NCBI GenBank assembly: GCA_007693585.1
Contig: REDH01000075.1
Coordinates: 9,066-73,065 of the forward strand
Direction: 5' to 3'
Origin: Deltaproteobacteria bacterium
GTDB taxonomy: Bacteria > Myxococcota_A > Bradymonadia > REDH01
DNA: 64,000 nucleotides
Part shown: piece by piece, positions 1 through 64,000 of the stretch
How positions within the stretch are numbered: position 1 is the stretch's first letter
How the letters are laid out: each line of letters opens with the position of its first letter
Translations under genes and position numbers: made by a program
Notes under the pieces: model-generated
The model's database searches: none
What the model was told of the DNA's origin: nothing
The model's input: only the letters and a program-made list of their open reading frames with translations

Positions 1-96
1 GATGACGCGGGTCTTGCCGCTGCCCGCTCCGGCGAGGACGAGCAGCGGGCCGTCGCGGTGTGCGACGGCCGCGGCCTGCATGGGATTGAGTTCCAT
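1..96 (-). CDS. UvrD/PcrA/Rep-family ATP-dependent DNA helicase, N-terminal 32 aa (runs off the window's left edge)
   Basis: Not in the ORF track. The reverse complement of 1-96 reads MELNPMQAAAVAHRDGPLLVLAGAGSGKTRVI, which has the Q motif and Walker A (LAGAGSGKT) of SF1A helicases. Confidence 0.92.
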   Translation of the reverse strand, partial: MELNPMQAAAVAHRDGPLLVLAGAGSGKTRVI

Positions 97-119
97 CCGC
101 GTCGGCGACTCGGGAGCGC

Positions 120-923
120 TCACGGCGGCAGGAGTCCGTACGGTTGCGATCGCCGGGTCGTCGAGTGCGCGTCGACGACCGCCCAGATGTGGGTGGCGAG
201 CCCGGCGGGGGCGAACACCGAGTACAGCAGCATGGTGGTGAAGAAGAACGCGAGGGCCTTTCCGATCTGGCCGTTGTAGAGCTGTCCTGCTCCGGGGAAG
301 AAGCTCAGGAGTGCGGCCGTCGATGCGGAGCGCGGCGGGTCCTGGCCGTGGAGGGCCGGGGGCCGGTGCCCATGCGGGACCAGCGCGCCACCGGGTCCCT
401 GCCCCTGCTGCCAGGGGGGAGCCTGTGCGCCCTGCTGCCAGGGCGGCGCCGCGGCGGGCTGGGCGTTGCCATAGCCCTGACCCCCCATGCCCGGCGACGG
501 ACCTGCCGGCGCGCCCCACGCCGGTCCGCCGTGTGCGGGTCCGGGGCCGGCGGGGCCAGGAGGGGCGCCCCAGCCGTGCGATGCCGCTGGACCGTGTGGC
601 TGACCGGGCCAGTTCCCCTGCGGTCCTGCGCCCCACTGTGCGGCCGGCTGTCCTGTCGCGGAGGCCGATGACGGGGCCGATGCGGCATCGGCGTCCCAGG
701 ACGATCCGGCCCCACTCGGGGCGCCGGGGAGGAAGTAGAACAGGTTGCCATCATCGTCGCTGTCCAGCTCCAGCGTTCCCTCGGCGACCATTCGATCGAG
801 GCGCCGCTCCGAGTCCTTGACCGGGAGGCCGAGCTGATACGCCACCGACGCGGGGGTGAGCCGCGGCATGCCGCCGCCGTACACGAGGTGGAGTACGGCC
901 TGTTCGAATTGGCGTTGTTCCAT
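120..923 (-). CDS. Hypothetical membrane protein: N-terminal winged-helix-like domain, Pro/Gly/Gln/Trp-rich linker, C-terminal TM2-like membrane domain
   Basis: 267-aa ORF with SD-like GGAGGAG upstream. The C-terminus (AALLSFFPGAGQLYNGQIGKA plus hydrophobic helices) resembles TM2/DUF5683-type domains. Confidence 0.7.
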   Translation of the reverse strand: MEQRQFEQAVLHLVYGGGMPRLTPASVAYQLGLPVKDSERRLDRMVAEGTLELDSDDDGNLFYFLPGAPSGAGSSWDADAASAPSSASATGQPAAQWGAGPQGNWPGQPHGPAASHGWGAPPGPAGPGPAHGGPAWGAPAGPSPGMGGQGYGNAQPAAAPPWQQGAQAPPWQQGQGPGGALVPHGHRPPALHGQDPPRSASTAALLSFFPGAGQLYNGQIGKALAFFFTTMLLYSVFAPAGLATHIWAVVDAHSTTRRSQPYGLLPP

Positions 924-1064
924 TCACTCCTCCAGCTCACGGGCGTGCGGGTATCGACGGGGGGGGAGGCCTGGCCTCGAACGATCCGTCACGCCCGCGC
1001 AGATCCTAGCGGATCAGCGTGCGGGTGGAAAGGTAGGGGCAGGCGGGCCGATGTCCACTGCTGG

Positions 1065-2894
<1,830 letters not shown>

Positions 2895-2911
2895 GGTCGC
2901 TCTCGGGAGAT

Positions 2912-4327
2912 TCAGGAGGAGGGTTCGTCCGGGTTGTCGGCCCGCTCGCGCTTCCGTTCTGCCCAGCCATCGATGTTTCGCTGCCGGCACCGCGAGAGGG
3001 CCAGCGCACCCTCCGGGACATCCTCCGTGACGGTGGTTCCGGCGCCCACGTACGCCCCGTCTCCGACGGTCACGGGGGCAACGAGCTGGGTGTCGGACCC
3101 GATGAAGGCCCCGCGCCCGATCACGGTGCGGTGCTTCCGCTGCCCATCGTAGTTGCAGGTGATCGTTCCGGCACCCACGTTGGCACCGGCGCCCACATCG
3201 GCGTCGCCGATGTAGCTGAGGTGGCTCGCCTTCGCGCCGGGTCCGAAGACGGCCTGCTTGGTCTCGACGAAATTTCCGATGCGGACGCCTTCCTCGAGCT
3301 GCGTGCCGGGTCGCAGGTGGACCCAGGGGCCGATCGCGCAATGGTCTCCGATGGCCGTTTCCTCCGCATAGACCCCTGCGCGCAGGGTGACGGCGTCGCC
3401 CACGGTGGTGTCGCGCAGATGGCAACCCGGCTCGATGCGCGTGCCGCTCCCGACGCGGGTCCGGCCAAGAAGGGACACTCCGCCGGCGATCTCGACGTCC
3501 CGGGACAGCTGGACGTCGACCTCGAGACGAACGCTGTCCGGGGCAAGGAAGGTGACTCCCTCGTCCATCCACCGTTCCCGCAGTCGCGCCTGGGCCCACG
3601 CCTCGGCGCGTGCGAGCTCGCTTCGGCGATTGACCCCGTGCAGGGGTGCGATGTCGGGGGCGACGAGGGCCGCGGCCGGCGTTCCCTCGGCGGCAGCGAT
3701 GGCGACGAGGTCGGTCAGATAGAACTCCTGCTGCTCGTTGCTGTCGTCGATGCGGTCGAGGGCCCGGTCGAGGAACGCGGCCTCGACGAGGTAGAGCCCG
3801 ACGTTCACTTCCTGCAGGGCGCGCTCTTCGGCGGAGGCGTCGGCGAACTCCACGATCCTGAGTGGCCGCCCGTCCGCGTCCCGGACGATCCGTCCGTAGC
3901 GGTTGGGCGATGGGTCGTGCGCGGTGACGAGGGTCATGGGGCAGCCCGCGTCGGCGTGGAGCCGGATCAGTCCGTCGAGGACCTCCTGGGGGAGGTTGGG
4001 GACGTCCCCGTACAGGATGGCGACGCTGCCGGCGAAGTCGTGGAAGTGCTCCCGAGCGGCGAGCACGGCGCCCGCAGTGCCGTCCAGCGGGCCCTGGGTG
4101 CAGAACACGACGCGGGGGTTGTCGGCATAGCGGGAGGCGAGGGCGGGCTCCACGAGCTCGCGGCCGTGCTTGAGCACGACGGCCACTCGATCGGCGCCGG
4201 ACGCGAGCGCGCGCTCGACGGCCCAGCAGGCCATCGGCAGTCCGGCCACGGGATGGAGGACCTTCGGCAGGTCCGACTTCATCCGGGTTCCGGCACCGGC
4301 GGCGAGCACGACGGCCATCAATCGCAT
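2912..4327 (-). CDS. glmU: Bifunctional UDP-GlcNAc pyrophosphorylase / glucosamine-1-P N-acetyltransferase
   Basis: LAAGAGTRMKSDLPKVLH, EFYLTD, GNFVETK, HLSYIGDA, GAGTITCNYDG and hexapeptide repeats; adjacent to glmS. Confidence 0.98.
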   Translation of the reverse strand: MRLMAVVLAAGAGTRMKSDLPKVLHPVAGLPMACWAVERALASGADRVAVVLKHGRELVEPALASRYADNPRVVFCTQGPLDGTAGAVLAAREHFHDFAGSVAILYGDVPNLPQEVLDGLIRLHADAGCPMTLVTAHDPSPNRYGRIVRDADGRPLRIVEFADASAEERALQEVNVGLYLVEAAFLDRALDRIDDSNEQQEFYLTDLVAIAAAEGTPAAALVAPDIAPLHGVNRRSELARAEAWAQARLRERWMDEGVTFLAPDSVRLEVDVQLSRDVEIAGGVSLLGRTRVGSGTRIEPGCHLRDTTVGDAVTLRAGVYAEETAIGDHCAIGPWVHLRPGTQLEEGVRIGNFVETKQAVFGPGAKASHLSYIGDADVGAGANVGAGTITCNYDGQRKHRTVIGRGAFIGSDTQLVAPVTVGDGAYVGAGTTVTEDVPEGALALSRCRQRNIDGWAERKRERADNPDEPSS

Positions 4328-4360
4328 GAGGATCTCCTAGGATTCCGGGCCGGGCAACGG

Positions 4361-6493
4361 TCAGTAGCGATGCAGGTCGCGAGCTGCCTCCGCGACGTCG
4401 TCGACCTGAGGCAGGATGGCATCCTCGAGGCCGGGCTCGTAGGCGACGAAGCAGTCGAGGCTGCCGACGCGGCGCACGGGGCCGTCGAGGTATTCGAAGA
4501 GCTCGTCGGCAATGCGGGCGGCGATCTCGGCGCCGTAGCCGTGGGTGATGTGATCCTCGTGAATCATGAGGGCCTTGCTGGTCTTCCGCACGGAGGTCGC
4601 GATCGCGTCCCAGTCGTAGGGGCTGAGGGAGCGCAGGTCGAGGATCTCCACATCGATGCCTTCCTCGGCCAGCAGCGCGGCGGCCTTGACCGAGCGTTGC
4701 ACGAGGGAGCCGTAGGTGATGATGGTCAGATCCGAGCCCTCGCGGACCAGACGGGCCTTGCCGAAGGGGATCATGTAGTCGTCCCCGGGGTTGGCGCTCT
4801 TGTTGTACGTCTGGCGGTAGAGGTGCTTCGGCTCGAGGAACATGACCGGATCGTCACAGCGGATGGCAGTCCGCAGCAGTCCGTTGGCGTCGAGGGCGGT
4901 GCTCGGCATGACGACGCGCAGACCGGGGATGTGCGTGAAGAGGACCTCGCCGGACTGGCTGTGGTAGGGTGCACCACCCTTGAGGTATCCGCCGATGGGG
5001 ACGCGGACGACGATCGGAGCCTTGAACGCGTTGTTCGAGCGCCAGCGGAAGTTGGCCAGTTCGTTGCGCAGCTGCATGTAGGCGGGCCAGATGTAGTCGA
5101 AGAACTGGATCTCGACGACAGGCTTGAGTCCGCGGGCGGCCATGCCGACCGCCCGGCCGATGATGTTGGCCTCGGCGAGCGGGCTGTTGAACACGCGGTC
5201 GGACCCGTGGGCGAACTGCAGACCGTGGGTCACCTTGAAGACCCCTCCCTTGCCCTTGACGTGGTCCGCGTACTCCTCGCGACTCACGTCGGCCACATCC
5301 TGCCCGAAGACGACGATGCGCGGGTCGCGCGCCATCTCCGACTTGAGGCAGGCGTTGAGGAGGTCCACCATCGTGCCCTCCTTCTCGTCGACGAAGGCGG
5401 GTGCGGTCTCGAAGTCCGGGCCGGTCGGGTCCACGTCCGGGCTGTAGACGAAGTCGAGGGCGGACTCCGGGGAAGGCTTCTCCGCGGCGAGGGCCTCATC
5501 GGTGGCCTGGAGGACGGCGGCGTCGACCTCTTCCCGCAGGGCCTCGAGCTCTTCGTCCGACAGGATGCCCTCCCCGACGAGCCAGTCCGCCAGGGTGTGG
5601 AAGGGATCCCTGAGCCGCTCCTCCTCCCGCTCCTCCTCGGGACGGTAGAGGTCTTCGCTGTCGCTCATGGAGTGGGAGTAGGGGCGAATCACGTGGGCAT
5701 GACAGAGCACGGGGCCCTTGCCCGCGCGCAGGTGCTTCACCGCGCTGCGCATGGCGTCCCAGGTCTCGAACAGGTCGCAGCCGTCGAACTCGATGATCTT
5801 CAGGTTGGGGAAGGAGCCCACCAGCTTGCTGATCGATGCGCCCGCCGTGCCCACCTCCACGGGGGTGCTGATCGCGTAGCCGTTGTCCTCGATCATGTAG
5901 AGGACCGGCAGGGACAGGTTGCACACCGTGTTGAGCGACTCCCAGAACTCCCCCTCGCTTGTGGTGCCGTCGCCCGCGGACACGAAGACGATCTCGTCGT
6001 CGGCCACGGGGATGGACCCGTCCTGCAGCGCGTCGACGGCCTCCACGATCCGACCGACCTGGGCTGCACCCGCGGCATGCAGGAAGTGCATGCCGGTGCA
6101 CGAGCTCTTCGTGATGATGTTGAGGTCCCTGTGGCCCCAGTGGCAGGGCATCTGGCGCCCGCCGGAGTTCGGGTCCTCGGCCGCTCCCACCGCCTCCAGG
6201 AGGATCTCGGTCGGGGTCATGCCGAGCGCGAGGCACAGGGCGCGATCGCGGTAGTAGGGCAGGAACCAGTCCCGCGCCGGATCGAGAAGACGCCCGGCGA
6301 TGACCAGAGGTAGCTCGTGGCCCGCACCCGAGATCTGGAAGTAGATCTGGTTCTGCCGCTTCATCTTGATCTCGCGATCGTCGAGCCGTCGCGACAGGTA
6401 CACGGTTCGATAGATGTCGACGAGATCCGCCTTGCGGAGCCCTTTCCAGGAACTGCGGCTGCTCGACGAGCGGGACTTGCGGGTCGTGGCCAT
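4361..6493 (-). CDS. 2-oxoacid (probably branched-chain) dehydrogenase E1, fused alpha/beta subunits
   Basis: TPP motif [15 protein letters not shown]...[15 protein letters not shown], and beta-subunit motifs FNSPLAE, EIQFFDY, HSQSGE, EPKHLY in one 710-aa chain. Confidence 0.93.
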
Positions 6494-6548
6494 GCTTCTC
6501 TCCTCTCCTGCTGGTCCGGCGCCGTCCCCGGAGGAGGCGCCGAGTCAT

Positions 6549-9071
6549 TCACTTCACGATGAGGTTCAGGATTCTTCCCGGAACGTAGATCTCCTTCACC
6601 ACCGTTCGCCCGTCCAGGTGCGCCTGCACGTTCTCCACGGTCCGGGCCTCGGCGAGGACCTCGTCCTTCGCGGCGTCCTTCGTCACCACGATCGTGCCGC
6701 GAAGGCGTCCGTTGACCTGAACGGCCAGCTCGATTGTCTCCTCCTCGAGGAGACGCTCGTTGACCTCGGGCCACGCCTCATAGGCCAGCGTCTCCGTTCC
6801 GCCAAGACCCTCCCACAGCTCCTCCGCAAGGTGAGGGGCGAAGGGCGAGAGGAGAAGCACGAACGTTCGCGCCAGGTCGACGGGCACCTCCTCGACACGG
6901 TAGAGCTCGTTGAGCAGCTCGATCAGGGCGGCGATCCCCGTGTTGAACCGCATTCCCTCCAGTTCGTCGGTGACCTTGCGGATCGTCCGGTGCAGCGCCT
7001 GCTCCAGTTCGCGCGGTGCGGACGTGTCGACGACGCGCGCGGCGCGCTGCCCGTCCTCGGCCGCCAGCAGCCGGAAGGCGCGCGCGAGGAATCGGTGCAT
7101 GCCGCGCACGCCGTCCGTCTGCCAGGGCTTGGTCTGGTCCAGCGGCCCCATGTACATCTCGTAGAGCCTCAGCGCGTCCGCGCCGAACCGGTCGATGACC
7201 TCGTCCGGATTCGCCACGTTCAACTTCGACTTGGACATCTTCTCGATCTGCGTGTGCAGACGCTCCTCCGTTCCCTTGACGTACCACTCCCCATCGCGCT
7301 CCTCGACGTTGTCGGGGTGATGGTACTTCCCGTTCCCGTCGCGGTAGCTGAACGCCAGAATCATTCCCTGATTGTACAACTTGCGGAACGGCTCCTTCGT
7401 GGAGACCACGCCCGCGTCGTAGAGCACCTTGTGCCAGAACCGGGCGTACAGAAGGTGCAGCACGGCATGCTCTGCGCCTCCCACGTAGAGATCCACCGGC
7501 ATCCAGTAGCGCTCGAGTTCCGGATCCACCGCGAGCTCGTCATTGTGCGGATCGATGAAGCGCAGGTAGTACCAGCAGGAGCCTGCCCACTGGGGCATGG
7601 TGTTCGTCTCCCGCAGGGCGGGAGCCCCGCTCCCGGGATCCGTCGTCCGGACCCAGTCCCGGGCCCGGGCCAGCGGAGGCTCGCCATCTTCCGTCGGGCG
7701 ATAGGCGTCCACATGCGGCAGCTCCACGGGGAGTGCATCTTCCGGCAGTGGGCGGACCGTGCCGTCTTCCAGCGTCACCACCGGGAAGGGCTCGCCCCAG
7801 TAGCGTTGCCGGCTGAACAGCCAGTCGCGGAGCCTGTAGTTGATCCGTCGCTCCCCCAGTCCCCTCTCCTCCAGCCAGTCGATGATACGGCCCTTGGCCT
7901 CGGCTACCCGCAGTCCGTCCAGAAACCCGCTGTTGACCAGCTCCCCGTCGCCCGTGTGCGCCGCCTCGGTCACGTCGCCGCCGGAGATCACCTCCACGAC
8001 GGGAAGGTCATACGCGCGCGCGAACTCCCAATCCCGTTCATCGTGGCCGGGCACCGCCATGATGGCCCCCGTACCGTAGGTGGCGAGAACGTAGTCTCCC
8101 ACCCAGACGGGAATCGTCTCTCCCGTGACCGGATTGAGGGCACGCGCCCCCGTGTCGACCCCGGTCTTCCCCTTCGCGAGATCGGTTCGTTCCAGGTCGG
8201 ACTTGTTCCGGGCCTGCGCCCGGTACGACTCCACCGCCGCGCGCTGTGCCGATGTCGTGATGCTGTCCACCAGCACATGTTCCGGCGCCAGCACCATGTA
8301 TGTCGCCCCGAACAACGTATCGGGTCGAGTCGTGAACACTTCGATCGTCGCGTCCGCCACGTCCTCCACCGCAAATCGCACCAGCGCGCCTTCCGAGCGG
8401 CCGATCCAGTTGCGCTGCATCTCCTTGATCGACTCCGGCCAGTCCAGCTCCTCCAGGTCGTCGAGCAGTCGCTCGGCGTAGGCCGGGATGCGGAGCAGCC
8501 ACTGCTTCATCAGCCGTCGCTCCACCGGATCGCCCGTCTCGACGTACCGTCCGTCCTCGACTTCCTCGTTCGCCAGAACCGTGCCCTGCGCCGGGCACCA
8601 ATTCACCGGAACCTCGGCCTGATAGGCGAGGCCCCGCTCCATCAGCTTGAGAAAGATCCACTGCGTCCAGCGGTAGTACGACGGATCCGTCGTGCTCAGC
8701 TCGCGATCCCAGTCGTACGAGAATCCCAGCCTCTTGATCTGACGACGGAAATTGTCGATGTTCTCGATGGTCAGCTCCGCAGGGTGTCGTCCCTCCCGCA
8801 TCGCCGCGCGCTCGGCCGGCAGCCCGAACGCATCCCAGCCCATCGGATGCAGCACGTTGAAGCCACGCATCCGCTTGTAGCGCGCCAGGATGTCCGTCGC
8901 CGTATACCCTTCCGGGTGCCCCACATGGAGCCCCGCGCCCGAGGGGTACGGAAACATGTCGAGCACGTAGTACTTCGGACGTGTGCGATCCTCCGGCGTG
9001 CGGAAGGTCCGGTGTTCCTCCCAGTACGACTGCCAGCGCTTCTCGATCTCTTCGGGACGGTACTCCGCCAT
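6549..9071 (-). CDS. leuS: Leucine--tRNA ligase
   Basis: Start [14 protein letters not shown] at 9071. Contains [14 protein letters not shown] (HIGH-type), [14 protein letters not shown] and KMSKS. Confidence 0.98.
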
Positions 9072-9312
9072 GCTCGCTTCCTCGTGTCCACGGTACCGGC
9101 GCGCGACCGAGGCGCATGCCCCGAAGGCAAGGCGTGGGCCCACTCCGGTACGATTCACTCTCCCCCACGGAATCTCCCCGCGGGCGGTCGCCTATCACAC
9201 ACCGTTCGCGGGGCGCAACGCGACTCGTTCCCCCATGGTCTTGACCGCCTGACGCCTCGATGCCACGCACACCGCAGGCACCCTCGGGTGCATCCTCTGC
9301 CCCGGTAGGTTC

Positions 9313-9834
9313 ATGCGTCTCGTCCCCGTCCTCGTGCTCCTCACTGTTGCCATCGCCTTTCCCGCGGCCTGCGCGGCCCCCGAAACCCGGCGCGCCCAGC
9401 TGACGGCCAGCGACCTCCAGACGCCCGCGGAACGCCGGGAGGTGGAGCGATTCCTGCGCCGGTCGGCGGCGACGGAGAGACCCGTGGAACGCGCGCGGCG
9501 GCAACTGGAGAATGGGTGGATCGACCACGGGTTCCTCGAAGCGCTCGAACCTCGCGACATCTTCCGGGAGATCACGCTCGCTCCCCATGCCGACGCCGAA
9601 AGCGGCGAGAACATCGGCCTCCAGGTCGAGTGGCTCGGCCACGTGGCGCGCCGTCTCGGGCCGAGCGGTCTGGTCGAGGGAGACGTCGTGCTCGAGGTCA
9701 ACCGCACCAGCGTGCTGGATCCCGAGTCCCTGCTGGCGACGCTGGAAGGGTTGGCCGATGCGGATCAGGTGATCCTGACGATCGTTCGTGCAGGGCAGCC
9801 GCTCTCCCTGCAGGCCGAGGTGAGGCGGGAGTGA
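9313..9834 (+). CDS. Exported (probable lipo)protein with GspC-like PDZ domain
   Basis: Hydrophobic N-terminus ending PAAC. The C-terminal GLVEGDVVLEVN...TIVRAGQPL resembles the PDZ domain of T2SS GspC. Confidence 0.65.
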   Translation: MRLVPVLVLLTVAIAFPAACAAPETRRAQLTASDLQTPAERREVERFLRRSAATERPVERARRQLENGWIDHGFLEALEPRDIFREITLAPHADAESGENIGLQVEWLGHVARRLGPSGLVEGDVVLEVNRTSVLDPESLLATLEGLADADQVILTIVRAGQPLSLQAEVRRE

Positions 9835-10562
9835 TGGCCCTGGCGAATCGGGCTGCGCCCGGACTCCACGGGGCGGGGATCTGGATCGTCCTCACGATGC
9901 TCCTTTCGCTGACGGTGTCGGCGCAGGTCGTGGCTGCCGCGCAGGGCGAGGAGCCCCGGACAACAACCGTTCCCCTCGTCCTCTTCGCCCTGCTCCCCAG
10001 CGTGCTCCTCGCAGGGGCCATGCTCTCTCCGTGGCGACGCCGGCTCCTGGCCACGGTCGCCACCGCAGCATGGCCGCTCCTGCTCGGCCTGGCCGTGGTT
10101 CGCCTTCCCGAGGAGACGTACGGCGCCTTTCTCGCACCCGGGCCACAGTTCTTCTTCCTGACCAATGTGGCGGGTACGCTCCTGCTCGCCGGGCAGGCCA
10201 TCCGGCGGCTCGGCGACCGTCGGGGCACCGTCGGTGTTCGGCACAGAAAGCCGGTCGATACTCCGCCCGCTCTCCCGCGTCGCTTTCTTCTGCTCCATCT
10301 CGCGCGCGCCTGTTGCGCCATGCTGCTGCTTGCCTCGCCCGTCTTCACGCTGCTCGCGCGACTGGACGCACCGGCCGGGCCTCGGGAGGTCTTTCTGTTG
10401 CTGGTCATCCTCTTCCTCTGGATCCTGGCGACCGCCTTCTTCTTCCTCTGGCCGATGCTCGGGGAGGAGAACGAACGGCTGCGACTCGACTCGACCCTCG
10501 AGGCAGAGGCCGGCCGGACCCGGCGACGATGGGCGAGGGTGCTGGCCCGCGAATTGCGCTGA
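9834..10562 (+). CDS. Hypothetical polytopic membrane protein
   Basis: ATG overlaps the upstream stop (TGATG at 9832-9836); about six hydrophobic segments. Confidence 0.65.
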   Translation: MALANRAAPGLHGAGIWIVLTMLLSLTVSAQVVAAAQGEEPRTTTVPLVLFALLPSVLLAGAMLSPWRRRLLATVATAAWPLLLGLAVVRLPEETYGAFLAPGPQFFFLTNVAGTLLLAGQAIRRLGDRRGTVGVRHRKPVDTPPALPRRFLLLHLARACCAMLLLASPVFTLLARLDAPAGPREVFLLLVILFLWILATAFFFLWPMLGEENERLRLDSTLEAEAGRTRRRWARVLARELR

Positions 10563-10659
10563 CGTGGCCAGACCCCGACTTGTCGATGCGCCCGCCAACC
10601 GCTAGAGTCACGAGGCCCTTCTGCCGGAGGGACTCCGACGCGTTTCCTCCGTGTGTCCC

Positions 10660-10851
10660 ATGGCACTGATCGAGATCACCAGCCTTCTTCTCGCGCTGGC
10701 AGCGGTGGCTGCCTTCTCCTGGATGGTCGTCTTCCTGCACGACGGGGCGTTCCTGTCCGGCCTTCTCGTTTCCGGCGTCGGCCTGCTCCTCCTGCGCGCG
10801 TCCACGGCGACGGCGCGGGTAGCCGGATACGCCATGCGGTCGGAGCGCTAG
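10660..10851 (+). CDS. Small hypothetical membrane protein (2 TM)
   Basis: 63-aa hydrophobic ORF ending 3 nt before the next gene. Confidence 0.55.
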   Translation: MALIEITSLLLALAAVAAFSWMVVFLHDGAFLSGLLVSGVGLLLLRASTATARVAGYAMRSER

Positions 10852-10854
10852 GAC

Positions 10855-11925
10855 ATGCGAGTGCGTCTTCCGAGCACACTGCGGACCCTCGCGAGGGCTG
10901 CGAGCCTGGGACTCGTCGCCCTGGCGGCGACGTCCTGCGAGCGGGAGCAGGAGCATTCGATGGCGTTCGCTGCCGAGATCGACCGCCACCACGAGGCTGT
11001 GGTTCACGACCTGTTCGATCGGGCGACCAGCCCCCGTGCCGTCGTGGCCACGGTGGGTGATCGGGACCTGCGCGTGGTCGACGTCGCGCTTTGGCTCGAA
11101 CTGTTTCCGATGCTGTCGGTGGACCAGGCCGTGGAGGATCTGATCGAGCTTCTGGCCATGGTCGAGACCTCGAGCGCGGAGGGAACGGCCTGGCCGGATG
11201 CGCTCGCGGACGGCGCTCAGCGTGGCCGGGCGAGGGGGTGGATGCGCACGGTCTCCGCGGATGAGCAGCCGGCCTCGTCGATGACGGACGGCGAGGTCGC
11301 TGCGGAGAGCCTGCCCGATGTCGTCCTCTCCCAGCTCGGTCGACCTGCCACGCGTATGGTCAGCCACGTGCTGGTGCCTCTCCCGGCCGACGCTTCGGAG
11401 GGTCTCTGGCGCAGTGCGGAACACCTTGTCCGGGAGCTGGCCGAGGACCTGAACGCACTGCCTGAACCGAGCCGCCAGGATCTGGCTGACGCCGTGGCGG
11501 TGCGGCTGGAGCGCGAAAGCGATGATGTACCGGCGGGCGTGCGTGTCGAGGGGCCCTTTCGTGTCGCCGAACGAAACCGGGGCGTGGTCCCCGGAGGTGG
11601 TGTTCGCACCGTCGTGCTTCCCTTCGCAGAGGCGGCGTTCGCCGGACCGGTGGGACAGCTCGGAGAGCCGGTGCGGACGCGGTTTGGGGTGCACGCCATC
11701 CTCGTGCACGGCCATGTCGACGCGAGCTGGGCGGTGACGGATGAGGAGGTTGACAGGATCCTGCGTGGCCAGGCCCGGGCCGAGCAGGCAGGGAACGCCC
11801 TGGTGGACCTGCGCAGGAGACATCGGGCCGTCGTGGATGCCGAAGCTGCCGAGCTTCTGTCGCTGGATGCGTTCGAGCGAATGCGACGAGAGCGGGCCGA
11901 GGCGCTCGCGCCTGGGCAACCGTGA
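10855..11925 (+). CDS. Parvulin/PpiC-type peptidyl-prolyl isomerase-like lipoprotein (SurA/PrsA-like foldase)
   Basis: Signal peptide ending ATSC. VSHVLV and VLPFAEAAFAGPVGQLGEPVRTRFGVHAI match rotamase motifs. Confidence 0.8.
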   Translation: MRVRLPSTLRTLARAASLGLVALAATSCEREQEHSMAFAAEIDRHHEAVVHDLFDRATSPRAVVATVGDRDLRVVDVALWLELFPMLSVDQAVEDLIELLAMVETSSAEGTAWPDALADGAQRGRARGWMRTVSADEQPASSMTDGEVAAESLPDVVLSQLGRPATRMVSHVLVPLPADASEGLWRSAEHLVRELAEDLNALPEPSRQDLADAVAVRLERESDDVPAGVRVEGPFRVAERNRGVVPGGGVRTVVLPFAEAAFAGPVGQLGEPVRTRFGVHAILVHGHVDASWAVTDEEVDRILRGQARAEQAGNALVDLRRRHRAVVDAEAAELLSLDAFERMRRERAEALAPGQP

Positions 11926-11946
11926 GGCGCCGACCTTGCCCGTGAC

Positions 11947-12774
11947 TCAGCGGGACAGCAGGAACGTCAGGTTGTCCGCGATCCATCGGCGCGCATCGTC
12001 CAGTCGTGGATAGCGCTCCTCCAGCGCACGGAATGCGCGGTGGTGGAGCCGGTGCTCACCCGCCACGGATGCGGTCACTTCGTCCAGTGGTGGCGCCGCG
12101 AAGTGGCAGAGTTCGTGGAAGACAACCTGTCCGGTGACCCAGAGGGGGACGCCGGGATCATCGAGGGCCGGGTGAATGACGATGCTGTTCTCGGTCAGAC
12201 GCGCGGAGCCCAGTCGGATTGCGCGCCTTCGAGGGCCAGCGGGAGGTCGGCGCCCCCAGCCGATGCGCAGCGGCGAATGGCCGTTCAACTCCGGGAGCAG
12301 ACCGATGCCTTCCTGAAAAAGGGGCCTCAGGTCGGTGAATCGACCTTGCGGGGCAAGTCGCATCAACCGTCGAGAGGGCAGACTTCGGCGCACGTCGTCT
12401 CGCCTCGCCAGCTCGTCGAGCAGTTCCGCGGTCCACGGAGGAAAGCGGCTTCGGGCCGCGGCAGCGGCGAGCGCTCTGGCCGTGCGTTCGGGTTCGAGGA
12501 GCAGCGCCCAGTGCATGGTGGCTTCGGACACACCGCGGTGCTGCCCGGAGGGATCAAGCCGGACGTCCACTCGGCGACGAACGTGAATGGCGAGGCTGCG
12601 CAGTCGGAGTGCGGGGGAGCCGAAAGCGACCAATTCGTCGGCCCGCTGCCGAAGGGTCACTCGATCCAGAGGCACCCGCGACCAGGCGGGAGCGCGGCCA
12701 AGGAACCGCAAGGAGACCTCCGCATCGGGAGGGAGCCAGAGGTCGAGCTGTCCGTGGGGGGCGGGCAAGGTCAC
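11947..12774 (-). CDS. SprT/YgjP(DUF45)-like zinc metallopeptidase domain protein
   Basis: IVIHPALD...VVFHELCH (HExxH)...HHRAFRALEERYP. The GTG start just downstream of valS is inferred. Confidence 0.75.
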   Translation of the reverse strand: MTLPAPHGQLDLWLPPDAEVSLRFLGRAPAWSRVPLDRVTLRQRADELVAFGSPALRLRSLAIHVRRRVDVRLDPSGQHRGVSEATMHWALLLEPERTARALAAAAARSRFPPWTAELLDELARRDDVRRSLPSRRLMRLAPQGRFTDLRPLFQEGIGLLPELNGHSPLRIGWGRRPPAGPRRRAIRLGSARLTENSIVIHPALDDPGVPLWVTGQVVFHELCHFAAPPLDEVTASVAGEHRLHHRAFRALEERYPRLDDARRWIADNLTFLLSR

Positions 12775-12794
12775 TGCCGTGAAGTACTGAAGAT

Positions 12795-15548
12795 TCAGCC
12801 GAGCCGGGCGAGGGCGGCCTCGAGGCTGGAGCGGGTCTGCCGGGCGGCTTCGAGGCGAGCCCGGTCCCTGGCGACGACGTCTGCGGGAGCACGCTCGACG
12901 AACCGTGGGTTGCCCAGCTTGCGCTCGAAGAATGCGATGTCCTCGATGGCGCGATCGAGCTCCTTGCGGATTCGTTCGCGCTCGGCGCCAGGGTCGACGA
13001 GTCCCTCGAACGGAATGACGATCTCCACCCCGGAGACCACGGATGTCGCAGCATCGTCGGGCCGGCTGGTCTCCGGAGGCCCTGTTTCGATAAGCTCGGC
13101 TCGCGTGAGGCGCTTGATGAAGCGCTCGCCTTCGCGAACGGCGAGAGCTGCCTCGGGGTTGGCGGTGAGCAGCAGAACGCGGGGCAGCGACCGGCCGGGG
13201 GGAATCTGACTCTCGCTCCGGATTCGGCGGATCGCGGTCACCACTTCGGTCATGAGCGTGACCCGGGCCGACTCCTCGGGCCATCGACTCATGGAGGAGG
13301 ACTCGGGGAATCGCGCGTGGCAGAGCAGCTCGTCCGGTCGCTCCGCAAGGTGCAGCGCTCCCCACAGCTCCTCGGTGATGAAGGGCGTGAAGGGATGGAG
13401 GAGTTTCAGAAGGCTGTCGAGGACGTGGCGGAGGGTGAGCTGTGCCGCCCGTCGGGCTTCCGGGGAGTCCTCGTCGTGGAGCACGGGCTTGGCGAGCTCG
13501 ACGTACCAGTCGCAGAATTCGTGCCAGGCGAAGTCATACAGGGCCTGGGCGGCCTCGTTGAAGCGGAAGTCACCAAGCGCTCGCTCCACCACCGCGCACG
13601 TATCGGCCAGTCGGGTCAGGATCCACTTGTCGTTGGACGAGAGGCCTGGTTCTCCGGAGGGCGCCGGTGCCGGTCCGGTCATTTCTCCAACGTGCATGTT
13701 GGCGAAACGAACGGCATTCCACAGCTTGTTGAGGAAGGCGCGGTAGCCCTCCACGCGACGGACATCCAGCTTGATGTCGCGCCCGGCCGCGGCGTAGATG
13801 GCCAGGGTGAGCCGAAGCGCGTCGGCCCCCTGGGCTTCGATGCCGTCCGGGAAGTCGCGCAGGAGCTGCTGATACGTGTCCCGTTCGCGCGGGTCGAGTC
13901 GGTCCGGGTGCACGCCGTCAATGAGGTGGAGGGGATCGATCACATTGCCCACGGACTTCGACATCTTCTGTCCGTGCCGGTCGCGTACCATCGCGTGCAG
14001 GAAGACGGTTCGGAACGGGACATCGTCCATGGCGTACAGACCCATCATGATCATGCGGGCAACCCAGAAGAACAGGATATCGAATCCCGTCTCGAGGACC
14101 TCCGTGGGATAGAAGCGCCGAAGGTCTTCCGTGTCCTCCGGCCAGCCCAGCGTGGAGAATGGCCACAGCGCCGAGCTGAACCAGGTGTCGAGGACGTCCT
14201 CCTCCTGATGGATCGCATCCGAGCCGCAGTGCGCACACCGGTCCGGATCCTGACGAGCCACGGTGACTTCGCCGCAGGACTCGCAGTTCCAGGCGGGAAT
14301 CCGGTGTCCCCACCAGAGCTGGCGGGAGATGCACCAGTCGCGGATGTTCTCCATCCAGTGGAAGTAGGTGCTTTCCCACTGCTCGGGTACGATCCGGATG
14401 CGTCCGTCGCGAACGGCGGCGATGGCCGGCTCCGCAAGGGGCTGCGCCCTCACGAACCACTGCTTCCCGATGCTCATGGGTTCGACGATGGCTCCGGTGC
14501 GCTGGGACCGGCCGCGGGCCAGCCGATGGGCCTCGATTCGCACGAGGAAGCCCTGGGCCTCGAGATCCTCGACGACCCGGTCACGGGCCACTTCACGATC
14601 GAGTCCGCGGTATCGCTCCGGGACCTCGTCGTTGAGGCAGCCGTCGAGGTCCAGGATCGTGATCGAGGGGAGCGTATTCCGACGTCCGGTTTCGAAGTCG
14701 TTGAAGTCGTGTGCTGGCGTGATCTTGACGGCTCCACTGCCGAACGCCATGTCGGCGGCTTCCGGATCGGTGATGATGGGGATGGTCCGGTCCGTGAGGG
14801 GCAGCGCCACGCTCTTCCCGTGGAGGTGCGTGTAGCGTGGATCATCGGGGTGCACAGCCACGGCGGTGTCGCCGAGGAGCGTCTCCGGCCGGGTGGTGGC
14901 CACGACGATTCGGTCGTCGGAGTCCACGACCGGGTAGGCGATGTGCCAGAGGTGTCCGTCCTCCTCTTCCTGCTCCACCTCGAGGTCCGAGAGCACGGTC
15001 TGGCCGACCGGATCCCAGTTGACGAGGCGGTCATCCCGGTGAATGAGGCCGTCTTCCCAAAGCCTGACGAAGATCTCGCGCACGGCTCGGCTGAGGCCTT
15101 CGTCGAGGGTGAAGCGCTCCCTGCTCCAGTCGAGGCTGGAGCCCATTCGCTTCATCTGGGACACGATGCGGTCGCCGTATTGGTCCTTCCATTCCCAGAC
15201 GCGGTCGACGAACGCATCGCGTCCGAGCGTGGGTCGATCGAGGCCCTCCTCACGGAGGCTGCGTTCGACCACCATCTGGGTCGCGATGCCTGCGTGGTCG
15301 GTTCCCGGGAGCCACAGGGCTTCGTAGCCGGACATTCTTCGGTGCCGAATCAGGATGTCCTGGAGCGTGTTGCCAAGAGCGTGCCCCATGTGGAGTGCGC
15401 CGGTGACGTTGGGGGGGGGCAGCACGATGGTCCATGCGGGCCGGTCGCTGGACGCGTTGGCCCTGAAGGCGTCCGCGCGCTCCCAACGATCGGAGCCACG
15501 TTGCTCCACTCGGGTGGGGTCGTAGCCTGCGTCGAGTTCCGTGCTCAT
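12795..15548 (-). CDS. valS: Valine--tRNA ligase
   Basis: PPPNVTGALHMGHA, DWCISRQLWWGH, DTWFSSALWP, KMSKS and the C-terminal coiled-coil arm. Confidence 0.98.
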   Translation of the reverse strand: MSTELDAGYDPTRVEQRGSDRWERADAFRANASSDRPAWTIVLPPPNVTGALHMGHALGNTLQDILIRHRRMSGYEALWLPGTDHAGIATQMVVERSLREEGLDRPTLGRDAFVDRVWEWKDQYGDRIVSQMKRMGSSLDWSRERFTLDEGLSRAVREIFVRLWEDGLIHRDDRLVNWDPVGQTVLSDLEVEQEEEDGHLWHIAYPVVDSDDRIVVATTRPETLLGDTAVAVHPDDPRYTHLHGKSVALPLTDRTIPIITDPEAADMAFGSGAVKITPAHDFNDFETGRRNTLPSITILDLDGCLNDEVPERYRGLDREVARDRVVEDLEAQGFLVRIEAHRLARGRSQRTGAIVEPMSIGKQWFVRAQPLAEPAIAAVRDGRIRIVPEQWESTYFHWMENIRDWCISRQLWWGHRIPAWNCESCGEVTVARQDPDRCAHCGSDAIHQEEDVLDTWFSSALWPFSTLGWPEDTEDLRRFYPTEVLETGFDILFFWVARMIMMGLYAMDDVPFRTVFLHAMVRDRHGQKMSKSVGNVIDPLHLIDGVHPDRLDPRERDTYQQLLRDFPDGIEAQGADALRLTLAIYAAAGRDIKLDVRRVEGYRAFLNKLWNAVRFANMHVGEMTGPAPAPSGEPGLSSNDKWILTRLADTCAVVERALGDFRFNEAAQALYDFAWHEFCDWYVELAKPVLHDEDSPEARRAAQLTLRHVLDSLLKLLHPFTPFITEELWGALHLAERPDELLCHARFPESSSMSRWPEESARVTLMTEVVTAIRRIRSESQIPPGRSLPRVLLLTANPEAALAVREGERFIKRLTRAELIETGPPETSRPDDAATSVVSGVEIVIPFEGLVDPGAERERIRKELDRAIEDIAFFERKLGNPRFVERAPADVVARDRARLEAARQTRSSLEAALARLG

Positions 15549-15747
15549 GTCACCTCTGTCGTTCCATGCGTCGGTGGACCTCCTGCGGGCGCAGCGGCAA
15601 CACCGAGCGGTGGTCTGCTGCAGCGCAGGCGCAGGGTTCTACTCCTCGAATGGCGACGGCACAACCCACGCCTGCCACGGTGCGCGGCAGGGGTGCGTCG
15701 CGGTGCCGTCGTCCCGGGAGGGGTGCGGGGAGGCCCGGCGGTTCGCG

Positions 15748-16998
15748 TCAGTCCTGCGTGTCGCGGTTGCCGATGCCCTCTGCGACACGCCGTTCGGCGA
15801 TGGAGGGAAGCTCCTTTTCCACGAACGCGTCGATGCGGGTCTTGGTGTAGGATTCGATTCGCGAGGCGAGCTGTTCGCGAAGCAGTTGCGCGAGCAGTTC
15901 GCGGACGATAGCGGGGAGTTCTTCCCGCACGATGGCCCGCAGTGCTTCAGGATCCAGCGGGCTCGCTGCGGGAGGGCCGGCGGCCGGGGCTTCCGTCGTG
16001 GGGGCTTGCGGGAGCCGGGAGGCTGTCTCCGGAGTTGCATCCATCGCCGAGGCAGCAGGGCCGGGTGCCTCGGGCGGAGGTGCCGGGGCTGCAGGTGCAG
16101 CCGGCGGCGCGGCAGCGGCTTCGTCGTCGACACTGGGCTGGTCCGAGGTGATGGCCTCGTTCCGTGGCATCGCAGGCCGGGCGGGGCGCGATGCAGGGGG
16201 CGGCATGAGCGGGCCAGGGCCTCGGAGGCCTCCCGGTCTGGGCAGTGCCCCCGGGGGGCGGAGGGAACCGGTGGAGGGTCTCCGCGGCGGGGGTGAGGCG
16301 GGGAGGGGGGGGCTCGTCGGTGGAGCCGGGGGTTCGTTGTCGATTGCGCCGATCTCGACGTCGAGGTCGGCGGTGTCGTCGTCCCCCATGGCGTCGGCCG
16401 GCATTGCGGCCTCGGGCTCGGCGGTGTCGTCGACGAAGACGAGGTCATCTTGCTCGTCGGGGTGCTCATGGAAGTCCGCGGACGTTCCCTCGTCCTCCTC
16501 GTCGTCGATGACGAAGACGATCTCTTCCTCGCCGTCCGGGTCGTCGACGGACGTGCCGATCGGGTCCAGGCTGTCGTCGGGTTCCGGTGCGGCGGGTTCC
16601 GGTGCGGCGGGAGGTGCAGCATCCCCCGTGGCAGCGAGCGCCTCGTCGATGGTCTCGAGCAGCGCCTCGCTGCGAAACGGCTTCAGGATGGATGCGTGTG
16701 CGCCGGCGGCGACAGCGTCGGCGTCCTCGTGGGGGTGCCACCGGCCGCCCACGAGGATGATGCGCATCTGGCTGCAGTCGGGATCTGCGCGGAGCGCCTG
16801 GCACAGGTCGACACCACTGCCATCCGGGAGGTGGTAGTCGATCAGGGCGATGTCCGGGGCGTGCGTGCGGATCTGGTCGCGCGCCTCGGCGGCTGACGCG
16901 GCGGTGAGCACGGTCCAGTCGGTGTTCCGGAACATCCAGTCCACCGCGGTGGTGACGGTGGTGCTGTCATCGACGATCAAAAGGGTCTTCGCCATCAT
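15748..16998 (-). CDS. romR: RomR-like polarity response regulator (receiver, acidic/Pro-rich disordered linker, helical C-terminal domain)
   Basis: Intact receiver (LIVDDS, ALIDYHLP, LKPF). The C-terminal ELPSIAERRVAEGIGNRDTQD resembles RomR-C. It lies directly upstream of valS, as I recall for Myxococcus romR. Confidence 0.78.
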   Translation of the reverse strand: MMAKTLLIVDDSTTVTTAVDWMFRNTDWTVLTAASAAEARDQIRTHAPDIALIDYHLPDGSGVDLCQALRADPDCSQMRIILVGGRWHPHEDADAVAAGAHASILKPFRSEALLETIDEALAATGDAAPPAAPEPAAPEPDDSLDPIGTSVDDPDGEEEIVFVIDDEEDEGTSADFHEHPDEQDDLVFVDDTAEPEAAMPADAMGDDDTADLDVEIGAIDNEPPAPPTSPPLPASPPPRRPSTGSLRPPGALPRPGGLRGPGPLMPPPASRPARPAMPRNEAITSDQPSVDDEAAAAPPAAPAAPAPPPEAPGPAASAMDATPETASRLPQAPTTEAPAAGPPAASPLDPEALRAIVREELPAIVRELLAQLLREQLASRIESYTKTRIDAFVEKELPSIAERRVAEGIGNRDTQD

Positions 16999-17175
16999 CC
17001 GCCTGTCGCTGCCTGGGGTTGTCCGGTCACTGCCCGGCGTTCGGTTGAACGTGCCCGGGCAGTTCGGCGTCGTCGAGCCGGGCTTCTGGCTCCGACGAAC
17101 GGCCGGGTGGGCCGAGGCAAGCCAGCTCCGCTCTCCTGACGCCTCGGCGGGCGTATCACCTTGCCCGGCGGATCG

Positions 17176-19533
17176 TCAACTTCCGCGCGCCGGACAGGGC
17201 GGCAAGGGGGTCGTGGAGGCCGGGGAGTGCTCGAGGGCGGAAATGGTGAGCGGTCCGGCAGCGGAAGACAGATGGAGGCGTCCGTCGCTGTCGGATTCGA
17301 GGGCGGCGCACACGCTGCGCCAGGCGTCGTCGACCAGGCGCGCGAGTTCCCCGGATTCGAGTCGAAGGGCCACGAAGCGAGCGCCGTCCGTGACCAGGTG
17401 CTCGGCCCCGATGGAGACGGTGGTGCCGTCTGCCAGTTCGGCGAGTGGAGGTGTGGTGTTCAGGCGCAGGCGGGTGACGAAATGCCCCGTGAGGTCGACG
17501 AGCACCGGATACGTGTAGGGCGGAATACGGAGGACCCATGTACCGGCTGTGGTTCGTTCGAGCGAGCGGTGGAAGAGGGCGGCGAGCCGTTGGTTCGTGA
17601 AGCGGACACCCTCGTGATGCCATCGCCCGAACGGATCGAGACGGATCTCCTCGAGTGGTGAGCCATGGGCAAGAAAGTTGCGAACGGCCGAGGGGATCTC
17701 GGGATCGGACAGTGCGCGGTCGCGAAGAAGATCGAGTCGATTGACGTTGGTCATGCCGAGGAACTCGTGCGGATGGGATGTGCCGGGGGGCGAGGCTGCT
17801 CGCTCCGGTTCCGGCAGGACTCCTCGGCGGAGGTAGCGGCTGAGGCGCTCCCCGTCCACCAGCACGAGGCGGTGATCGTCGACGACGCGGGGCTCGCCCC
17901 GGAGGACGATCGTTCGCGTTCCGGGAGTGCTGGGGATGGCGACGGACAGGTACTCCTCGCCGGTCCGGTGCGTGGCGAGTACGGGCTGGCTGGCGAGCTG
18001 CATTCCCCGCTGCAGTCCCGCACGGTCGGCTGGCGAGCCGGGGACCACGGACGTGATGTACCAGGTGTTCCGAAACGTCCGGTCGAATCGAAGGCCGAAG
18101 TCCATCACCGTGACGGACCGGACGGACGTGGCGATGCCGATGTCCGAGAGTGCCGGGAGAAGCGAGGCGAGAGACTCTCCCGTCGCCGTTGCGCGCTGCA
18201 CGGCGGTCCAGTCTCCGCCGGTCCGGGACTCGAGCAGGGACATGAGTCGCGCGGTCGTCAGTGACGCTCTCGTCTGCCGTGGTTGCTCGGCGAGCCACGT
18301 GACGAACGCCCCAAGACTGTCTTCCCCACGGGACCGCAGTCCGAGATCGATGATTGCCCCCAGGAGCAGTCCGACGTCGTAGGGCAGACGCTGCTCGGCG
18401 CCATGGGGGGGGGCGTGCGAGAACACGAGCATGTCCTGGACATCGTGTCCGGCGATGGCGCGCCAGGCGGCGTCGAGTCGGCTGGCGAAGGCGCTCGGAG
18501 GCATGAGCTCGGCTGCAGACAGGGACAGCAGGGCGAGATAGTCCGTGACTCCCTCGATGAACCACCCCATGTCGCTGGCCGAGCGGGGCGCGGGGCGGAT
18601 GCGATGACCGATCAGCCGATGCATCTCCTCGTGCGCGACGAGTTCGACGAGAGCGTGTCCGAGAGGCGGTCCTTCGGGGGGCACCTCGAGGATGTGTCCC
18701 CCGGGGAATGCCGTCCCCGTCAGCGGATTGAGCGGGTCGACGCGGGGGACGAGAACGGTCCAGGTCTGCCGATGGCGATGAAGGCGACGCTGGGCGCGGA
18801 TGACGTTGCAGATCAGCTCGGGGAGGGCGTCGGGAACGGGGACGGCGCTGAACACGGAGAGGAGCTCGCCTGCACAGAGATGGTCGAGGGCGCGCCACCG
18901 ACCCGCGAGAAGGACGGCGTCGTGCAGCTCGGAGAGCGTGACCTCGCGGTCGCGCGGCAGACCGGCGGCGACGATGTCGCCGGAGAGGGTCACGCGAATA
19001 CGAGGCGACAGGGGGAGATTCAAAGGAGCGGGCATCAGCGCGAATCCGGAGGCGAGCAAGCGGTCCCCATCCGAGAAGGCCCGATGCCTCGTCGCGTCAT
19101 CGAACACGCGAGTGGCCGGTGTGAGTGCCCACGAGACGGTGACCGGTCCCCTCCCGTCGGTCTGGAGCAGGAATCGCCCCGGACCGGCCGAAAGCACACG
19201 CAGGGGCACGCCTTCGTGGTCCGTGGCCGAGATGCCATGAATGTCATCCATGAACCCGGTGCGGCCCGCGAGGCTGGTCGGGAAGGCGAGGTCCAGCGGC
19301 CCGCCGGCGCCGGCGAGCAGCTCCTCCGGGACAACAAGGCGCGCGCGCAGCGAAGGGCCCCGATCGGCAGTGACGGTCAGTTCGAGCAGGGCCTCCGGTG
19401 CTGTTCGTGACCGCTCTGCCTCGGGCGACTGGCGCGACCCGCAACCCGACAGCGCTCCCAGGAGTACCAGGAGCAGGAAACCGGCGCTGACAGCATCAGG
19501 TGATGAATCGAACAGGGGAAACTGTGCGGGCAT
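17176..19533 (-). CDS. Lipoprotein with M61 glycyl-aminopeptidase-like domain and PDZ, in frame with a C-terminal DUF1285-like domain
   Basis: Lipobox LSGC; AHEEMH...WFIEGVTDY (HExxH plus E); PDZ VVPGSPADRAGL. From 17754 it reads IRLDPFGRWHHEGVRF...LFHRSL, resembling DUF1285. Start inferred. Confidence 0.72.
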   Translation of the reverse strand: MPAQFPLFDSSPDAVSAGFLLLVLLGALSGCGSRQSPEAERSRTAPEALLELTVTADRGPSLRARLVVPEELLAGAGGPLDLAFPTSLAGRTGFMDDIHGISATDHEGVPLRVLSAGPGRFLLQTDGRGPVTVSWALTPATRVFDDATRHRAFSDGDRLLASGFALMPAPLNLPLSPRIRVTLSGDIVAAGLPRDREVTLSELHDAVLLAGRWRALDHLCAGELLSVFSAVPVPDALPELICNVIRAQRRLHRHRQTWTVLVPRVDPLNPLTGTAFPGGHILEVPPEGPPLGHALVELVAHEEMHRLIGHRIRPAPRSASDMGWFIEGVTDYLALLSLSAAELMPPSAFASRLDAAWRAIAGHDVQDMLVFSHAPPHGAEQRLPYDVGLLLGAIIDLGLRSRGEDSLGAFVTWLAEQPRQTRASLTTARLMSLLESRTGGDWTAVQRATATGESLASLLPALSDIGIATSVRSVTVMDFGLRFDRTFRNTWYITSVVPGSPADRAGLQRGMQLASQPVLATHRTGEEYLSVAIPSTPGTRTIVLRGEPRVVDDHRLVLVDGERLSRYLRRGVLPEPERAASPPGTSHPHEFLGMTNVNRLDLLRDRALSDPEIPSAVRNFLAHGSPLEEIRLDPFGRWHHEGVRFTNQRLAALFHRSLERTTAGTWVLRIPPYTYPVLVDLTGHFVTRLRLNTTPPLAELADGTTVSIGAEHLVTDGARFVALRLESGELARLVDDAWRSVCAALESDSDGRLHLSSAAGPLTISALEHSPASTTPLPPCPARGS

Positions 19534-19791
19534 CGCGGCTCCGAACCGTCCGGACGAGCGTGACCATCCTGCGCAGCGAGCCATCTCCACGAGACGTTCG
19601 CGACAGGAGATGAGCCTAGCACGCCCCCCCGAGCTCCGCGAAGAATCGACGGATGATGAGCAGGCCCGTGCGCGCGTCATGATCCCGCGGTGCGATGACT
19701 CGGGGCCGGAGACCGGACTGTCGTGAGGAACCACTGCCCACTGATGCCAGCTCGGCGCATCGTTCGCTCACCCCCCTCCGCCAACAGAACC

Positions 19792-19821
19792 TTGCAAAAG
19801 GAACCCCGCACGGCTAGCAAT
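19792..19821 (+). promoter_or_regulatory. Possible sigma70-type promoter of the Agl/Glt-like cluster
   Basis: TTGCAA-N17-TAGCAA(T) about 40 nt upstream of the first gene; weak -10 match. Confidence 0.3.
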
Positions 19822-19862
19822 GCGTGAGCTGAAGCGTCCACAGTTCACTCTGGAGAACCGGA

Positions 19863-20579
19863 ATGAAGAAGAGGCTCATCGTCACGGCGGTTGCTGGCAC
19901 CGTCGCCCTGCTCCTGCTTTCGCCCGCCTCCGCCGAAGCGGAAGGCGACGATTCTCCGACTGCCGGCATGATTGCGCAGGCGGGAGATGCTGCGAGGGAC
20001 GGCAGTCGGACGGAACAGCGCCCCCTCGACTTCGACATGCGCATGCGCGAGATCGAAGACCGCGTCGGAGAACTCAAGGACGAGGTCTTCCGTTCGCGTT
20101 CTCGCCTCTTTCTGCTCCGCGAGCAGGTGCTTCAGGATCGAATCGGCGGATCCAGGGTCGTGATCAACCACCGCGACCGCCTGGGCAACCGCTACCGCGT
20201 GGTCCGGGTGCTCTACGCGCTCAACGGCGAATCGGTGTTCGTGGCCAACGAGGATACGACGGACTTTGCGGCCATTCGACACCATCAGGTTCACTCGGGA
20301 TCGGCCATTGCGGGTCCCCAGAACATCACCGCTCAGGTGTGGGTCGTCGGGAACCCGCTCGGTGTCTTCTCCTACATGTCGGGTTATCGCTTCACCATCC
20401 GGAACGCGCACTCCTTCAGCGTGGAAGAGGGCCAGACGGCCGAGATTTCGGTGGTGATCGAGAGCCGGGGCGGCGTGAACACGCCCATCGACGAGCGGCT
20501 CGTCGTTCGCTTCGATGCCGACTTCTACGACACCGTGGATGGGGTCGGTGACGAGGTCGCTGCCGGGCAGACCCCCTGA
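19863..20579 (+). CDS. Exported coiled-coil plus beta-sandwich hypothetical protein, first gene of the Glt-like cluster
   Basis: Signal peptide; MREIEDRVGELKDEVFRSRSRL coiled coil; GVFSYMSGYRF. The stop overlaps the next start (TGATG). Confidence 0.8.
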   Translation: MKKRLIVTAVAGTVALLLLSPASAEAEGDDSPTAGMIAQAGDAARDGSRTEQRPLDFDMRMREIEDRVGELKDEVFRSRSRLFLLREQVLQDRIGGSRVVINHRDRLGNRYRVVRVLYALNGESVFVANEDTTDFAAIRHHQVHSGSAIAGPQNITAQVWVVGNPLGVFSYMSGYRFTIRNAHSFSVEEGQTAEISVVIESRGGVNTPIDERLVVRFDADFYDTVDGVGDEVAAGQTP

Positions 20580-23263
20580 TGTTCCTGCGCTTTCCTCATC
20601 TCGGGGTCTCCGCGTTCGCCGCGTGTCTGGTCCTCGTTCCGCCTGTGACCGCATCGGCCCAGTCGGTAGGCGATCTGCGCTCTTCCGTGGAGCGAGTCGA
20701 GGGCATCATCGCGGACATGGCGACGTTCGATGAACGCTTTCTCGGTGATCTCTACATCGATCGGGCACGAGACTTCGAGCGCCGGATGGTGGAGGGACGG
20801 CTCCTGGTCGACCTCGAGCAGCATGATGCCGCGGCCATCCTGCTGATGGACCTGTTCGAAGACCCCCGGCATCGTGAGCGTCCGGAGCGCACGGAGCTGC
20901 AGCGCCTGCTGGCGGACAGCCTGTACGCATCGGGGGTGCATGATCTTGCGGTGCTGCATTACCGGGCGCTGTTGTACGAGCGAGATGCGGAGCTTCAGGT
21001 GCATGCGGGTCAGCGCCTGCTGGACATCGCCCTCCGAACGGGGCGCGTCGACCGTCTGCCGGAGACTCTCCGTGTGCTTGAGGAGGCCCTTCAGGGTCGG
21101 GACGCCGACGACGAGCTCAACTATCTGCGTGGCCGGGCGCTCTTCCACACCGGGGAGCGCCAGGCCGCCCTTCGGGCGTTCGATACCGTTCGCGGGAGCA
21201 GTTCGCTGGCAGAACGAGCATCCTACTTCGCAGCCGTCGTCGAGGCGGCGCTGGGGGACCACGAGGCTGCCCTGAGTCGGTTCCGCGATCAGTTCACGCG
21301 TCTCGCAGACGCCGGCGATGAATTGGCCAGAGAACTCCGCAACCTTGCGGCACTCGGTGCGGCGAGGGTTCTCTACGAGCAGGGGAACTGGACCGGCGCA
21401 CTGGGATTCTACGGTCGCGTGGATGCGGATTCGCGGCACTTCGACCGAGCGCTCTACGAGAGCAGCTGGACGATGATTCGCCTGGATCGCTTGCCGCAGG
21501 CCAGTCGCGATCTGGAGATTCTGGCTCTCACCGCACTGGACAGCCGAGTTCGGCCCGAGGCGCTGCTGCTGCGGGGCGAGACGGAGCTGCGGCGTGGCGA
21601 GTTCGACTCGGCTGTTGCCGTCTTCGAGGAAGTCAGGGCGGCCTATGAGCCGATCGAGGACGAGGTGCGAGACGCCATGGGTCTTCTCCAGCGCCGCGTG
21701 CGGGAGGAGGGGGTGACCATCGAGGGCTTGCGGATTCGACGCATCCTGTCGCCCCGCGCGCGCGACTGGCTGGATCGGGGGCGGGGGTCGGCCTCCCTGC
21801 TCGAAGACCTGGAGGACCTTCAGGCGGAGTTGCTGTTTCAGGTACAGCTCGTCGAGGACCTGAACGAAGCGCTGGCGCTCGATCGGCAGATCGCGGGATT
21901 TCCCATCCTGCGGAACGGCTGGAACCTCGCGCTGCAGTACCGAATGGAACTCGTGGCCATGGAGTCGTCGTTTCTCGACATGGAGCGCGATGCGCTCTGG
22001 GATCGACTGTCCGATGAAGAAAGGACGCGCTATCGAAGCATTCGCAACCAAAGGGTGATGCTGGCCCGCCAGGTGCAACGTCTGCCCAGCACAGCCCGGG
22101 CGATGGGGGAGCGAGAGGAACAGCGTGCGGCGCGAATCCGAGGCGCCGAGCAGGAACTCTTCCTTGCCATGCAGGAGCTGGAGGCCGATTCGGCCAGGCT
22201 CGATGCGATCGAGCAACTCGTGCGCGACGCACAGCGCCGCGGGGAGCCAATGGAGGACGAGGAACGGATTTTCGGGAACCTGGAGGTGTCACGCCAACGC
22301 GCTGCCGCCAGGATGGAAGTTGCGGAAGATCTGCGTCGACGACTCTCCCGCCTGCGTGCCGAGGCGCTCGGTGGAGGAAGCCTTACCCCGGATGAACGAG
22401 CCGCGCTCGACGCGTACGAGACGGTCGTTCTCGAGGAGCGTACCTTTCTTCAGCAGTACCGTTCCCGAGTGAGAGGATTGTCACCTGTCGACCCGGGGCG
22501 AGGCGACGCATCCGGGCGCGTTGCCCGCCTGCAGGCCGAAGGCGTCCTCGTGCGACGGGACCTGCGACAGCTACTGGACGAGATCGGACCGATCGAAGCC
22601 GCCCTGGATGACGAGCAGTCGCTCACGGAGAGCGAGCGCTCCCGAGCCCGCGCCGAGCTTGATCGATTGCGGGCCGACCTCGCTGCGCTGCTCGAACGGC
22701 TCGACGACGAGGTGGTGGCAAGGCTTCAGCGCGAGGAGGCAGCTCTCGGTGACGTCGTGGACGAGAGCGAACACGAACGCACCGCGAGGGTGGAAGAAAT
22801 GGTCGATGATCTGATCCTGCTGGAGCGCGGCGCGCTGACCGCGGCCGAGATCGAACGTCGAAGGGAACTGCTTGGGCGGATCGACGAGGCCCGGGCCCGT
22901 CGTGATGTGGCAGAGCGCCAGGTGGCGGGGTTCTTCGCCGCCGCACAGGCGGTCGTGGCTGCTGAAGGTGATCGACTGCGGATCGCGCTCGATGCAGCCA
23001 CCGATGAAGTGATCGCCCTTCAGGAGCAGTACGTGGTCACGGAAGCCGTGGCGCGACGCGCGGCGCTCGATCAGGCGCTCCTCGCCCTGGCTGGGGTGCG
23101 AGACCGCTTCGCCGATATCAACCTTCGGGCGAACCTGGGCGTGCTGGACGTCTCATGGCGCGAGTTCGAGGAAGCCACAACCGAGCGTCGGAATGTCACA
23201 CAGGAGCGAATACGTTCACTCAATGTGCTTCGCGCCGACTTCGAAGAGATTCTTGGGGAGTAG
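20579..23263 (+). CDS. Exported TPR / long coiled-coil protein (GltC-like)
   Basis: Signal peptide (ASA-QS), N-terminal TPR-like helices (YLRGRALF, AARVLYEQG, ALYESSW) and about 450 aa of predicted coiled coil. Confidence 0.75.
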   Translation: MFLRFPHLGVSAFAACLVLVPPVTASAQSVGDLRSSVERVEGIIADMATFDERFLGDLYIDRARDFERRMVEGRLLVDLEQHDAAAILLMDLFEDPRHRERPERTELQRLLADSLYASGVHDLAVLHYRALLYERDAELQVHAGQRLLDIALRTGRVDRLPETLRVLEEALQGRDADDELNYLRGRALFHTGERQAALRAFDTVRGSSSLAERASYFAAVVEAALGDHEAALSRFRDQFTRLADAGDELARELRNLAALGAARVLYEQGNWTGALGFYGRVDADSRHFDRALYESSWTMIRLDRLPQASRDLEILALTALDSRVRPEALLLRGETELRRGEFDSAVAVFEEVRAAYEPIEDEVRDAMGLLQRRVREEGVTIEGLRIRRILSPRARDWLDRGRGSASLLEDLEDLQAELLFQVQLVEDLNEALALDRQIAGFPILRNGWNLALQYRMELVAMESSFLDMERDALWDRLSDEERTRYRSIRNQRVMLARQVQRLPSTARAMGEREEQRAARIRGAEQELFLAMQELEADSARLDAIEQLVRDAQRRGEPMEDEERIFGNLEVSRQRAAARMEVAEDLRRRLSRLRAEALGGGSLTPDERAALDAYETVVLEERTFLQQYRSRVRGLSPVDPGRGDASGRVARLQAEGVLVRRDLRQLLDEIGPIEAALDDEQSLTESERSRARAELDRLRADLAALLERLDDEVVARLQREEAALGDVVDESEHERTARVEEMVDDLILLERGALTAAEIERRRELLGRIDEARARRDVAERQVAGFFAAAQAVVAAEGDRLRIALDAATDEVIALQEQYVVTEAVARRAALDQALLALAGVRDRFADINLRANLGVLDVSWREFEEATTERRNVTQERIRSLNVLRADFEEILGE

Positions 23264-23268
23264 CTGCG

Positions 23269-26200
23269 ATGCGGATTCCCGAATGCTTTCAGTCCCGTCT
23301 GACGGACACGCTGCGCTCGGCGACGCTTGTGCTGTCGATCCTGCTCGCACATGGGGCGGTGGCGCTCGCCGGCGACGTACCCGACAACCCCGGCGACATG
23401 GAAGCGATGCGTCAAGGGGCTGCCGATGAGGACACGTCAGCCGATGAAGAGGGAGACGACGAATCCGCGTCCAGCGAAGATCGGGACGAGGAAGTTGGGG
23501 GGGGGCTTTCACGTTCGCTGCCGAGGGCGAGCGGACTATCGGCACGCGGCCGTGTGGAGCTCGGGCGATACGAGGAAGCGTTGCGCCTCTACTCCGATCA
23601 GTTCGAAGCGTTCCGCGAAGCCGTGGCTCGCGTCGTGCAGGAGGAGTACGAGCGACAGGTGCGGGTGATTGACGAGCGGCTTCAGCCTCGCATGGAGGAA
23701 GCGCGGAACCGGGAGACAAGGCACCGGCGGGACGCAATTGCTTCGTTCAGCCAGTTTGCGGAGCGATATCCGGATCATCCCGAATTTACAGGTGACGTTC
23801 TCTTCCGCCTCGCTCGACTCCAGAACGAGGAGGAGCAATACCTCCACATTCAGGCACTGAACGCGTACGACGAGCAGCAGCGGCGGTACGAGCTCGGCAT
23901 GATTCCGGAACCGCCGACCTTTCCCATGCTGGAACATGTGGACAGCCTTGCCACACTCTCTCGATTGCTGGAGACCTTTCCGGAATACCGTTACGCGGAC
24001 GCGGCCCTCTACCTGCTTGCAATCGGCCAGCAGGACGAGGAACTGGGCATGGCCTACTATGAGCGACTGATCCGGGAACGGCCCGACTCGGAGTTTGTCC
24101 AGGAGAGCTGGCTGCGAATCGGAGAACTTCTGTTCGATCTTGAACGGTTCCGAGACGCTCGCGAAGCATACCAGGAAGCGCTCGCCCTCGGCCCGTTCAA
24201 CCGTACCGACCTCACTCTCTTCAAGCTCGGGTGGACGAACTATCTCCTCAACGACTTCGGGTCTGCCCTGGAGAACTTTCACGATCTGCTCGTGCTGTAT
24301 CAGGGAGACGAAGAAGCGGCATCGGTGCTGGAAGAGGCACGTCAGTACTACGCAATCGTTCTTGCCGAGCGCGACTGGAACCTCGATGGTCAGGTGGACG
24401 AGGACTTTCTCATGCCGCGTGTGCGGCACTATCTGTCGGGAGACGCAGGCTACGAACTGCCGGTTCTTGACGTCATGGCGGAGTTGCTCAGGGAACTCGA
24501 ACCGCGCGAAGAGTACCTGCTTCACACCTCGGATGTCATGGCATTTGCGGTCGCGAACTTCCCGCTCGATCGGGATACACCATCGCGCCATCTGCTGGTG
24601 TACGAGATTCTCTACGCGCTGGACTATGAGGAGGAGGCCGTGGCGGTCCTCGCCGAGATTGCGGCAAACTACGGTCCCGACAGCGATTGGTTCCTTGCCA
24701 TGGAGCTTCAGGGAGAGATCGAGGCCATGGCGTTCGCCGAGCGACTCGGCCGTGAAGCCATGCTGAACAGCGCGGCGATCGCATTCTTTCGTGGCCGAAC
24801 CCATCGGGACGAGTACGAACTGTCAGGCGATGCGACCCTCGACGAGCGTGCTGTCGCATCCTTTCGGCAGGCGGCAGAGATCTACGGCGACTTTCTGAGC
24901 AGTTTTCCGAATGACGAAGCGGTCTACGAATCGCGATTCTTTCGGGCACGCGCACTCCATGAGGCACGACTGTACGAGGACGCCGTGGAGGAGTATGCCC
25001 GGGTTCGGGACTCCCGGTTGAGCGAGGCGCATCAGGAGGAGAGCGCAGCGCGACACATCGAGGCTCTCACGGCCCTTGCGCAGCAGGAGGTCCTGGCCGG
25101 GCTTCTCGACCCGAGGGGCGTCCCGGATCAGCCCAGCGAATGGCCCCGGCCGCTCGACGAAGGCGAAATCCCGGAGCCGGAGTCCATTCCCGACCGACTC
25201 CGGCAATTGCTCGCTTCGTACGACCGCTACATCGAGCTCGACGTCACGGTAGAGGACAGCCCCGAAGTTCAGGGCGAGGTCGCCCTCGCTGCCGCGCGAA
25301 TCCTCCTGGAGTACGAACACAACCGTGAGGCGCGCCAGCGCTTCGTGCAGATGTTCGACCGGTACTGCGGCGAACGCCCGGCGGGCATTGCCGCGCTACT
25401 CCTGATTCAGTCGTACGAACGGGAGGGTGATTACCGACACATGGAGTACTGGGCGAATCAGGTCGAGACCAGGTCGGACTGCATTTCACTGCCAGGTGAC
25501 GATGCACAGCGCTTCGCGGAGAATATCGACATCTACCGACGCAATGCTGCGTTCGCGAATGCGGAGAGACTGCGGGAGGCCGGGCGCTACGAAGCCGCAG
25601 CGCGTGAGTTCACACGAATCGCAGAGGCCTATCCGGAGTCCGATGATGCGCCGATCGGGCTCTATTTCGCCGGTGAGATCTACGAGGAGGAACTCCGACG
25701 ATATGACCTCGCCATGGAGCGCTTCCGCACGCTGTACGAGCGCTATCCCGACACGCGATTCGCAGAGCCCGCTCTCCTCAGCCTTGCCATCAACTCGCAA
25801 CAGTTCTTCGACTTCGATGGTGCGATTGCAGCCTTTCGTGAACTGCATACGCGCGGCTTCACCCTGCCCGCGGAAGGGGGAGGGCCCCGTTACCCCATCC
25901 TTGTGGCTGCCGAGATGCACGAAGTTCAGCGACAGCATGATCAGGCGGCAGAGGCTTACCTGATGTTCGTGGACGACAACCCCCGGGCACCGGAAGCGCC
26001 CCGTGCACTGTACAGGGCCGCCGTGAACCTCGATGAGTCGGGTCGACAGCGTGAGATGGCAGACCTGATCGAGCGACTGATTCGTGAGCACGGAACACAG
26101 TCCGAAGTCGGCGGCTTCAACATCGACAACGCAGTCATCGATGGACTGGCGCGCGTGGCCGCATGGCATGGTGCACGCAACGACGCTCGGAATCTACGTC

Positions 26201-26976
26201 GCTTCGAGGACCGCGTTCTCAATGAATTCGAAGGCCGTGTGCCGCGTGATTGGGAGACCCCGGAGGAGCTGGCCCGAAACGCTCCTGCCCGGCGCGCGGC
26301 GGCCGACATCGCGATGCGACGTGCCCAGGAGTCGGTCGCCGAGTGGAGGCGTATCTCCGTCAGCAGCAATCCCCGCGCCGCACAGCGAGACATCGAACGA
26401 AAGAGGGATGGTCTCGCCACGGCGATTCAGGAGTTCGTGGACGTGGATCGATTGTTCAATGATCCGGACGCCAGCATCTGCGCCCGGCTCGAACAGGGAC
26501 GGGTCGCGCGCGAAATGGCGGACTTCATCTTCGATCTTCCGGTGCCCGACTTTCAGGGGGACATCTACGCGGAGGACGCGTACATGGAAATCATCGAGGA
26601 CATCGTCCGACAGTATGAGGAAGTTGCTCTCGCCGAATGGCTGGAGCTGTACAACCTCATCGAGGAGATGGGCGTCGTGAACGACTGTACCATCGAAGCC
26701 TCGACCCTCCTGAATCAACGGTTCGGCGCCGAGTACCCTGCCTACAAGCAGCGAATGCGTCCAGCCAGCTCCCGCGTGCTCTTTCCGGGGCTCATCAACG
26801 TGCCGGTAGGCGTTTCGGTCCGTGCCAGCCATGCACCAACGCCCGACACGAATCTCGACGATATTCCGGCGCGCACCGATGCGTCTGGTCGGGACGAGGA
26901 AGCTTCGGAGCCGCCCGGTGCGAGCGAGACCGAAGTTCGTGCCGCGCCGAACGAGGAGGAGCCGGAGGATGAGTGA
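23269..26976 (+). CDS. Giant periplasmic TPR protein (GltD/AgmU-like)
   Basis: ATG 5 nt after the upstream stop; signal peptide. Many TPR/BamD-like repeats (ERYPDHP..DVLFRLA, ESWLRIGE, LFKLGW, AYPESDDA). Directly upstream of gltE/gltF-like genes. Confidence 0.82.
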   Translation: MRIPECFQSRLTDTLRSATLVLSILLAHGAVALAGDVPDNPGDMEAMRQGAADEDTSADEEGDDESASSEDRDEEVGGGLSRSLPRASGLSARGRVELGRYEEALRLYSDQFEAFREAVARVVQEEYERQVRVIDERLQPRMEEARNRETRHRRDAIASFSQFAERYPDHPEFTGDVLFRLARLQNEEEQYLHIQALNAYDEQQRRYELGMIPEPPTFPMLEHVDSLATLSRLLETFPEYRYADAALYLLAIGQQDEELGMAYYERLIRERPDSEFVQESWLRIGELLFDLERFRDAREAYQEALALGPFNRTDLTLFKLGWTNYLLNDFGSALENFHDLLVLYQGDEEAASVLEEARQYYAIVLAERDWNLDGQVDEDFLMPRVRHYLSGDAGYELPVLDVMAELLRELEPREEYLLHTSDVMAFAVANFPLDRDTPSRHLLVYEILYALDYEEEAVAVLAEIAANYGPDSDWFLAMELQGEIEAMAFAERLGREAMLNSAAIAFFRGRTHRDEYELSGDATLDERAVASFRQAAEIYGDFLSSFPNDEAVYESRFFRARALHEARLYEDAVEEYARVRDSRLSEAHQEESAARHIEALTALAQQEVLAGLLDPRGVPDQPSEWPRPLDEGEIPEPESIPDRLRQLLASYDRYIELDVTVEDSPEVQGEVALAAARILLEYEHNREARQRFVQMFDRYCGERPAGIAALLLIQSYEREGDYRHMEYWANQVETRSDCISLPGDDAQRFAENIDIYRRNAAFANAERLREAGRYEAAAREFTRIAEAYPESDDAPIGLYFAGEIYEEELRRYDLAMERFRTLYERYPDTRFAEPALLSLAINSQQFFDFDGAIAAFRELHTRGFTLPAEGGGPRYPILVAAEMHEVQRQHDQAAEAYLMFVDDNPRAPEAPRALYRAAVNLDESGRQREMADLIERLIREHGTQSEVGGFNIDNAVIDGLARVAAWHGARNDARNLRRFEDRVLNEFEGRVPRDWETPEELARNAPARRAAADIAMRRAQESVAEWRRISVSSNPRAAQRDIERKRDGLATAIQEFVDVDRLFNDPDASICARLEQGRVAREMADFIFDLPVPDFQGDIYAEDAYMEIIEDIVRQYEEVALAEWLELYNLIEEMGVVNDCTIEASTLLNQRFGAEYPAYKQRMRPASSRVLFPGLINVPVGVSVRASHAPTPDTNLDDIPARTDASGRDEEASEPPGASETEVRAAPNEEEPEDE

Positions 26977-28423
26977 CTCTGCGGGACATGTGTTTTTCGC
27001 CCGAGGTGTGCTGCTGAGCTTCTGCCTCATGACGGCATGGGGATGCGCTGCGGGACATCAGCAGGCAACTGCAGACCCCTCCGATGGCATTGCAGTGACC
27101 CCCCAGCAGCGCCCGAATCCGGAGCTGGTCCACTCCATCTGGGACGAGGACGCCGTGGCGTTCGAGCCCGATGAGGAACGACCCGCTGTCGACGAAGCTG
27201 CCGACGATGACGACGATCTTCTCGATGTCGAACTGGAAGAGGAGTTTGCGGACGTACTCCCGCCCGAAGAGGAGCCGGAGACCGAGGAGCCCTGGGACGC
27301 GCGAGCGCTTGAGGCCTTCGCCGCAGCACGCGCCGATGTACTCGGCTCTCGCTATTCGAACGCGCGACGAACGCTCCAGACATTTCTGGACCACGAAGAC
27401 CGGCGTGTCCGTTCACTGGCGCAGCACAACCTTGGCGTGGTGGCATGGTACGAGGGAGACCATGTGTCCGCCGAGAGCGCGTTCAGACGCGCCATGGACG
27501 AAGACCCAGGCCAGGCCGCACCGCTGAGAGCGTTGGTGAGGCTGTATCTCGCGGACGGACAGCACGACCATGCACGGTCTCTGGTACGCGAGCAGGTGAC
27601 CCTCTCGGAAGAAGCGGCCTCGATTCGAGCCGTGGAGCTCCTGCTCCTGCTGGAAGAGGGACGCGATCAGGAAGTGGAGGAGCTGTCCCGTGCACTCCTT
27701 CTCGAAGATGGAGCCAACCTGGATATCTTTGAGGCCCTTGCCTTCACACAGCTCAACGCCCAGCGACTTCCGCTTGCGGAGTATATCGCGGAGCAGGGAC
27801 TCGAACGCGACGAGACACGAACCGAGCTGTGGTACGTGAGGGCAGTGACGGCAATGGAAAGAGGCGACAATCTGACCGCAATCCGCCATCTGGAAACGGC
27901 TCGGGAGCGCGGAGCAAACACGCGACAGCCCGAGCTGCTGAATCTGCTGGGCGTACTCTACCTCCGAACGCTACGCTGGGAGGATGCACAACGTGTTCTC
28001 GAGGAAGCCACGAGAGCTGCTCCCAGCTACGCCGACGCCTGGGTCAACCTTGGAAATGCGCATGTAGGCTTGCGTGACTATGATGCAGCTCTCGTCGCGT
28101 ATACGAGAGGACGTGATCTTGGCCTCGAAGGGGGCGGTCCACTGTTCAACCTGGGCCTCCTGTACATGGAACCCGGCTGGGAGCACATGGAACGCATCGC
28201 GCAGCTTCGAGAGGCAATCGAATTCTTTGATCGATTCGCTGCGGAGCGTGGCGACATTCCCGAGTCACATCTTGTGCACGAGTACCGACGTGAAGCGCTG
28301 GCCGCAATTGAGGGAATGGAAGCGCTCGCGCGCCCACGAGAGCAGCCTGTCGAGCCGGTGTGCGACGACCCGTTCGGCTGCGACGATGAGCCGGTGTGCG
28401 ACGACCCGTTCGGCTGCGACTGA
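26969..28423 (+). CDS. TPR lipoprotein (GltE/AglT-like)
   Basis: GGAGG SD; lipobox AWGC; TPRs HNLGVV, NLLGVLY, WVNLGNAH, FNLGLLY; overlaps the gltD-like stop. Confidence 0.8.
   Translation: MSDSAGHVFFARGVLLSFCLMTAWGCAAGHQQATADPSDGIAVTPQQRPNPELVHSIWDEDAVAFEPDEERPAVDEAADDDDDLLDVELEEEFADVLPPEEEPETEEPWDARALEAFAAARADVLGSRYSNARRTLQTFLDHEDRRVRSLAQHNLGVVAWYEGDHVSAESAFRRAMDEDPGQAAPLRALVRLYLADGQHDHARSLVREQVTLSEEAASIRAVELLLLLEEGRDQEVEELSRALLLEDGANLDIFEALAFTQLNAQRLPLAEYIAEQGLERDETRTELWYVRAVTAMERGDNLTAIRHLETARERGANTRQPELLNLLGVLYLRTLRWEDAQRVLEEATRAAPSYADAWVNLGNAHVGLRDYDAALVAYTRGRDLGLEGGGPLFNLGLLYMEPGWEHMERIAQLREAIEFFDRFAAERGDIPESHLVHEYRREALAAIEGMEALARPREQPVEPVCDDPFGCDDEPVCDDPFGCD
28352..28420 (+). repeat. 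Two identical 33-bp direct repeats (36-bp period) encoding EPVCDDPFGCD twice
   Basis: gagccggtgtgcgacgacccgttcggctgcgac at 28352-28384 and 28388-28420. Confidence 0.95.
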
Positions 28424-28449
28424 TCCGCGACACCTGACAGGAGACTGCC

Positions 28450-28728
28450 ATGAATGGCGCTGACGAAGTGGGCAGAGATCGTTTCGCGGGGTGGGGCAAG
28501 AGTGTTGCCTGCGCGTTTCTCGGCGTCGGGTTGCTGGCACTTGCCTCTGTCGAGGCCGTGGCTCAGTCAGGCGTCATTCGGCTGGAAGAGGAGGTATTCG
28601 AGGTGGAGATCGAAACCCCGACGGCCACGCTCTTTCTGGCACCGCATGCGCTGGAGTATCGATTCCGCGAGCCGGTAGACTCCTTTATGGATGCTCTTCT
28701 CGAAACCGTGGAAGACGAGCCGTTTTGA
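28450..28728 (+). CDS. Small exported protein, GltF/CglF family
   Basis: 92 aa; signal peptide, then IRLEEEVFEVEIETPTATLFL...SFMDALLETVEDEPF, matching the GltF pattern that ends in PF. Confidence 0.8.
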   Translation: MNGADEVGRDRFAGWGKSVACAFLGVGLLALASVEAVAQSGVIRLEEEVFEVEIETPTATLFLAPHALEYRFREPVDSFMDALLETVEDEPF

Positions 28729-28965
28729 CGGCTTGCGCGGGGTGCTGGGTGCAGCGGTCGAATTGCTGGCCACCCTGCACGCACTGTGATAGACCGACCG
28801 ACGCAAAGGCGCTTCCGTTGGTCTCCAACGAAGTGTGAGAGGCGCTTCCGGCATTGCGCACGGAACGCATGACGTAACGAGGGGAATGATGTGGTCCCTT
28901 GCGCCAGTGAATGACTGGTGCCGCATCATTTCCGGGAAGCCACCCCACGCAGGAGAGAGTCGAAC

Positions 28966-29610
28966 ATGGGAACCATCGCTGAAGCATTTCGGGTTAGTGG
29001 CATCTGGATGTATCTCATCCTGGTGATCTCGATCTTCGCGCTCGGCATTGTGCTCGAGCGGTTCATCTTCCTGTTCTTCAAGTACAACATCAACGCCTTG
29101 GCATTCATGCGGCAGATCGAGAAGCTCGTCATGGCGGGCAACATCGACCGTGCGCTGAAGCTCTGCAGTGCTGCGCAGGATGCCGCACTTCCGAAGGTTG
29201 TGAAGGCGGGTCTCATGCGTGCTCGGAAGAGCAAGGAGTCCATCCAGAACGCCATCGAGGAAGCGACACTCGAAGTGATTCCGCTGGTGACGCGTCGCAC
29301 GCCTGCGCTGCTTGCACTCGCGAATATCGCCACTCTCCTTGGTCTGCTGGGTACCATCGTCGGTCTGATCGATGCGTTCGCGGCCCTGGAGAACGCAGCT
29401 CCGGAAGAGCGTCAGCAGCTTCTGGCGCGTGGTATCTCGCTCGCGATGTACACGACGGCCGCTGGTCTCATCGTGGCGATTCCGACGATGCTCTTCCATC
29501 TGTTCCTGAGCGGAATGACGAAGAAGATCGTCGAGGAGATCGACCAGAACGCCGTCAAGATCGAGAACCTGTTGGTTGCCCAGGCGCGCGGTACGGCCGC
29601 CGCGGAGTGA
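28966..29610 (+). CDS. MotA/TolQ/ExbB-family proton channel subunit (AglR-like)
   Basis: AGGAGA SD; three TM segments; ATLLGLLGTIVGLI and GISLAMYTTAAGLIVAIP. Confidence 0.93.
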   Translation: MGTIAEAFRVSGIWMYLILVISIFALGIVLERFIFLFFKYNINALAFMRQIEKLVMAGNIDRALKLCSAAQDAALPKVVKAGLMRARKSKESIQNAIEEATLEVIPLVTRRTPALLALANIATLLGLLGTIVGLIDAFAALENAAPEERQQLLARGISLAMYTTAAGLIVAIPTMLFHLFLSGMTKKIVEEIDQNAVKIENLLVAQARGTAAAE

Positions 29611-29624
29611 CTTCCGGTGCTGGA

Positions 29625-29664
29625 GGGCTCGGTCTGCGACTGAATGCAGGCTGAGCCCATTTTT
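29625..29664 (+). terminator. Intrinsic terminator/attenuator-like hairpin between the aglR-like and first exbD-like genes
   Basis: GGGCTCGGTCTGC (29625-37) pairs with GCAGGCTGAGCCC (29646-58): 13 bp including 2 G-U pairs, 8-nt loop, followed by ATTTTT. Confidence 0.65.
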
Positions 29665-29722
29665 CGGAACTCCGCGCACGAAAAGTTGTCCCTGTCTGAG
29701 CAGGGACGCCCGAGGAGGAGCC

Positions 29723-30511
29723 ATGGCGAAGCGACGCAGGAAAGATGTGGTGGATGAGGTCCAGGATCTGAACCTGGCGCCGATCATGAACATGGTCATG
29801 ATTCTCATTCCACTGCTGCTTCTCTCCACCGAGTTCATGAAGGCCGGTGTGGTCAACATCAGCTCGCCGCGACAGGCACAGGCGACGCAGGCTGACAGCG
29901 AGGAACAGGAAGAAGAGGATCCGGTGCCCCGAGTACTGATCGCGATTTCCAGTGATGGTTTTCGTGTGATGGACCAGCGCAACCTTCCGGACTTCGCTGG
30001 CTTCACGACGCCGATCGAGCGATGTGGCGGCGCAGCCGCGGCGGGTGGAGAGGAGACGCCGGCGGGTGGGTCGCCCCACGCGCGAGCAGAGACCCTTCCG
30101 CCGACGATTTGCTTGCGCACGGAGTCGTCCGATGGTGACGCGCTGCTCGACCGGCTGGATTACGCCTCGCTCTACAATCACCTTGCGACCATCCGGCTTC
30201 AACCGCAGTGGTACGACCGGTTCTCCGAGGAGAACAATGACGTGATCAGCCTGCTCGCCAGCCCCGAGGTGGATTTCGCGTCGCTGATGAAGACCATGGA
30301 TACCGTCCGGTTCTTCCTGAGGCCCGAGGGTACGGATCCAGGTGAGCCAAGTGGCGGAGCGAACATAGACGCGTTTCTGTTGGGGGGAGGCGGCGAGCCG
30401 ACGCTCGAGCAGCTCGAGAACGCAACGTATCTCACCGGAGGCGAGGACGGCCCGTACCGGTTCCGACTGTTTCCCGACCCAGTGCTGATGTTGCCGCGTG
30501 CAGGTGGCTGA
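29723..30511 (+). CDS. ExbD/TolR-family subunit (AglQ/S-like), enlarged, with Asn in place of the TM Asp
   Basis: GAGGAGGAG SD; TM LNLAPIMNMVMILIPLLLLS; C-terminal ISLLASPEVDFASLMKTMDTVR...LFPDPVL. Confidence 0.85.
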   Translation: MAKRRRKDVVDEVQDLNLAPIMNMVMILIPLLLLSTEFMKAGVVNISSPRQAQATQADSEEQEEEDPVPRVLIAISSDGFRVMDQRNLPDFAGFTTPIERCGGAAAAGGEETPAGGSPHARAETLPPTICLRTESSDGDALLDRLDYASLYNHLATIRLQPQWYDRFSEENNDVISLLASPEVDFASLMKTMDTVRFFLRPEGTDPGEPSGGANIDAFLLGGGGEPTLEQLENATYLTGGEDGPYRFRLFPDPVLMLPRAGG

Positions 30512-30583
30512 CACGCCCGACAGCACGGGTTCGAAGGAGAATGCTGCGCCAATCTGGCGGGCTTGAAGCAGGAGTAGGTAGCA

Positions 30584-31189
30584 ATGTCTGACATTATCAG
30601 CGGACCGCAGCAGGATCAGGATGACGCGCTGGATGCGGACAAGAAGGCGAAACGCGCCGCTCGTTCCGCTTCAAGGCGCGACGACGGTGGTGGTGGGCTG
30701 AACATCAACTCGATGATGGACATGATGACCATTATCCTGGTGTTCCTTCTGAAGAGTTACAGTACCGAGCCCATCCAGATCAATCAGAGCGAGGACCTCC
30801 GACTTCCCTGGTCAACCACGGAGTTGGCGCCCGAGGACACGATGACCATCACGCTCACGAAGACGAGTGTCCTTGTGAATGACGAGCTTGTGGTTGCGGT
30901 CAACGATGATGGTCGAATCGACCCATCGCATCTGCAGTCCGCCGATTCGCCACTGATCCCCAATCTTCAGCAGAAGATCGAGGACGAGCTTGAGGTAGCC
31001 GCCCGAAATCGGCTTCGAGGTTCAGGCGATGTCCAGCGCGTGGTGACCATCATTGCGGATTCTGATGTGCGTTACGAACTCCTGACTCAGGTGATGATCA
31101 CGGCGTCTGCGGCGCAGGTGCAGAACTTCAAATTTGCGGGAATTCAGCGCGAACAGGGATCAGGTCTGCTGCAGGCGGCTGCGCCCTGA
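30584..31189 (+). CDS. ExbD/TolR-family subunit (AglQ/S-like) with the canonical TM Asp
   Basis: LNINSMMDMMTIILVFLLKSY; IIADSDVRYELLTQVMITA. Confidence 0.9.
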   Translation: MSDIISGPQQDQDDALDADKKAKRAARSASRRDDGGGGLNINSMMDMMTIILVFLLKSYSTEPIQINQSEDLRLPWSTTELAPEDTMTITLTKTSVLVNDELVVAVNDDGRIDPSHLQSADSPLIPNLQQKIEDELEVAARNRLRGSGDVQRVVTIIADSDVRYELLTQVMITASAAQVQNFKFAGIQREQGSGLLQAAAP

Positions 31190-31291
31190 GTTCTGCCCGG
31201 GAGGGTGCGCCGCCACAACTGTGCAGGCAGGCGGAGTAGGAAGATGGAATTGACCCCGCACGTTTCTGGAAGACCGTAGCCTGGTGTAGCG

Positions 31292-32662
31292 ATGGCGACA
31301 CAGTCCGGACAGAAGATTCTCCGAGTAGGTGTGATTCAGAACGATCGGGTGATCGAGGAACGAATCTTCCGCACTCGTGAGTCCGTGACGATCGGTCAGG
31401 GGTTCCAGAACACGCTGGTCGTCCCGCTGGCCGAGGCGCCGAAGTCCTTCACGCTCTTCGATGTGCGCGGCGGGAAGTACTACCTGTGCTTCACGCCCGA
31501 GATGAGCGGCCGAGTGGCATCGGGAGCGTCCGCCACTTCCCTGGCCGAACTTCGTTCGAGTGGAAAGGCCACGGTGTCCGGAAAGGCGGCGATGGTCGAG
31601 CTGCCGGAGAATGGACGGGGCAAGGTCACCCTTGGGGAAGTGACGTTCCTGTTCCAGTTCGTGAATCCACCTCCACTCCGCGTCCTTCCGCAGCTTCCCG
31701 CGAACATGCGCGGGGGAATGCTTCAGTTTCTCTCGACGATCATGGGTTTGAGCGGCGCCTATCTCTGGGCATTGCTCTTCTCGTTCATCGTGCAGTTTGG
31801 AGCTGCGCTCTACCTGGTTCTGCTTGTCCCGCCGCCACCGCGCCCTCGCAGCATTGATGAAATGTCGAGCCGCTTCGTGCGGGCTGTGGAGCTTCCAGAG
31901 CAGCAGGAACAGGAGCCCGACGAGTCGGAGCCGGATGACTCCGCCGAGCTCGTGCCGGAGGCGGCACCCGAGCCCGAACCAACGCGGGAGCGGGAGCCTG
32001 AGCCGGAACCGTCGGTCGAACGACGTCCGTCGGAGACCCGGGAGGAAGCCATGCGAGTGGTGGAACAGACTGCGATCGGCGCTGCCTTTGTAGCCGACGG
32101 TGGCATTGATCTGGGACTTTCCGCGGTAGATCGAACGGGCCAGCGTGACCTTTCCGAGGTGCTGGCCGGCGGAAATATCGGAGGGTCCGAGCCCGGGCTG
32201 GCGAGCAATCTCGGTGCCCGTCCAGGGATCGATCCCGGTCAACGGCCGGCGACAGGGAGCAACATCGACACCAGCTCAACGGGACCGGCCGTCGCGACAG
32301 GGCCTGCCGACTCCGGGCCGAGTCGACCCACCGGGTCCATTCGTGCAGGCGGCTTCGAAACGGCCGGGACCGGTTCACTCGATCGGGACAACATCAACGG
32401 GGTGCTTCGTCGCGCGAATCGACAGATCGAGTCGTGCTATCAGCGCGCACTCGGAAACAACCCGAGTCTTGCCGGACGAATGGAGGTGCGTTTCGAGATC
32501 GGTGGCGATGGTCGAGTGGCCAGCGTGCGGATTCCGAGCCACAATCTTGGACGAGAAGTGCAGTCGTGCATCGAGGGTGTTTTTCGCGGTCTGAGGTTCC
32601 GTGCGCCCGACGGCGGATCGGTCTGGGTGCAGCGGCCGTACGTCTTTTCGTCCGGACGCTAG
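31292..32662 (+). CDS. GltG-like TonB/TolA-type energy transducer (AgmX/PglI C-terminal domain)
   Basis: Cytoplasmic beta domain (KILRVGVIQNDRVIEERIF), one TM, EP-rich then Gly-rich linker, C-terminal IESCYQRAL..NPSLAGR....FEIG..G.V...C...F..PDGGSV....PYVF. Confidence 0.88.
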   Translation: MATQSGQKILRVGVIQNDRVIEERIFRTRESVTIGQGFQNTLVVPLAEAPKSFTLFDVRGGKYYLCFTPEMSGRVASGASATSLAELRSSGKATVSGKAAMVELPENGRGKVTLGEVTFLFQFVNPPPLRVLPQLPANMRGGMLQFLSTIMGLSGAYLWALLFSFIVQFGAALYLVLLVPPPPRPRSIDEMSSRFVRAVELPEQQEQEPDESEPDDSAELVPEAAPEPEPTREREPEPEPSVERRPSETREEAMRVVEQTAIGAAFVADGGIDLGLSAVDRTGQRDLSEVLAGGNIGGSEPGLASNLGARPGIDPGQRPATGSNIDTSSTGPAVATGPADSGPSRPTGSIRAGGFETAGTGSLDRDNINGVLRRANRQIESCYQRALGNNPSLAGRMEVRFEIGGDGRVASVRIPSHNLGREVQSCIEGVFRGLRFRAPDGGSVWVQRPYVFSSGR

Positions 32663-32883
32663 TCCCTGCAGGTTCGACAGGTGGGCGTCAGCGGCCTGGG
32701 ACTGTGGTTCACGGGAAGGACTGGGCGCCTTCAGTGGTGTATGTGGCGGATTTTCAACGGTGTGTGGCTGGCGCCGGGTGATGGAGTCAGGTTGCGCCGG
32801 TTCGAGTTGCAATGGCGCCCCGCACTTGACCGGAGTGCTGTGCGCGTGTAGGCAACGTCTGTCTGGTCTTCACAGGAGTCCTC

Positions 32884-33456
32884 ATGGCTAGTCTACGTAT
32901 CTTCGTTACGGGTTCTTGGGCCGCGCTCATGCTGATTGTGCTTTGCTCGGTGGCGTTTGCCGTCGAGGAAGAACCCGAGCAACTCTCGGACGAGGCGGTC
33001 GATGCGTTGATGGAGGAGGCCGCCGAGCTCCTCGCTGGAATCAACAGTGACGTGGAGCGGGTCGTGGCGATCGAGGGCGAAGTGCGAGGCAGCGACCCCG
33101 ATCTTGCGGATTCGTGTGTTGCTCCGGTTCTGACCACCATCCGGGCCATCGGAAGAAGCGCCCAGCAGCAAGTCGAGGCGATGTCGGGCCTGGTGCAGGA
33201 CGGCCGTTCAGACCAGCTGAGCAGGGAGATGAGCTCCCTGAGCCGGCTCGCTGCGCAGGCCGCAGGAAGCAGGCAGGAGGCGGAGCGCTGTCTCGGTGAA
33301 GCCGAGGGAGTGAGTGATCCCGTGGACGGACAGACAAGGTCCGCCGAAATCGACGAACCCCTTGATGGAGCGGATCTCGACATGGAGTTCGATGCCGTGG
33401 TTGACGACGACGTGGTTGTCGATGATCGTACGCCGGAAGCAACTCCCTTCTTCTGA
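32884..33456 (+). CDS. Exported helical hypothetical protein with a Cys pair
   Basis: AGGAG SD; signal peptide (AFA-VE); DSCV...EAERCLGE; acidic tail ending ATPFF; stop 1 nt before the beta-barrel gene. Confidence 0.75.
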   Translation: MASLRIFVTGSWAALMLIVLCSVAFAVEEEPEQLSDEAVDALMEEAAELLAGINSDVERVVAIEGEVRGSDPDLADSCVAPVLTTIRAIGRSAQQQVEAMSGLVQDGRSDQLSREMSSLSRLAAQAAGSRQEAERCLGEAEGVSDPVDGQTRSAEIDEPLDGADLDMEFDAVVDDDVVVDDRTPEATPFF

Positions 33457-33457
33457 G

Positions 33458-34768
33458 ATGTCCATGATGCGTTCGTTCATGTCCACCAATCGCCGGAACC
33501 CGTCGTGTGCCTTGTCGGCACTCGCGGTGAGCGTTCTGATGGTGTCGACCTTTGCGGGAACCTCAGAGGTGGCGGCGCAGGACGGCGTGTCAGTCGGTGA
33601 GCTGCGCCTTGGCGCCGGACTCGGCGCGGGTGCAGGGTACAACAGCAATCTGTTCCTCGCCGCCGATAACAATCCCGATGGACAGGTATCGTCGGTCAGC
33701 GCCTTCGTGGAGCCACGGATCGGCCTGTCGACCATCGAGCCGAGAAGCTACGACTTCGATCTCGAACTGTCGGCCGAATGGATGCAGTACATCAGCGAAG
33801 AAGAAGGCGAGCGGGAGCAGAGTGGACTATCATTGACGGGACACACGGGTCTGCGACTCAATCCGATTGGGGATGTCAGCGCTGCGGCATCCTTCCGGGT
33901 AAGGCGAACGAACGACCCCGCCTATTCGGTCGACGGTTCACCGCTGCGGAACTGGCGTTTGGCACCCGGCGTGGAGGTCGGTTTCCATCCCGGTGGAATC
34001 GGGGAGTCGCGCCTCGGATTCAGCGGTTACCTGCGTGGCACGTATCGAGTCGCCCGGTTCGAAGAGCGGTCGCAGCTCGATCGAAACACCCCAGGAGTCA
34101 GTGCGCGGCTTCAGTACAATTTCCTCCCGCGAACGGCCCTCTACGTCACCGGCGGTCTGGCGCGAACGATGTACGTGGATGAGCGCGATGAGGAAGGAGG
34201 AGCGGGGGAGGATGCCCGGAGTGCCGCGCGTTCGGACTCGACGTCGCTGAACGGTGTTCTCGGTTTCACAACAGCCTGGACGCGGTTTCTTGGAACACGT
34301 ACGGCTGTAGGTTACGCAAGTATCAATCACGATGTGGGCCCCAGTGCGGCAGCGTTGACAGCCGAGGCATCGGTGATGCTGCAGCCTGTGTCCTCCCTTC
34401 GGCTGACCGCTGGATGGCGGCGAGGGCTCGAGGATTCTCCCGTGGCGAATGCGCTCCGGTATGATGGGATTCGGCTCGAGGGAAGCTACCGGTGGAACAT
34501 CGTCGAGCTCGAGGCGTATACGGGTCTTCGCTTCGTGAGACTCGATTCGTTCGTGTCCGGAGATGGAGAACTCGAGGATCGGACGGATCGATTGCTGGAC
34601 GCCGGTTCGTCGCTGCGGGTGGCGGTGGCTCGAAACGTCGGGATCGGTGTGCGCTACCGGCTGCGAAGCAGTCTGGATGAAGCGGAAGAGTTCGAGGAGG
34701 GTGTCAGTGCGCTGCCCCGCGGCTATGTGCAGCATCTGGTCTCGGGTGGAGTGGATGTCCGGTTCTAG
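33458..34768 (+). CDS. Outer-membrane beta-barrel, probable polysaccharide-export porin (EpsX/ExoB/Wzp-like)
   Basis: Signal peptide; GAGYNSNLF; alternating amphipathic strands; C-terminal GVDVRF beta-signal; directly upstream of a short OPX. Confidence 0.78.
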   Translation: MSMMRSFMSTNRRNPSCALSALAVSVLMVSTFAGTSEVAAQDGVSVGELRLGAGLGAGAGYNSNLFLAADNNPDGQVSSVSAFVEPRIGLSTIEPRSYDFDLELSAEWMQYISEEEGEREQSGLSLTGHTGLRLNPIGDVSAAASFRVRRTNDPAYSVDGSPLRNWRLAPGVEVGFHPGGIGESRLGFSGYLRGTYRVARFEERSQLDRNTPGVSARLQYNFLPRTALYVTGGLARTMYVDERDEEGGAGEDARSAARSDSTSLNGVLGFTTAWTRFLGTRTAVGYASINHDVGPSAAALTAEASVMLQPVSSLRLTAGWRRGLEDSPVANALRYDGIRLEGSYRWNIVELEAYTGLRFVRLDSFVSGDGELEDRTDRLLDAGSSLRVAVARNVGIGVRYRLRSSLDEAEEFEEGVSALPRGYVQHLVSGGVDVRF

Positions 34769-34808
34769 CCAACGGACGTCTCCGCGAGCACAGTCGAAAG
34801 GAGGAGCG

Positions 34809-35435
34809 GTTGCGCTACGGAAGCAGCGCGCGCTGCTGGTCCTGTTGGTTCTGTGCGTCGTGGGATTCGCGTCTGCATGCGGTACGCGGATCAGTTCCGA
34901 CTATCTCGCGCACTCGCTGGATTCGTTTCAAGGCGAGTTCTCGACTGCATTGGGTCCGGGTGATCGGTTCGAAGTCCGGGTGTTCAGGGAAGAGGAACTC
35001 TCTGGGGAGTACTCCGTTTCATCCCGTGGGATAGTCGGCTTCCCGCTTGTCGGTTCGTTTGAGGTTGCGGGCCTGAGCTGTGAAGACGTGGAAGAGATTC
35101 TGGTGGAGCGCCTGGGTGATGGGTTGATTCATGAACCATCGGTACAGTGCAGGATCGTCGAGCAGAGATCCCTGCAGGTTCTGGTCGTCGGTTCTGTGAG
35201 TTCACCGAGGAGCATTCCCTACTCGGATTCGCTCACGATTGTGGAAGCGATTGCGTTGGCGGGGGGACTGTCGCAGAATGCGTCCGAGGACCGTGCCATT
35301 GTCACGCGGCGTGTGGACGGAGAGATGGTGGAGATTGAGGTGCCGCTTCGGCTGGTCATGAGTGGACGGGCTCCCAACCTGCGGCTCTGGCCGAACGACC
35401 TTGTGTTCGTGCCGGCTTACCGGTTTCTGCAGTAG
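34809..35435 (+). CDS. wza: Short OPX (Wza-family) polysaccharide export lipoprotein, Poly_export plus SLBB
   Basis: Lipobox ASAC; LGPGDRFEVRVF, GIVGFPLVG..VAGL, AIALAGGL, LWPNDLVFVP. About 208 aa with no C-terminal OM helix. Start codon uncertain (see findings). Confidence 0.9.
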   Translation, partial: VALRKQRALLVLLVLCVVGFASACGTRISSDYLAHSLDSFQGEFSTALGPGDRFEVRVFREEELSGEYSVSSRGIVGFPLVGSFEVAGLSCEDVEEILVERLGDGLIHEPSVQCRIVEQRSLQVLVVGSVSSPRSIPYSDSLTIVEAIALAGGLSQNASEDRAIVTRRVDGEMVEIEVPLRLVMSGRAPNLRLWPNDLVFVPAYRFLQ

Positions 35436-35485
35436 AACGCTCACGGTGTGGGTGGCCACGGTCCACCGGAAAGGAACAGGGAGCC

Positions 35486-37729
35486 ATGGAAGCTGGGGAG
35501 CGTCGAGAGTCTAGTGCGGGGGACCGGAACGCCGATGGTTCGGTGGCGGCGGTCCAGTTCTGGATCGGCCTTCTGTGGAGACACGCCTGGGCCATGCTCG
35601 CGGTGTTCGTGGTCGTGTCTGCCGGAGGGTACTGGTACACCATGCAACAGCCGAATGTCTATCAGGCTTCGGCAACGGTACTTGTGTCGCCCGAAGGCGA
35701 TCAGGTTCGCGCGCTGAGTCCTTTCGGAGATGGAGCGGCTCCACAGGGGAGCAGCTTCATGGCCAACAGGATCCAGTTCGCCATGCAGGAGCATCTGCTG
35801 CGGAGTCCCGAGCTTCTGGACGAGGTCGCCGAGAGGCTATCGTTGCGGAGTAGCCCATCATTCCTCGGTCTCTTCGGTGACGAAGCCACACCAGACGCGA
35901 TTGTGGAACGATCGGCAGTTGCAAATCCGGCGATCATGCTCCGCGGAATGCTGCGCGTGAACGCGGATGATGAGCGAAGAGTGGTGCAGATTACGATGTC
36001 CTCCCGGGATCCTGTTCTGGCCGCGGACGTGGTGAACGCTGTGGCGGAGGCTCACGTGGAGAGGAACCTCCTGCGCCAGCTCGAGGCCACGGATCAGGCG
36101 CTGGACTGGTTGATGGAGCAGAGCGCAAGCCTTCGCTCCTCATTGGAGAACGCCGAGCTTGCGCAGTTGGACTATCTGCGTGACCAGGGAACGCTTTCGG
36201 TCGCGCTCGACGATAGGCGGAACCTGAGCGTGCGCGCCGTGGAGGAGTTGAGCACTCAGCTGGCGAACGCAAGACTGGAGGTGGACAGGCTGGGTTCGGT
36301 CGTGCGGCAGATTCGCACGTACGACTCACTGGATGATCTGCTTGCGGCGAATATTCCGGAAATACTGGATAACAGCATGATTCAGTCCTTCAAGGGTCAA
36401 CTGGTGGCTCTGGACGAGAGGGACCTGGAACTGCGCGAGCGCTACGGTGAGCTGTGGCCTGAGCGACGCGCGGTACTCGCAAGAAGGGAGATGCTGGAGA
36501 ATGTCCTTGAGCGGGAGATCCAGAACGTTCTTCGTTCATACGTCCAGCGTTTCGAGACGGCACAGCTTCTCGAGCGTACGGTGGCCGAGCGGCTGTCCAG
36601 CGCGCAACGGGATGTTTTGCGAAGTGGAGAGAACGAAATTGCATTCAACGCGCTCCGTCGTGAAGCGGAGACGAATCGCGAGCTCTTTGGAGTGATGGAG
36701 CGCCGGCTGAAGGAGATCGAGCTTCACCGCATGTTGCAGCACAACAACCTCAGTGTGCTGGAGTCCGCAGTCGTCCCCGTCGTTCCCGTTCGGCCGCGAA
36801 GGGCAGTGTATTTTCTCGCGACACTGTTGCTTGCGGGTGTTCTGTCCCTTGGAACCGCTCTTGCGCTGGAGTTTCTGGATCAGAGCGTCAAGCCCGATAC
36901 CGACTTCGACCGCGAGTTCGGACTTGGACTCCTCGGAATGTTGCCGGAGATCTCTGCAGGCAAGGGGCGTCGAGGGAGTTCGCGTGGTCCGGCCAAGGGC
37001 CAGGAGTTCAACCCCGACATCTTCGTTCACAGCTTTCCACGTTCCGGAATGGCGGAAGCGTGTCGGTCCATCCGTACCAACCTCTTGTTCATGGACCGTG
37101 AGGACACGCTGAAGCGAATGCTGGTAACGTCCAGCGGACCGCGCGAAGGGAAGACGCTGACATCGGTCAGCCTCGCTACGGTGTTCGCGCAGTCCGGGAA
37201 CCGCACGGTGCTTGTGGATGCGGACATGCGCAAGCCAAGACTCGGAAGGGTGTTCGGGGTCGATGATGCAGGTCGAGGTCTGGTCAATGTGTTGGTGGGA
37301 GAGTGCACGCTTGATGAGGCGCTCGTGGAAACCGAGGTGCCGGGCCTCTTCTTGCTTCCGTGCGGTTCGGTACCTCCGAATCCGGTCGAGATTCTGCACT
37401 CGGTGGCCTTCGGCCGCTTGCAGGACGAGCTGGACGAACGATTCGATCGAGTGCTTTTCGACACGCCTCCTGTCGGTCCGGTGACGGATGCGCGTGTCCT
37501 CTCCGGGAGGGTGGGCGGCGTTGTTCTTGTCGCGCGCGCGTCGCATACGAACAAGGATGCGTTCGCGCGCGCGATCGATGACCTTGACGCAGTCAAGGCC
37601 AATCTCCTCGGCATTGTGCTGAACAGCGTGAACTTCGAGAAGCGGTCAACGGGAGGTGGGTACTACCGGTACTACTATCAGCAGTACAACCAGTACTATG
37701 GGGATGCGGAGGAGTCAGCGAGCAGCTAG
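35486..37729 (+). CDS. wzc: Polysaccharide co-polymerase with fused BY-kinase (PCP-2a)
   Basis: Two TMs flank a coiled-coil periplasmic domain. EACRSIRTN, Walker A GPREGKT, A' LVDADMRKP, B LFDTPP, Tyr cluster YYRYYYQQYNQYY. Confidence 0.95.
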   Translation: MEAGERRESSAGDRNADGSVAAVQFWIGLLWRHAWAMLAVFVVVSAGGYWYTMQQPNVYQASATVLVSPEGDQVRALSPFGDGAAPQGSSFMANRIQFAMQEHLLRSPELLDEVAERLSLRSSPSFLGLFGDEATPDAIVERSAVANPAIMLRGMLRVNADDERRVVQITMSSRDPVLAADVVNAVAEAHVERNLLRQLEATDQALDWLMEQSASLRSSLENAELAQLDYLRDQGTLSVALDDRRNLSVRAVEELSTQLANARLEVDRLGSVVRQIRTYDSLDDLLAANIPEILDNSMIQSFKGQLVALDERDLELRERYGELWPERRAVLARREMLENVLEREIQNVLRSYVQRFETAQLLERTVAERLSSAQRDVLRSGENEIAFNALRREAETNRELFGVMERRLKEIELHRMLQHNNLSVLESAVVPVVPVRPRRAVYFLATLLLAGVLSLGTALALEFLDQSVKPDTDFDREFGLGLLGMLPEISAGKGRRGSSRGPAKGQEFNPDIFVHSFPRSGMAEACRSIRTNLLFMDREDTLKRMLVTSSGPREGKTLTSVSLATVFAQSGNRTVLVDADMRKPRLGRVFGVDDAGRGLVNVLVGECTLDEALVETEVPGLFLLPCGSVPPNPVEILHSVAFGRLQDELDERFDRVLFDTPPVGPVTDARVLSGRVGGVVLVARASHTNKDAFARAIDDLDAVKANLLGIVLNSVNFEKRSTGGGYYRYYYQQYNQYYGDAEESASS

Positions 37730-37845
37730 TTGTTTCCCGGGTGCACGATGGACCGATCCGTCCCCGTTCGACGGTGGCAACGACGCCGCTCGAACGTCAG
37801 GGGGTTCGGAAGAGGAGGGGGGCTGGTGAAGGGCGAGGCGACGCT

Positions 37846-38817
37846 TTACACGGTTGCCTGGGAGCGTTCGTGATACGCTGCGGCACGTGCACGATCATCC
37901 GCGACTTGTTCAAGAAGGGCGTCGGTGGAGGGGAAACGTCGTTCCTCGCGGATGCGCGAGAGAAAGCTGACGTCTATCCGAACGCCCGGTTGTACATCTG
38001 GTGCCATGGGGCCCAGACACATGGTTTCCACGCTGATGCCGCTGTCGACTTCGAAGGTGGGTCGGTAGCCTACGTTCGTGACGGCGCCTGCATGGAACCC
38101 GGTTGCAGGTACGCGCAGGGTGGTCACGTAGACTCCAGGAGGAGGAAGCAGGCGACCTTGTGGATAGAGGTTGATGGTCGGAATTCCGATACCAGTTCCA
38201 CGTCCTGCGCCCGGTGTTCTTGGGCCGGACAGCGACCAGGGTTGACCGAGCAGTCGGTTCACTTCCTCACAATCTCCGCGTCGAAGAGCGGACCGAATCC
38301 GGGTTGATGACACGGGAGCGCCATCATCGATGACTGCGGGATGAACCGTTGCCGTCAGTTCGCCGTGCTTCGCATAGTCAAGCAGGGTGGCGGTGCTTCC
38401 CGAGCGGCGGTGACCGAAGTTGAAGTCGTAGCCGACATGGATGCTCTCGGCCCGCAGGGTGCGGACAAGGAGTGCATCCAGAAAGTCGAGAGGGGAGATG
38501 GCTGCGAAGTCCCGACTGAAGGGTACGGTCCAAACCTCACTCAAGCCAGCGTCCAGGAGGGCCTGTCTTCGTTCGTCTGCGGTGGCAAGCCGGAACTCCT
38601 TCGGCGCCTTCTCGGCGAAGATCTCCACCGGGTGTGGCTCGAAGGTCATCGCCAATGCGGGCAGTTCACGATGCTCGGCGTCTTCGACCGTCGAGCGCAG
38701 AATCGCTCGATGACCGCGGTGGAGTCCGTCGAAGTTCCCAATGGTCCAGACCGCGCCCTGGTGCACCAGTTCACGAACGTGTGAGGGGGGAACGACTGGA
38801 AGAGCCGGAAAGATCAT
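37846..38817 (-). CDS. ribF: Bifunctional riboflavin kinase / FAD synthetase
   Basis: IGNFDGLHRGH, VGYDFNFG, VSSTRIR, GIPTIN, NVGYRPTF, IREERRF. Confidence 0.95.
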   Translation of the reverse strand: MIFPALPVVPPSHVRELVHQGAVWTIGNFDGLHRGHRAILRSTVEDAEHRELPALAMTFEPHPVEIFAEKAPKEFRLATADERRQALLDAGLSEVWTVPFSRDFAAISPLDFLDALLVRTLRAESIHVGYDFNFGHRRSGSTATLLDYAKHGELTATVHPAVIDDGAPVSSTRIRSALRRGDCEEVNRLLGQPWSLSGPRTPGAGRGTGIGIPTINLYPQGRLLPPPGVYVTTLRVPATGFHAGAVTNVGYRPTFEVDSGISVETMCLGPMAPDVQPGVRIDVSFLSRIREERRFPSTDALLEQVADDRARAAAYHERSQATV

Positions 38818-38867
38818 GGCATCAGTTGCAGGCGCAGGTACGGGTTTGTCCCGGGTGAAGGAGTAAC

Positions 38868-39839
38868 ATGGACACGAAGCGAGAACCAGTCATGCCCGGG
38901 CAGACGTTCGGAGCGGAACTGGTGCTTCTGGGGCGACCCGTTGCCCACTCGGTGTCGCCGGCCTTCCAGACTGCAGGGTTGCGCGCCTGCGATCTCGGGT
39001 GGCGCTACCGTGCCGTGCTGGCGGACGAGGCCACAGTGGAACGTGCCTTCGCTGCCATGGAGTCGGATGACCTCGTGGGAGCGAACGTCACCCTTCCATG
39101 GAAGGGACTCGCGGCCCGAGGTCGGTTCGCCCCGAGTGACTCGGTCGTCCGGACCGGGGCAGCAAATACGCTCTGGCGGGACGGGCAGGGAGCTTGTCGT
39201 ACCGCCAACACGGATGTGTACGGCGTGCGTGCATCCCTTCACGCTCTCGGCATTCGGGAAGGTGATCCGGTGGAGGCGGTCGTCCTCGGCGGTGGCGGTG
39301 CTGCTGCGGCTGCCATTTCCTGTTGCCGAGGATATCGGCTCCCGGTTCGAGTCGTGGTGAGACGGCCCAGAGCGGTGACTGCCATCCTGGCACAGGACCT
39401 TGTCGAGGAGGTAGACGTGCGGTGCTGGGATGCGAGCGCTCTGGACGACTTGAGGGGTTCGCTCCTCGTGATCGACGCCACTTCACTGGCGCATCAGGAT
39501 CCGCGAGTGGCCTCTCGGGCGTACCGCGTGCTCGGCCTCGCGAAACCGATGGCCGACAGCCGTTGGCTGAGCCTGAGCTACAGCCGCGAACGCCTGTCCT
39601 TCGAGAAGCTGGCCCTGCAGGCAGGCGCACCATGCCTTGATGGTCGGGTGATGCTTCTTCATCAAGGGGCGGTGTCCTTCGAGTTGTGGACCGGCCTTGA
39701 AGCGCCACTGCAGGTGATGGCGAGCGCTCTCGACTCGGCCACGAACGCCATTGCCAGCGGTCGGATGCCCACCGAACCGATCCATGAGGCCGTCCGTGCA
39801 GGCGTGGAGGCGGAACGTTTCCTCGCACGGGGGAGCTGA
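38868..39839 (+). CDS. aroE: Shikimate dehydrogenase (divergent)
   Basis: GRPVAHSVSP, GANVTLPWK, GAANTL, NTDVYG, GGGGAA, MLLHQGAVSFELWTG. Confidence 0.88.
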   Translation: MDTKREPVMPGQTFGAELVLLGRPVAHSVSPAFQTAGLRACDLGWRYRAVLADEATVERAFAAMESDDLVGANVTLPWKGLAARGRFAPSDSVVRTGAANTLWRDGQGACRTANTDVYGVRASLHALGIREGDPVEAVVLGGGGAAAAAISCCRGYRLPVRVVVRRPRAVTAILAQDLVEEVDVRCWDASALDDLRGSLLVIDATSLAHQDPRVASRAYRVLGLAKPMADSRWLSLSYSRERLSFEKLALQAGAPCLDGRVMLLHQGAVSFELWTGLEAPLQVMASALDSATNAIASGRMPTEPIHEAVRAGVEAERFLARGS

Positions 39840-39849
39840 GCGCCTCCGC

Positions 39850-41463
39850 TCAGCGCAGGATACCGCGAATTCCTGCGGACAGGATGGCATCGACGAGCAC
39901 AGTCCGGCTCTGCATCGTCCATGGATAGGCAAGCCCTCCCTGCACTTCGAGGAAGAGTGGCAGGCTGCTCTGCCAACGAAGCGCGACGTGTCCGCCAATT
40001 GCGTGGTGCGTGGTTTGCGCGCCCATCGTGCCAGCGATGGGGTTGGATAGCATGCCCAGTCGCCAGTACTCGACAGCAGCGAAGCCGCTGAGCTGTCGCG
40101 AAGTGATCCCTGCGCGCGAGCCGACGCCTACCCTGGAGAACTGCATTCCGCGTTCGGTGGGTGGACCGTCCTGCGTGGTGAGTGCAAAGTCACGTCGGAC
40201 GTCGACATGAAGTCCGACATGCCGGAAGTGCATGCCCTGCATCAGCCGCAAGGTCATGCCGCGTTCGACCTGTCCGCCGATCTGTCCACTGAAGAGCTGC
40301 GTGCCCGAACCCAGAAGCATGAACACCTCTGTGGTCGAATCGGCGCGAGCCGAGCCGGGCGTGATCAGGACGAGCAGCACGACCGTCCACGCTGCCGATG
40401 GTCGGCTCAGGCGAAGAAGACCGAGAAGCAGGACGAGGCTGAAGAGAAGGGGGAGCGCAGTCAGGGCGCCTCGTGTCGCATGACAGCCTCCAGACCGGTC
40501 ATCCTCCACAAGGCAGTATCCGTCAGATGTGCAGGTTTCCGAGCTGGCACAGTCGGCCACCCCGGTACATTCGAGCGGTGTCGCGATCACGGTGTGCTGG
40601 AAGGTTCCAAGACAGGGCCCGGGAGCGCACGTGACACGAAGCACGAGCCGATCGCCGATTCCCAGCACTTCCGGTCCGGTCGTGCCCGACTGGACACCAC
40701 CGGCTTCCATGTTCAGGTCCAGGCGTTCCAGAGGGCCACTCGTGCCGGCGCATGTTCGCGGCACGCGCCGCCCACGCGCACAGTCCTCATGCACCATGAG
40801 GCGCGTATCCAGTGGTCCGTCGGGAAACGACACGACATGGATTCCCTCCTCGAGAACAAAGCTCCTCGTGGTGCCGCCGACACCGGGGCACGTGGGAGAG
40901 GCACTCCTGGTCGCTTCCGGGACCAACTCCGTACCCGACAGAGTACGGATGGTCACCGCAAGGTCGGCGTCCACATCAGTCACGAGCCAGACGGAATCCC
41001 GTGGAATCTGGAGCCGAAAGGAAGGTTGAAATCCCGGAAGTGGCCTCTCTTCGATGCGCACGAGGAGTGGTGTGCCTACCTCTCGTACAAGGGGAAGGGC
41101 GTTCAGGTCTTCCTCCGTGGGCTCCGCGAAGGAGTGCGGAGCCGGGTTGACGCGCCGCCCCGAGCCGGAACGAAGCAGCGTACACGCCTCATCATCCACG
41201 CGACCACTGGTCTGGGCCTGGACCTCGATCTGGACCCGCGTCTCGGTCCCTTCGGCTTCCTCCAGCGCGACCATCCAGTCCATGGAAAGCCTGCCGATGA
41301 CCGGCTGGGTATACAGGATGCCGGAATCGTCCTGTACTTCGGAAAACTCGAGGGTCTGCAACTCACCGATGTCCTGCACGTCGCATGTGGCACCAAGTGC
41401 CATCACCGCCAGAACAAGGACAGCGCCCTTCAGAGGCGAACGAGGACCGATGGATCGGTTCAT
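39850..41463 (-). CDS. Exported Cys-rich protein with an internal MYXO-CTERM-like motif followed by a second signal peptide and a beta-barrel-like domain
   Basis: Start MNRSIGPRS overlaps the nnr stop (ATGA). N-terminal signal; Cys-rich CTGVADC....C...GYC; SGGC-TM-RLSR; second hydrophobic stretch with ARA-DS; amphipathic strands. Confidence 0.7.
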   Translation of the reverse strand: MNRSIGPRSPLKGAVLVLAVMALGATCDVQDIGELQTLEFSEVQDDSGILYTQPVIGRLSMDWMVALEEAEGTETRVQIEVQAQTSGRVDDEACTLLRSGSGRRVNPAPHSFAEPTEEDLNALPLVREVGTPLLVRIEERPLPGFQPSFRLQIPRDSVWLVTDVDADLAVTIRTLSGTELVPEATRSASPTCPGVGGTTRSFVLEEGIHVVSFPDGPLDTRLMVHEDCARGRRVPRTCAGTSGPLERLDLNMEAGGVQSGTTGPEVLGIGDRLVLRVTCAPGPCLGTFQHTVIATPLECTGVADCASSETCTSDGYCLVEDDRSGGCHATRGALTALPLLFSLVLLLGLLRLSRPSAAWTVVLLVLITPGSARADSTTEVFMLLGSGTQLFSGQIGGQVERGMTLRLMQGMHFRHVGLHVDVRRDFALTTQDGPPTERGMQFSRVGVGSRAGITSRQLSGFAAVEYWRLGMLSNPIAGTMGAQTTHHAIGGHVALRWQSSLPLFLEVQGGLAYPWTMQSRTVLVDAILSAGIRGILR

Positions 41464-42941
41464 CGCGGTCCCAGTTCGGACAGGACGGACGGGACGTTCC
41501 GAGCCACTTCCTGTGCTCGCACCCGAAGGGAGCCGGTGGCCAGAGCGGCTGCGTGGCCCGCCGCGGCATGGACCCAGCAACCGAGGATCGCTGACTCCAG
41601 TGGGGGGAGATGAGGACGCAGTGCTGCAATGATTCCTGCCAGAACATCGCCGCAGCCGGCGGATGCCATCTTCGAGGAACCCGGTTCGACAAAGTAGACG
41701 GGACCATCCGGCGCCGCGATGACTGCCCCAGCGGTCTTGGCGACGACGACGGCATTCCACATGCGAGCGGCTCGCATGGCTGCTCCCGGGAGATCGCCGA
41801 GAACGTCGGCAAGCTCCACGCCGAGAAGACGCGCCAGCTCGGCAGGATGGGGGGTGAGGATTGCACTCCAGTGCTCCGTGGAACCCACGAGTCCACGTGC
41901 CGCCATCAGGTTGAGCGCATCTGCATCGAGGACAAGCGGACCTCGCACCTCGGTCACGGTGGACTCGAGTTCCGCCGCGGCTTCGTCGCTGGTGCCACGT
42001 CCCGGCCCGATGAGCACCACATCGTGCTGGCGCCCCGAGTGCGCAGCGACACACTCCGGTACGGTGCGGAGCACCAGCGAGAGAACGTCCTCCGAGGCAT
42101 CGACGGAGAGAAGACCGGTGCCCGTCATCACAGCGCCCAGAGCTGCCAGCACCGCAGCACCGGGCATCTTCGGCGAACCTGCCCTGAGCAGAATCGTACC
42201 ACTGCATCCCTTGTGCACGTTTCTCGAACGCTGTGGCACGAGCGTGCCAGCCATGCGTCGGTCGACGATCGTCGCAGCGGCGGCCTCGTCGAGCCAGCAC
42301 CGGGGTAGCCCGATGTCTGCCACCTCGACCGTTCCACAGCGCTCGGCTCCGTCGCCGAGGACATGGCACCACTTCAGTGCACCCATGGCGACTGTGTGGG
42401 TTGCGCTCAGCGTTCCAGGATCGCAGCTCCCGGTGTCGCTGTGAACGCCGCTGGGTACGTCCACCGCGAGCACGGTGCCGTCATGTTCACGACGGACGAT
42501 GTCGAGTAGTTGCACCACCTCGCGGGGAAGTGTACCGCTCAAGCCGATTCCGAACAGCGCATCAACGACGACGGGCCTCTGGTGAAGCTCCGCCCGCAGG
42601 CGATCAGGTGAAGCCGGGGCAATCTCGCAGCCGGCCCGACGGGCGATCTCCAGATTGGCGCTGGCGTCGGGAGGGTAGCTGTTCGGGTCGCCCAGCGTCA
42701 GGATGGTCGCACGATGCCCACGACACCGACGAATGCGTGCAATGCAGGACCCGTCACCACCGTTGTTGCCGGGTCCAGCGAGGATCAGCGACGGTGCTCC
42801 GGGCGCCAGGCGTTCGAGAGCATCCGCACAGACCAGAGAGGCTCGCTCCATAAGCACCATACCCGGGATTCCGAGTGAGTCGATGGCGCGCCGGTCGAGC
42901 GCTGCCATCGCTTTGGAGGTCAGGACTCTCTGGTGGATCAA
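41460..42941 (-). CDS. nnr: Bifunctional NAD(P)H-hydrate epimerase/dehydratase (YjeF)
   Basis: [54 protein letters not shown]. Confidence 0.95.
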
Positions 42942-43699
42942 TGTCGACGATGGGGAACGGGGTTCAGGGCGTCGAGCATCTCTCGGACCGCCTGGTCAAA
43001 GCCGACCATGATGGCCCTGGCCACGATGGCATGACCGATGTTGTACTCCACGATCTGCGGAATCGTGGTGAGCGCGCCCACATTTCGGTAGTCGAGGCCA
43101 TGCCCGGCCGCCACGGTCAGTCCGCAAGCCTGCGCGTGCTCGGCTGCGGCCCGGAGGCGGTGCAATTCCCGCTCCTGGTCATCATCCCGACCCGTCGCGT
43201 GCGCGTAGTCACCCGTGTGGAGCTCGATCATCGGAATGCCGAGTTCAGCGCACGCCTCGATCACCTGCAGATCGGGAGCAACGAATGCACTGCAGGTGAT
43301 GCCCGCCGAGCCAAGAGCCTCGCTGAACCTCTCAAGCGAACTCGATGTTTTTCGCACATCCAGCCCCCCCTCTGTCGTGCGCTCCTCGCGACGCTCGGGT
43401 ACCAGCGTCACCATCGAGGGACGCTGGTCGAGCGCGATGCCCAGCATCTCGTCCGTCATCGCCATCTCGAGGTTGAGGCGCGTCGTCACCACCTCGCGGA
43501 GTACCGAAACATCCCGCTCCTGAATGTGCCGTCTATCCTCCCGCAGATGAACGGTAATCTGGTCCGCCCCCGCCAGCTCCGCCACCATCGCGGCCGCCAC
43601 CGGGTCAGGATAGCGTGTTCCTCTGGCCTGCCGAATGGTGGCGACGTGGTCGACGTTGACCCCCAGTGCGGGCCTTGCGTGTTCGCGAGCAAGCGTCAT
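42938..43699 (-). CDS. pdxJ: Pyridoxine 5'-phosphate synthase
   Basis: [41 protein letters not shown]. Confidence 0.98.
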
Positions 43700-43736
43700 G
43701 AACCGGGCTCCGTGTTCTGGCCGTATGGCCGAGCGA

Positions 43737-45092
43737 TCAGCGGTCGAGTTCCTTCACGAGGGTGTCGGCGAGGTCCTCTGCCATCTCTCGGATGCGAGCC
43801 TCGTCCTCGCCCTCCACCATAACGCGAATCTTCGACTCCGTTCCAGAGTATCGCACCAGAAGTCGACCTCGGCCTGCGAGCGACCGCTCGAGGTTCGCCA
43901 TGAGTGCCTGTGAGGCGGGGAGTTCCTCCACCGGCCTCTTTCGCGAAACGGCGCGGTTGACGAGGACCTGCGGTACGCGCTGCATGATCCCGGAGAGCTC
44001 GCTCAGAGGTCGCTGCCGCGAAAGCATCACGTTGAGCACCTGAATCGCTGCGGCAATGCCGTCTCCCGTGGTCGCATGGTCCAGGAACACCAGGTGGCCA
44101 GACTGCTCTCCTCCAAAATTCAGGCCTGTCTCGCGCATGTGCTGCACGACGTAGCGGTCACCCACGTCGGTTCGCACCAGCCCTACCCCTTCGCCGGCGA
44201 GGGCGTGTTCCAATCCCAGATTGCTCATGACCGTCGCCACCACTGTCGGTCCCCGCAGTCTTCGTTCCTGGTGAAGGTGCAGGCCGCACAGGGCGAGAAT
44301 GGCATCCCCATCCACCACCTCGCCGCGCTCGTCGAGAAGGATGAGTCGATCCGCGTCGCCGTCGAGTGCCACACCAAGATCCGCACCATGCTTGCGCACG
44401 GCCTCTGCGCAGCACTCCGGATGCAGACTGCCGCACGACGCATTGATGTTCAGCCCGTTGGGGTGAACCCCCAGCGGAATCACTTCTGCGCCAAGTTCCT
44501 CGAACACGGCCGGAGCCGCTCGATAGCCGGCTCCGTTGGCGCAGTCCACCACAACGCGCAGCCCGTCGAGGTCAAACGTCTCGTGCAGCAGGGCCTTGAG
44601 GTGCGTGATGTACCGGCCGTTCGCGTCCTCGATACGGCGCGCACGGCCAATATCCGCACCCCGCGCCAGATCGGGATGCTCGAGTTCGGACTCCATGCGG
44701 AGCTCGAGCGCGGCCTCCACCTCATCCGGAAGCTTGAATCCATCATGCCCGAACACCTTGAGGCCGTTATCCTCGTAGGGATTGTGGCTCGCGCTGATCA
44801 CGATGCCCGCCTCCGCGCGCATGCTCGTGGTCAGGTAGGCGATACCAGGGGTCGGGATGGGACCAAGCAGGATCACGTCGGCGCCGGTGCTCGTGATGCC
44901 GGCCACGAGCGCAGACTCCAGCATGTAGCCGCTCAGGCGAGTATCCTTGCCGACGAGGATCTTCGGCCGACTTTTGCTCGATGCGCCGAACGTGAACGCC
45001 ACGGCACGCCCGAGACGCAAGGCGTTCTCCACCGTCATCGGGTCACTGTTCGCAAGGCCCCGAATGCCGTCGGTACCAAAGTACTTTCTCAT
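43737..45092 (-). CDS. glmM: Phosphoglucosamine mutase
   Basis: [44 protein letters not shown]. Confidence 0.98.
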
Positions 45093-45131
45093 CGTGCTGC
45101 TTCCGGTGTGATGGAACCCACGGTCGACCCC

Positions 45132-46100
45132 TCACTCATCGCCTTCCTCCCCCGTCTCGTCATCGCTCTCCGGCGCCTCCTCGTGCTCGGCGACACGAAC
45201 CCGGACATCCCGCGGCTGAAGATCCATGACCTCGATTCCCTCGGGCAGATTGCGGACTGCAGGCGCGACGGTGTACGTGCCCGGACGACTGCTGTCGAAC
45301 TGGTCCAGTGACACGGAGACGAACACCTCCTCGGTCTCCAGGCGCTCCACCAGGCTGCGCGGCCCTCGAACCCGCAGCCTCACGGCGCCTACCTCGACGC
45401 TGGCCGTCGATGGCCAGCTCCCGAGCCGTTCCACGGGAACGGCTTCCAGCACCCGCACGGTCTCCTCCACCGAAATGTCTACCCGAACACGGATGGCCGA
45501 GTCGTCGGTCCGGCTCAGGAAGGGGCGGTGAAGCGCCAGATCGACCTCCCGTTCGACGGTCGACCGTTGCTGGCTCAGCGAAATCGTCTGCGTGAAGACG
45601 GTATCGAGCCCCTCCAGTGACGAGCGCGGCCCGGAGACCTCCACCCGGGCAGGCTGGACGTCGATGTCGCCCAGTTCGTACCCTTCCGGCGGACTCCCGC
45701 GAAGGTTGGCCCGCACCGCCACCATGCGGCGCTCGCGTGTCTCCACGTGAATCCGCACGGTGGCCGGGACGATCGATCGAAGAGTGACTCCAGCCGGCAG
45801 CCGAATCTGAGCATCCCGCAGGGTGTAGTCGTGCTCTCCCTCATGAATTTCCGGCAGCTTGAGAGAAGGTGTCTCGGCCAGACTCCAGCGTCGAAGGACG
45901 TTGCGCCGTCCCTCCAGGGTCAGGCTGATCTCCGGGAGCGGAGACAGCAGCATCTGCTCCTCGTCAAGCGCGGGAAGTTCCAGGGGGACCACCATCGTCT
46001 GGATGTCGCGACGCTCCGCATCCACCAGGAGGAAGAGAATCAGCGTCAGGACAAAACTGAGGATCACGGCAGGCAGATTCCGTCTGCGCTGAGGCGTCAT
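45132..46100 (-). CDS. cdaR: YbbR/CdaR-family diadenylate cyclase regulator
   Basis: N-terminal TM and about three YbbR-like repeats (G.PPEGYE...VQPARVEVSGPRS); between cdaA and glmM; ATGA overlap with cdaA. Confidence 0.88.
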   Translation of the reverse strand: MTPQRRRNLPAVILSFVLTLILFLLVDAERRDIQTMVVPLELPALDEEQMLLSPLPEISLTLEGRRNVLRRWSLAETPSLKLPEIHEGEHDYTLRDAQIRLPAGVTLRSIVPATVRIHVETRERRMVAVRANLRGSPPEGYELGDIDVQPARVEVSGPRSSLEGLDTVFTQTISLSQQRSTVEREVDLALHRPFLSRTDDSAIRVRVDISVEETVRVLEAVPVERLGSWPSTASVEVGAVRLRVRGPRSLVERLETEEVFVSVSLDQFDSSRPGTYTVAPAVRNLPEGIEVMDLQPRDVRVRVAEHEEAPESDDETGEEGDE

Positions 46101-46906
46101 GAGCGAGCCTCCGCGCGCTTATCGCCTCCGCCAGCGCCACGAAGCGCCAGCTCGTGCTGCAGGAGCTCGCGCAACTGGTTGCTGTCCAGCCCGCGACGAA
46201 TCTGGCCGTTCAGGCACACCGACACGGTTCCCGTCTCCTCCGAGACCACGAGGACAACCGCGTCCGAGTCCTCGCTGAGGCCGATGGCCGCACGATGCCG
46301 TGTGCCCAGCGTCTGATCAACTCGAGGGTTGCTGGTCAAGGGCAGAAAGCACCCGGCTGCGGAGACCCGCCCGTTACGAATGATCGTGGCGCCATCATGC
46401 AAGGGATTGGCATTCGCCGGGTTGAAGATCGCGAAGAGCAGTTCGTCCGTGACCTGCGCGTCCACCGCGATTCCCTCCTCGGTGTAGGGGCTGAGGTCGG
46501 CATTGCGCTCCAGGACGATCAGGGCACCGATGGACGCATTGCTCAGCTGTTCCGCGGCCTTCACCAGCTCCTGGATGATGTGCGTCTGCTCCGCAGGCTT
46601 CAGGCCCATGAGGAAGCGCGTGTTCGTGAACTTGAGCAGCCCAAGGCGAATGTCCTTCTGGAACAGGACCACGAGGACGAGAAAGAACGAGGCCATGAAC
46701 TTGTCGAGCAGCCAGTTGAGCGTCTGAAGGCCGAGCACGTTGTCGCCCGAGACGAAGAACACGACGATGATGCCCAGCAGCCCGATCAGCATCTGCATGG
46801 CCCGGGTGCCACGAATCAGCAGCAGGAGCTGGTAGATCACCAGGAACACGATCGCGAAGTCCAGAACCCGCAGCGCGAATTCCTGAATGGAGTCGAAGGT
46901 GCTCAA
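46097..46906 (-). CDS. cdaA: Membrane diadenylate cyclase (c-di-AMP synthase)
   Basis: N-terminal TMs, GTRAMQML.G, IGALIVLER, catalytic LHDGA and GTRHRAAIG, VVSEETG. Confidence 0.96.
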   Translation of the reverse strand: MSTFDSIQEFALRVLDFAIVFLVIYQLLLLIRGTRAMQMLIGLLGIIVVFFVSGDNVLGLQTLNWLLDKFMASFFLVLVVLFQKDIRLGLLKFTNTRFLMGLKPAEQTHIIQELVKAAEQLSNASIGALIVLERNADLSPYTEEGIAVDAQVTDELLFAIFNPANANPLHDGATIIRNGRVSAAGCFLPLTSNPRVDQTLGTRHRAAIGLSEDSDAVVLVVSEETGTVSVCLNGQIRRGLDSNQLRELLQHELALRGAGGGDKRAEARS

Positions 46907-47083
46907 GGCGTTCGCTGCCTGATCCGGCCGCTTGTGCGGCGAAGGGAGGGGACGTGGGGTGCCGCCTCACGCGCCGCGGAACCGTCTGTTTCGGCCGCGA
47001 AGTCCACCACGACCTCCGGCTTGCGGACAACGCGCGTCGAGGATGCGATACCCTATCCGATCGAACACAGGAATCAAGGGCGT

Positions 47084-47989
47084 TCAGGTCGACGGCACCC
47101 GCTCCCCCTCTCCGGATCCACTGTCAGGCGCGGCGTGTTGCCGAAGCGCATCCACCACTGCCAGGGCAGCCCGGACCGAGCGTACATCATGTACACGAAA
47201 GATGGACGCTCCAGCCATCCGTGCGAACGCACACGCCGTGGCTGTAGCCACATCCAGGGCGTCCTCCGTCACATCTGCTCCCGCCGTGGAAAGGGCGTCC
47301 CGGAGCATTCGCTTGCGACTGACACCCACCAGCAGCGGCCGCCCTGGTCTGCGCAACTCCCGAAACGCCGACAGCAGACGCCAGTTGTCGGCGGTCTGCT
47401 TCCCGAACCCGAACCCGGGATCGAGCACGATCTGCAACTCCTCGACGCCGGCCTCGCGTGCGATGCGCATCGACCCCTCGAGAGAGGCTCTCACGCTCGC
47501 AGTCACGTCCGCGTACGTGGCGTGGTTCATCATCTCCCGGGGGCGTGCGGGTGTGTGCATGAGGACGCAGCCCGCCCGGTGCTCCCCAACCACCCCAGCC
47601 AGATCGGGCTCGAACCGAAACCCCGAGATGTCATTGATGATGTCCGCGCCCTCGTCGAGGGCTGCGGCCGCCACCGAAACCCGAGTGGTGTCCACGGAAA
47701 TCGGTACGGCGGAGCGTGCCCGAAGCGCTCGAACGACCGGTACGATGCGCTTCAGTTCCTCGTGTTCCTCCACCCGGACGGCGCCCGGTCGAGTGCTCTC
47801 ACCCCCAACATCGATGATCGAGGCGCCCGCTTCCTCCAGACGCAGCGCCTGACTCACCGCAGCGTCCAACGAAAGGTACCGGCCACCATCCGAGAACGAG
47901 TCCGGTGTCACGTTCACCACACCCATCAAGGCCGGCGTGTGCTCGACATCCAGCACCCCACGACGATGCGCCCAGACCGCCCGACTCAC
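47084..47989 (-). CDS. folP: Dihydropteroate synthase
   Basis: [43 protein letters not shown]. Confidence 0.97.
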
Positions 47990-49974
47990 GTGCCGGCACT
48001 GCTCGCCGGACTGGAACCGGCAAGGGCCGTCACCCGTCCGGACGCTTCGTCTTCCTCGTCTTCATCCGCATAGGACGTGCCCGGTCTCGGCTGTTCAGCA
48101 GCCTTCTCGGCGCGCTGAAGGCGCCTGCGCACGCGCGCCTCCTCGCCCCGGCCCTCGACGAAGAGACGGATCTCCTCCGCGTCGACCACCTCGAACTCCA
48201 GCAGCGCCGACGCCACCTCCTCGAGAAGCGTCATGTTGTCCCGCAACAACTGGCGCGCCCGATCGTAGCTCGACTGCACGATGTTGCGGACCTCCTCGTC
48301 TATCTCGATCGCGGTTCGCTCCGAGAAGCCGCGCGACGTCCGGTTGTAGTCCCGACCGAGGAACACCTCCTCCTTTCCATCCCCATAGTGGATCGGACCG
48401 AGTCGTTCGCTCATTCCCCAGTCGCACACCATGTTGCGCGCCATGTCCGTCGCCTGCTGGATGTCCGAACTGGCCCCCGTGGTGATCTGGCCGAACACCA
48501 GCTCCTCCGCGATTCGACCCCCCATCGCGATCGCAATGCGGTTCAGCGCCCACTCTCGCGTGACGTTCAGGCGGTCTTCGGAGGGCAGCTGCTGCATCAC
48601 CCCGAGGGCACGACCCCGCGGGATGATCGTGACCTTGTGCACCGGGTCGACATCACGCCCCTCCGGCAGCAGCGCGGCCACCAGCGCGTGCCCCGCTTCA
48701 TGAAAGGCCGTCACCCTCCTGTCCCGCTCGGAGATGACCGCAGTCCTCCGCTCCGCACCCATCAACACCTTGTCGCGCGCAGTCTCGAAGTCCTCCGGCT
48801 CAAGCCGATCCTTGCCGAGCCTCGCCGCGATCAACGCAGCCTCGTTCACCAGATTCTCCAGGTCCGCTCCACTGAATCCCGGCGTTCCCCGTGCGATCTG
48901 ATCAAGGTCGACGGCCGGATCCAGCGGCGTCCTGCGCGTATGCACCTCGAGGATGCCCTTGCGCCCGGCAATGTCGGGCCGTGGCACCACAACGCGTCGG
49001 TCGAAGCGCCCGGGGCGCAGCAACGCCGGATCAAGCACGTCCGGGCGGTTCGTGGCAGCGATGAGGATGACACCCTCGTTGCTCTCGAAACCATCCATCT
49101 CCACCAGCAACTGATTCAACGTCTGCTCACGCTCGTCATGGCCCCCGCCCATCCCCGCCCCACGGTGACGTCCCACGGCGTCAATCTCGTCGATGAAGAT
49201 GATGCACGGCGCATGCTTCTTGCCCTGCTCGAACAGGTCGCGAACTCGGCTTGCACCCACCCCGACGAACATCTCCACGAAGTCAGAGCCACTGATGGAG
49301 AAGAAGGGAACACCAGCCTCACCGGCCACGCCGCGAGCCAGCAGCGTCTTTCCCGTCCCCGGAGGACCCATCAGAAGAACTCCCTTCGGAATCCGTCCTC
49401 CCAACCGGGTGAAGCGCTTCGGATCCCGAAGGAACTCGATGATCTCCTGAAGCTCCTCCTTCGCCTCCTCCACCCCCGAGATGTCCGCGAACGTCACCTT
49501 GTTCTGGTTCTCGTTGAGTAGCTTGGCCCGAGACTTGCCAAAACTCATGGCCTTCCCGCCTCCCCCCTGCAGCTGGCGCATGAAGAAGAAGAAAATGAAC
49601 AGGATGAGCAGCAACGGAAGAGCAATGGTCAGGATGGGCGTCCACAGGCTCGGCTCCTCCCGGCGGAAGGTGAACTCCACCCCCTGCGCCACCAGCACGT
49701 CCTGAAGGTCGTCCGACACGCGTCCCACCGTCTCGAACGCGGCGATCCCTTCCTCCGACCACTCCGCGATCGCGTCCTCCCGCAGCTCGCCGGTGATGCG
49801 ACCATCCCCGTGGATCGTCATCTGCTCGACGGCGCCAGCCTCGATCGCCGCCCGGAGATTCGAAAACGCGATCTCCTCCGTCGGACCGTCATCGGCCGTG
49901 ATGATCTGAACGATGATCACCACGACCGCGATCAGGAGAAGCCACAGCAGGATCGACTTGTGGGACTGCTTCAA
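47986..49974 (-). CDS. ftsH: ATP-dependent zinc metalloprotease FtsH
   Basis: Two TMs, [29 protein letters not shown]. Confidence 0.99.
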
Positions 49975-51443
49975 CGGAACCCTCGCACCGGGGGGTGGGG
50001 GGATGCGGATCCCCCGCCGGAATCTGATGAACTAAGCGGAACAGAGCCTCCACGCAAGGGACCCGCCCCAACGAATCCTGGCCCCGTTCCGTACGACCAG
50101 CAAAGCATCCCCCGCAAATCTCCAGCCCCTTCGGTCGGCGTGGACCGGACTCCGGAGGACCATCGTCCGCCAACGACGCCGAGCAGGTCGTCACCATCCT
50201 GCAGAACGGGGGCGCATCTGCGCTCGCGATCCGGCCACCCGTCCCGAGCAAGGCGCGCCAGCAGATCCATCTCGGAGCCCTCGCGCCACGGGATCCTGTC
50301 GCCCGCCGCGGGACAACGCAGAAGAAGCGGCCCGGAAACGCGCTCCGGCAAGGGCACCGCGCCCGACCACCCGCGAGCACGCTCGGGCATGGCCGGCGCG
50401 CGTTCGCGCGCCCAGCACACCCTGAGCAATCCCCAGGGCACCCACTCTCCCGGCCGCAGGACCCGCTCCTCCTCTCCCTCCAGCAACGCGCGTCGCGGAC
50501 TCAGACGAAGGCTGCGAACACCGAGAACCGCATCAACACCGCTTCCGCGAAGCGTTCCCTCCCGACCCTCCGCAAGCATCGTGCACAGCGAGGACACAAG
50601 ACGTCGACTCGGTCGCACGCCCATCTGGCGACACGCCTCCGCCAGCACTGCACGGACCGTCGGCCCCGGCTCGGCCGCAAGGCCCGCACGATCGATCCGC
50701 AACGTCCCCGTCGGATAGGGCCGCGACAACCGCTCCAGCACGTCCCGCAAGAGAGCGCCCAGCAACTGCCCATCCTCCTCCAGCTGCTGCAGCGAACGCG
50801 CCAACGGCACCAGACCGTGCGGCCCGTCCACCGCTCGCTGCACCAGCGGTCCGACCACATCCGAACGCAGCGTCACCCGAAGGCGACCACGATCCTCGTT
50901 CATCGGATCATCCAGCCAGGGCAGCGACCGAGCCAACGCTTCACGCCGCACGCCGGAGCGGCTCCACGCAAGCATCGGCCGATGCCACATCACCCCCTCG
51001 ATCTCCACACTCCGCCGAGGCCCCGCGAGCCCGGCCGCGCTCGTCCCCTGAATCAGCCGAAGCAGGAGCGTCTCCAGCCGATCATCGAGCGTGTGCGCCG
51101 TCACCCCGTGAGCCGCTCCCAGCGAACGAACGGCTCGGGCCAGCAGCCCATACCGTTCCTGTCGCGCGGCGCCCTCGATGCCCTCGTCCCCTCTCCGGAT
51201 GACCAGAGGATCGGCGTGCAGTACCTCCAGTGGCACGCCCAGCGCGCGCGCCAGCCGTCGCGCCATGGCCTCGAGCTGCGCAGCAGCAGGTTGAAGATGG
51301 TGGTTCACATGAACGAGATGAGCGTCGCCCCGGACCGCCACGGCCGCCGCAGCCAGCAGTGCCGAATCCGCTCCCCCACTGACGCCCAGCACCAACGGGC
51401 CGGGCAGGGACGCGAGCTCCCCGCACAGGACGTCCCACGTCAT
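49971..51443 (-). CDS. tilS: tRNA(Ile)-lysidine synthetase
   Basis: PP-loop [35 protein letters not shown]; coupled to ftsH. Confidence 0.93.
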
Positions 51444-52435
51444 CGGCTCCGGGGGCGCAGCGCATCCTCCCCCGTCGTTGGCTCCACCTGCTCCTCAATG
51501 ACCCGGGGCCGGAGCTGGCCGCTCCCCTCGGGGTCGATGCGATCCCGGTTCTCGTACCAGTCTCGAATCAGCGTCATCGGCACCGCCAGCACCTCGCCTC
51601 GCCGTGTGGCCGCCGGAAAGCTGGACAAGGCCACCAGCTCCCCGTGAACGTTCACGATGGGATAGCCATTGCGAAAGCGGAACGGACTGTGGATCAGCAG
51701 CGTCTGCTCTCGGCCGATCCGCGCCGGCTGGGCGTCCAGGGTGCCGGGGTGCAGCAGGGGAGTACCAGAGCCCTGAAGCGTCGTCGCAGGAGTGGTCGAG
51801 GCGGCCGATGCCCCCCCAGTCCGGTTGTCATCCGCCTCCGGGACGGGGTGTGGCCCCCGAACGTAGACGTCCGGAGGGCTCGGCCACTCCTCGGCCAGAG
51901 GCAGGGCACGGCCCCTGGCCACCCCGTCCGGAATCGAGCTGACGTCGAGGGCAGTGACGCCATGCACCGCACTCGCCCAGCGCGTCTCGACGACGTGGCC
52001 GACATCCCCCACATACACCGTGATCCGATCCGCCCGGTCCAGAGGGCCGAGGGGAAAGAGAAGCAGCGGGTCGCTATCGTCGCTGGCCTGCACGAGCGTG
52101 GCCACACCCTCCGCATGGACGTACCGCGGGTGGAAGCCCGCTCCCAGGTCCTCCCGGATTCGCACCGGAAACATGGCCCGCTGCAGCGCCTCGTCCACTC
52201 GCTGGAGATCCGCGGCCCGGACCGGACCGGGAAGGCGATCCGAACGCGTTCTCTCTCGCTCCCCGGCGCCATCCTCCGCATGCACTACGACGGACCACGC
52301 CAGCGACGCGAAACCGGCCACGGCGCAGGCCAGCACGAGGGTCCTTCCCACCCACGGACACCGACCCCGGGAAGGGATCGCGGAAGACTGGACTCCATTC
52401 CACATCACGTCTGGCTCGTCTCGCCATGGGAACAA
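51440..52435 (-). CDS. Exported hypothetical protein, possibly a degenerate trypsin-like fold
   Basis: Hydrophobic N-terminal segment; NGYPIVNVHGELVAL resembles the trypsin-2 SGGPLVN..GEVVG motif; ATGA overlap with tilS; start uncertain. Confidence 0.55.
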   Translation of the reverse strand: MFPWRDEPDVMWNGVQSSAIPSRGRCPWVGRTLVLACAVAGFASLAWSVVVHAEDGAGERERTRSDRLPGPVRAADLQRVDEALQRAMFPVRIREDLGAGFHPRYVHAEGVATLVQASDDSDPLLLFPLGPLDRADRITVYVGDVGHVVETRWASAVHGVTALDVSSIPDGVARGRALPLAEEWPSPPDVYVRGPHPVPEADDNRTGGASAASTTPATTLQGSGTPLLHPGTLDAQPARIGREQTLLIHSPFRFRNGYPIVNVHGELVALSSFPAATRRGEVLAVPMTLIRDWYENRDRIDPEGSGQLRPRVIEEQVEPTTGEDALRPRSR

Positions 52436-52677
52436 GGGGCGACGAAGGGCGCGTCGACGACCACGGCCCTGCCATGGCCCGCTCCCCGACCGCCGCCAGC
52501 GACGCTAACGCTCCCGCGGACCTTCCGCAAATCCCTGTCGCCGACCCGCGCCCCGTCGAGCCGCCGGCAACAACCGCCTCGAGCGGACCCACGAGAGGAT
52601 CTGCACCCCGCGGGAACTTTGTCCGCGCGACGGTGTCCACCCTGCCTGAGCCCTCATGGCGGTCTCGGGGAAAGACC

Positions 52678-52706
52678 TTGACCGTTCTGTGGCGCCCCCG
52701 TAGTCT
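52678..52706 (+). promoter_or_regulatory. Sigma70-type promoter candidate for the second gltG-like gene
   Basis: TTGACC (52678-83), N17, TAGTCT (52701-06), about 110 nt upstream of the start. Confidence 0.5.
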
Positions 52707-52814
52707 CTCCGCGCCCCGGGTGCGGCATCCTCAAGGAACCACGGACACCTGGCCGCGGTCCAATCGCCGCAACCCCCCCGGCATCCAGAGTCAGTTCATC
52801 AACGGTGAGCCATC

Positions 52815-54101
52815 GTGAGCAGCAAGCTTCTTCGGGTAGCCCTCGTCTGGAACGGTACGGTCATCAACGAGCGGATCCTCCGCAAGCCGGAGGACGTCGT
52901 CGTCGGACCCAGCCCGAAGGCCATGTTCGTCGTGCCGGCCGCCGACGTGGAGGAGCACGTGCTCTTCACCCCCTCCGGCAGCGAGTACACCGCCTCCCTG
53001 CTCTCCGGCATGGATGGACAGGTCACTCTCGCCGGAGACAACAAGGCGATCTCCGCCCTCGGGACGAGCTTCCAGATCCGCCCGGGGGACTACGGCGTCC
53101 TCACCATCGGAGAAGTGAGCATCTTCTTCCAGTGGGTCGATGACGAAGGAGCCATCCTCGGCGCCTCGCCGCTCTCCACCGTGGACTTCAACCTGGCGTC
53201 CACGGTGCTCGTGGCCGCCGTCGTCCACATGCTCCTCCTCCTCTTCGCCTTCATCACCTTCGACCCCGAACTCCGGCGCGCAAGCATGGAGTTCCCCGAT
53301 CGCTTCGTCCGCATTCTCGCCCAGGAACCCCCCGACATCCTCGAGGAAGAGGAAGACGAGGTGCCCGACGAGACCATGTCGGAAGCCGCCGCAGGCGAAG
53401 AAGGCGAGTTCGGTGATCCGGAAGACGAAACCGAGACGGAACTCCCCGACCACGATGCTCCACTCGTCGAGGAACTCGAGACCCCCGAACTCGGACGCGC
53501 CTTCGACGCCGCCATCGCCGAGTCCGGTGCGCTCACCAACATCTTCCAGCAGAACGACAGCTTCGCCAACCAGTTCGGCGCCGACTTCGCCACCGCCGGC
53601 GAAGGCGACGCCTTCAACGCCGGTCACGGCAGCCTCGGCCTCGGCGGCTCCGGCTCCGGCTCCGGCGGCGGCGGATTCGGGGCCGGTCGGGCCGGGGGCG
53701 TGGGATCCCTCGACACCGGCGGCGGACGAGGGCAGGGCGCCGCGGTCGGACGTCGTCAGGCGCGAGCGCCCCAGGCCCGCGTCGAACGCGGCAGCCCCTC
53801 TGTCTCCGGATTCCTCACCCGGGAACAGATCGAACGCGTCGTGCGACGACACAGCCGCGGAATCCGCTTCTGCTACGAACGTGAACTGCAGACCGATCCG
53901 TCCCTCGGTGGCCGCGTTGCCGTCAACTGGACCGTCGGGCTCGATGGACGCGTCACCGCACAGTCCGTCGTCGAGAACACCATGGGCAACCGAAACGTCG
54001 AGTCCTGCATCCTCCGCGAAGTCAGCAGGATGCGCTTCGACGAGCCCGACGGCGGCATGGTCAACGTCACCTACCCGTTCACCTTCCGCTCCGCCGAGTA
54101 G
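52815..54101 (+). CDS. Second GltG-like TonB-family protein (AgmX/PglI C-terminal domain)
   Basis: KLLRVALVWNGTVINERIL, one TM containing His (AAVVH), acidic then Gly-rich linker, IRFCYEREL..PSLGGRV...W....G.V...VESC...F.EPDGGMVNVTYPFTF. Confidence 0.9.
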   Translation: MSSKLLRVALVWNGTVINERILRKPEDVVVGPSPKAMFVVPAADVEEHVLFTPSGSEYTASLLSGMDGQVTLAGDNKAISALGTSFQIRPGDYGVLTIGEVSIFFQWVDDEGAILGASPLSTVDFNLASTVLVAAVVHMLLLLFAFITFDPELRRASMEFPDRFVRILAQEPPDILEEEEDEVPDETMSEAAAGEEGEFGDPEDETETELPDHDAPLVEELETPELGRAFDAAIAESGALTNIFQQNDSFANQFGADFATAGEGDAFNAGHGSLGLGGSGSGSGGGGFGAGRAGGVGSLDTGGGRGQGAAVGRRQARAPQARVERGSPSVSGFLTREQIERVVRRHSRGIRFCYERELQTDPSLGGRVAVNWTVGLDGRVTAQSVVENTMGNRNVESCILREVSRMRFDEPDGGMVNVTYPFTFRSAE

Positions 54102-54159
54102 CGCGCGGATGCCGCACGAAACAGCTCGGTTCACCCGGGCACGGTGCACACCCCGATGC

Positions 54160-54246
54160 GCTGAACCTCCGCGCATCGCGGATGGCCCGAAGCTGAACCT
54201 CCGCGCATCGCGGAAGGCCCGAAGCTGAACCCATCCGCGCGCATCG
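54160..54246. repeat. Intergenic 32-bp tandem repeat with internal hairpin (two near-identical units plus one degenerate partial unit)
   Basis: gctgaacctccgcgcatcgcgga(t/a)ggcccgaa at 54160-54191 and 54192-54223, partial copy from 54224. Each full unit contains TCCGCG-cat-CGCGGA. Confidence 0.9.
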
Positions 54247-54398
54247 ACGCATCACCGCACTGACCGGAGATGCCTCGCGCAACCGATGCGCCGTGCCCGG
54301 CACGCAGCCAACCGTCCCGAGAAGGCCCCCTCAGGGGCCCGACGAGATACCGGGCGCGAGTGCAAGCCGAGGCACCTGGCGGCCCCCAGACCAACCCG

Positions 54399-54683
54399 TC
54401 AGCCCTCGCTCGCACCGTGAACGATGCCGTGCTGCTCAAGCAGGGGAACAAGCTCCCCCGACTCGTCCAGCGCGCGGAGATCCGTGAACCCCCCGACGCT
54501 CACGTCCCCCACGAAGATCTGCGGCACCGTGCGCATGCCCGTTCGCTCGAGAAGAGCGGCCCGCTGCGCCGCGTCCGTCGTGACATCCACGCTGGTCCAC
54601 GGCACGCCGCGCGCGTCCAGCAGGCGCTTTGCCATGTCGCAGTAGGGGCAGTAGCCCGTGACGTAGATCGTGACGACACTCAT
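54399..54683 (-). CDS. grxC: Dithiol glutaredoxin (Grx3-like)
   Basis: Start MSVVTIY; CPYC, RTVPQIF, GGFTDL. Confidence 0.93.
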   Translation of the reverse strand: MSVVTIYVTGYCPYCDMAKRLLDARGVPWTSVDVTTDAAQRAALLERTGMRTVPQIFVGDVSVGGFTDLRALDESGELVPLLEQHGIVHGASEG

Positions 54684-55036
54684 CGCTTTCCTCGAGAAGC
54701 AGGGGGGCATCGGCCGCTGGGGTGGCCCGCGGGCCGGACAGACGTCCCCTAGGGGCGCTCCATGGCAATGGCCAGTCACGGAGGAAGCCCCGTTCAAGAG
54801 CGAGCCATGACCTCTCTCGGAAGATCAGGGCCAGACACCTACGCCGCCGCTCCGAGGCCTTCCGCACCCGACCGCGTACTCGCGCCCCCACCCGCGCACA
54901 CACGGCCATGGTTGCCCCATCGTTCGCGTCGTTGCAGGCTGCCTCTGCGCGGCGAACCGGATCATGCCGCAACACGACACCGACCACGACGATTGACGCC
55001 GCACGGCAGCGCTCTCTCCACCCTCCACGAGTTCTC

Positions 55037-56824
55037 ATGCCCTTCCCCGACCGGGTCGCCTGGTTCGACAACGACCGGTTGTGCATCCGCTTCTCGTTCT
55101 CGATGAGCCTCAAGGATCAGGTCAAGGCCATCCCGGGAACCCGCTGGAGCCCCCACGAGAAGTGCTGGTGGGTGCCCGCGACCGAAGCCGATCGCGTGGT
55201 GCCGTCCCTGCGCGAGCTGCACTTCACGATCGAGGACGACCCGCTGCCCGGCGGCGAAGCAGAGCCGCTCCGCGACGGTCGCGAGCCAGATCGCCGAAGC
55301 GCCCAGGCCGTCCCCGCACCCAATGGCCAACCGGCCCTTCGCGTCAGCGAACTCAACCGCACCGCGCACCAGGCGCTCTCCGGCGTCTTCCCCGCGCCCC
55401 TCTGGCTGATCGCCGAGATCGACAATCTCCGTGCACGCTCCGGGAACTACTGGTTCTCCCTCGTGGAGCGCGATGCCGCAGGGCAGATCACCGCCGCCGT
55501 CCCCGCCGTCATCTTCGCTCGACAACGAACCGCCATCGATGCGGCACTCCAGGCCAACGGCCTCCTGCTCGAGGACGAACTCACCGTCTGCATGCGTTGC
55601 CGCGTCACCCTCTACGAACCGCGCGGAACGTTCCAGGTCATCGTCGATGGCGTCGACCCCCGACACTCCCTCGGCGACCTCGCCCGACGCAAGGAAGAGG
55701 TCCTCGAACAACTGCGCACCGAACACCTCGATCGCCGCGCGCTCGACCGTCTCGAACCCCTGCTCCCTCTCAGGGTCGCCCTGCTCACCAGCCGCGAGGG
55801 CGATGCCCGTGCAGATGTGCTGCGCACCCTCGAGGACTCCGGCTACCCCTTCGTCGTCGACGCATTCGACATCCGCGTCCAGGGCCCACGGCTCCGCGCC
55901 ACGGCCTGCGCCGCCCTCGATGCCGTGGCCTCCACACCCGACGCATGGGACGTCTGCCTCATCACCCGCGGCGGGGGCAGTCGCAGCGAGCTCGGCGCCT
56001 GGAACGACATCCAGATCGCCCGGCGGATCGCCCGTCTTCCCGTCAAGACGCTGGTCGCCATCGGGCATGAACTCGACCGCTGCGCACTCGACGAGATCGC
56101 CTGGTCGGAACGCACGCCCACCGCCGCCGCACAGGCGCTGGTCGCTAGGGTCGCCGCACAGGAGCAACGCCTCCACGACGCCACGAAGGTGCTCGTCCAT
56201 CTGGCGCCGCTTCGTCTGGAACGGGCGGGAACCGCGCTCGCAACGCGCGCCCATCGCTTCGAGCGCGGCGTCTCCCGCGCCCTCGACATCGAACGCCAGC
56301 GCGCCCGCACCGTCTGGCCCGAGCGCCTCCGCCGTGGCGCGACATCCTTGCTCCTGCACCAGCAGAAACGCCTGCAGCAGCGCGCCCACGACATCATCGC
56401 CCGCCGCACCCGCGCCCGCCTCGCCCGTGAACACCACACCATCCTCGACCTCGACCGCCGCCTCGCCCGCGGCTTCCAGCACAGGATCCTCCGCGGCCGG
56501 ACAGAGCTCTCACACCTCGAACGACGACTCCTGCGAACCCCTCCCGCTCGCCTGCGGCATGCCGCCGAACTGCTCGACTCCGCCTCCGCCCGCGTCAGGC
56601 TCGCCGAACCGGAGCGCCTCCTCGCACGCGGACTCGCCGTGGTGCGGGATGCCGATGGTCATGCCATCCGCTCCCGCTCCGCCCTCGTCGAAGGCCTCCC
56701 CGTCCGCGTCGAGGTCGCCGACGGGGGAATCGCCGCCCGGTTGACCGAGGTGGAACTCGTGGACCACAACCGGCAGCCGACACCGTCACCGTCCCTGGAC
56801 ACCCGCAACAAGGACCCGAAATGA
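55037..56824 (+). CDS. xseA: Exodeoxyribonuclease VII large subunit with an extra N-terminal domain
   Basis: LRVSELN, OB-fold (SGNYWFSL, LYEPRGTFQV), RGGGS, IGHELD, TPTAAA, LARGLAVV; followed by xseB. Confidence 0.92.
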   Translation: MPFPDRVAWFDNDRLCIRFSFSMSLKDQVKAIPGTRWSPHEKCWWVPATEADRVVPSLRELHFTIEDDPLPGGEAEPLRDGREPDRRSAQAVPAPNGQPALRVSELNRTAHQALSGVFPAPLWLIAEIDNLRARSGNYWFSLVERDAAGQITAAVPAVIFARQRTAIDAALQANGLLLEDELTVCMRCRVTLYEPRGTFQVIVDGVDPRHSLGDLARRKEEVLEQLRTEHLDRRALDRLEPLLPLRVALLTSREGDARADVLRTLEDSGYPFVVDAFDIRVQGPRLRATACAALDAVASTPDAWDVCLITRGGGSRSELGAWNDIQIARRIARLPVKTLVAIGHELDRCALDEIAWSERTPTAAAQALVARVAAQEQRLHDATKVLVHLAPLRLERAGTALATRAHRFERGVSRALDIERQRARTVWPERLRRGATSLLLHQQKRLQQRAHDIIARRTRARLAREHHTILDLDRRLARGFQHRILRGRTELSHLERRLLRTPPARLRHAAELLDSASARVRLAEPERLLARGLAVVRDADGHAIRSRSALVEGLPVRVEVADGGIAARLTEVELVDHNRQPTPSPSLDTRNKDPK

Positions 56825-57063
56825 GCACCACCTCCGCCGACGAAGAGACCAGCTGGGCAGCAGCCGTGGACGAACTCGAGGACATCCTGCGCGCCATCGA
56901 GGACGAACAGCTCGACATCGATTCCCTCGGCCCGCAGGTCGAGCGCGCAGCGACCCTCATCCGCACCTGTCGGTCGATTCTCGACGAAACCGGCATCCGC
57001 GTGCGCGAGGCCCTCGTCAGTCTCGAACCCGAGCAGGGCGAACCCGAGCAGGGCGACGCGTGA
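56821..57063 (+). CDS. xseB: Exodeoxyribonuclease VII small subunit
   Basis: SWAAAVDELEDILRAIE...LDIDSL...RAATLIRTCRSIL; ATGA overlap with xseA. Confidence 0.9.
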   Translation: MSTTSADEETSWAAAVDELEDILRAIEDEQLDIDSLGPQVERAATLIRTCRSILDETGIRVREALVSLEPEQGEPEQGDA

Positions 57064-58433
57064 TCGCGCGCCTCGGTACATGGCTGAGCGCCCTCGCCAG
57101 CAGAGTCGTCCCGGACCCCTTCGTCCTCGCCCTCGGGCTGACCCTCCTCGTCCTCCTCGCAGGCTGGGTGCTTGTCGGGCCCGTCGGCATCGAAGCCGCC
57201 GAGGCCACCGGGTTCTGGACCCTCCTCCTCGCCTGGGCCGAGGGCCTCGCCAACCCCGGAGGACTCGCCTTCGCCCTCCAGATGTCCCTCATCCTCGTCA
57301 CCGGACACGCGCTCGCGGTCAGCCCACCCGTGCAGTACCTCGTCCGATGGATCGCCAGCCTTCCACGCTCCGGAGCCGGCGCAGTCTTCCTCGTCGCCCT
57401 GGTCGCCTGTCTCGCGGGAACGCTGCACTGGGGCCTCGGCGCCATCGTCGGCGCGCTGCTGGCGCGAGAGATCGGCCGCAGCGCCGCAGCGCGGAACACA
57501 CCGCTCCACTACCCACTCCTCGGGGCGGCAGCCTACGCCGGCATGGCGGTCTGGCATGGCGGACTCAGCGGCTCCGCACCCCTGACCTCCGCCATGGAAG
57601 GACACTTCGCCGAGCCCGCCGCCGGCGTCGTCCCCCTCGGCGACACGATCTTCAGCCCCATGAACACCCTCGTGATGCTCGCGCTGATCATCACCATTCC
57701 ACTCGTCTTCCGTGCCATGCACCCCGCAGACGGCCGGCCCGTCACCGGCATGCCGGCACTGCCCCCGATCTCATCCCCCCCCGACCCGCAGGGCGATGGA
57801 AGCCTCGTCGACCGCATCCAGCGCAGCCCATGGCCAGGCCGGCTGCTCGGCGCACTCGGGCTCCTCTTCCTCACCGCAGCCGTGGCACGGGGCGAGCGAT
57901 CCTTCGACCTCAACGCCGTGAACCTCGGCTTCCTCAGCGCCGGCCTCGTGCTCCAGGGCTCCCTCAAGGCCTACGCCGACGCCGTCGCCGACGGCGCCCG
58001 CGGCGCCGGAGCGATCATCCTGCAGTTCCCCTTCTACTTCGGTATCCTCGGAATCATGCGCGCCGCCGGCATGATCGACTGGATCAGCGCAGGACTCGTC
58101 ACCCTCTCCACACCCCTCTCCTTCCCCACCGTCGCCTTCCTCTCCGCAGGCATCGTCAACTTCTTCGTGCCCAGCGGAGGCGGCCAGTGGGCCGTGCAGG
58201 CCGATATCCTCCTCCAGGCCGGCCAGACCCTGGGCGTCGCCCCCCACGTCACCATCCTCGCCTTCAGCCATGGCGACGCCTGGACCAACATGCTCCAGCC
58301 CTTCTGGGCACTTCCGCTCCTCGGCATCATGGGGCTCCGCGCCCGCGACATCATCGGCTACACCGCCGTCATCTTCCTGCTCATGGCCGTGCTCGTGCCC
58401 GCTCTCCTCACCCTCGCCGTGCTGATGGGCTGA
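57060..58433 (+). CDS. atoE: Short-chain fatty acid transporter (AtoE family)
   Basis: PDPFVLA, FALQMSLILVTG, WHGGLSGSAPL, QFPFYFGI, NFFVPSGGGQW, GDAWTNMLQPFWALP. Confidence 0.93.
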   Translation: MIARLGTWLSALASRVVPDPFVLALGLTLLVLLAGWVLVGPVGIEAAEATGFWTLLLAWAEGLANPGGLAFALQMSLILVTGHALAVSPPVQYLVRWIASLPRSGAGAVFLVALVACLAGTLHWGLGAIVGALLAREIGRSAAARNTPLHYPLLGAAAYAGMAVWHGGLSGSAPLTSAMEGHFAEPAAGVVPLGDTIFSPMNTLVMLALIITIPLVFRAMHPADGRPVTGMPALPPISSPPDPQGDGSLVDRIQRSPWPGRLLGALGLLFLTAAVARGERSFDLNAVNLGFLSAGLVLQGSLKAYADAVADGARGAGAIILQFPFYFGILGIMRAAGMIDWISAGLVTLSTPLSFPTVAFLSAGIVNFFVPSGGGQWAVQADILLQAGQTLGVAPHVTILAFSHGDAWTNMLQPFWALPLLGIMGLRARDIIGYTAVIFLLMAVLVPALLTLAVLMG

Positions 58434-58607
58434 CCCGTCTGCCGAGGCACCCACGGACTGACGCCTCGCGTCACGTGCATTCGTTGACGTCGCAAGGGAT
58501 TCCGGACACGGCCAGAGGGTTGTCGCCGCTCCGGGGGGACCGCAGCATCGTGCGCCCACCCGCAGCCAGTCCCCCCCCGTCCCGAAACACCGACGGAGCC
58601 AACCCTC

Positions 58608-60206
58608 ATGGCCCACGCCAGCCGCCTGCTCGTCTGCTCCCTCCTCCTCGTGGCCCTGTCGACCACGGAGGCCTTCGCCGCCGGGTTCACCTTCCCCGAG
58701 AACCTGACCCGCGCCATGGGCCGAGGCGGTGCATGGATCGCCGGCGTCGACGACGCCAGCGCGCTCTACCTCAACCCCGGGGCGCTCACCCGCATCGAGC
58801 GCGGCTCCCTCCTCCTCAACGTCAACATCATCGACCACGACCTGCGCTTCCAGCGAAACCCCCGCGAGGACCGCAGCAACCCCCTCAACCCCCTTAGCTT
58901 CGAGTACGACGAGGTCCGCAACGAGTCCCGACCCTACATCGCTCCGATGCTCTTCGGCGGCATGCGCGTCGGTGACCTGCCCCTCGTCCTCGCCACCGGA
59001 ATCTACGGACCCTCCTCCGTCGGACGCCTCCGCTTCCCCGATCCACCCATCCGCGACGACCGCAGCGGCGACGAGAGCCTCGACGGCGGACAGCGGTACA
59101 TGATCATCGAACAGGACGTCATCCTCTTCTACCCCAGCATCGCCGCCGCCTGGCGATTCGATGACATCAACCTCAGCCTCGGAATCACCGGCCAGCTCGC
59201 CGTCACCATGATCGACTACAACATCGCCATCGATGGCAGCCACTCCAACCCCACCGTCCGAGCCAACGGCTCCGTCACCGTACGCGACCAGCTCGAGAGC
59301 GAGACCTACCTCACACGCACCCGCCTCGACGTCTCCGGCGCAGTACCCACCCTCATCCTCGGCGCACTCTGGGAACCCCACCCCCGCTTCGCCCTCGGCG
59401 CCAGCTGGCGGCCCCGCTTCACCGTACGATCCTCGGGAACCATCGATGTCGAGTTCCCACCAGACCTCCGAGGCCTCTCCGACGACGGAAGCATCGCCAT
59501 CCTCAACGATGACGTGCGACTCGAAATCAACTTCCCCCACGTCGTCCGACTCGGCGCGCTCTACCGCCACCTCGGCGCCGAAGACCGCGAGCACTTCAAC
59601 GTCGAACTCGCCGGCGTCTACGAAGGCTGGTCCGTCCTCGAGGAGTACGTCGTGCGCACCGACGTTCAGGTCCAGCTCCCCAACCTCGCCGCACACGGCG
59701 ATCAGGACCCCTTCTTCGTTCGCGAACTCCCCGACCTCCGCCTCCCCAAGCAGTACCGCGACTCCGTCTCCATCCGCCTCGGCGGCGAGTTCCACCCCCT
59801 CCACCACAACCCCGAGACCCCCCGGCTCTCCCTCCGCGCCGGCGGATTCCTCGAAACCGCCGCCACCCGACCCGAGTACGCCCACCTCGACTTCCTCTCC
59901 CCTCGCAGAATCGGAACCTCCGTCGGAGCAAGCTGGAACGTGCTCCATCGCTCCGGGGCCGTCTCCAGCATCGATGTCGGCTTCAGCATGATCTTCAGCC
60001 CCGACATCGTGCTCCAGGAAGGCGAAGGCCGCTACGACCTCCTCGTGCCCCTGTGGATCTGCGGAAGCCCACAGACCGACGCCGAACGCGAGTACTGCGA
60101 CACCGTCGCACCCGAGGACGCACCAGGGGTCGGCCAGCCCGTCAACGAAGGGCGCTACCAGTCCCACATGAACATCTTCAGCGTCGGACTCAGCCACCGC
60201 TGGTGA
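58608..60206 (+). CDS. FadL/OmpP1/TodX-family outer-membrane channel
   Basis: Signal peptide (AFA-AGF), AMGRGGA...DDASALYLNPGAL hatch motif, beta-strands, C-terminal Trp. Confidence 0.88.
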   Translation: MAHASRLLVCSLLLVALSTTEAFAAGFTFPENLTRAMGRGGAWIAGVDDASALYLNPGALTRIERGSLLLNVNIIDHDLRFQRNPREDRSNPLNPLSFEYDEVRNESRPYIAPMLFGGMRVGDLPLVLATGIYGPSSVGRLRFPDPPIRDDRSGDESLDGGQRYMIIEQDVILFYPSIAAAWRFDDINLSLGITGQLAVTMIDYNIAIDGSHSNPTVRANGSVTVRDQLESETYLTRTRLDVSGAVPTLILGALWEPHPRFALGASWRPRFTVRSSGTIDVEFPPDLRGLSDDGSIAILNDDVRLEINFPHVVRLGALYRHLGAEDREHFNVELAGVYEGWSVLEEYVVRTDVQVQLPNLAAHGDQDPFFVRELPDLRLPKQYRDSVSIRLGGEFHPLHHNPETPRLSLRAGGFLETAATRPEYAHLDFLSPRRIGTSVGASWNVLHRSGAVSSIDVGFSMIFSPDIVLQEGEGRYDLLVPLWICGSPQTDAEREYCDTVAPEDAPGVGQPVNEGRYQSHMNIFSVGLSHRW

Positions 60207-60300
60207 TCCCGACGCCCGCCCCCCCCACCGACAATCCGCATCGGCCAGACACTCACCTCGGCCAGCTCCATCCCCCGGGGGCGCCCGCTCCGCGATGAAC

Positions 60301-61095
60301 TCACTCGCCGCGCGACACCTTCGACCCGAGGAAGCCCTCCACCGCGTCGGCGCGCACCCACACCCGCTCCCCGTCCGCGAGCTCCACGTGCGCCCACCCC
60401 GAGCGCTCCTCCAGTCGCCTCACCAGCGCTCCCTCGTGCAGCGCGGGAAGCACGCGCTGCGCCGCCAGCAGGTCCGGAGCTTCCCGACCCTGCACGCCGG
60501 CAGCCACCACCACCGCCGGGTCCACCGCCTCCAGCACCCGCGGTGCCGCCGCAAGCAAGCCCGCAAGCGTCAACGCAAGCACCAGACACACCAGCGCACC
60601 CACTCCACCGAGATCCAGGCCCCCCTCCGCGCGAGACCGCAGCGCACGCACACCCAGTGCACCGCCGACCCAGGCCAGGGCAACCATCCACCACGCCGCT
60701 GTCGACACCGGCAACGAATGCGTCAGGCGCAAAAGGAAGAACCCGCGCGGCTCTCCACCGGTCAACCGGATCATGCCCTCATCACCCAGATGCCGGCGGC
60801 GCGTCTCCGTCCGCACCACCTCCAGCGCCCGGTCCACCGCCCGATCCTGCGGTGCCACCAGCCGCGCGCGCTCCAGCGCAAGGATCGAGTGGCCCATGCG
60901 GCCGTCCCAGGCTTCCTGAAGTCCGCGGGCATACTGCCCCGATGAAGACCGAGGCGACGACTCCAGCACCTCCCCGATATGCCGTCGAAGCTCCTCGCCC
61001 GGACCCTGCAGCTCCCCGGCCATCGACGCGGCGCCCGCCAGCGGCCAGAAGAACAGCAGCGCCACAAGGACGCCGGTCCAGCGCAACACGCTCAT
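60301..61095 (-). CDS. BatE-like protein with C-terminal SH3 domain
   Basis: TPR-like GHSILALERARLVAPQD, TM pair, LHEGALVRRLEERSGWAHVELADGERVWV (SH3b); follows batD. Confidence 0.78.
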   Translation of the reverse strand: MSVLRWTGVLVALLFFWPLAGAASMAGELQGPGEELRRHIGEVLESSPRSSSGQYARGLQEAWDGRMGHSILALERARLVAPQDRAVDRALEVVRTETRRRHLGDEGMIRLTGGEPRGFFLLRLTHSLPVSTAAWWMVALAWVGGALGVRALRSRAEGGLDLGGVGALVCLVLALTLAGLLAAAPRVLEAVDPAVVVAAGVQGREAPDLLAAQRVLPALHEGALVRRLEERSGWAHVELADGERVWVRADAVEGFLGSKVSRGE

Positions 61096-62963
61096 CCCGC
61101 TTCCTCCTGAACCAGCACGCGAATCTCCGCGATGACCGCATCGACGAGCGCGCGTGACTCCTCGGCCGGACGACCCGCATACCGAGCGCGTTCCACTCGA
61201 CCCAGAAGGTCCACCAGCCGCTCCTCGCGCGGACCGACGAGCCCGCGAAGTCGCTCCGCGGTCAAGCCACGGGTCTCGCGCCCGATCCGGTGGGTCAGGG
61301 CCGCATGAACGGCCTGCGTCGCGGCGCCGAGCGCCTGCGACGCAGGCGCGTCACGGGACTCCTCCTCCAGTGCGTCGAGCAGCGACACCAGAACCGGGGG
61401 GCGCCGGCGTCCCGCCAACGCGTCCCGCCACCGCGGCCCGAGCAGCAGCGCCACGAGGACGAAGAACGGCAAGGCCGTCAGAAACCAGGGGACCCACCCC
61501 TCCGCCAGACGGCGCTGGGGTGCCGGACCGATCCGTGAACGATCCGGAAAGGGAGGAAGCGCAGCCTGCCACGGCGCATCCGGAACCGGAGCGGATGCCC
61601 CGCGAGCCACGGAGTCACCCGTCGCCAGCAGGCGCAGCGGTTCCGTGCGGACCAGAAGCCAGTCTCCCGCCCACGGATCCCAAAGGCTCATCTCCAGCGC
61701 CGGGATGTCGAACGAACCGGGCTCGACGGGCCTCAGCCGCCACTCCCGGACCGACTCTCCGGACGGCCATACGCCACGCTCCTGATGGAAGCGGTCACGC
61801 GGAGGCTCGACCGCCACCCCGTCAAGGTCCGGAAGATCGGGCAGCCGAAAGCGACTCACCAGCCCGTGTCCGCTGACCCGAAGCGTGAGCACCGTGGGCG
61901 TGCCCGTCTCCACACGGTCGTGACTGAGGGCCCAGCCGGCGTGGACGCTGCCCACGTTGGCCTCCACATGCCCCGCCGGGCGCCCGTCCGAAGGCACCGG
62001 ACGCACACGAAGCGGAGCCGGGAGACTCCGCAGATGAACTTCCCCGTCGTCCTGGAAGAACCCCCGAATACGGGCATGGGCGCCCACCGGCGGGAGCTCG
62101 TCCAGACCCTCGCGCAACGGGACCACACTGTACGAGCGCAGAAGGTGGATGTCGTGCAGCTCACCACGTACCCGCGCCGCCCCGAGTCGGCTCTGGCGAC
62201 GCGGACTGCGGGCTCGCGTGATCTCGTTGAACCAGAATCCCTCGAACACCGGATCGTCCATGTCGTAGATCTCGAGCCCCATCTGTGTCGACGGCACGTG
62301 GAGGAGGAAGTCGACGATGAACGGCTCCCCCACCACGGGGGTGTCCGTGCTCAGGCTTGCCACGAGGAAGGGCTGACCGCGCGGGGCCGTGGGCATGGGC
62401 CCCGCGACCATCTCCGCACTTCCTGGGGGCGGAGGAGGAGCAGGCGTCGCACCCGGGCTGCCCGAGGAGTCCGGCACCGGCGCCGGCTGGGGAGACGCCA
62501 CCCGGGGGGCAGGTGCCCGCGGCTGCGCCGACGGTGCCGGCCGATGACCCCCGTCCACCACGACCGTGAACGGCTCGGTGTGGGTCATGCCCGATGGCGT
62601 GCGGATCGGAACGCGCCCGACCAGCAGGCGACCCGTGCGGTTCGCACGCAGGTGGTAGTCGATCACGGTGTGCTGGATCGCCGGTCGCCCAGGCCGCTGC
62701 TGGGACTGCGTACGCATCGAGTGACGATGCACCGTGAAGTCCTCGCCCTCGGGGCTACCTGCGGCGATCACGGACTCGCCCTCCACGGTCACGCGTACCC
62801 GGAGCAGCTCGTTCGGTGACATCCGGGTCCGATCCGGCTCCACCGACACCCGAGCACTTGCGGCGGCATCGCCGGGATGGAACAACCACGCGGCGCACAG
62901 GGCCATCCCGGCCACGACATGCAGGATCCGGGCTGCCCGGTATTCGGTGAAACCCTTCACCAC
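61092..62963 (-). CDS. batD: BatD-family protein
   Basis: Signal peptide, Ig-like BatD repeats (VGEPF, GFWF.E, G.G....RLP.LP, PGSFDIPAL....WDP), C-terminal TM; Bat operon context. Confidence 0.82.
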   Translation of the reverse strand: MVKGFTEYRAARILHVVAGMALCAAWLFHPGDAAASARVSVEPDRTRMSPNELLRVRVTVEGESVIAAGSPEGEDFTVHRHSMRTQSQQRPGRPAIQHTVIDYHLRANRTGRLLVGRVPIRTPSGMTHTEPFTVVVDGGHRPAPSAQPRAPAPRVASPQPAPVPDSSGSPGATPAPPPPPGSAEMVAGPMPTAPRGQPFLVASLSTDTPVVGEPFIVDFLLHVPSTQMGLEIYDMDDPVFEGFWFNEITRARSPRRQSRLGAARVRGELHDIHLLRSYSVVPLREGLDELPPVGAHARIRGFFQDDGEVHLRSLPAPLRVRPVPSDGRPAGHVEANVGSVHAGWALSHDRVETGTPTVLTLRVSGHGLVSRFRLPDLPDLDGVAVEPPRDRFHQERGVWPSGESVREWRLRPVEPGSFDIPALEMSLWDPWAGDWLLVRTEPLRLLATGDSVARGASAPVPDAPWQAALPPFPDRSRIGPAPQRRLAEGWVPWFLTALPFFVLVALLLGPRWRDALAGRRRPPVLVSLLDALEEESRDAPASQALGAATQAVHAALTHRIGRETRGLTAERLRGLVGPREERLVDLLGRVERARYAGRPAEESRALVDAVIAEIRVLVQEEAG

Positions 62964-64000
62964 TCGCGCTCCCGTTGTCTGGGGGGCGCGCCCTGGAGCG
63001 CGCGCTGCAGCGGCAGGTTCCCCTGCTCCTCGAGGCTGTCGAGAAGGTTGAGCAGCAGGCGGCGCTCCTCGTCATCGAGCCCGGGGTCCGGTCCGGGCGC
63101 CTCCTCGTCACTGGAGTCCTCGCCGTCGTCGTCGTCAGCGCCCGCGGAATCATCTTCCCCGTCCTGTCCCGAGGGGTCGCCGTCGTCGTCGCCCGAGCTG
63201 TCCTCCTCCGGCGCGTCTCGGTCGTCGCCATCCTCACGATCGCTGCCGTCCGCGTCATCGCCCGCACTGGGGTCGTCATCGCCCGCACTGGGGTCGTCAT
63301 CGCCCGCACTGGAGTCGTCATCGCCCGCACTGGAGTCGTCATCGCCGTCGCCCGAACCGTCGCCCTCGTCCGGCGGGGGCTGCAGGTCCGGGCTGTCCAG
63401 ATGGTAGAACCCGGGCTCGCCCGCCACCCGGAGGACCACACGGTCGGTGTCCGCCGGTCGGACGAACGCCACGGCCCGCTGAAACGGCTTGAGCGGGTCG
63501 GCGACCTCGGACGCAGGAGCCGGGTCGCCCAGCTCCGACAACGCCGCGCCGGTGAGCGTCCACGCCAGGATCTCCTGATCACGCTGCTCGCTTCGCGTCA
63601 CGAACAGCAAGGGATCCGTCGCCTGCGGATCCTCGGCGCCTCCGTCCTCCAACGCGAACGGGCCGACCTCGAACCACGCCGCTCTCCCCTCGCACAGCCG
63701 GAGGTGCCGGACCGGAAAATCGGCCGGCTCCAGCGACGCACGCTGGGCGGGGGAGAAGTTCGGCGCGTGGCGATCGGCCACCGGGCACGGCTGGAAAGGA
63801 TACACGCCGATGGTGTGGCTGCCCTCGGCACCGTCTCCCCCCCGGACCCGGACGCGGACCACGTCGCCCGCCGTCGCGGGATCGACGCGCACCTCCACCA
63901 GACCGCGCTCGTCCGGAGACGCGACCGCCAACGGCCGCTCGCCACGCGCCGGCAGCACCGTGACCTCCAGCGGCCGGACGCTGTCCTCCCGGTCGACGAG
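62957..64000 (-). CDS. C-terminal part of a BatB/BatC-like protein (runs off the window's right edge)
   Basis: Frame is open to the window edge. An acidic low-complexity tract is followed by LLLNLLDSLEEQ...REREW, the usual ending of the gene preceding batD. Confidence 0.68.
   Translation of the reverse strand, partial: LVDREDSVRPLEVTVLPARGERPLAVASPDERGLVEVRVDPATAGDVVRVRVRGGDGAEGSHTIGVYPFQPCPVADRHAPNFSPAQRASLEPADFPVRHLRLCEGRAAWFEVGPFALEDGGAEDPQATDPLLFVTRSEQRDQEILAWTLTGAALSELGDPAPASEVADPLKPFQRAVAFVRPADTDRVVLRVAGEPGFYHLDSPDLQPPPDEGDGSGDGDDDSSAGDDDSSAGDDDPSAGDDDPSAGDDADGSDREDGDDRDAPEEDSSGDDDGDPSGQDGEDDSAGADDDDGEDSSDEEAPGPDPGLDDEERRLLLNLLDSLEEQGNLPLQRALQGAPPRQREREW
63253..63346 (-). repeat. 21-bp coding tandem repeat (about 4.5 units) encoding GDDD(S/P)SA
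   Basis: cgtcatcgcccgcactgg(g/a)gt repeated from 63253 on the + strand. Confidence 0.93.

Follow-up and report, generated by a model that had tools for sequence, protein, structure and literature searches.

The thirteen genes at positions 19863 to 37729 of the window (the whole 64,000-nucleotide stretch analysed) stand in an order far beyond chance, as relatives throughout the phylum share it. The arrangement is ancient and widely conserved, not unique to this genome. In our reading, to which we give a probability of roughly 0.55, the cluster would encode a single, conserved Agl/Glt-type machine that spans the envelope, is PMF-driven, has a WzpB-type β-barrel as its outer membrane (OM) end and acts on exported polysaccharide. 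The coupling between the Glt-like machine and polysaccharide is one that we infer from synteny only. Synteny and the analogy with the Agl-Nfs system suggest that the machine may energise, gate or spread the polymer.

Layout and gene content of the cluster

The source is the MAG of an uncultured member of the Bradymonadia (Myxococcota), a soda-lake predator-type bacterium, with an estimated genome completeness of 97.7%. ORF and family searches of the window yielded 13 ORFs, all on the + strand (Table 1). The earlier note had described 13 co-directional genes with overlapping or near-abutting ends; both features are real, and Pfam and NCBIfam matches showed most of its gene labels to be right. 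Base 20579 is common to g01 and g02; the overlap is 8 nt between g03 and g04 and 14 nt between g11 and g12, and a spacing of 1 nt separates g10 from g11. The widest gaps measure 237 nt (g05-g06) and 221 nt (g09-g10, 32662-32884, a stretch flagged earlier). Both could house internal promoters; a consensus promoter scan of the region, limited to sigma-70 type sites, found none. Terminator-like sites number 11 in the region against a shuffle mean of 11.2, which equals chance expectation. The tight g10/g11 and g11/g12 spacing was counted for a single machine, and the two gaps against it. The cluster is flanked in the window by housekeeping genes, among which no glycosyltransferase, Wzx or Wzy match was found.

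Table 1. Features of the cluster, in window coordinates; the starts of g03, g04, g06, g07, g11 and g12 are corrected ones.
Feature	Coordinates	Strand	Remarks
g01 exported protein	19863..20579	+	signal peptide, long helix 55-94, beta-sandwich; cluster's first gene
g02 GltC-like periplasmic TPR protein	20579..23263	+	894 aa, signal peptide
g03 GltD-like large TPR protein	23269..26976	+	1235 aa, signal peptide
g04 GltE-like TPR lipoprotein	26969..28423	+	NF033758 gliding_GltE 47.6 bits (cut-off 225)
g05 GltF-like small exported protein	28450..28728	+	92 aa, signal peptide
g06 AglR-like MotA/TolQ/ExbB channel subunit	28966..29610	+	PF01618 91 bits, 3 TM-like segments
Terminator-like hairpin	29625..29658	+	14 pairs, T-run; between aglR-like g06 and exbD-like g07
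g07 ExbD/TolR-like	29723..30511	+	PF02472 26.8 bits; Asn replaces membrane Asp
g08 ExbD/TolR-like, AglQ-like	30584..31189	+	PF02472 39.9 bits; membrane Asp D46
g09 GltG-like bitopic inner-membrane protein	31292..32662	+	NF033768 77.5 bits (cut-off 40)
g10 exported three-helix-bundle protein	32884..33456	+	disordered acidic tail, TPFF at end
g11 outer-membrane beta-barrel	33458..34768	+	PF10082 BBP2_2 25.6 bits (cut-off 23.7)
g12 short class-3 type OPX lipoprotein	34755..35435	+	PF02563 56 bits, PF10531 42 bits
g13 Wzc, PCP-2a type, fused tyrosine autokinase	35486..37729	+	TIGR01007 190 bits (cut-off 108), Wzz, GNVR

The first five genes encode exported and TPR proteins. The AlphaFold model of g01 (mean pLDDT 81.6) gave no convincing match in a fold search against the PDB (TM <= 0.34), and the gene lies upstream in 26/26 assessable family-level loci. 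Besides its GltC match (see below), g02 matches TPR families, and it is collinear in relatives. Four stretches of g03 match the YbgF-type repeats of TIGR02795 (115 bits); the protein is 24% identical to the GltD-like ORF of a second cluster in the same genome, on contig C83, and its best match in three other genomes (G249, G105 and G384) is an OPX-linked paralogue. A lipobox-like ...TAWGC can be read from the sequence of g04. The protein g05 is GltF-like by position and size only; searches of Pfam and NCBIfam gave it no family match, and profile matches occupy the same position in all 30 assessable family-level loci.

The set g06 to g08 has the composition of TolQR/ExbBD/AglRQS-type motors, a MotA/ExbB-family subunit (g06) together with an Asp-bearing ExbD/TolR subunit (g08). 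Orthologues of g06 are 52-79% identical across the phylum. The position of the membrane Asp is presumably that of TolR/ExbD and of D28 in AglQ. Among distinct g08-type ORFs, 82 matched the motif, all with Asp at this position, and a further 26 had no motif match. Among distinct g07-type ORFs, 69 matched it and 37 did not; not one of the 69 has Asp, the residue being N in 50, S in 9, A in 7 and G in 3. Since all 82 of these g08-type sequences keep the Asp, the motor looks functional; g07 is AglS-like by position. The predicted domains of g09 are a cytoplasmic N-domain, a TM segment (149-167), a Pro/Glu-rich linker and a TonB-C-like AgmX/PglI C-terminal domain. It gave no match in Pfam and no FHA-type match in NCBIfam. 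The FHA domain is the tie between canonical GltG and the cytoplasmic GltI platform.

AlphaFold places the helices of g10 at residues 36-136 with pLDDT >95 and gives low values to the tail (137-190). In relatives, a signal-peptide ORF of ~180-250 aa takes the same position (92 distinct ORFs), and 49 of the 92 end in [ST]P[FY]x0-1. The barrel g11 has a signal peptide, a C-terminal Phe and ~395 mature residues; it is WzpB-like by position and size, and a PDB sequence search gave no match. Partner barrels of the WzpB/EpsX type have 18 strands.

With a 226-aa precursor, the lipobox FASAC, and Poly_export and one SLBB domain reaching to residue 221, g12 fits the class-3 OPX type: short, lipidated and free of a C-terminal OM-spanning helix, the absence of the Wza_C helix being judged by length and alignment only. 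No second Poly_export match was found in its genome, and among solved structures its best relative is WzaB of M. xanthus (9N9A, E 1.1e-28). In g13 there are two TM segments, a GPREGKT P-loop and 8 Tyr among the last 25 residues, as in PCP-2a proteins. A short lipoprotein OPX right after a barrel, together with a PCP-2a Wzc, resembles the class-3 translocons WzaB-WzpB-WzcB and EpsY-EpsX. According to the text available for PMC12819527, WzaB binds both WzpB and WzcB, the latter through Arg106-Arg107 and the former through the C-terminal Phe203-Phe204. Unlike WzaB, g12 does not conserve these contact motifs in the 9N9A alignment, with IHE at the Arg-Arg place and ...YRFLQ at its end. The cluster also differs from these translocons in having no biosynthesis genes nearby; its own genome was searched for Bac_transf-family initiating transferases, of which none was found, and for Wzy_C, for which all matches were weak.

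Conservation of the linkage across Myxococcota

The order of the core-complex genes (g02, g03, g04, g06, g07, g08 and g09) is the same in 28 families. Among 31 loci from 28 Myxococcota families, counting those that could be assessed, the Glt-like genes are followed by a barrel in 28/30, by an OPX in 20/29 and by Wzc in 6/27. The corresponding figures are 22/25, 22/25 and 12/25 for loci of the same class, and 63/66, 60/64 and 14/58 for the 79 loci found via the AglR-like protein. The earlier note's caveat that the linkage may be conserved and not unique is borne out by the family-level counts for barrel and OPX; the inclusion of Wzc in the unit has proved the weakest link. The window's flanking genes occur in 0/31 family-level loci, a count really assessable on the downstream side only. 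These linkage counts, and the absence of the window's flanks from all 31 loci, were counted for a single machine.

It is unlikely, in our judgment, that descent has merely left two independent modules side by side, with a Glt-like motor unrelated to polysaccharide and a barrel-OPX-Wzc set working alone. In the available text of PMC12819527, WzaB-WzpB-WzcB does form a complete conduit across the envelope, in which a Glt-like partner has no part, and the 221-nt and 237-nt gaps are consistent with such a division. Furthermore, the OPX is off-cluster in 9/29 and Wzc in 21/27 family-level loci, with OPX genes elsewhere in those genomes. In five families without an adjacent OPX, the barrel is kept in the cluster and followed by FtsK and LolA, and the five genomes encode an OPX elsewhere. 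As OPX and Wzc often lie away from the cluster, adjacency is therefore dispensable, which also counts against a single machine. However, the barrel comes behind the Glt-like genes in 28/30 assessable loci from 28 families, none of them with the window's flanks, and is kept where the OPX is gone. In addition, g10, which belongs to a family whose C-terminal tail is conserved, ends just 1 nt ahead of the barrel, and the Glt-like set has no other OM component.

In a tree of GltG-like proteins, all 31 cluster-linked rows fall on one side of a branch and 13 other paralogues lie apart (SH-aLRT 99), in a quick search whose groups were partly defined via the linkage itself. Judged by these sequences, the cluster-linked GltG-like proteins are an orthologous group of their own.

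Relation to gliding, sporulation and Tol-Pal systems

The genes gltC/D/E/G and aglR/Q/S at a single locus were described in 2011 as an ancestral "core complex" (Luciano et al., PMC3169522), which has been presented as a standalone "basal transport machinery" (PMC3169522; PMC3858216, as far as its text was available). The self-contained motor that the earlier note put forward is thus no unusual feature; it is the arrangement of the 2011 core complex (PMC3169522), and in the Myxococcota surveyed here most loci have the motor, with an AglR-like gene in 28/31 family-level loci. As in the core complex, the window's counterparts are co-directional in one locus. Unlike it, the window adds g01, the GltF-like gene, g10, the barrel, the OPX and Wzc.

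M. xanthus has a Glt-paralogue cluster of unknown function, "G4", with the gltD homologue MXAN_1922 (PMC3169522). The BPS porin and OPX genes wzpB and wzaB are MXAN_1916 and MXAN_1915 in the available text of PMC9603273, and the tags printed in these two papers place MXAN_1922 six locus tags from wzpB/wzaB. From the locus tags and the relatives we infer that the window cluster is orthologous to G4; judged by the tags, both belong to one orthologous group, of which the window has the form with a motor. The GltG cut-off was reached in 0/5 genomes searched. Three Myxococcota genomes carry, in this order, g01, GltC, GltD, GltE, GltF, GltG, a small exported ORF, a barrel and a WzaB-like OPX; in a fourth (G374), a GltG-like gene lies 2.8 kb from an OPX. 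The GltG-like proteins of these G4-type relatives group with that of the window in the quick tree. The motor-less genomes have a pair of adjacent AglR-like genes at another site, whereas the window carries its own AglR-like gene, two ExbD-like genes and an adjacent Wzc.

The text available for PMC3858216 describes AglRQS and Nfs as acting on the Wza-exported Exo polymer. There, too, a TolQR-like motor drives a Glt-type complex that acts on polysaccharide passing via a short OPX and a partner barrel (same source and extent). It differs in that the AglRQS motor of Nfs is a shared one and its barrels are of the GltA/B type, and the window proteins fall outside the other paralogues in the tree, whose rows carry no Nfs label. 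The nfs genes of M. xanthus, which we take to be MXAN_3371-3378, are presumably not adjacent to exo.

The GltC/D/E/F/G-like and AglR/Q/S-like proteins are homologous to parts of the Agl-Glt gliding machinery. Assignment to the canonical machinery was rejected, with matches far under the equivalog cut-offs for g02 (NF033756 gliding_GltC, 59/450 bits), g04 (47.6/225) and g09 (NF033760, 104/650). The earlier note's view that this is not the canonical gliding set is supported by the separate grouping of the cluster-linked GltG-like proteins and by a closer Glt paralogue cluster on C83. The latter scores 209 bits for GltC (a partial ORF) against 59 in the window, 121 against 48 for GltE and 308 against 104 for GltG, although its paralogues also miss the gliding equivalog cut-offs; its GltG has FHA-type matches at residues 16-102, and it includes a 4027-aa GltI-like ORF. 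Family searches of the 13 window proteins found, as claimed, no GltA/B/H/K, GltI/J or CglB, the sole GltJ match being to the shared C-terminal domain of g09.

A second surface-motility apparatus, with the barrel as OM anchor and the secreted polymer as gliding slime or adhesive, appears improbable. The homology to Agl-Glt parts would fit it, as would the expanded core complexes of the glider Bdellovibrio (Luciano et al., PMC3169522) and the slime polysaccharide that aids Glt adhesion in M. xanthus (PMC7310880, in the text available). Against it, the cluster is without the GltA/B/H/K, GltI/J and CglB-like adhesin components, g09 has no FHA match, and the fuller canonical cluster is present on C83. 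Moreover, M. xanthus showed no motility phenotype when the gltD homologue of G4 carried a polar mutation (no polysaccharide assay was reported), and in the authors' view the core complex is unlikely to power motility by itself (PMC3169522).

Still less probable is an envelope-integrity or division system of the Tol-Pal kind, in which, beside the TolQR-like motor, g09 would be TolA/TonB-like, the TPR proteins CpoB/YbgF-like and the barrel an OM tether. The YbgF/CpoB-type repeats of g03, the weak TolQ, TolR and TonB matches (54.5 bits for g06 on the TolQ model, cut-off 221) and the FtsK and LolA genes behind the barrel in five families speak for this. However, a true Tol system is encoded on contig C193, where TolQ (234.5 bits, the same cut-off) is followed by ORFs with sub-cut-off TolR (85 bits) and TolA (33 bits) matches; the cluster has no Pal or TolB match, and an OPX is linked to it in most lineages.

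A candidate machine acting on exported polysaccharide

For the single machine that we favor, the sequences show AglR-like g06, Asp-bearing g08 and Asp-less g07 as an inner-membrane TolQR-like ion channel, and g09 as a bitopic TonB-like transducer. They also show GltC/D/E-like TPR proteins of a periplasmic scaffold, the small exported proteins g01, g05 and g10, and the barrel, OPX and Wzc. Proton flow via the motor would then produce conformational work in g09, which the TPR scaffold might hand to the barrel, much as GltC has been modelled on the GltABH porins. Barrel, OPX and Wzc would be the exit for a secreted polysaccharide of the Wzx/Wzy type, and the machine would either open or energise the barrel/OPX exit, or move the exit and lay down polymer, in the way that Agl-Nfs handles Exo polymer on the spore coat. 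The canonical glt cluster on C83, a separate one, would be responsible for gliding. Counting against a single machine are also the missing WzaB contact motifs of g12, the normal motility of the G4 mutant, and the lack of Bac_transf matches and weakness of the Wzy_C matches in the genome. More tentatively, and with rather doubtful odds, the WzpB-type barrel may be a genuine OM subunit of an ancient Agl/Glt-type machine, in which case the TolQR-like proton motor would mechanically gate class-3 OPX/barrel export in Myxococcota, or haul the polymer, via the TonB-like GltG protein and the TPR scaffold.

None of the main texts available to a literature search states this link between the cluster's Glt-like machine and polysaccharide export. 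What the Glt core complex does, and what the paralogues G4, G5 and M2 do in M. xanthus, has been an open question since 2011 (PMC3169522). A WzpB-type barrel, usually with a WzaB-type OPX, at the end of the cluster throughout the phylum suggests a testable job for that machine, and predicts that G4 and M2 mutants of M. xanthus should be altered in BPS export or deposition. This bears on a gap in the 2026 WzaB study, in whose available text (PMC12819527) class-3 OPX channels are proposed to depend on an auxiliary gate within the porin. It also lends genomic support to the idea that a polysaccharide-handling system was the ancestor of both the gliding and the spore-coat machines. Motor-driven gating or hauling, if true, would be: the first OM step energised by ion-motive force in a Wzx/Wzy polysaccharide pathway; and the ancestral function behind gliding (Glt) and spore-coat winding (Nfs).

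Gene content of the cluster and its motor subunits

Thirteen open reading frames, all on the plus strand, lie within positions 19863-37729, as judged from the ORF listing, Pfam and NCBIfam scans, and N-termini read from the sequence. The gene calls were taken from the family scans; GC3-based calling was unreliable in this high-GC DNA. ORF calls and family matches together confirm the 13 co-directional genes that the earlier note had described. Neighbouring genes overlap or abut at several points, and the widest gaps are 237 nt (5' of g06) and 221 nt (5' of g10).

Genes of the cluster, with window positions
Gene	Position	Strand	Assignment
g01	19863-20579	+	exported protein
g02	20579-23263	+	GltC-like TPR protein; GltC model 59 bits (cut-off 450)
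g03	23269-26976	+	1235-aa TPR protein, four YbgF-type stretches; GltD-like by size and position
g04	26969-28423	+	GltE-like TPR lipoprotein; 47.6 bits (cut-off 225)
g05	28450-28728	+	92-aa exported protein in the gltF position
g06	28966-29610	+	MotA/TolQ/ExbB, 91 bits (AglR-like)
g07	29723-30511	+	ExbD/TolR-like
g08	30584-31189	+	ExbD/TolR-like
g09	31292-32662	+	GltG-like; one TM; AgmX/PglI TonB-C-like end, 77.5 bits (cut-off 40)
g10	32884-33456	+	exported helical protein
g11	33458-34768	+	BBP2_2 barrel, C-terminal Phe
g12	34755-35435	+	short lipoprotein OPX (polysaccharide export protein); Poly_export plus one SLBB
g13	35486-37729	+	PCP-2a Wzc; P-loop, Tyr-rich tail

A hairpin of 14 pairs followed by a T-run (29625-29658, +) is found directly 3' of the aglR-like stop codon and 5' of the first exbD-like gene; it could act as an attenuator or be no more than a stable stem. 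The remainder of the window carries housekeeping genes (GlmS, GlmU, LeuRS, ValRS, RibF, FtsH and others), with no family match there to a glycosyltransferase, Wzx or Wzy. G+C is 0.60-0.65 across positions 20000-50000 versus 0.67-0.71 in both flanks, and the low stretch comprises the cluster together with housekeeping genes. Horizontal transfer was rejected as the origin of the cluster because these housekeeping genes have the same low G+C and because the cluster tracks family-level relationships in the tree. The assembly, from an uncultured member of the Bradymonadia (Myxococcota), amounts to 4.97 Mb in 223 contigs with an estimated completeness of 97.7%. DNA nearly identical to positions 28400-36000 is present in three soda-lake metagenome runs of one study, one of them possibly the source of the assembly.

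A conserved difference separates the two ExbD-like subunits. At the position that we take, from TolR and ExbD, to be that of the membrane Asp, Asp was present in all 82 motif-matched proteins of the g08 type (26 more had no motif match), whereas Asn, Ser, Ala or Gly occupied it in the g07 type, with Asp in 0 of 69 (37 had no motif match). The D28N result for AglQ, in the excerpted text of PMC3858216, was also used in placing this position. No PDB sequence match was obtained for g09. The g01 model has a long helix and a beta-sandwich, and its fold search returned weak beta-sandwich matches alone (TM at most 0.34), none of them informative.

The g10 protein was barely detected by sequence search (3 matches). 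Residues 36-136 are predicted with pLDDT above 95 to form a bundle of three helices, after which comes a disordered acidic tail whose last residues are TPFF. At the g10 place in relatives, 92 distinct signal-peptide ORFs were collected, of which 49 terminate in [ST]P[FY], with no more than one residue after it, and others terminate in close variants. As the C-terminal Phe-Phe of WzaB docks on WzpB according to the excerpted text of a 2026 WzaB study (PMC12819527), tail docking by g10 is an attractive guess by analogy.

Relation to the canonical gliding set

Contig C83 of the same genome opens with a second, canonical-type Glt-like cluster (positions 1-21000), consisting of gltC (truncated by the contig end), gltD, gltE, gltG with FHA, a TPR protein and a 4027-aa GltI-like ORF. 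A 16S rRNA methyltransferase gene follows the GltI-like ORF, and no motor genes adjoin this cluster. The C83 proteins outscore those of the window on every model compared: 209 bits (for a 292-aa fragment) versus 59 for GltC, 121 versus 47.6 for GltE, and 308 plus FHA-type matches versus 104 for GltG, the g09 score being set against a cut-off of 650. No FHA match was found on g09 in the Pfam and NCBIfam scans; in a 2025 structural model, as presented in the excerpted text of PMC11761067, the FHA domain binds cytoplasmic GltI.

A quick IQ-TREE analysis covered 44 GltG-family proteins with a length of 420 aa or more and excluded shorter C-terminal-domain proteins. In it, a branch with an SH-aLRT value of 99 separated all 31 cluster-linked proteins, a label that was partly used in choosing the rows, from 13 paralogues. 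The 13 include the C83 GltG, the proteins that matched the GltG model best in five other genomes, and the product of a second GltG/AgmX-like gene of the window (52815-54101, +, 428 aa), which stands alone amid housekeeping genes. This last protein, matched at 109 bits by the AgmX/PglI C-terminal domain model and at 139 bits by the GltG model, pairs in the tree with a paralogue from another Myxococcota genome (G020), apart from both g09 and the C83 GltG. The scores and the branch, the latter from the quick tree, uphold the proposal that the cluster is not the canonical gliding apparatus.

The families matched by g06, g07 and g08 could also suggest a Tol-like envelope system, a reading that we consider very improbable. 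A TolQ is encoded on another contig, C193 (234.5 bits, above the cut-off of 221), followed by ORFs with sub-cut-off matches to TolR (85 bits) and TolA (33 bits). Two further MotA/ExbB genes lie on contigs C165 and C74, and tblastn found no second AglR-type gene of more than 32% identity in the genome.

Conservation of the linkage across Myxococcota

Loci in other genomes were scored with jackhmmer profiles built from the window proteins, and the denominators count the loci long enough for the gene in question. The three sets share genomes, and the relatives are not independent. Set A consists of 28 loci that surround GltG-like matches and draws on 30 relatives belonging to six families of the class. 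In it, g01 was found in 20/20, a GltF-like gene in 25/27 and an AglR-like gene in 23/28; the barrel and the OPX were each found in 22/25 and Wzc in 12/25. Set B, 79 loci reached through the AglR-like protein with one genome per species, gave the barrel in 63/66, the OPX in 60/64 and Wzc in 14/58. Six of these 79 had no GltG-like match; in five the sequence ends too soon after the AglR-like gene to show one, and the sixth (L079) is of full length and has motor genes only.

Across the phylum, an AglR-like match at E <= 1e-40 was obtained in 279 of 401 sampled Myxococcota genomes. Set C comprises 31 loci from 28 families, 28 of them (1-3 per family) drawn from the best 150 AglR-like matches and three reached by OPX and GltD-like searches. 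Here g01 was present in 26/26, the GltF-like gene in 30/30, the AglR-like gene in 28/31, the barrel in 28/30, the OPX in 20/29 and Wzc in 6/27; the window's own flanking genes, with the downstream flank alone within reach, were found in none. The sequence comparisons show the parts of the cluster, its orthology group and its conserved order, and the survey bears out the caution that the linkage might be conserved rather than unique.

Could the Glt-like and motor genes and the barrel-OPX-Wzc genes simply be independent neighbours? The patchy occurrence of Wzc might suggest so, and the recurrence of the barrel after the Glt-like genes argues the other way; we regard this explanation as unlikely. 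Five families lack an adjacent OPX and have ftsK and lolA directly 3' of the barrel in its place (L134, L136, L137, L140 and L144), and they keep the small exported ORF and the BBP2_2 barrel; OPX genes are present elsewhere in these genomes. Among barrel, OPX and Wzc, the barrel is therefore the most constant, the OPX is frequent and Wzc occasional. On one contig of a genome of the same family as the window (L023/L039), the AglR-like gene is duplicated within a single cluster. The copies share 79% and 78% identity with g06, and the second occupies the usual place of g10, after the GltG-like gene and before the barrel.

A form without motor genes also exists. In G249, G105 and G384, which represent two other families, the genes run g01, GltC, GltD, GltE, GltF, GltG, the small ORF, the barrel and the OPX with no motor genes, and in a fourth (G374) a GltG-like gene lies 2.8 kb from an OPX. 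The motor is likewise absent from the cluster in two genomes of the window's own class (L031 and L032). Each of the four genomes outside the class has two AglR-like genes elsewhere, adjacent (about 0.5-1 kb apart), divergently oriented, and 38-47% identical to g06; an in-frame TGA occurs in two of these eight matches (L189-L196).

The order of these motor-less loci is also that suggested by the locus tags of M. xanthus, which is known here from tags alone. G4, a Glt paralogue cluster of unknown function in which a polar mutant glides normally, has the gltD homologue MXAN_1922 as its defining gene (PMC3169522, section 13), and WzaB and WzpB are MXAN_1915 and MXAN_1916, 23 bp apart (PMC9603273, excerpted text). 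By these tags in print, the earlier note was right to place a glt paralogue cluster near wzaB/wzpB in M. xanthus.

Polymer export and the proposed machine

The best solved relative of g12 is 9N9A (E 1.1e-28), which is M. xanthus WzaB according to the depositors' paper, and the same structure is the best relative of the G384 OPX (E 1.7e-37). Alignment to 9N9A and the C-terminus showed that g12 is without the Arg-Arg and Phe-Phe motifs of WzaB. It is the sole Poly_export match in its genome (estimated 97.7% complete). No PDB sequence match was found for the g11 barrel. The genome gave no match to PF02397 (Bac_transf) and two sub-threshold matches to Wzy_C, and the neighbourhoods scanned in it held no polysaccharide-biosynthesis families.

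The explanation that we favour, at a probability of roughly 0.55, is that the cluster encodes a conserved trans-envelope machine of Agl/Glt type and G4/core-complex kind, in the form that includes the motor, with a WzpB-type barrel as its outer-membrane end, acting on polymer exit. Proton flow through g06, g08 and g07 would drive g09; the TPR scaffold would hand that work on to the barrel/OPX exit; and the exit would be gated, or else moved while the emerging polymer is laid down. This chain is proposed by analogy with Agl-Nfs, which acts on the spore-coat polymer Exo, and with the Agl-Glt structural model, in which GltC sits under the Glt porins; contact, energy coupling and polymer identity are inferred.

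A motor encoded in a single locus with gltC, D, E and G has precedent in the core complex (gltC/D/E/G plus aglR/Q/S), whose function is given as unknown and which is described as ancestral and as unlikely to drive motility by itself (Luciano et al. 2011, PMC3169522, sections 7, 11 and 12); the excerpted text of Wartel et al. 2013 (PMC3858216) regards it as a possible basal transport machinery. A second motility device, to which kinship with the Glt proteins could point, thus appears quite improbable. The earlier interpretation held in part, for the separation from the gliding set and the conserved tie to the barrel and OPX; the cluster is not unique, and its gene content is not exotic.

Full-text searches of main articles found no literature linking G4 or any Glt-like cluster with WzaB/WzpB. 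Term look-ups in papers on OPX proteins and on BPS, the M. xanthus polysaccharide of WzaB/WzpB/WzcB, returned no Glt term, or only the gliding apparatus, a gltB control strain or Nfs, with no tie of a Glt-like cluster to WzaB/WzpB. Agrebi et al. 2015 (Nat Rev Microbiol 13:318) are said to derive the gliding and sporulation machines from a capsule assembly system, and part of the glt-wza linkage may already be in print, for example there or in the Luciano supplements. The cluster belongs to a known paralogue family and may show it in a fuller and ancestral state. What gives it value is the tie, seen across the phylum, of a Glt-like cluster to a WzpB/WzaB-type translocon, which makes a fifteen-year-old "function unknown" directly testable in M. 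xanthus.

Follow-up and report, generated by a model that had tools for sequence, protein, structure and literature searches.

A conserved fusion of a tagged Cys-rich cargo with a small outer-membrane-type β-barrel, and its probable processing into two envelope proteins in a Bradymonadales-type bacterium

The 537-residue open reading frame described here unites the two halves of a two-gene module, a tagged Cys-rich cargo and a small 8-stranded β-barrel, in a fusion that is genuine and has been kept in evolution. It occupies positions 39850-41463 on the minus strand of the window, the 64,000-nucleotide stretch of DNA that was analysed, and its source is an uncultured bacterium of the Bradymonadales type. 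Translation gives one chain with no internal stop and five parts: a lipoprotein-like signal peptide, a cargo with a Cys-rich stalk, a tag made of GGC, a transmembrane (TM) helix and RLSR, a second signal peptide, and a C-terminal domain. Probably, this one precursor yields two envelope proteins, for which we infer every cleavage, the final locations and the pairing. We consider it rather likely that the precursor is cut by signal peptidase II, a myxosortase and signal peptidase I, so that a cargo of the surface or the outer membrane and a partner barrel would result. The features of the locus are as follows.

42938-43699, minus strand: pdxJ, upstream operon gene, with a 4-nt overlap with the next gene
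41460-42941, minus strand: nnr, upstream operon gene, with a 4-nt overlap with the next gene
41386..41463, minus strand: N-terminal signal peptide, residues 1-26, with a basic n-region and the h-region AVLVLAVMAL
41383..41385, minus strand: Cys27, a lipobox-like Cys (LGAT-C-DVQD), non-canonical with Thr at -1
40504..41382, minus strand: exported cargo domain, residues 28-320, nested β-sandwich modules and a Cys-rich stalk
40513-40629, minus strand: Cys-rich stalk of the cargo, C279-C317
40402..40503, minus strand: internal MYXO-CTERM-like tag, residues 321-354 (GGC, TM helix and RLSR)
40483-40491, minus strand: GGC of the tag, residues 325-327
40414-40467, minus strand: TM helix of the tag, residues 333-350
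40402-40413, minus strand: basic RLSR of the tag, residues 351-354
40342..40401, minus strand: second, internal signal peptide, residues 355-374, with the h-region AAWTVVLLVLI and the c-region TPGSARA
39853..40341, minus strand: 8-stranded outer-membrane-type β-barrel, residues 375-537 (AlphaFold2, Foldseek)
39850-39852, minus strand: stop codon

All coordinates in the initial annotation proved correct. The longest frame would give 840 residues from a GTG at 42372, but it overlaps the upstream nnr gene. Starting at the ATG at 41463, the protein has a proper signal peptide and its start codon forms an ATGA overlap with the nnr stop (41460-41463). The neighbourhood of pdxJ and/or nnr is kept in relatives' loci of families f1, f4 and f5, and no promoter or terminator was found when positions 39500-44000 were scanned. 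All 12 Cys of the protein lie upstream of residue 328. The second hydrophobic segment spans residues 355-372, and the A-R-A motif (residues 372-374) ends with the last base of A374 at 40342. From there the barrel domain, beginning with DSTTEVF at residue 375, runs for 163 residues to the end.

That the fusion is retained in evolution came from an exhaustive search for homologues, which gave 102 cluster representatives: 61 fused, 18 cargo-only and 23 barrel-only. Relatives show both the same and the split architecture: among 24 of their loci that were inspected, the junction is in frame in 18, split in five and unclear in one. In the split loci (L010, L011, L014, L015 and L021) the protein breaks into two genes exactly at the junction, so that gene 1 stops just after the basic tail and gene 2 opens with its own Met and signal peptide. 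The cargo stop and the barrel start overlap in four of these five, as ATGA in three and GTGA in one. The 18 cargo-only representatives end in the tag and a basic tail, and by manual count the tag is terminal in 12 of them. Five named genome records carry the fused form with no stops, including that of the cultured relative Lujinxingia vulgaris TMQ2. Within the family, the fused and the split layout change into each other repeatedly by way of 4-nt ATGA overlaps, and the distribution of the two needs 12 to 20 switches on the barrel tree. Among the genomes searched, the family is confined to the class of the window's bacterium. The whole protein matches no Pfam and no NCBIfam family, and it represents a new protein family without a model in either collection.

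We propose that the N-terminal lipoprotein-like signal peptide would initiate Sec export of the cargo, and that the tag helix (residues 333-350) would act as a stop-transfer segment that leaves RLSR in the cytoplasm. The segment after RLSR, with RLSR serving as its n-region, could then restart export, now of the C-terminal domain. Cleavage by signal peptidase I after A-R-A374 would release the barrel, which could then assemble in the outer membrane, while an MrtP-type myxosortase would cleave at the invariant Cys327 and send the cargo to the outer membrane or the cell surface. A 47-residue membrane hairpin would be left over, and cargo and barrel would be produced 1:1. By analogy with what has been proposed for TraA/TraB, the two probably cooperate.

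MYXO-CTERM domains are cleaved and lipidated at their Cys, and their surface display depends on type II secretion. The tripartite design of MYXO-CTERM is present (GGC325-327, TM helix 333-350 and RLSR 351-354), with a weak basic cluster of two Arg, and the tag is non-terminal, being followed by 183 residues after its basic tail. The initial annotation had called this motif MYXO-CTERM-like and proposed a model search with it, the only one of its checks run here that did not favour the reading: TIGR03901 has no match at the locus among the genome's 45 matches at E ≤ 10, and none on the isolated 47-residue segment at E ≤ 1. Of the genome's TIGR03901 matches, 32 are over the cut-off (curated cut-offs are 20 bits for TIGR03901 and 15.85 bits for TIGR03382), and an HMM built from these 32 tails has its best match at residues 321-356 with only 9.7 bits, within the noise of a six-frame genome scan. 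These two failures, together with the presence of only two basic residues in the tag, would fit a precursor that is half processed, in which signal peptidase I frees the barrel while the degenerate tag is no substrate for myxosortase, and the leftover two-helix hairpin, perhaps together with an N-terminal lipid, would keep the cargo in the inner membrane. We regard such half processing as unlikely, though it is the strongest of the alternatives. The tag Cys, C327, is invariant in all 23 aligned N-domains, and the same tag is the true C-terminus in the split relatives. Moreover, homologues pass the models at the aligned position. When 22 tag-bearing homologues were scanned, TIGR03901 was listed for 12 and over its cut-off in four, three times at an aligned internal tag (P0003, 21.4 bits; P0028, 21.9 bits; P0065, 25.3 bits) and once at a terminal one (P0026, 20.6 bits); TIGR03382 was over its cut-off in three (P0020, P0039 and P0065). 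The genome also encodes an MrtP-type myxosortase: contig C139 carries the matches to the myxosortase model NF040914 (127.2 bits against a cut-off of 100) and to the MrtP model NF040674 (327 bits against a cut-off of 250).

The putative second signal peptide has an n/h/c design as judged by eye, and its A-x-A follows the -3/-1 rule; cleavage by signal peptidase I is predicted at A374|D375 (PGSARA|DS). An A-x-A no more than 16 residues upstream of the first barrel strand is found in 52 of the 61 fused forms and in 14 of the 23 stand-alone barrel forms, at an aligned position common to both. All 61 fused representatives share the arrangement of Cys, TM segment, basic loop and second hydrophobic segment; our script marked 60 of the 61 junctions because the window's own R351 was assigned to the TM segment. 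This junction layout exceeds chance, and judged from the sequences the tag and the second signal look functional. Strand 1 follows the second hydrophobic segment after only about 8 residues, a spacing that would keep a barrel left uncut from reaching the outer membrane.

The proposal that the last 163 residues form a small barrel was upheld by structure prediction. The AlphaFold2 model (pLDDT 96.1, pTM 0.87) has eight strands of 12-17 residues. They are connected by short turns of 2, 2 and 4 residues at one end of the barrel and by loops of 8-11 residues at the other, as in outer-membrane proteins. The top Foldseek match is NspA (1p4t; E 6.4e-7, TMq 0.69), followed by OmpA, OmpW, OmpX and Ail; the probability is 1.00 for NspA, OmpA, OmpW and OmpX, with TMq of 0.59-0.71, and the top matches are exclusively outer-membrane barrels. 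The structure neighbours of the barrel in the Atlas are OMP_b-brl clusters, and the Atlas search by features gave no usable match. Six of the nine nearly invariant barrel residues (G19, T55, P60, P61, N100 and L102/G107) are in the long loops, and the conserved loops carry the motifs Q-PPPP and SNxLxxxTG. At the level of sequence, Pfam OMP_b-brl (PF13505) matched three of 41 aligned barrels (best E 0.0013), the window's own barrel matching no family at all, and the barrel profile had no match among PDB sequences. In classical outer-membrane barrels, the C-terminal assembly signal has a terminal aromatic residue. Its absence had been noted as a caveat, and we confirm that the window's copy ends in Arg; this is a trait of the family: of the 81 complete members, 10 have an aromatic residue in last place, 26 an aliphatic one and 45 some other residue.

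The missing aromatic residue and the unmatched family HMM would fit a protein that is never cut, in which the hairpin is permanent, both domains are tethered in the periplasm and the C-terminal domain is no membrane barrel. We find this improbable: the strands have the length, and the model the fold matches, of outer-membrane barrels, the P-x-x-A-x-A consensus is kept before strand 1, and there are relatives in which the barrel has its own gene and an ordinary signal peptide. A complex prediction for cargo and barrel scored 0.00 and has no bearing either way.

It is hardly credible that the fusion is an artefact of this metagenome-assembled genome, with a base lost at an ATGA overlap in sequencing or assembly and two genes joined as a result. 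Given the 4-nt overlap of the split relatives, a one-base change would be enough to fuse the frames, and another internal-tag fusion of the genome (M10 protease and SpoIID, contig C99) is absent from the relatives searched. The same in-frame junction recurs, however, in the 61 fused representatives and the 18 in-frame loci counted above, and the nearest homologue, P0002 (43% identity), is likewise fused. An error at the junction, raised as a concern at the outset, was also sought in further metagenome assemblies, and the X2 and X3 contigs cross the junction with no differences and no gaps; they are only partly independent, since one study produced both them and X1, the possible source. A further assembly, X6, has only two short pieces, of 90-95% likeness, away from the junction. 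Two outcomes had been named beforehand as refuting the fusion with a barrel, namely homologues that are always two genes together with a read error, and a C-terminal part without a barrel fold, and neither was found.

The cargo model (pLDDT 88.2, pTM 0.76 in AlphaFold2) is closest in fold to the collagen-binding domain of ColG, with 106 residues aligned over model residues 74-199 at Z 9.9 and rmsd 2.8. Fold searches with the cargo gave generic β-sandwich matches only and indicated no function, the Z scores below ColG being in the commonplace range; the domain matches no Pfam family. Ten Cys are invariant in all 23 rows of the aligned N-domains. Weak Squash-family matches were seen in eight of 23 cargo sequences (best E 0.0049). 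NF058595 'invert_tail' also gave weak matches (E 0.03-0.15).

A signal peptide with a lipobox closes with [LVI][ASTVI][GAS]-C, a rule that the window's own L-G-A-T-C, with Thr at -1, does not follow. A rough script, which picked the first Cys beyond the h-region, gave the canonical [AGS]-C in at least 29 of 69 homologues with an intact N-terminus, and T at -1, as in the window's protein, in at least 19.

Fusions of this type are already in print. In the passages of PMC11980579 (mBio 2025) that concern MXAN_5598 of Myxococcus xanthus, the authors take this protein with an internal MYXO-CTERM as a fusion of two genes, propose that its N-terminal part is processed and surface-anchored, and compare it to TraA/TraB, so the idea is less new than the initial annotation assumed. 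Both proteins begin with a part of surface type, continue with an internal MYXO-CTERM or MYXO-CTERM-like tag and finish with an outer-membrane-type barrel. According to its description, MXAN_5598 is a large adhesin whose barrel is joined to an OmpA cell-wall domain, whereas the window's protein has a cargo of about 300 residues and a bare 8-stranded barrel with no OmpA domain. The two are compared by description alone, and processing in both is a proposal.

TraA/TraB, which mediates outer-membrane exchange in M. xanthus, is described in the same passages as a MYXO-CTERM protein with a Cys-rich stalk by its tag and a barrel partner on an overlapping downstream ORF (PMC11980579). The combination of MYXO-CTERM, Cys-rich stalk and barrel partner is shared by the window's family, and its split relatives share the 4-nt overlap. 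In contrast to TraA/TraB, the family has no PA14 or OmpA domain and most of its members are fused. The TraA model NF033759 (cut-off 750 bits) has no match on the window's protein, and among the 22 tag-bearing homologues it matches two (P0039, 18.9 bits; P0065, 20.2 bits) on Cys-rich repeats only; by score, the family is not homologous to TraA. The pair of SgmI (MXAN_2561 family, NF045522) and the MXAN_2562 family barrel (NF040596) likewise combines a protein anchored by MYXO-CTERM with a small partner barrel that comes after it, and is a different family: hhalign of the window-family profiles against a pair of this type gave probabilities of 0.4% and 24%, and NF045522 reached only E 0.14 on the tag, the whole protein having no NCBIfam match. 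A split copy of the SgmI/MXAN_2562 type is encoded on contig C139 of the window's genome (cargo 61.4 bits, below cut-off; barrel 222.9 bits).

The cytochrome b/c1 precursor FbcH of Bradyrhizobium japonicum is a membrane polyprotein whose cleavage at an internal signal peptide gives two partners in stoichiometric amounts; unlike the window's protein, it belongs to a respiratory complex and has no sorting tag and no outer-membrane product. Type V autotransporters also carry an exported passenger and a C-terminal outer-membrane barrel on a single polypeptide, but their signal peptide is single, their barrel has 12 strands and a linker passes through its pore, whereas the window's protein has 8 strands and, before the barrel, a membrane hairpin with its own predicted cleavage site. 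We rejected the autotransporter reading on the 8 strands and the internal hairpin; autotransporter barrels rank far below 8-stranded ones in Foldseek.

If the precursor is really cut as we propose, stoichiometric pairs of envelope proteins would come from one chain, and the basic tail of the tag would be re-used as the start of the next signal peptide. Such polyprotein logic is otherwise familiar from viruses and eukaryotes. The protein offers a compact test case, with 537 residues and a barrel of 8 strands and nothing more, for which nature provides both fused and split versions and the cultured Lujinxingia vulgaris a fused form; the small size of the family members and the cultured fused relative thus make the proposal put forward for MXAN_5598 directly testable. 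For annotation, we would like to point out that MYXO-CTERM models and gene callers assume a terminal position of the tag.

The junction of tag, basic loop and signal peptide may be a lineage-wide grammar for envelope polyproteins rather than a one-off, a possibility to which we give about even weight. If it is, cells would alternate between two forms, a coupled operon and a precursor that re-initiates Sec export and that three membrane proteases cut into partners at strictly 1:1. In the same genome, six of the 32 canonical tags of the MYXO-CTERM type likewise have an internal position, and each leads straight into a new signal peptide, five of these with a lipobox and one of the signal peptidase I type. 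Together with the window's ORF, the genome has seven internal-tag ORFs, and their partners are unrelated.

The frame at 39850-41463 (-) translates without a stop over 537 codons, and a script run on the translated sequence reproduced all the feature positions of the initial annotation in it:

40483-40491 (-), GGC, residues 325-327
40414-40467 (-), hydrophobic helix, residues 333-350
40402-40413 (-), RLSR, residues 351-354
residues 355-372 (-), second hydrophobic stretch
last base 40342 (-), A-R-A, residues 372-374
39853-40341 (-), C-terminal part of 163 aa, residues 375-537

All 12 cysteines of the 537-aa protein are upstream of residue 328, and base composition does not shift at the junction between tag and signal peptide. 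The longest ORF in the same frame begins at a GTG far upstream, inside nnr. The ATG at 41463 shares ATGA with the nnr stop and is followed by a basic n-region and a hydrophobic core. The genes pdxJ, nnr and the fused gene lie in this order with 4-nt overlaps (41460-43699, -), and the pdxJ and nnr neighbours recur at the loci of relatives from families f1, f4 and f5. That each gene boundary has a 4-nt overlap suggests that the three genes, two of them housekeeping genes and the third coding for an envelope protein, form one translationally coupled operon.

That the fusion comes from an assembly artefact is very unlikely, because fused representatives, loci, named records and junction-spanning contigs agree. 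The gene is single-copy in its own genome, and a word-based protein search with the ORF matched only the query itself. An exhaustive search of 1.84 billion representative proteins (E <= 0.001) returned 102, which were classed with a profile of the C-terminal domain, a barrel starting beyond residue 100 being counted as fused: 61 are fused, 18 cargo-only and 23 barrel-only. In every one of the 61 fused forms, the barrel is preceded by a cysteine and then two hydrophobic segments with a basic loop between them; the junction script flagged 60 and missed only the window's own protein, in which it had assigned one Arg to the helix. Among 24 loci inspected in 41 genomes of relatives, the junction is in a single frame at 18, of which L008 and L023 are interrupted by contig ends, and split into two genes at five (L010, L011, L014, L015 and L021); L024 is unclear. 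Thus, homologues of both the same and the split architecture, which the initial annotation had proposed to look for, exist. Five named genome records (Lujinxingia vulgaris TMQ2, a Lujinxingiaceae MAG, two Bradymonadales MAGs and a Bradymonadaceae MAG) carry the fused form with zero stops. Contigs from two further sequencing runs, X2 (over 40028-40485) and X3 (over 39700-40513), span the junction with no difference and no gap; both runs come from the study that also produced the possible source run and are only partly independent of it.

At the split loci, the cargo gene stops just past its basic tail and the barrel gene opens with its own Met and signal peptide. Cargo stop and barrel start overlap as ATGA at three of the five loci and as GTGA at a fourth, and the overlap at L021 is longer. 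Since the overlap is of 4 nt, fusion or fission is a one-base event. In a quick tree of 83 barrels (P0058 was too short and omitted), the fused and split labels require 20 changes, of which well-supported branches force at least nine, and their clustering does not exceed that of shuffled labels. Without nine barrel-only rows that are possible fragments, 12 changes are still required over 14 split and 60 fused rows. These label changes indicate that the cargo and barrel genes underwent fusion and fission repeatedly. With the barrel profile, the family was detected in 34 of the 251 genomes sampled across the phylum, each of the 34 having a single match. It is present in f1 (4/4), f5 (23/24), f4 (2/2) and f3 (3/3) and in none of the 14 genomes of f2, and all other families together gave one weak match (E 1.2e-6). 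The named relatives are Bradymonadales.

The view that the C-terminal 163 residues form a barrel was borne out by structure prediction. The AlphaFold2 model, built from an alignment of 41 barrels, has a mean pLDDT of 96.1, a pTM of 0.87 and eight strands of 12-17 residues each. Foldseek ranks only small outer-membrane barrels at the top for this model (NspA, E 6.4e-7, TMq 0.69; OmpA, OmpW, OmpX and Ail), and the neighbours of the Atlas's own model are OMP_b-brl clusters. Pfam OMP_b-brl matched three of the 41 aligned barrels (best E 0.0013) and not the window's own; the barrel profile matched no PDB sequence. Turns on the terminus side have 2, 2 and 4 residues, and loops on the opposite side 8-11. 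Most of the nearly invariant residues (T55, P60, P61, N100, L102, G107 and G19) are located in these long loops, where they may form an exposed conserved patch in the model. The lack of a terminal aromatic residue, noted earlier as a caveat, holds but is a family trait, as the last residue of 81 complete barrels is aromatic in 10, aliphatic in 26 and other in 45.

Between RLSR and the barrel are an 11-residue hydrophobic core and TPGSARA. When 84 barrel-bearing proteins were aligned to the barrel profile, Ala was found at -3 in 54 and at -1 in 41, and Pro was the commonest residue three places ahead of -3 (29/84). An A-x-A no more than 16 residues from strand 1 is present in 52 of the 61 fused forms and 14 of the 23 stand-alone forms; three of the 23 are N-terminally truncated. 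Aligned alike in both, this site suggests that the fused forms retain a predicted counterpart of the ordinary N-terminal signal peptide of the split forms. The stretch between the hydrophobic core and strand 1 is only about 8 residues long, so that a barrel reaching the outer membrane would have to be cleaved off.

The internal motif had been read as a MYXO-CTERM-like anchor, and here the TIGR03901 model gave no support: the window's tag is absent from the 45 matches in its own genome (32 over cut-off), and the isolated 47-aa segment had no match at E <= 1. Matches of the segment (E 0.14-0.23) were confined to the tail ends of models for three MYXO-CTERM-anchored families. An HMM from the genome's own 32 tails had its best match in the protein at exactly 321-356, with only 9.7 bits, a score also attained by random short ORFs in a six-frame scan. 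We regard the tag as MYXO-CTERM-like by design and homology of position, not as a scored member, because its own copy fails TIGR03901 while its Cys, the homologues' tags and the myxosortase speak for it. All 23 aligned cargo domains share the tag Cys, and ten further Cys are likewise invariant among them. Of 22 tag-bearing homologues scanned with TIGR03901, the aligned tag exceeds the cut-off in representatives P0003, P0028 and P0065 (internal) and P0026 (terminal), and is listed below it in a further eight. The genome encodes an MrtP-type myxosortase (C139:4851-5873; NF040914 127 bits, NF040674 327 bits), a type assigned to Bradymonadales in the Haft preprint. The tag or hairpin of P0008, P0028 and P0039 weakly matches (E 0.03-0.15) NCBIfam NF058595, a 'lipo-invert putative C-terminal anchoring domain'.

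The cargo model (23 aligned rows, pLDDT 88.2) has nested beta-sandwiches. Its best fold match over model residues 74-199 is the ColG collagen-binding domain (Z 9.9, rmsd 2.8, 106 residues); other matches are generic jelly rolls, and no Pfam family matched the cargo. In shorter relatives, the Cys-rich stretch adjoining the tag weakly matches the Myxococcus Cys-rich repeat and TraA. Cys27 lies in a non-canonical lipobox, L-G-A-T-C; a rough script counted a canonical lipobox in at least 29 of 69 homologues and Thr at -1, as here, in at least 19. By parity, if Cys27 and Cys327 were both modified, the ten Cys left could form five disulfides.

The architecture itself is real and conserved. It fits the earlier reading of one ORF with two products, and we consider it likely that the precursor is divided into a tagged cargo and its barrel partner, where cleavage, location and pairing are predictions. 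The cutting itself stays a proposal, in which cleavage of one precursor would give both products, and a role as a 'paired envelope module' is putative.

An internal tag-to-barrel fusion is of a known kind, because one has been proposed for MXAN_5598, while the window's family is new. In PMC11980579 (mBio 2025), internal MYXO-CTERM motifs are described as rare, and MXAN_5598 has an adhesin region, an internal tag and a barrel with an OmpA domain. It is suggested there to be a two-gene fusion, likened to TraA/TraB with their overlapping ORFs, and processing of its N-part is proposed with reference to studies of internal LPXTG and PGF tags. Literature searches on myxosortase and on MYXO-CTERM/signal peptide/beta-barrel fusions yielded neither another account of this sort of junction nor an experiment on one. 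The genome also has a separate, split pair of an SgmI-like protein (NF045522, 61 bits, below cut-off) and an MXAN_2562-family barrel (NF040596, 223 bits) at C139:50931-52525 (+), on the same contig as the MrtP gene. Kinship of this pair with the window's family was rejected, as profile comparison gave probabilities of 0.4% and 24%.

Six of the 32 over-cut-off TIGR03901 tags of the genome are internal (contig and positions):

C99:13205-13306 (+), internal tag
C148:22266-22355 (-), internal tag
C189:25772-25870 (+), internal tag
C220:16826-16912 (-), internal tag
C220:21586-21672 (-), internal tag
C59:26645-26737 (-), internal tag

In all six, more than 300 aa of open frame follow the RRRR tail, leading directly into a new signal peptide; five of these signal peptides have a lipobox (e.g. 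LGVAGC, LLAAC), and the sixth is of signal peptidase I type. Locus L031 (C99:11327-14977) is a 1217-aa frame with an M10/matrixin-type metalloprotease (PF00413) and a MYXO-CTERM tag, then a SpoIID-domain protein (PF08486) that has a signal peptide of its own. This fusion may be recent or lineage-specific, or an error, since the parts are separate adjacent frames in the 20 relatives searched and fused in none. Locus L033 (C189:23186-27850), with paralogues L034 and L036 on C220, is a frame of about 1550 aa in which an internal MYXO-CTERM, followed by a lipoprotein signal peptide, connects an N-part to a Cys-rich C-part that weakly matches DUF7107. As its full length is matched in one open frame in genomes of f1, f2, f3 and f4, the L033 type is a second conserved fused family.
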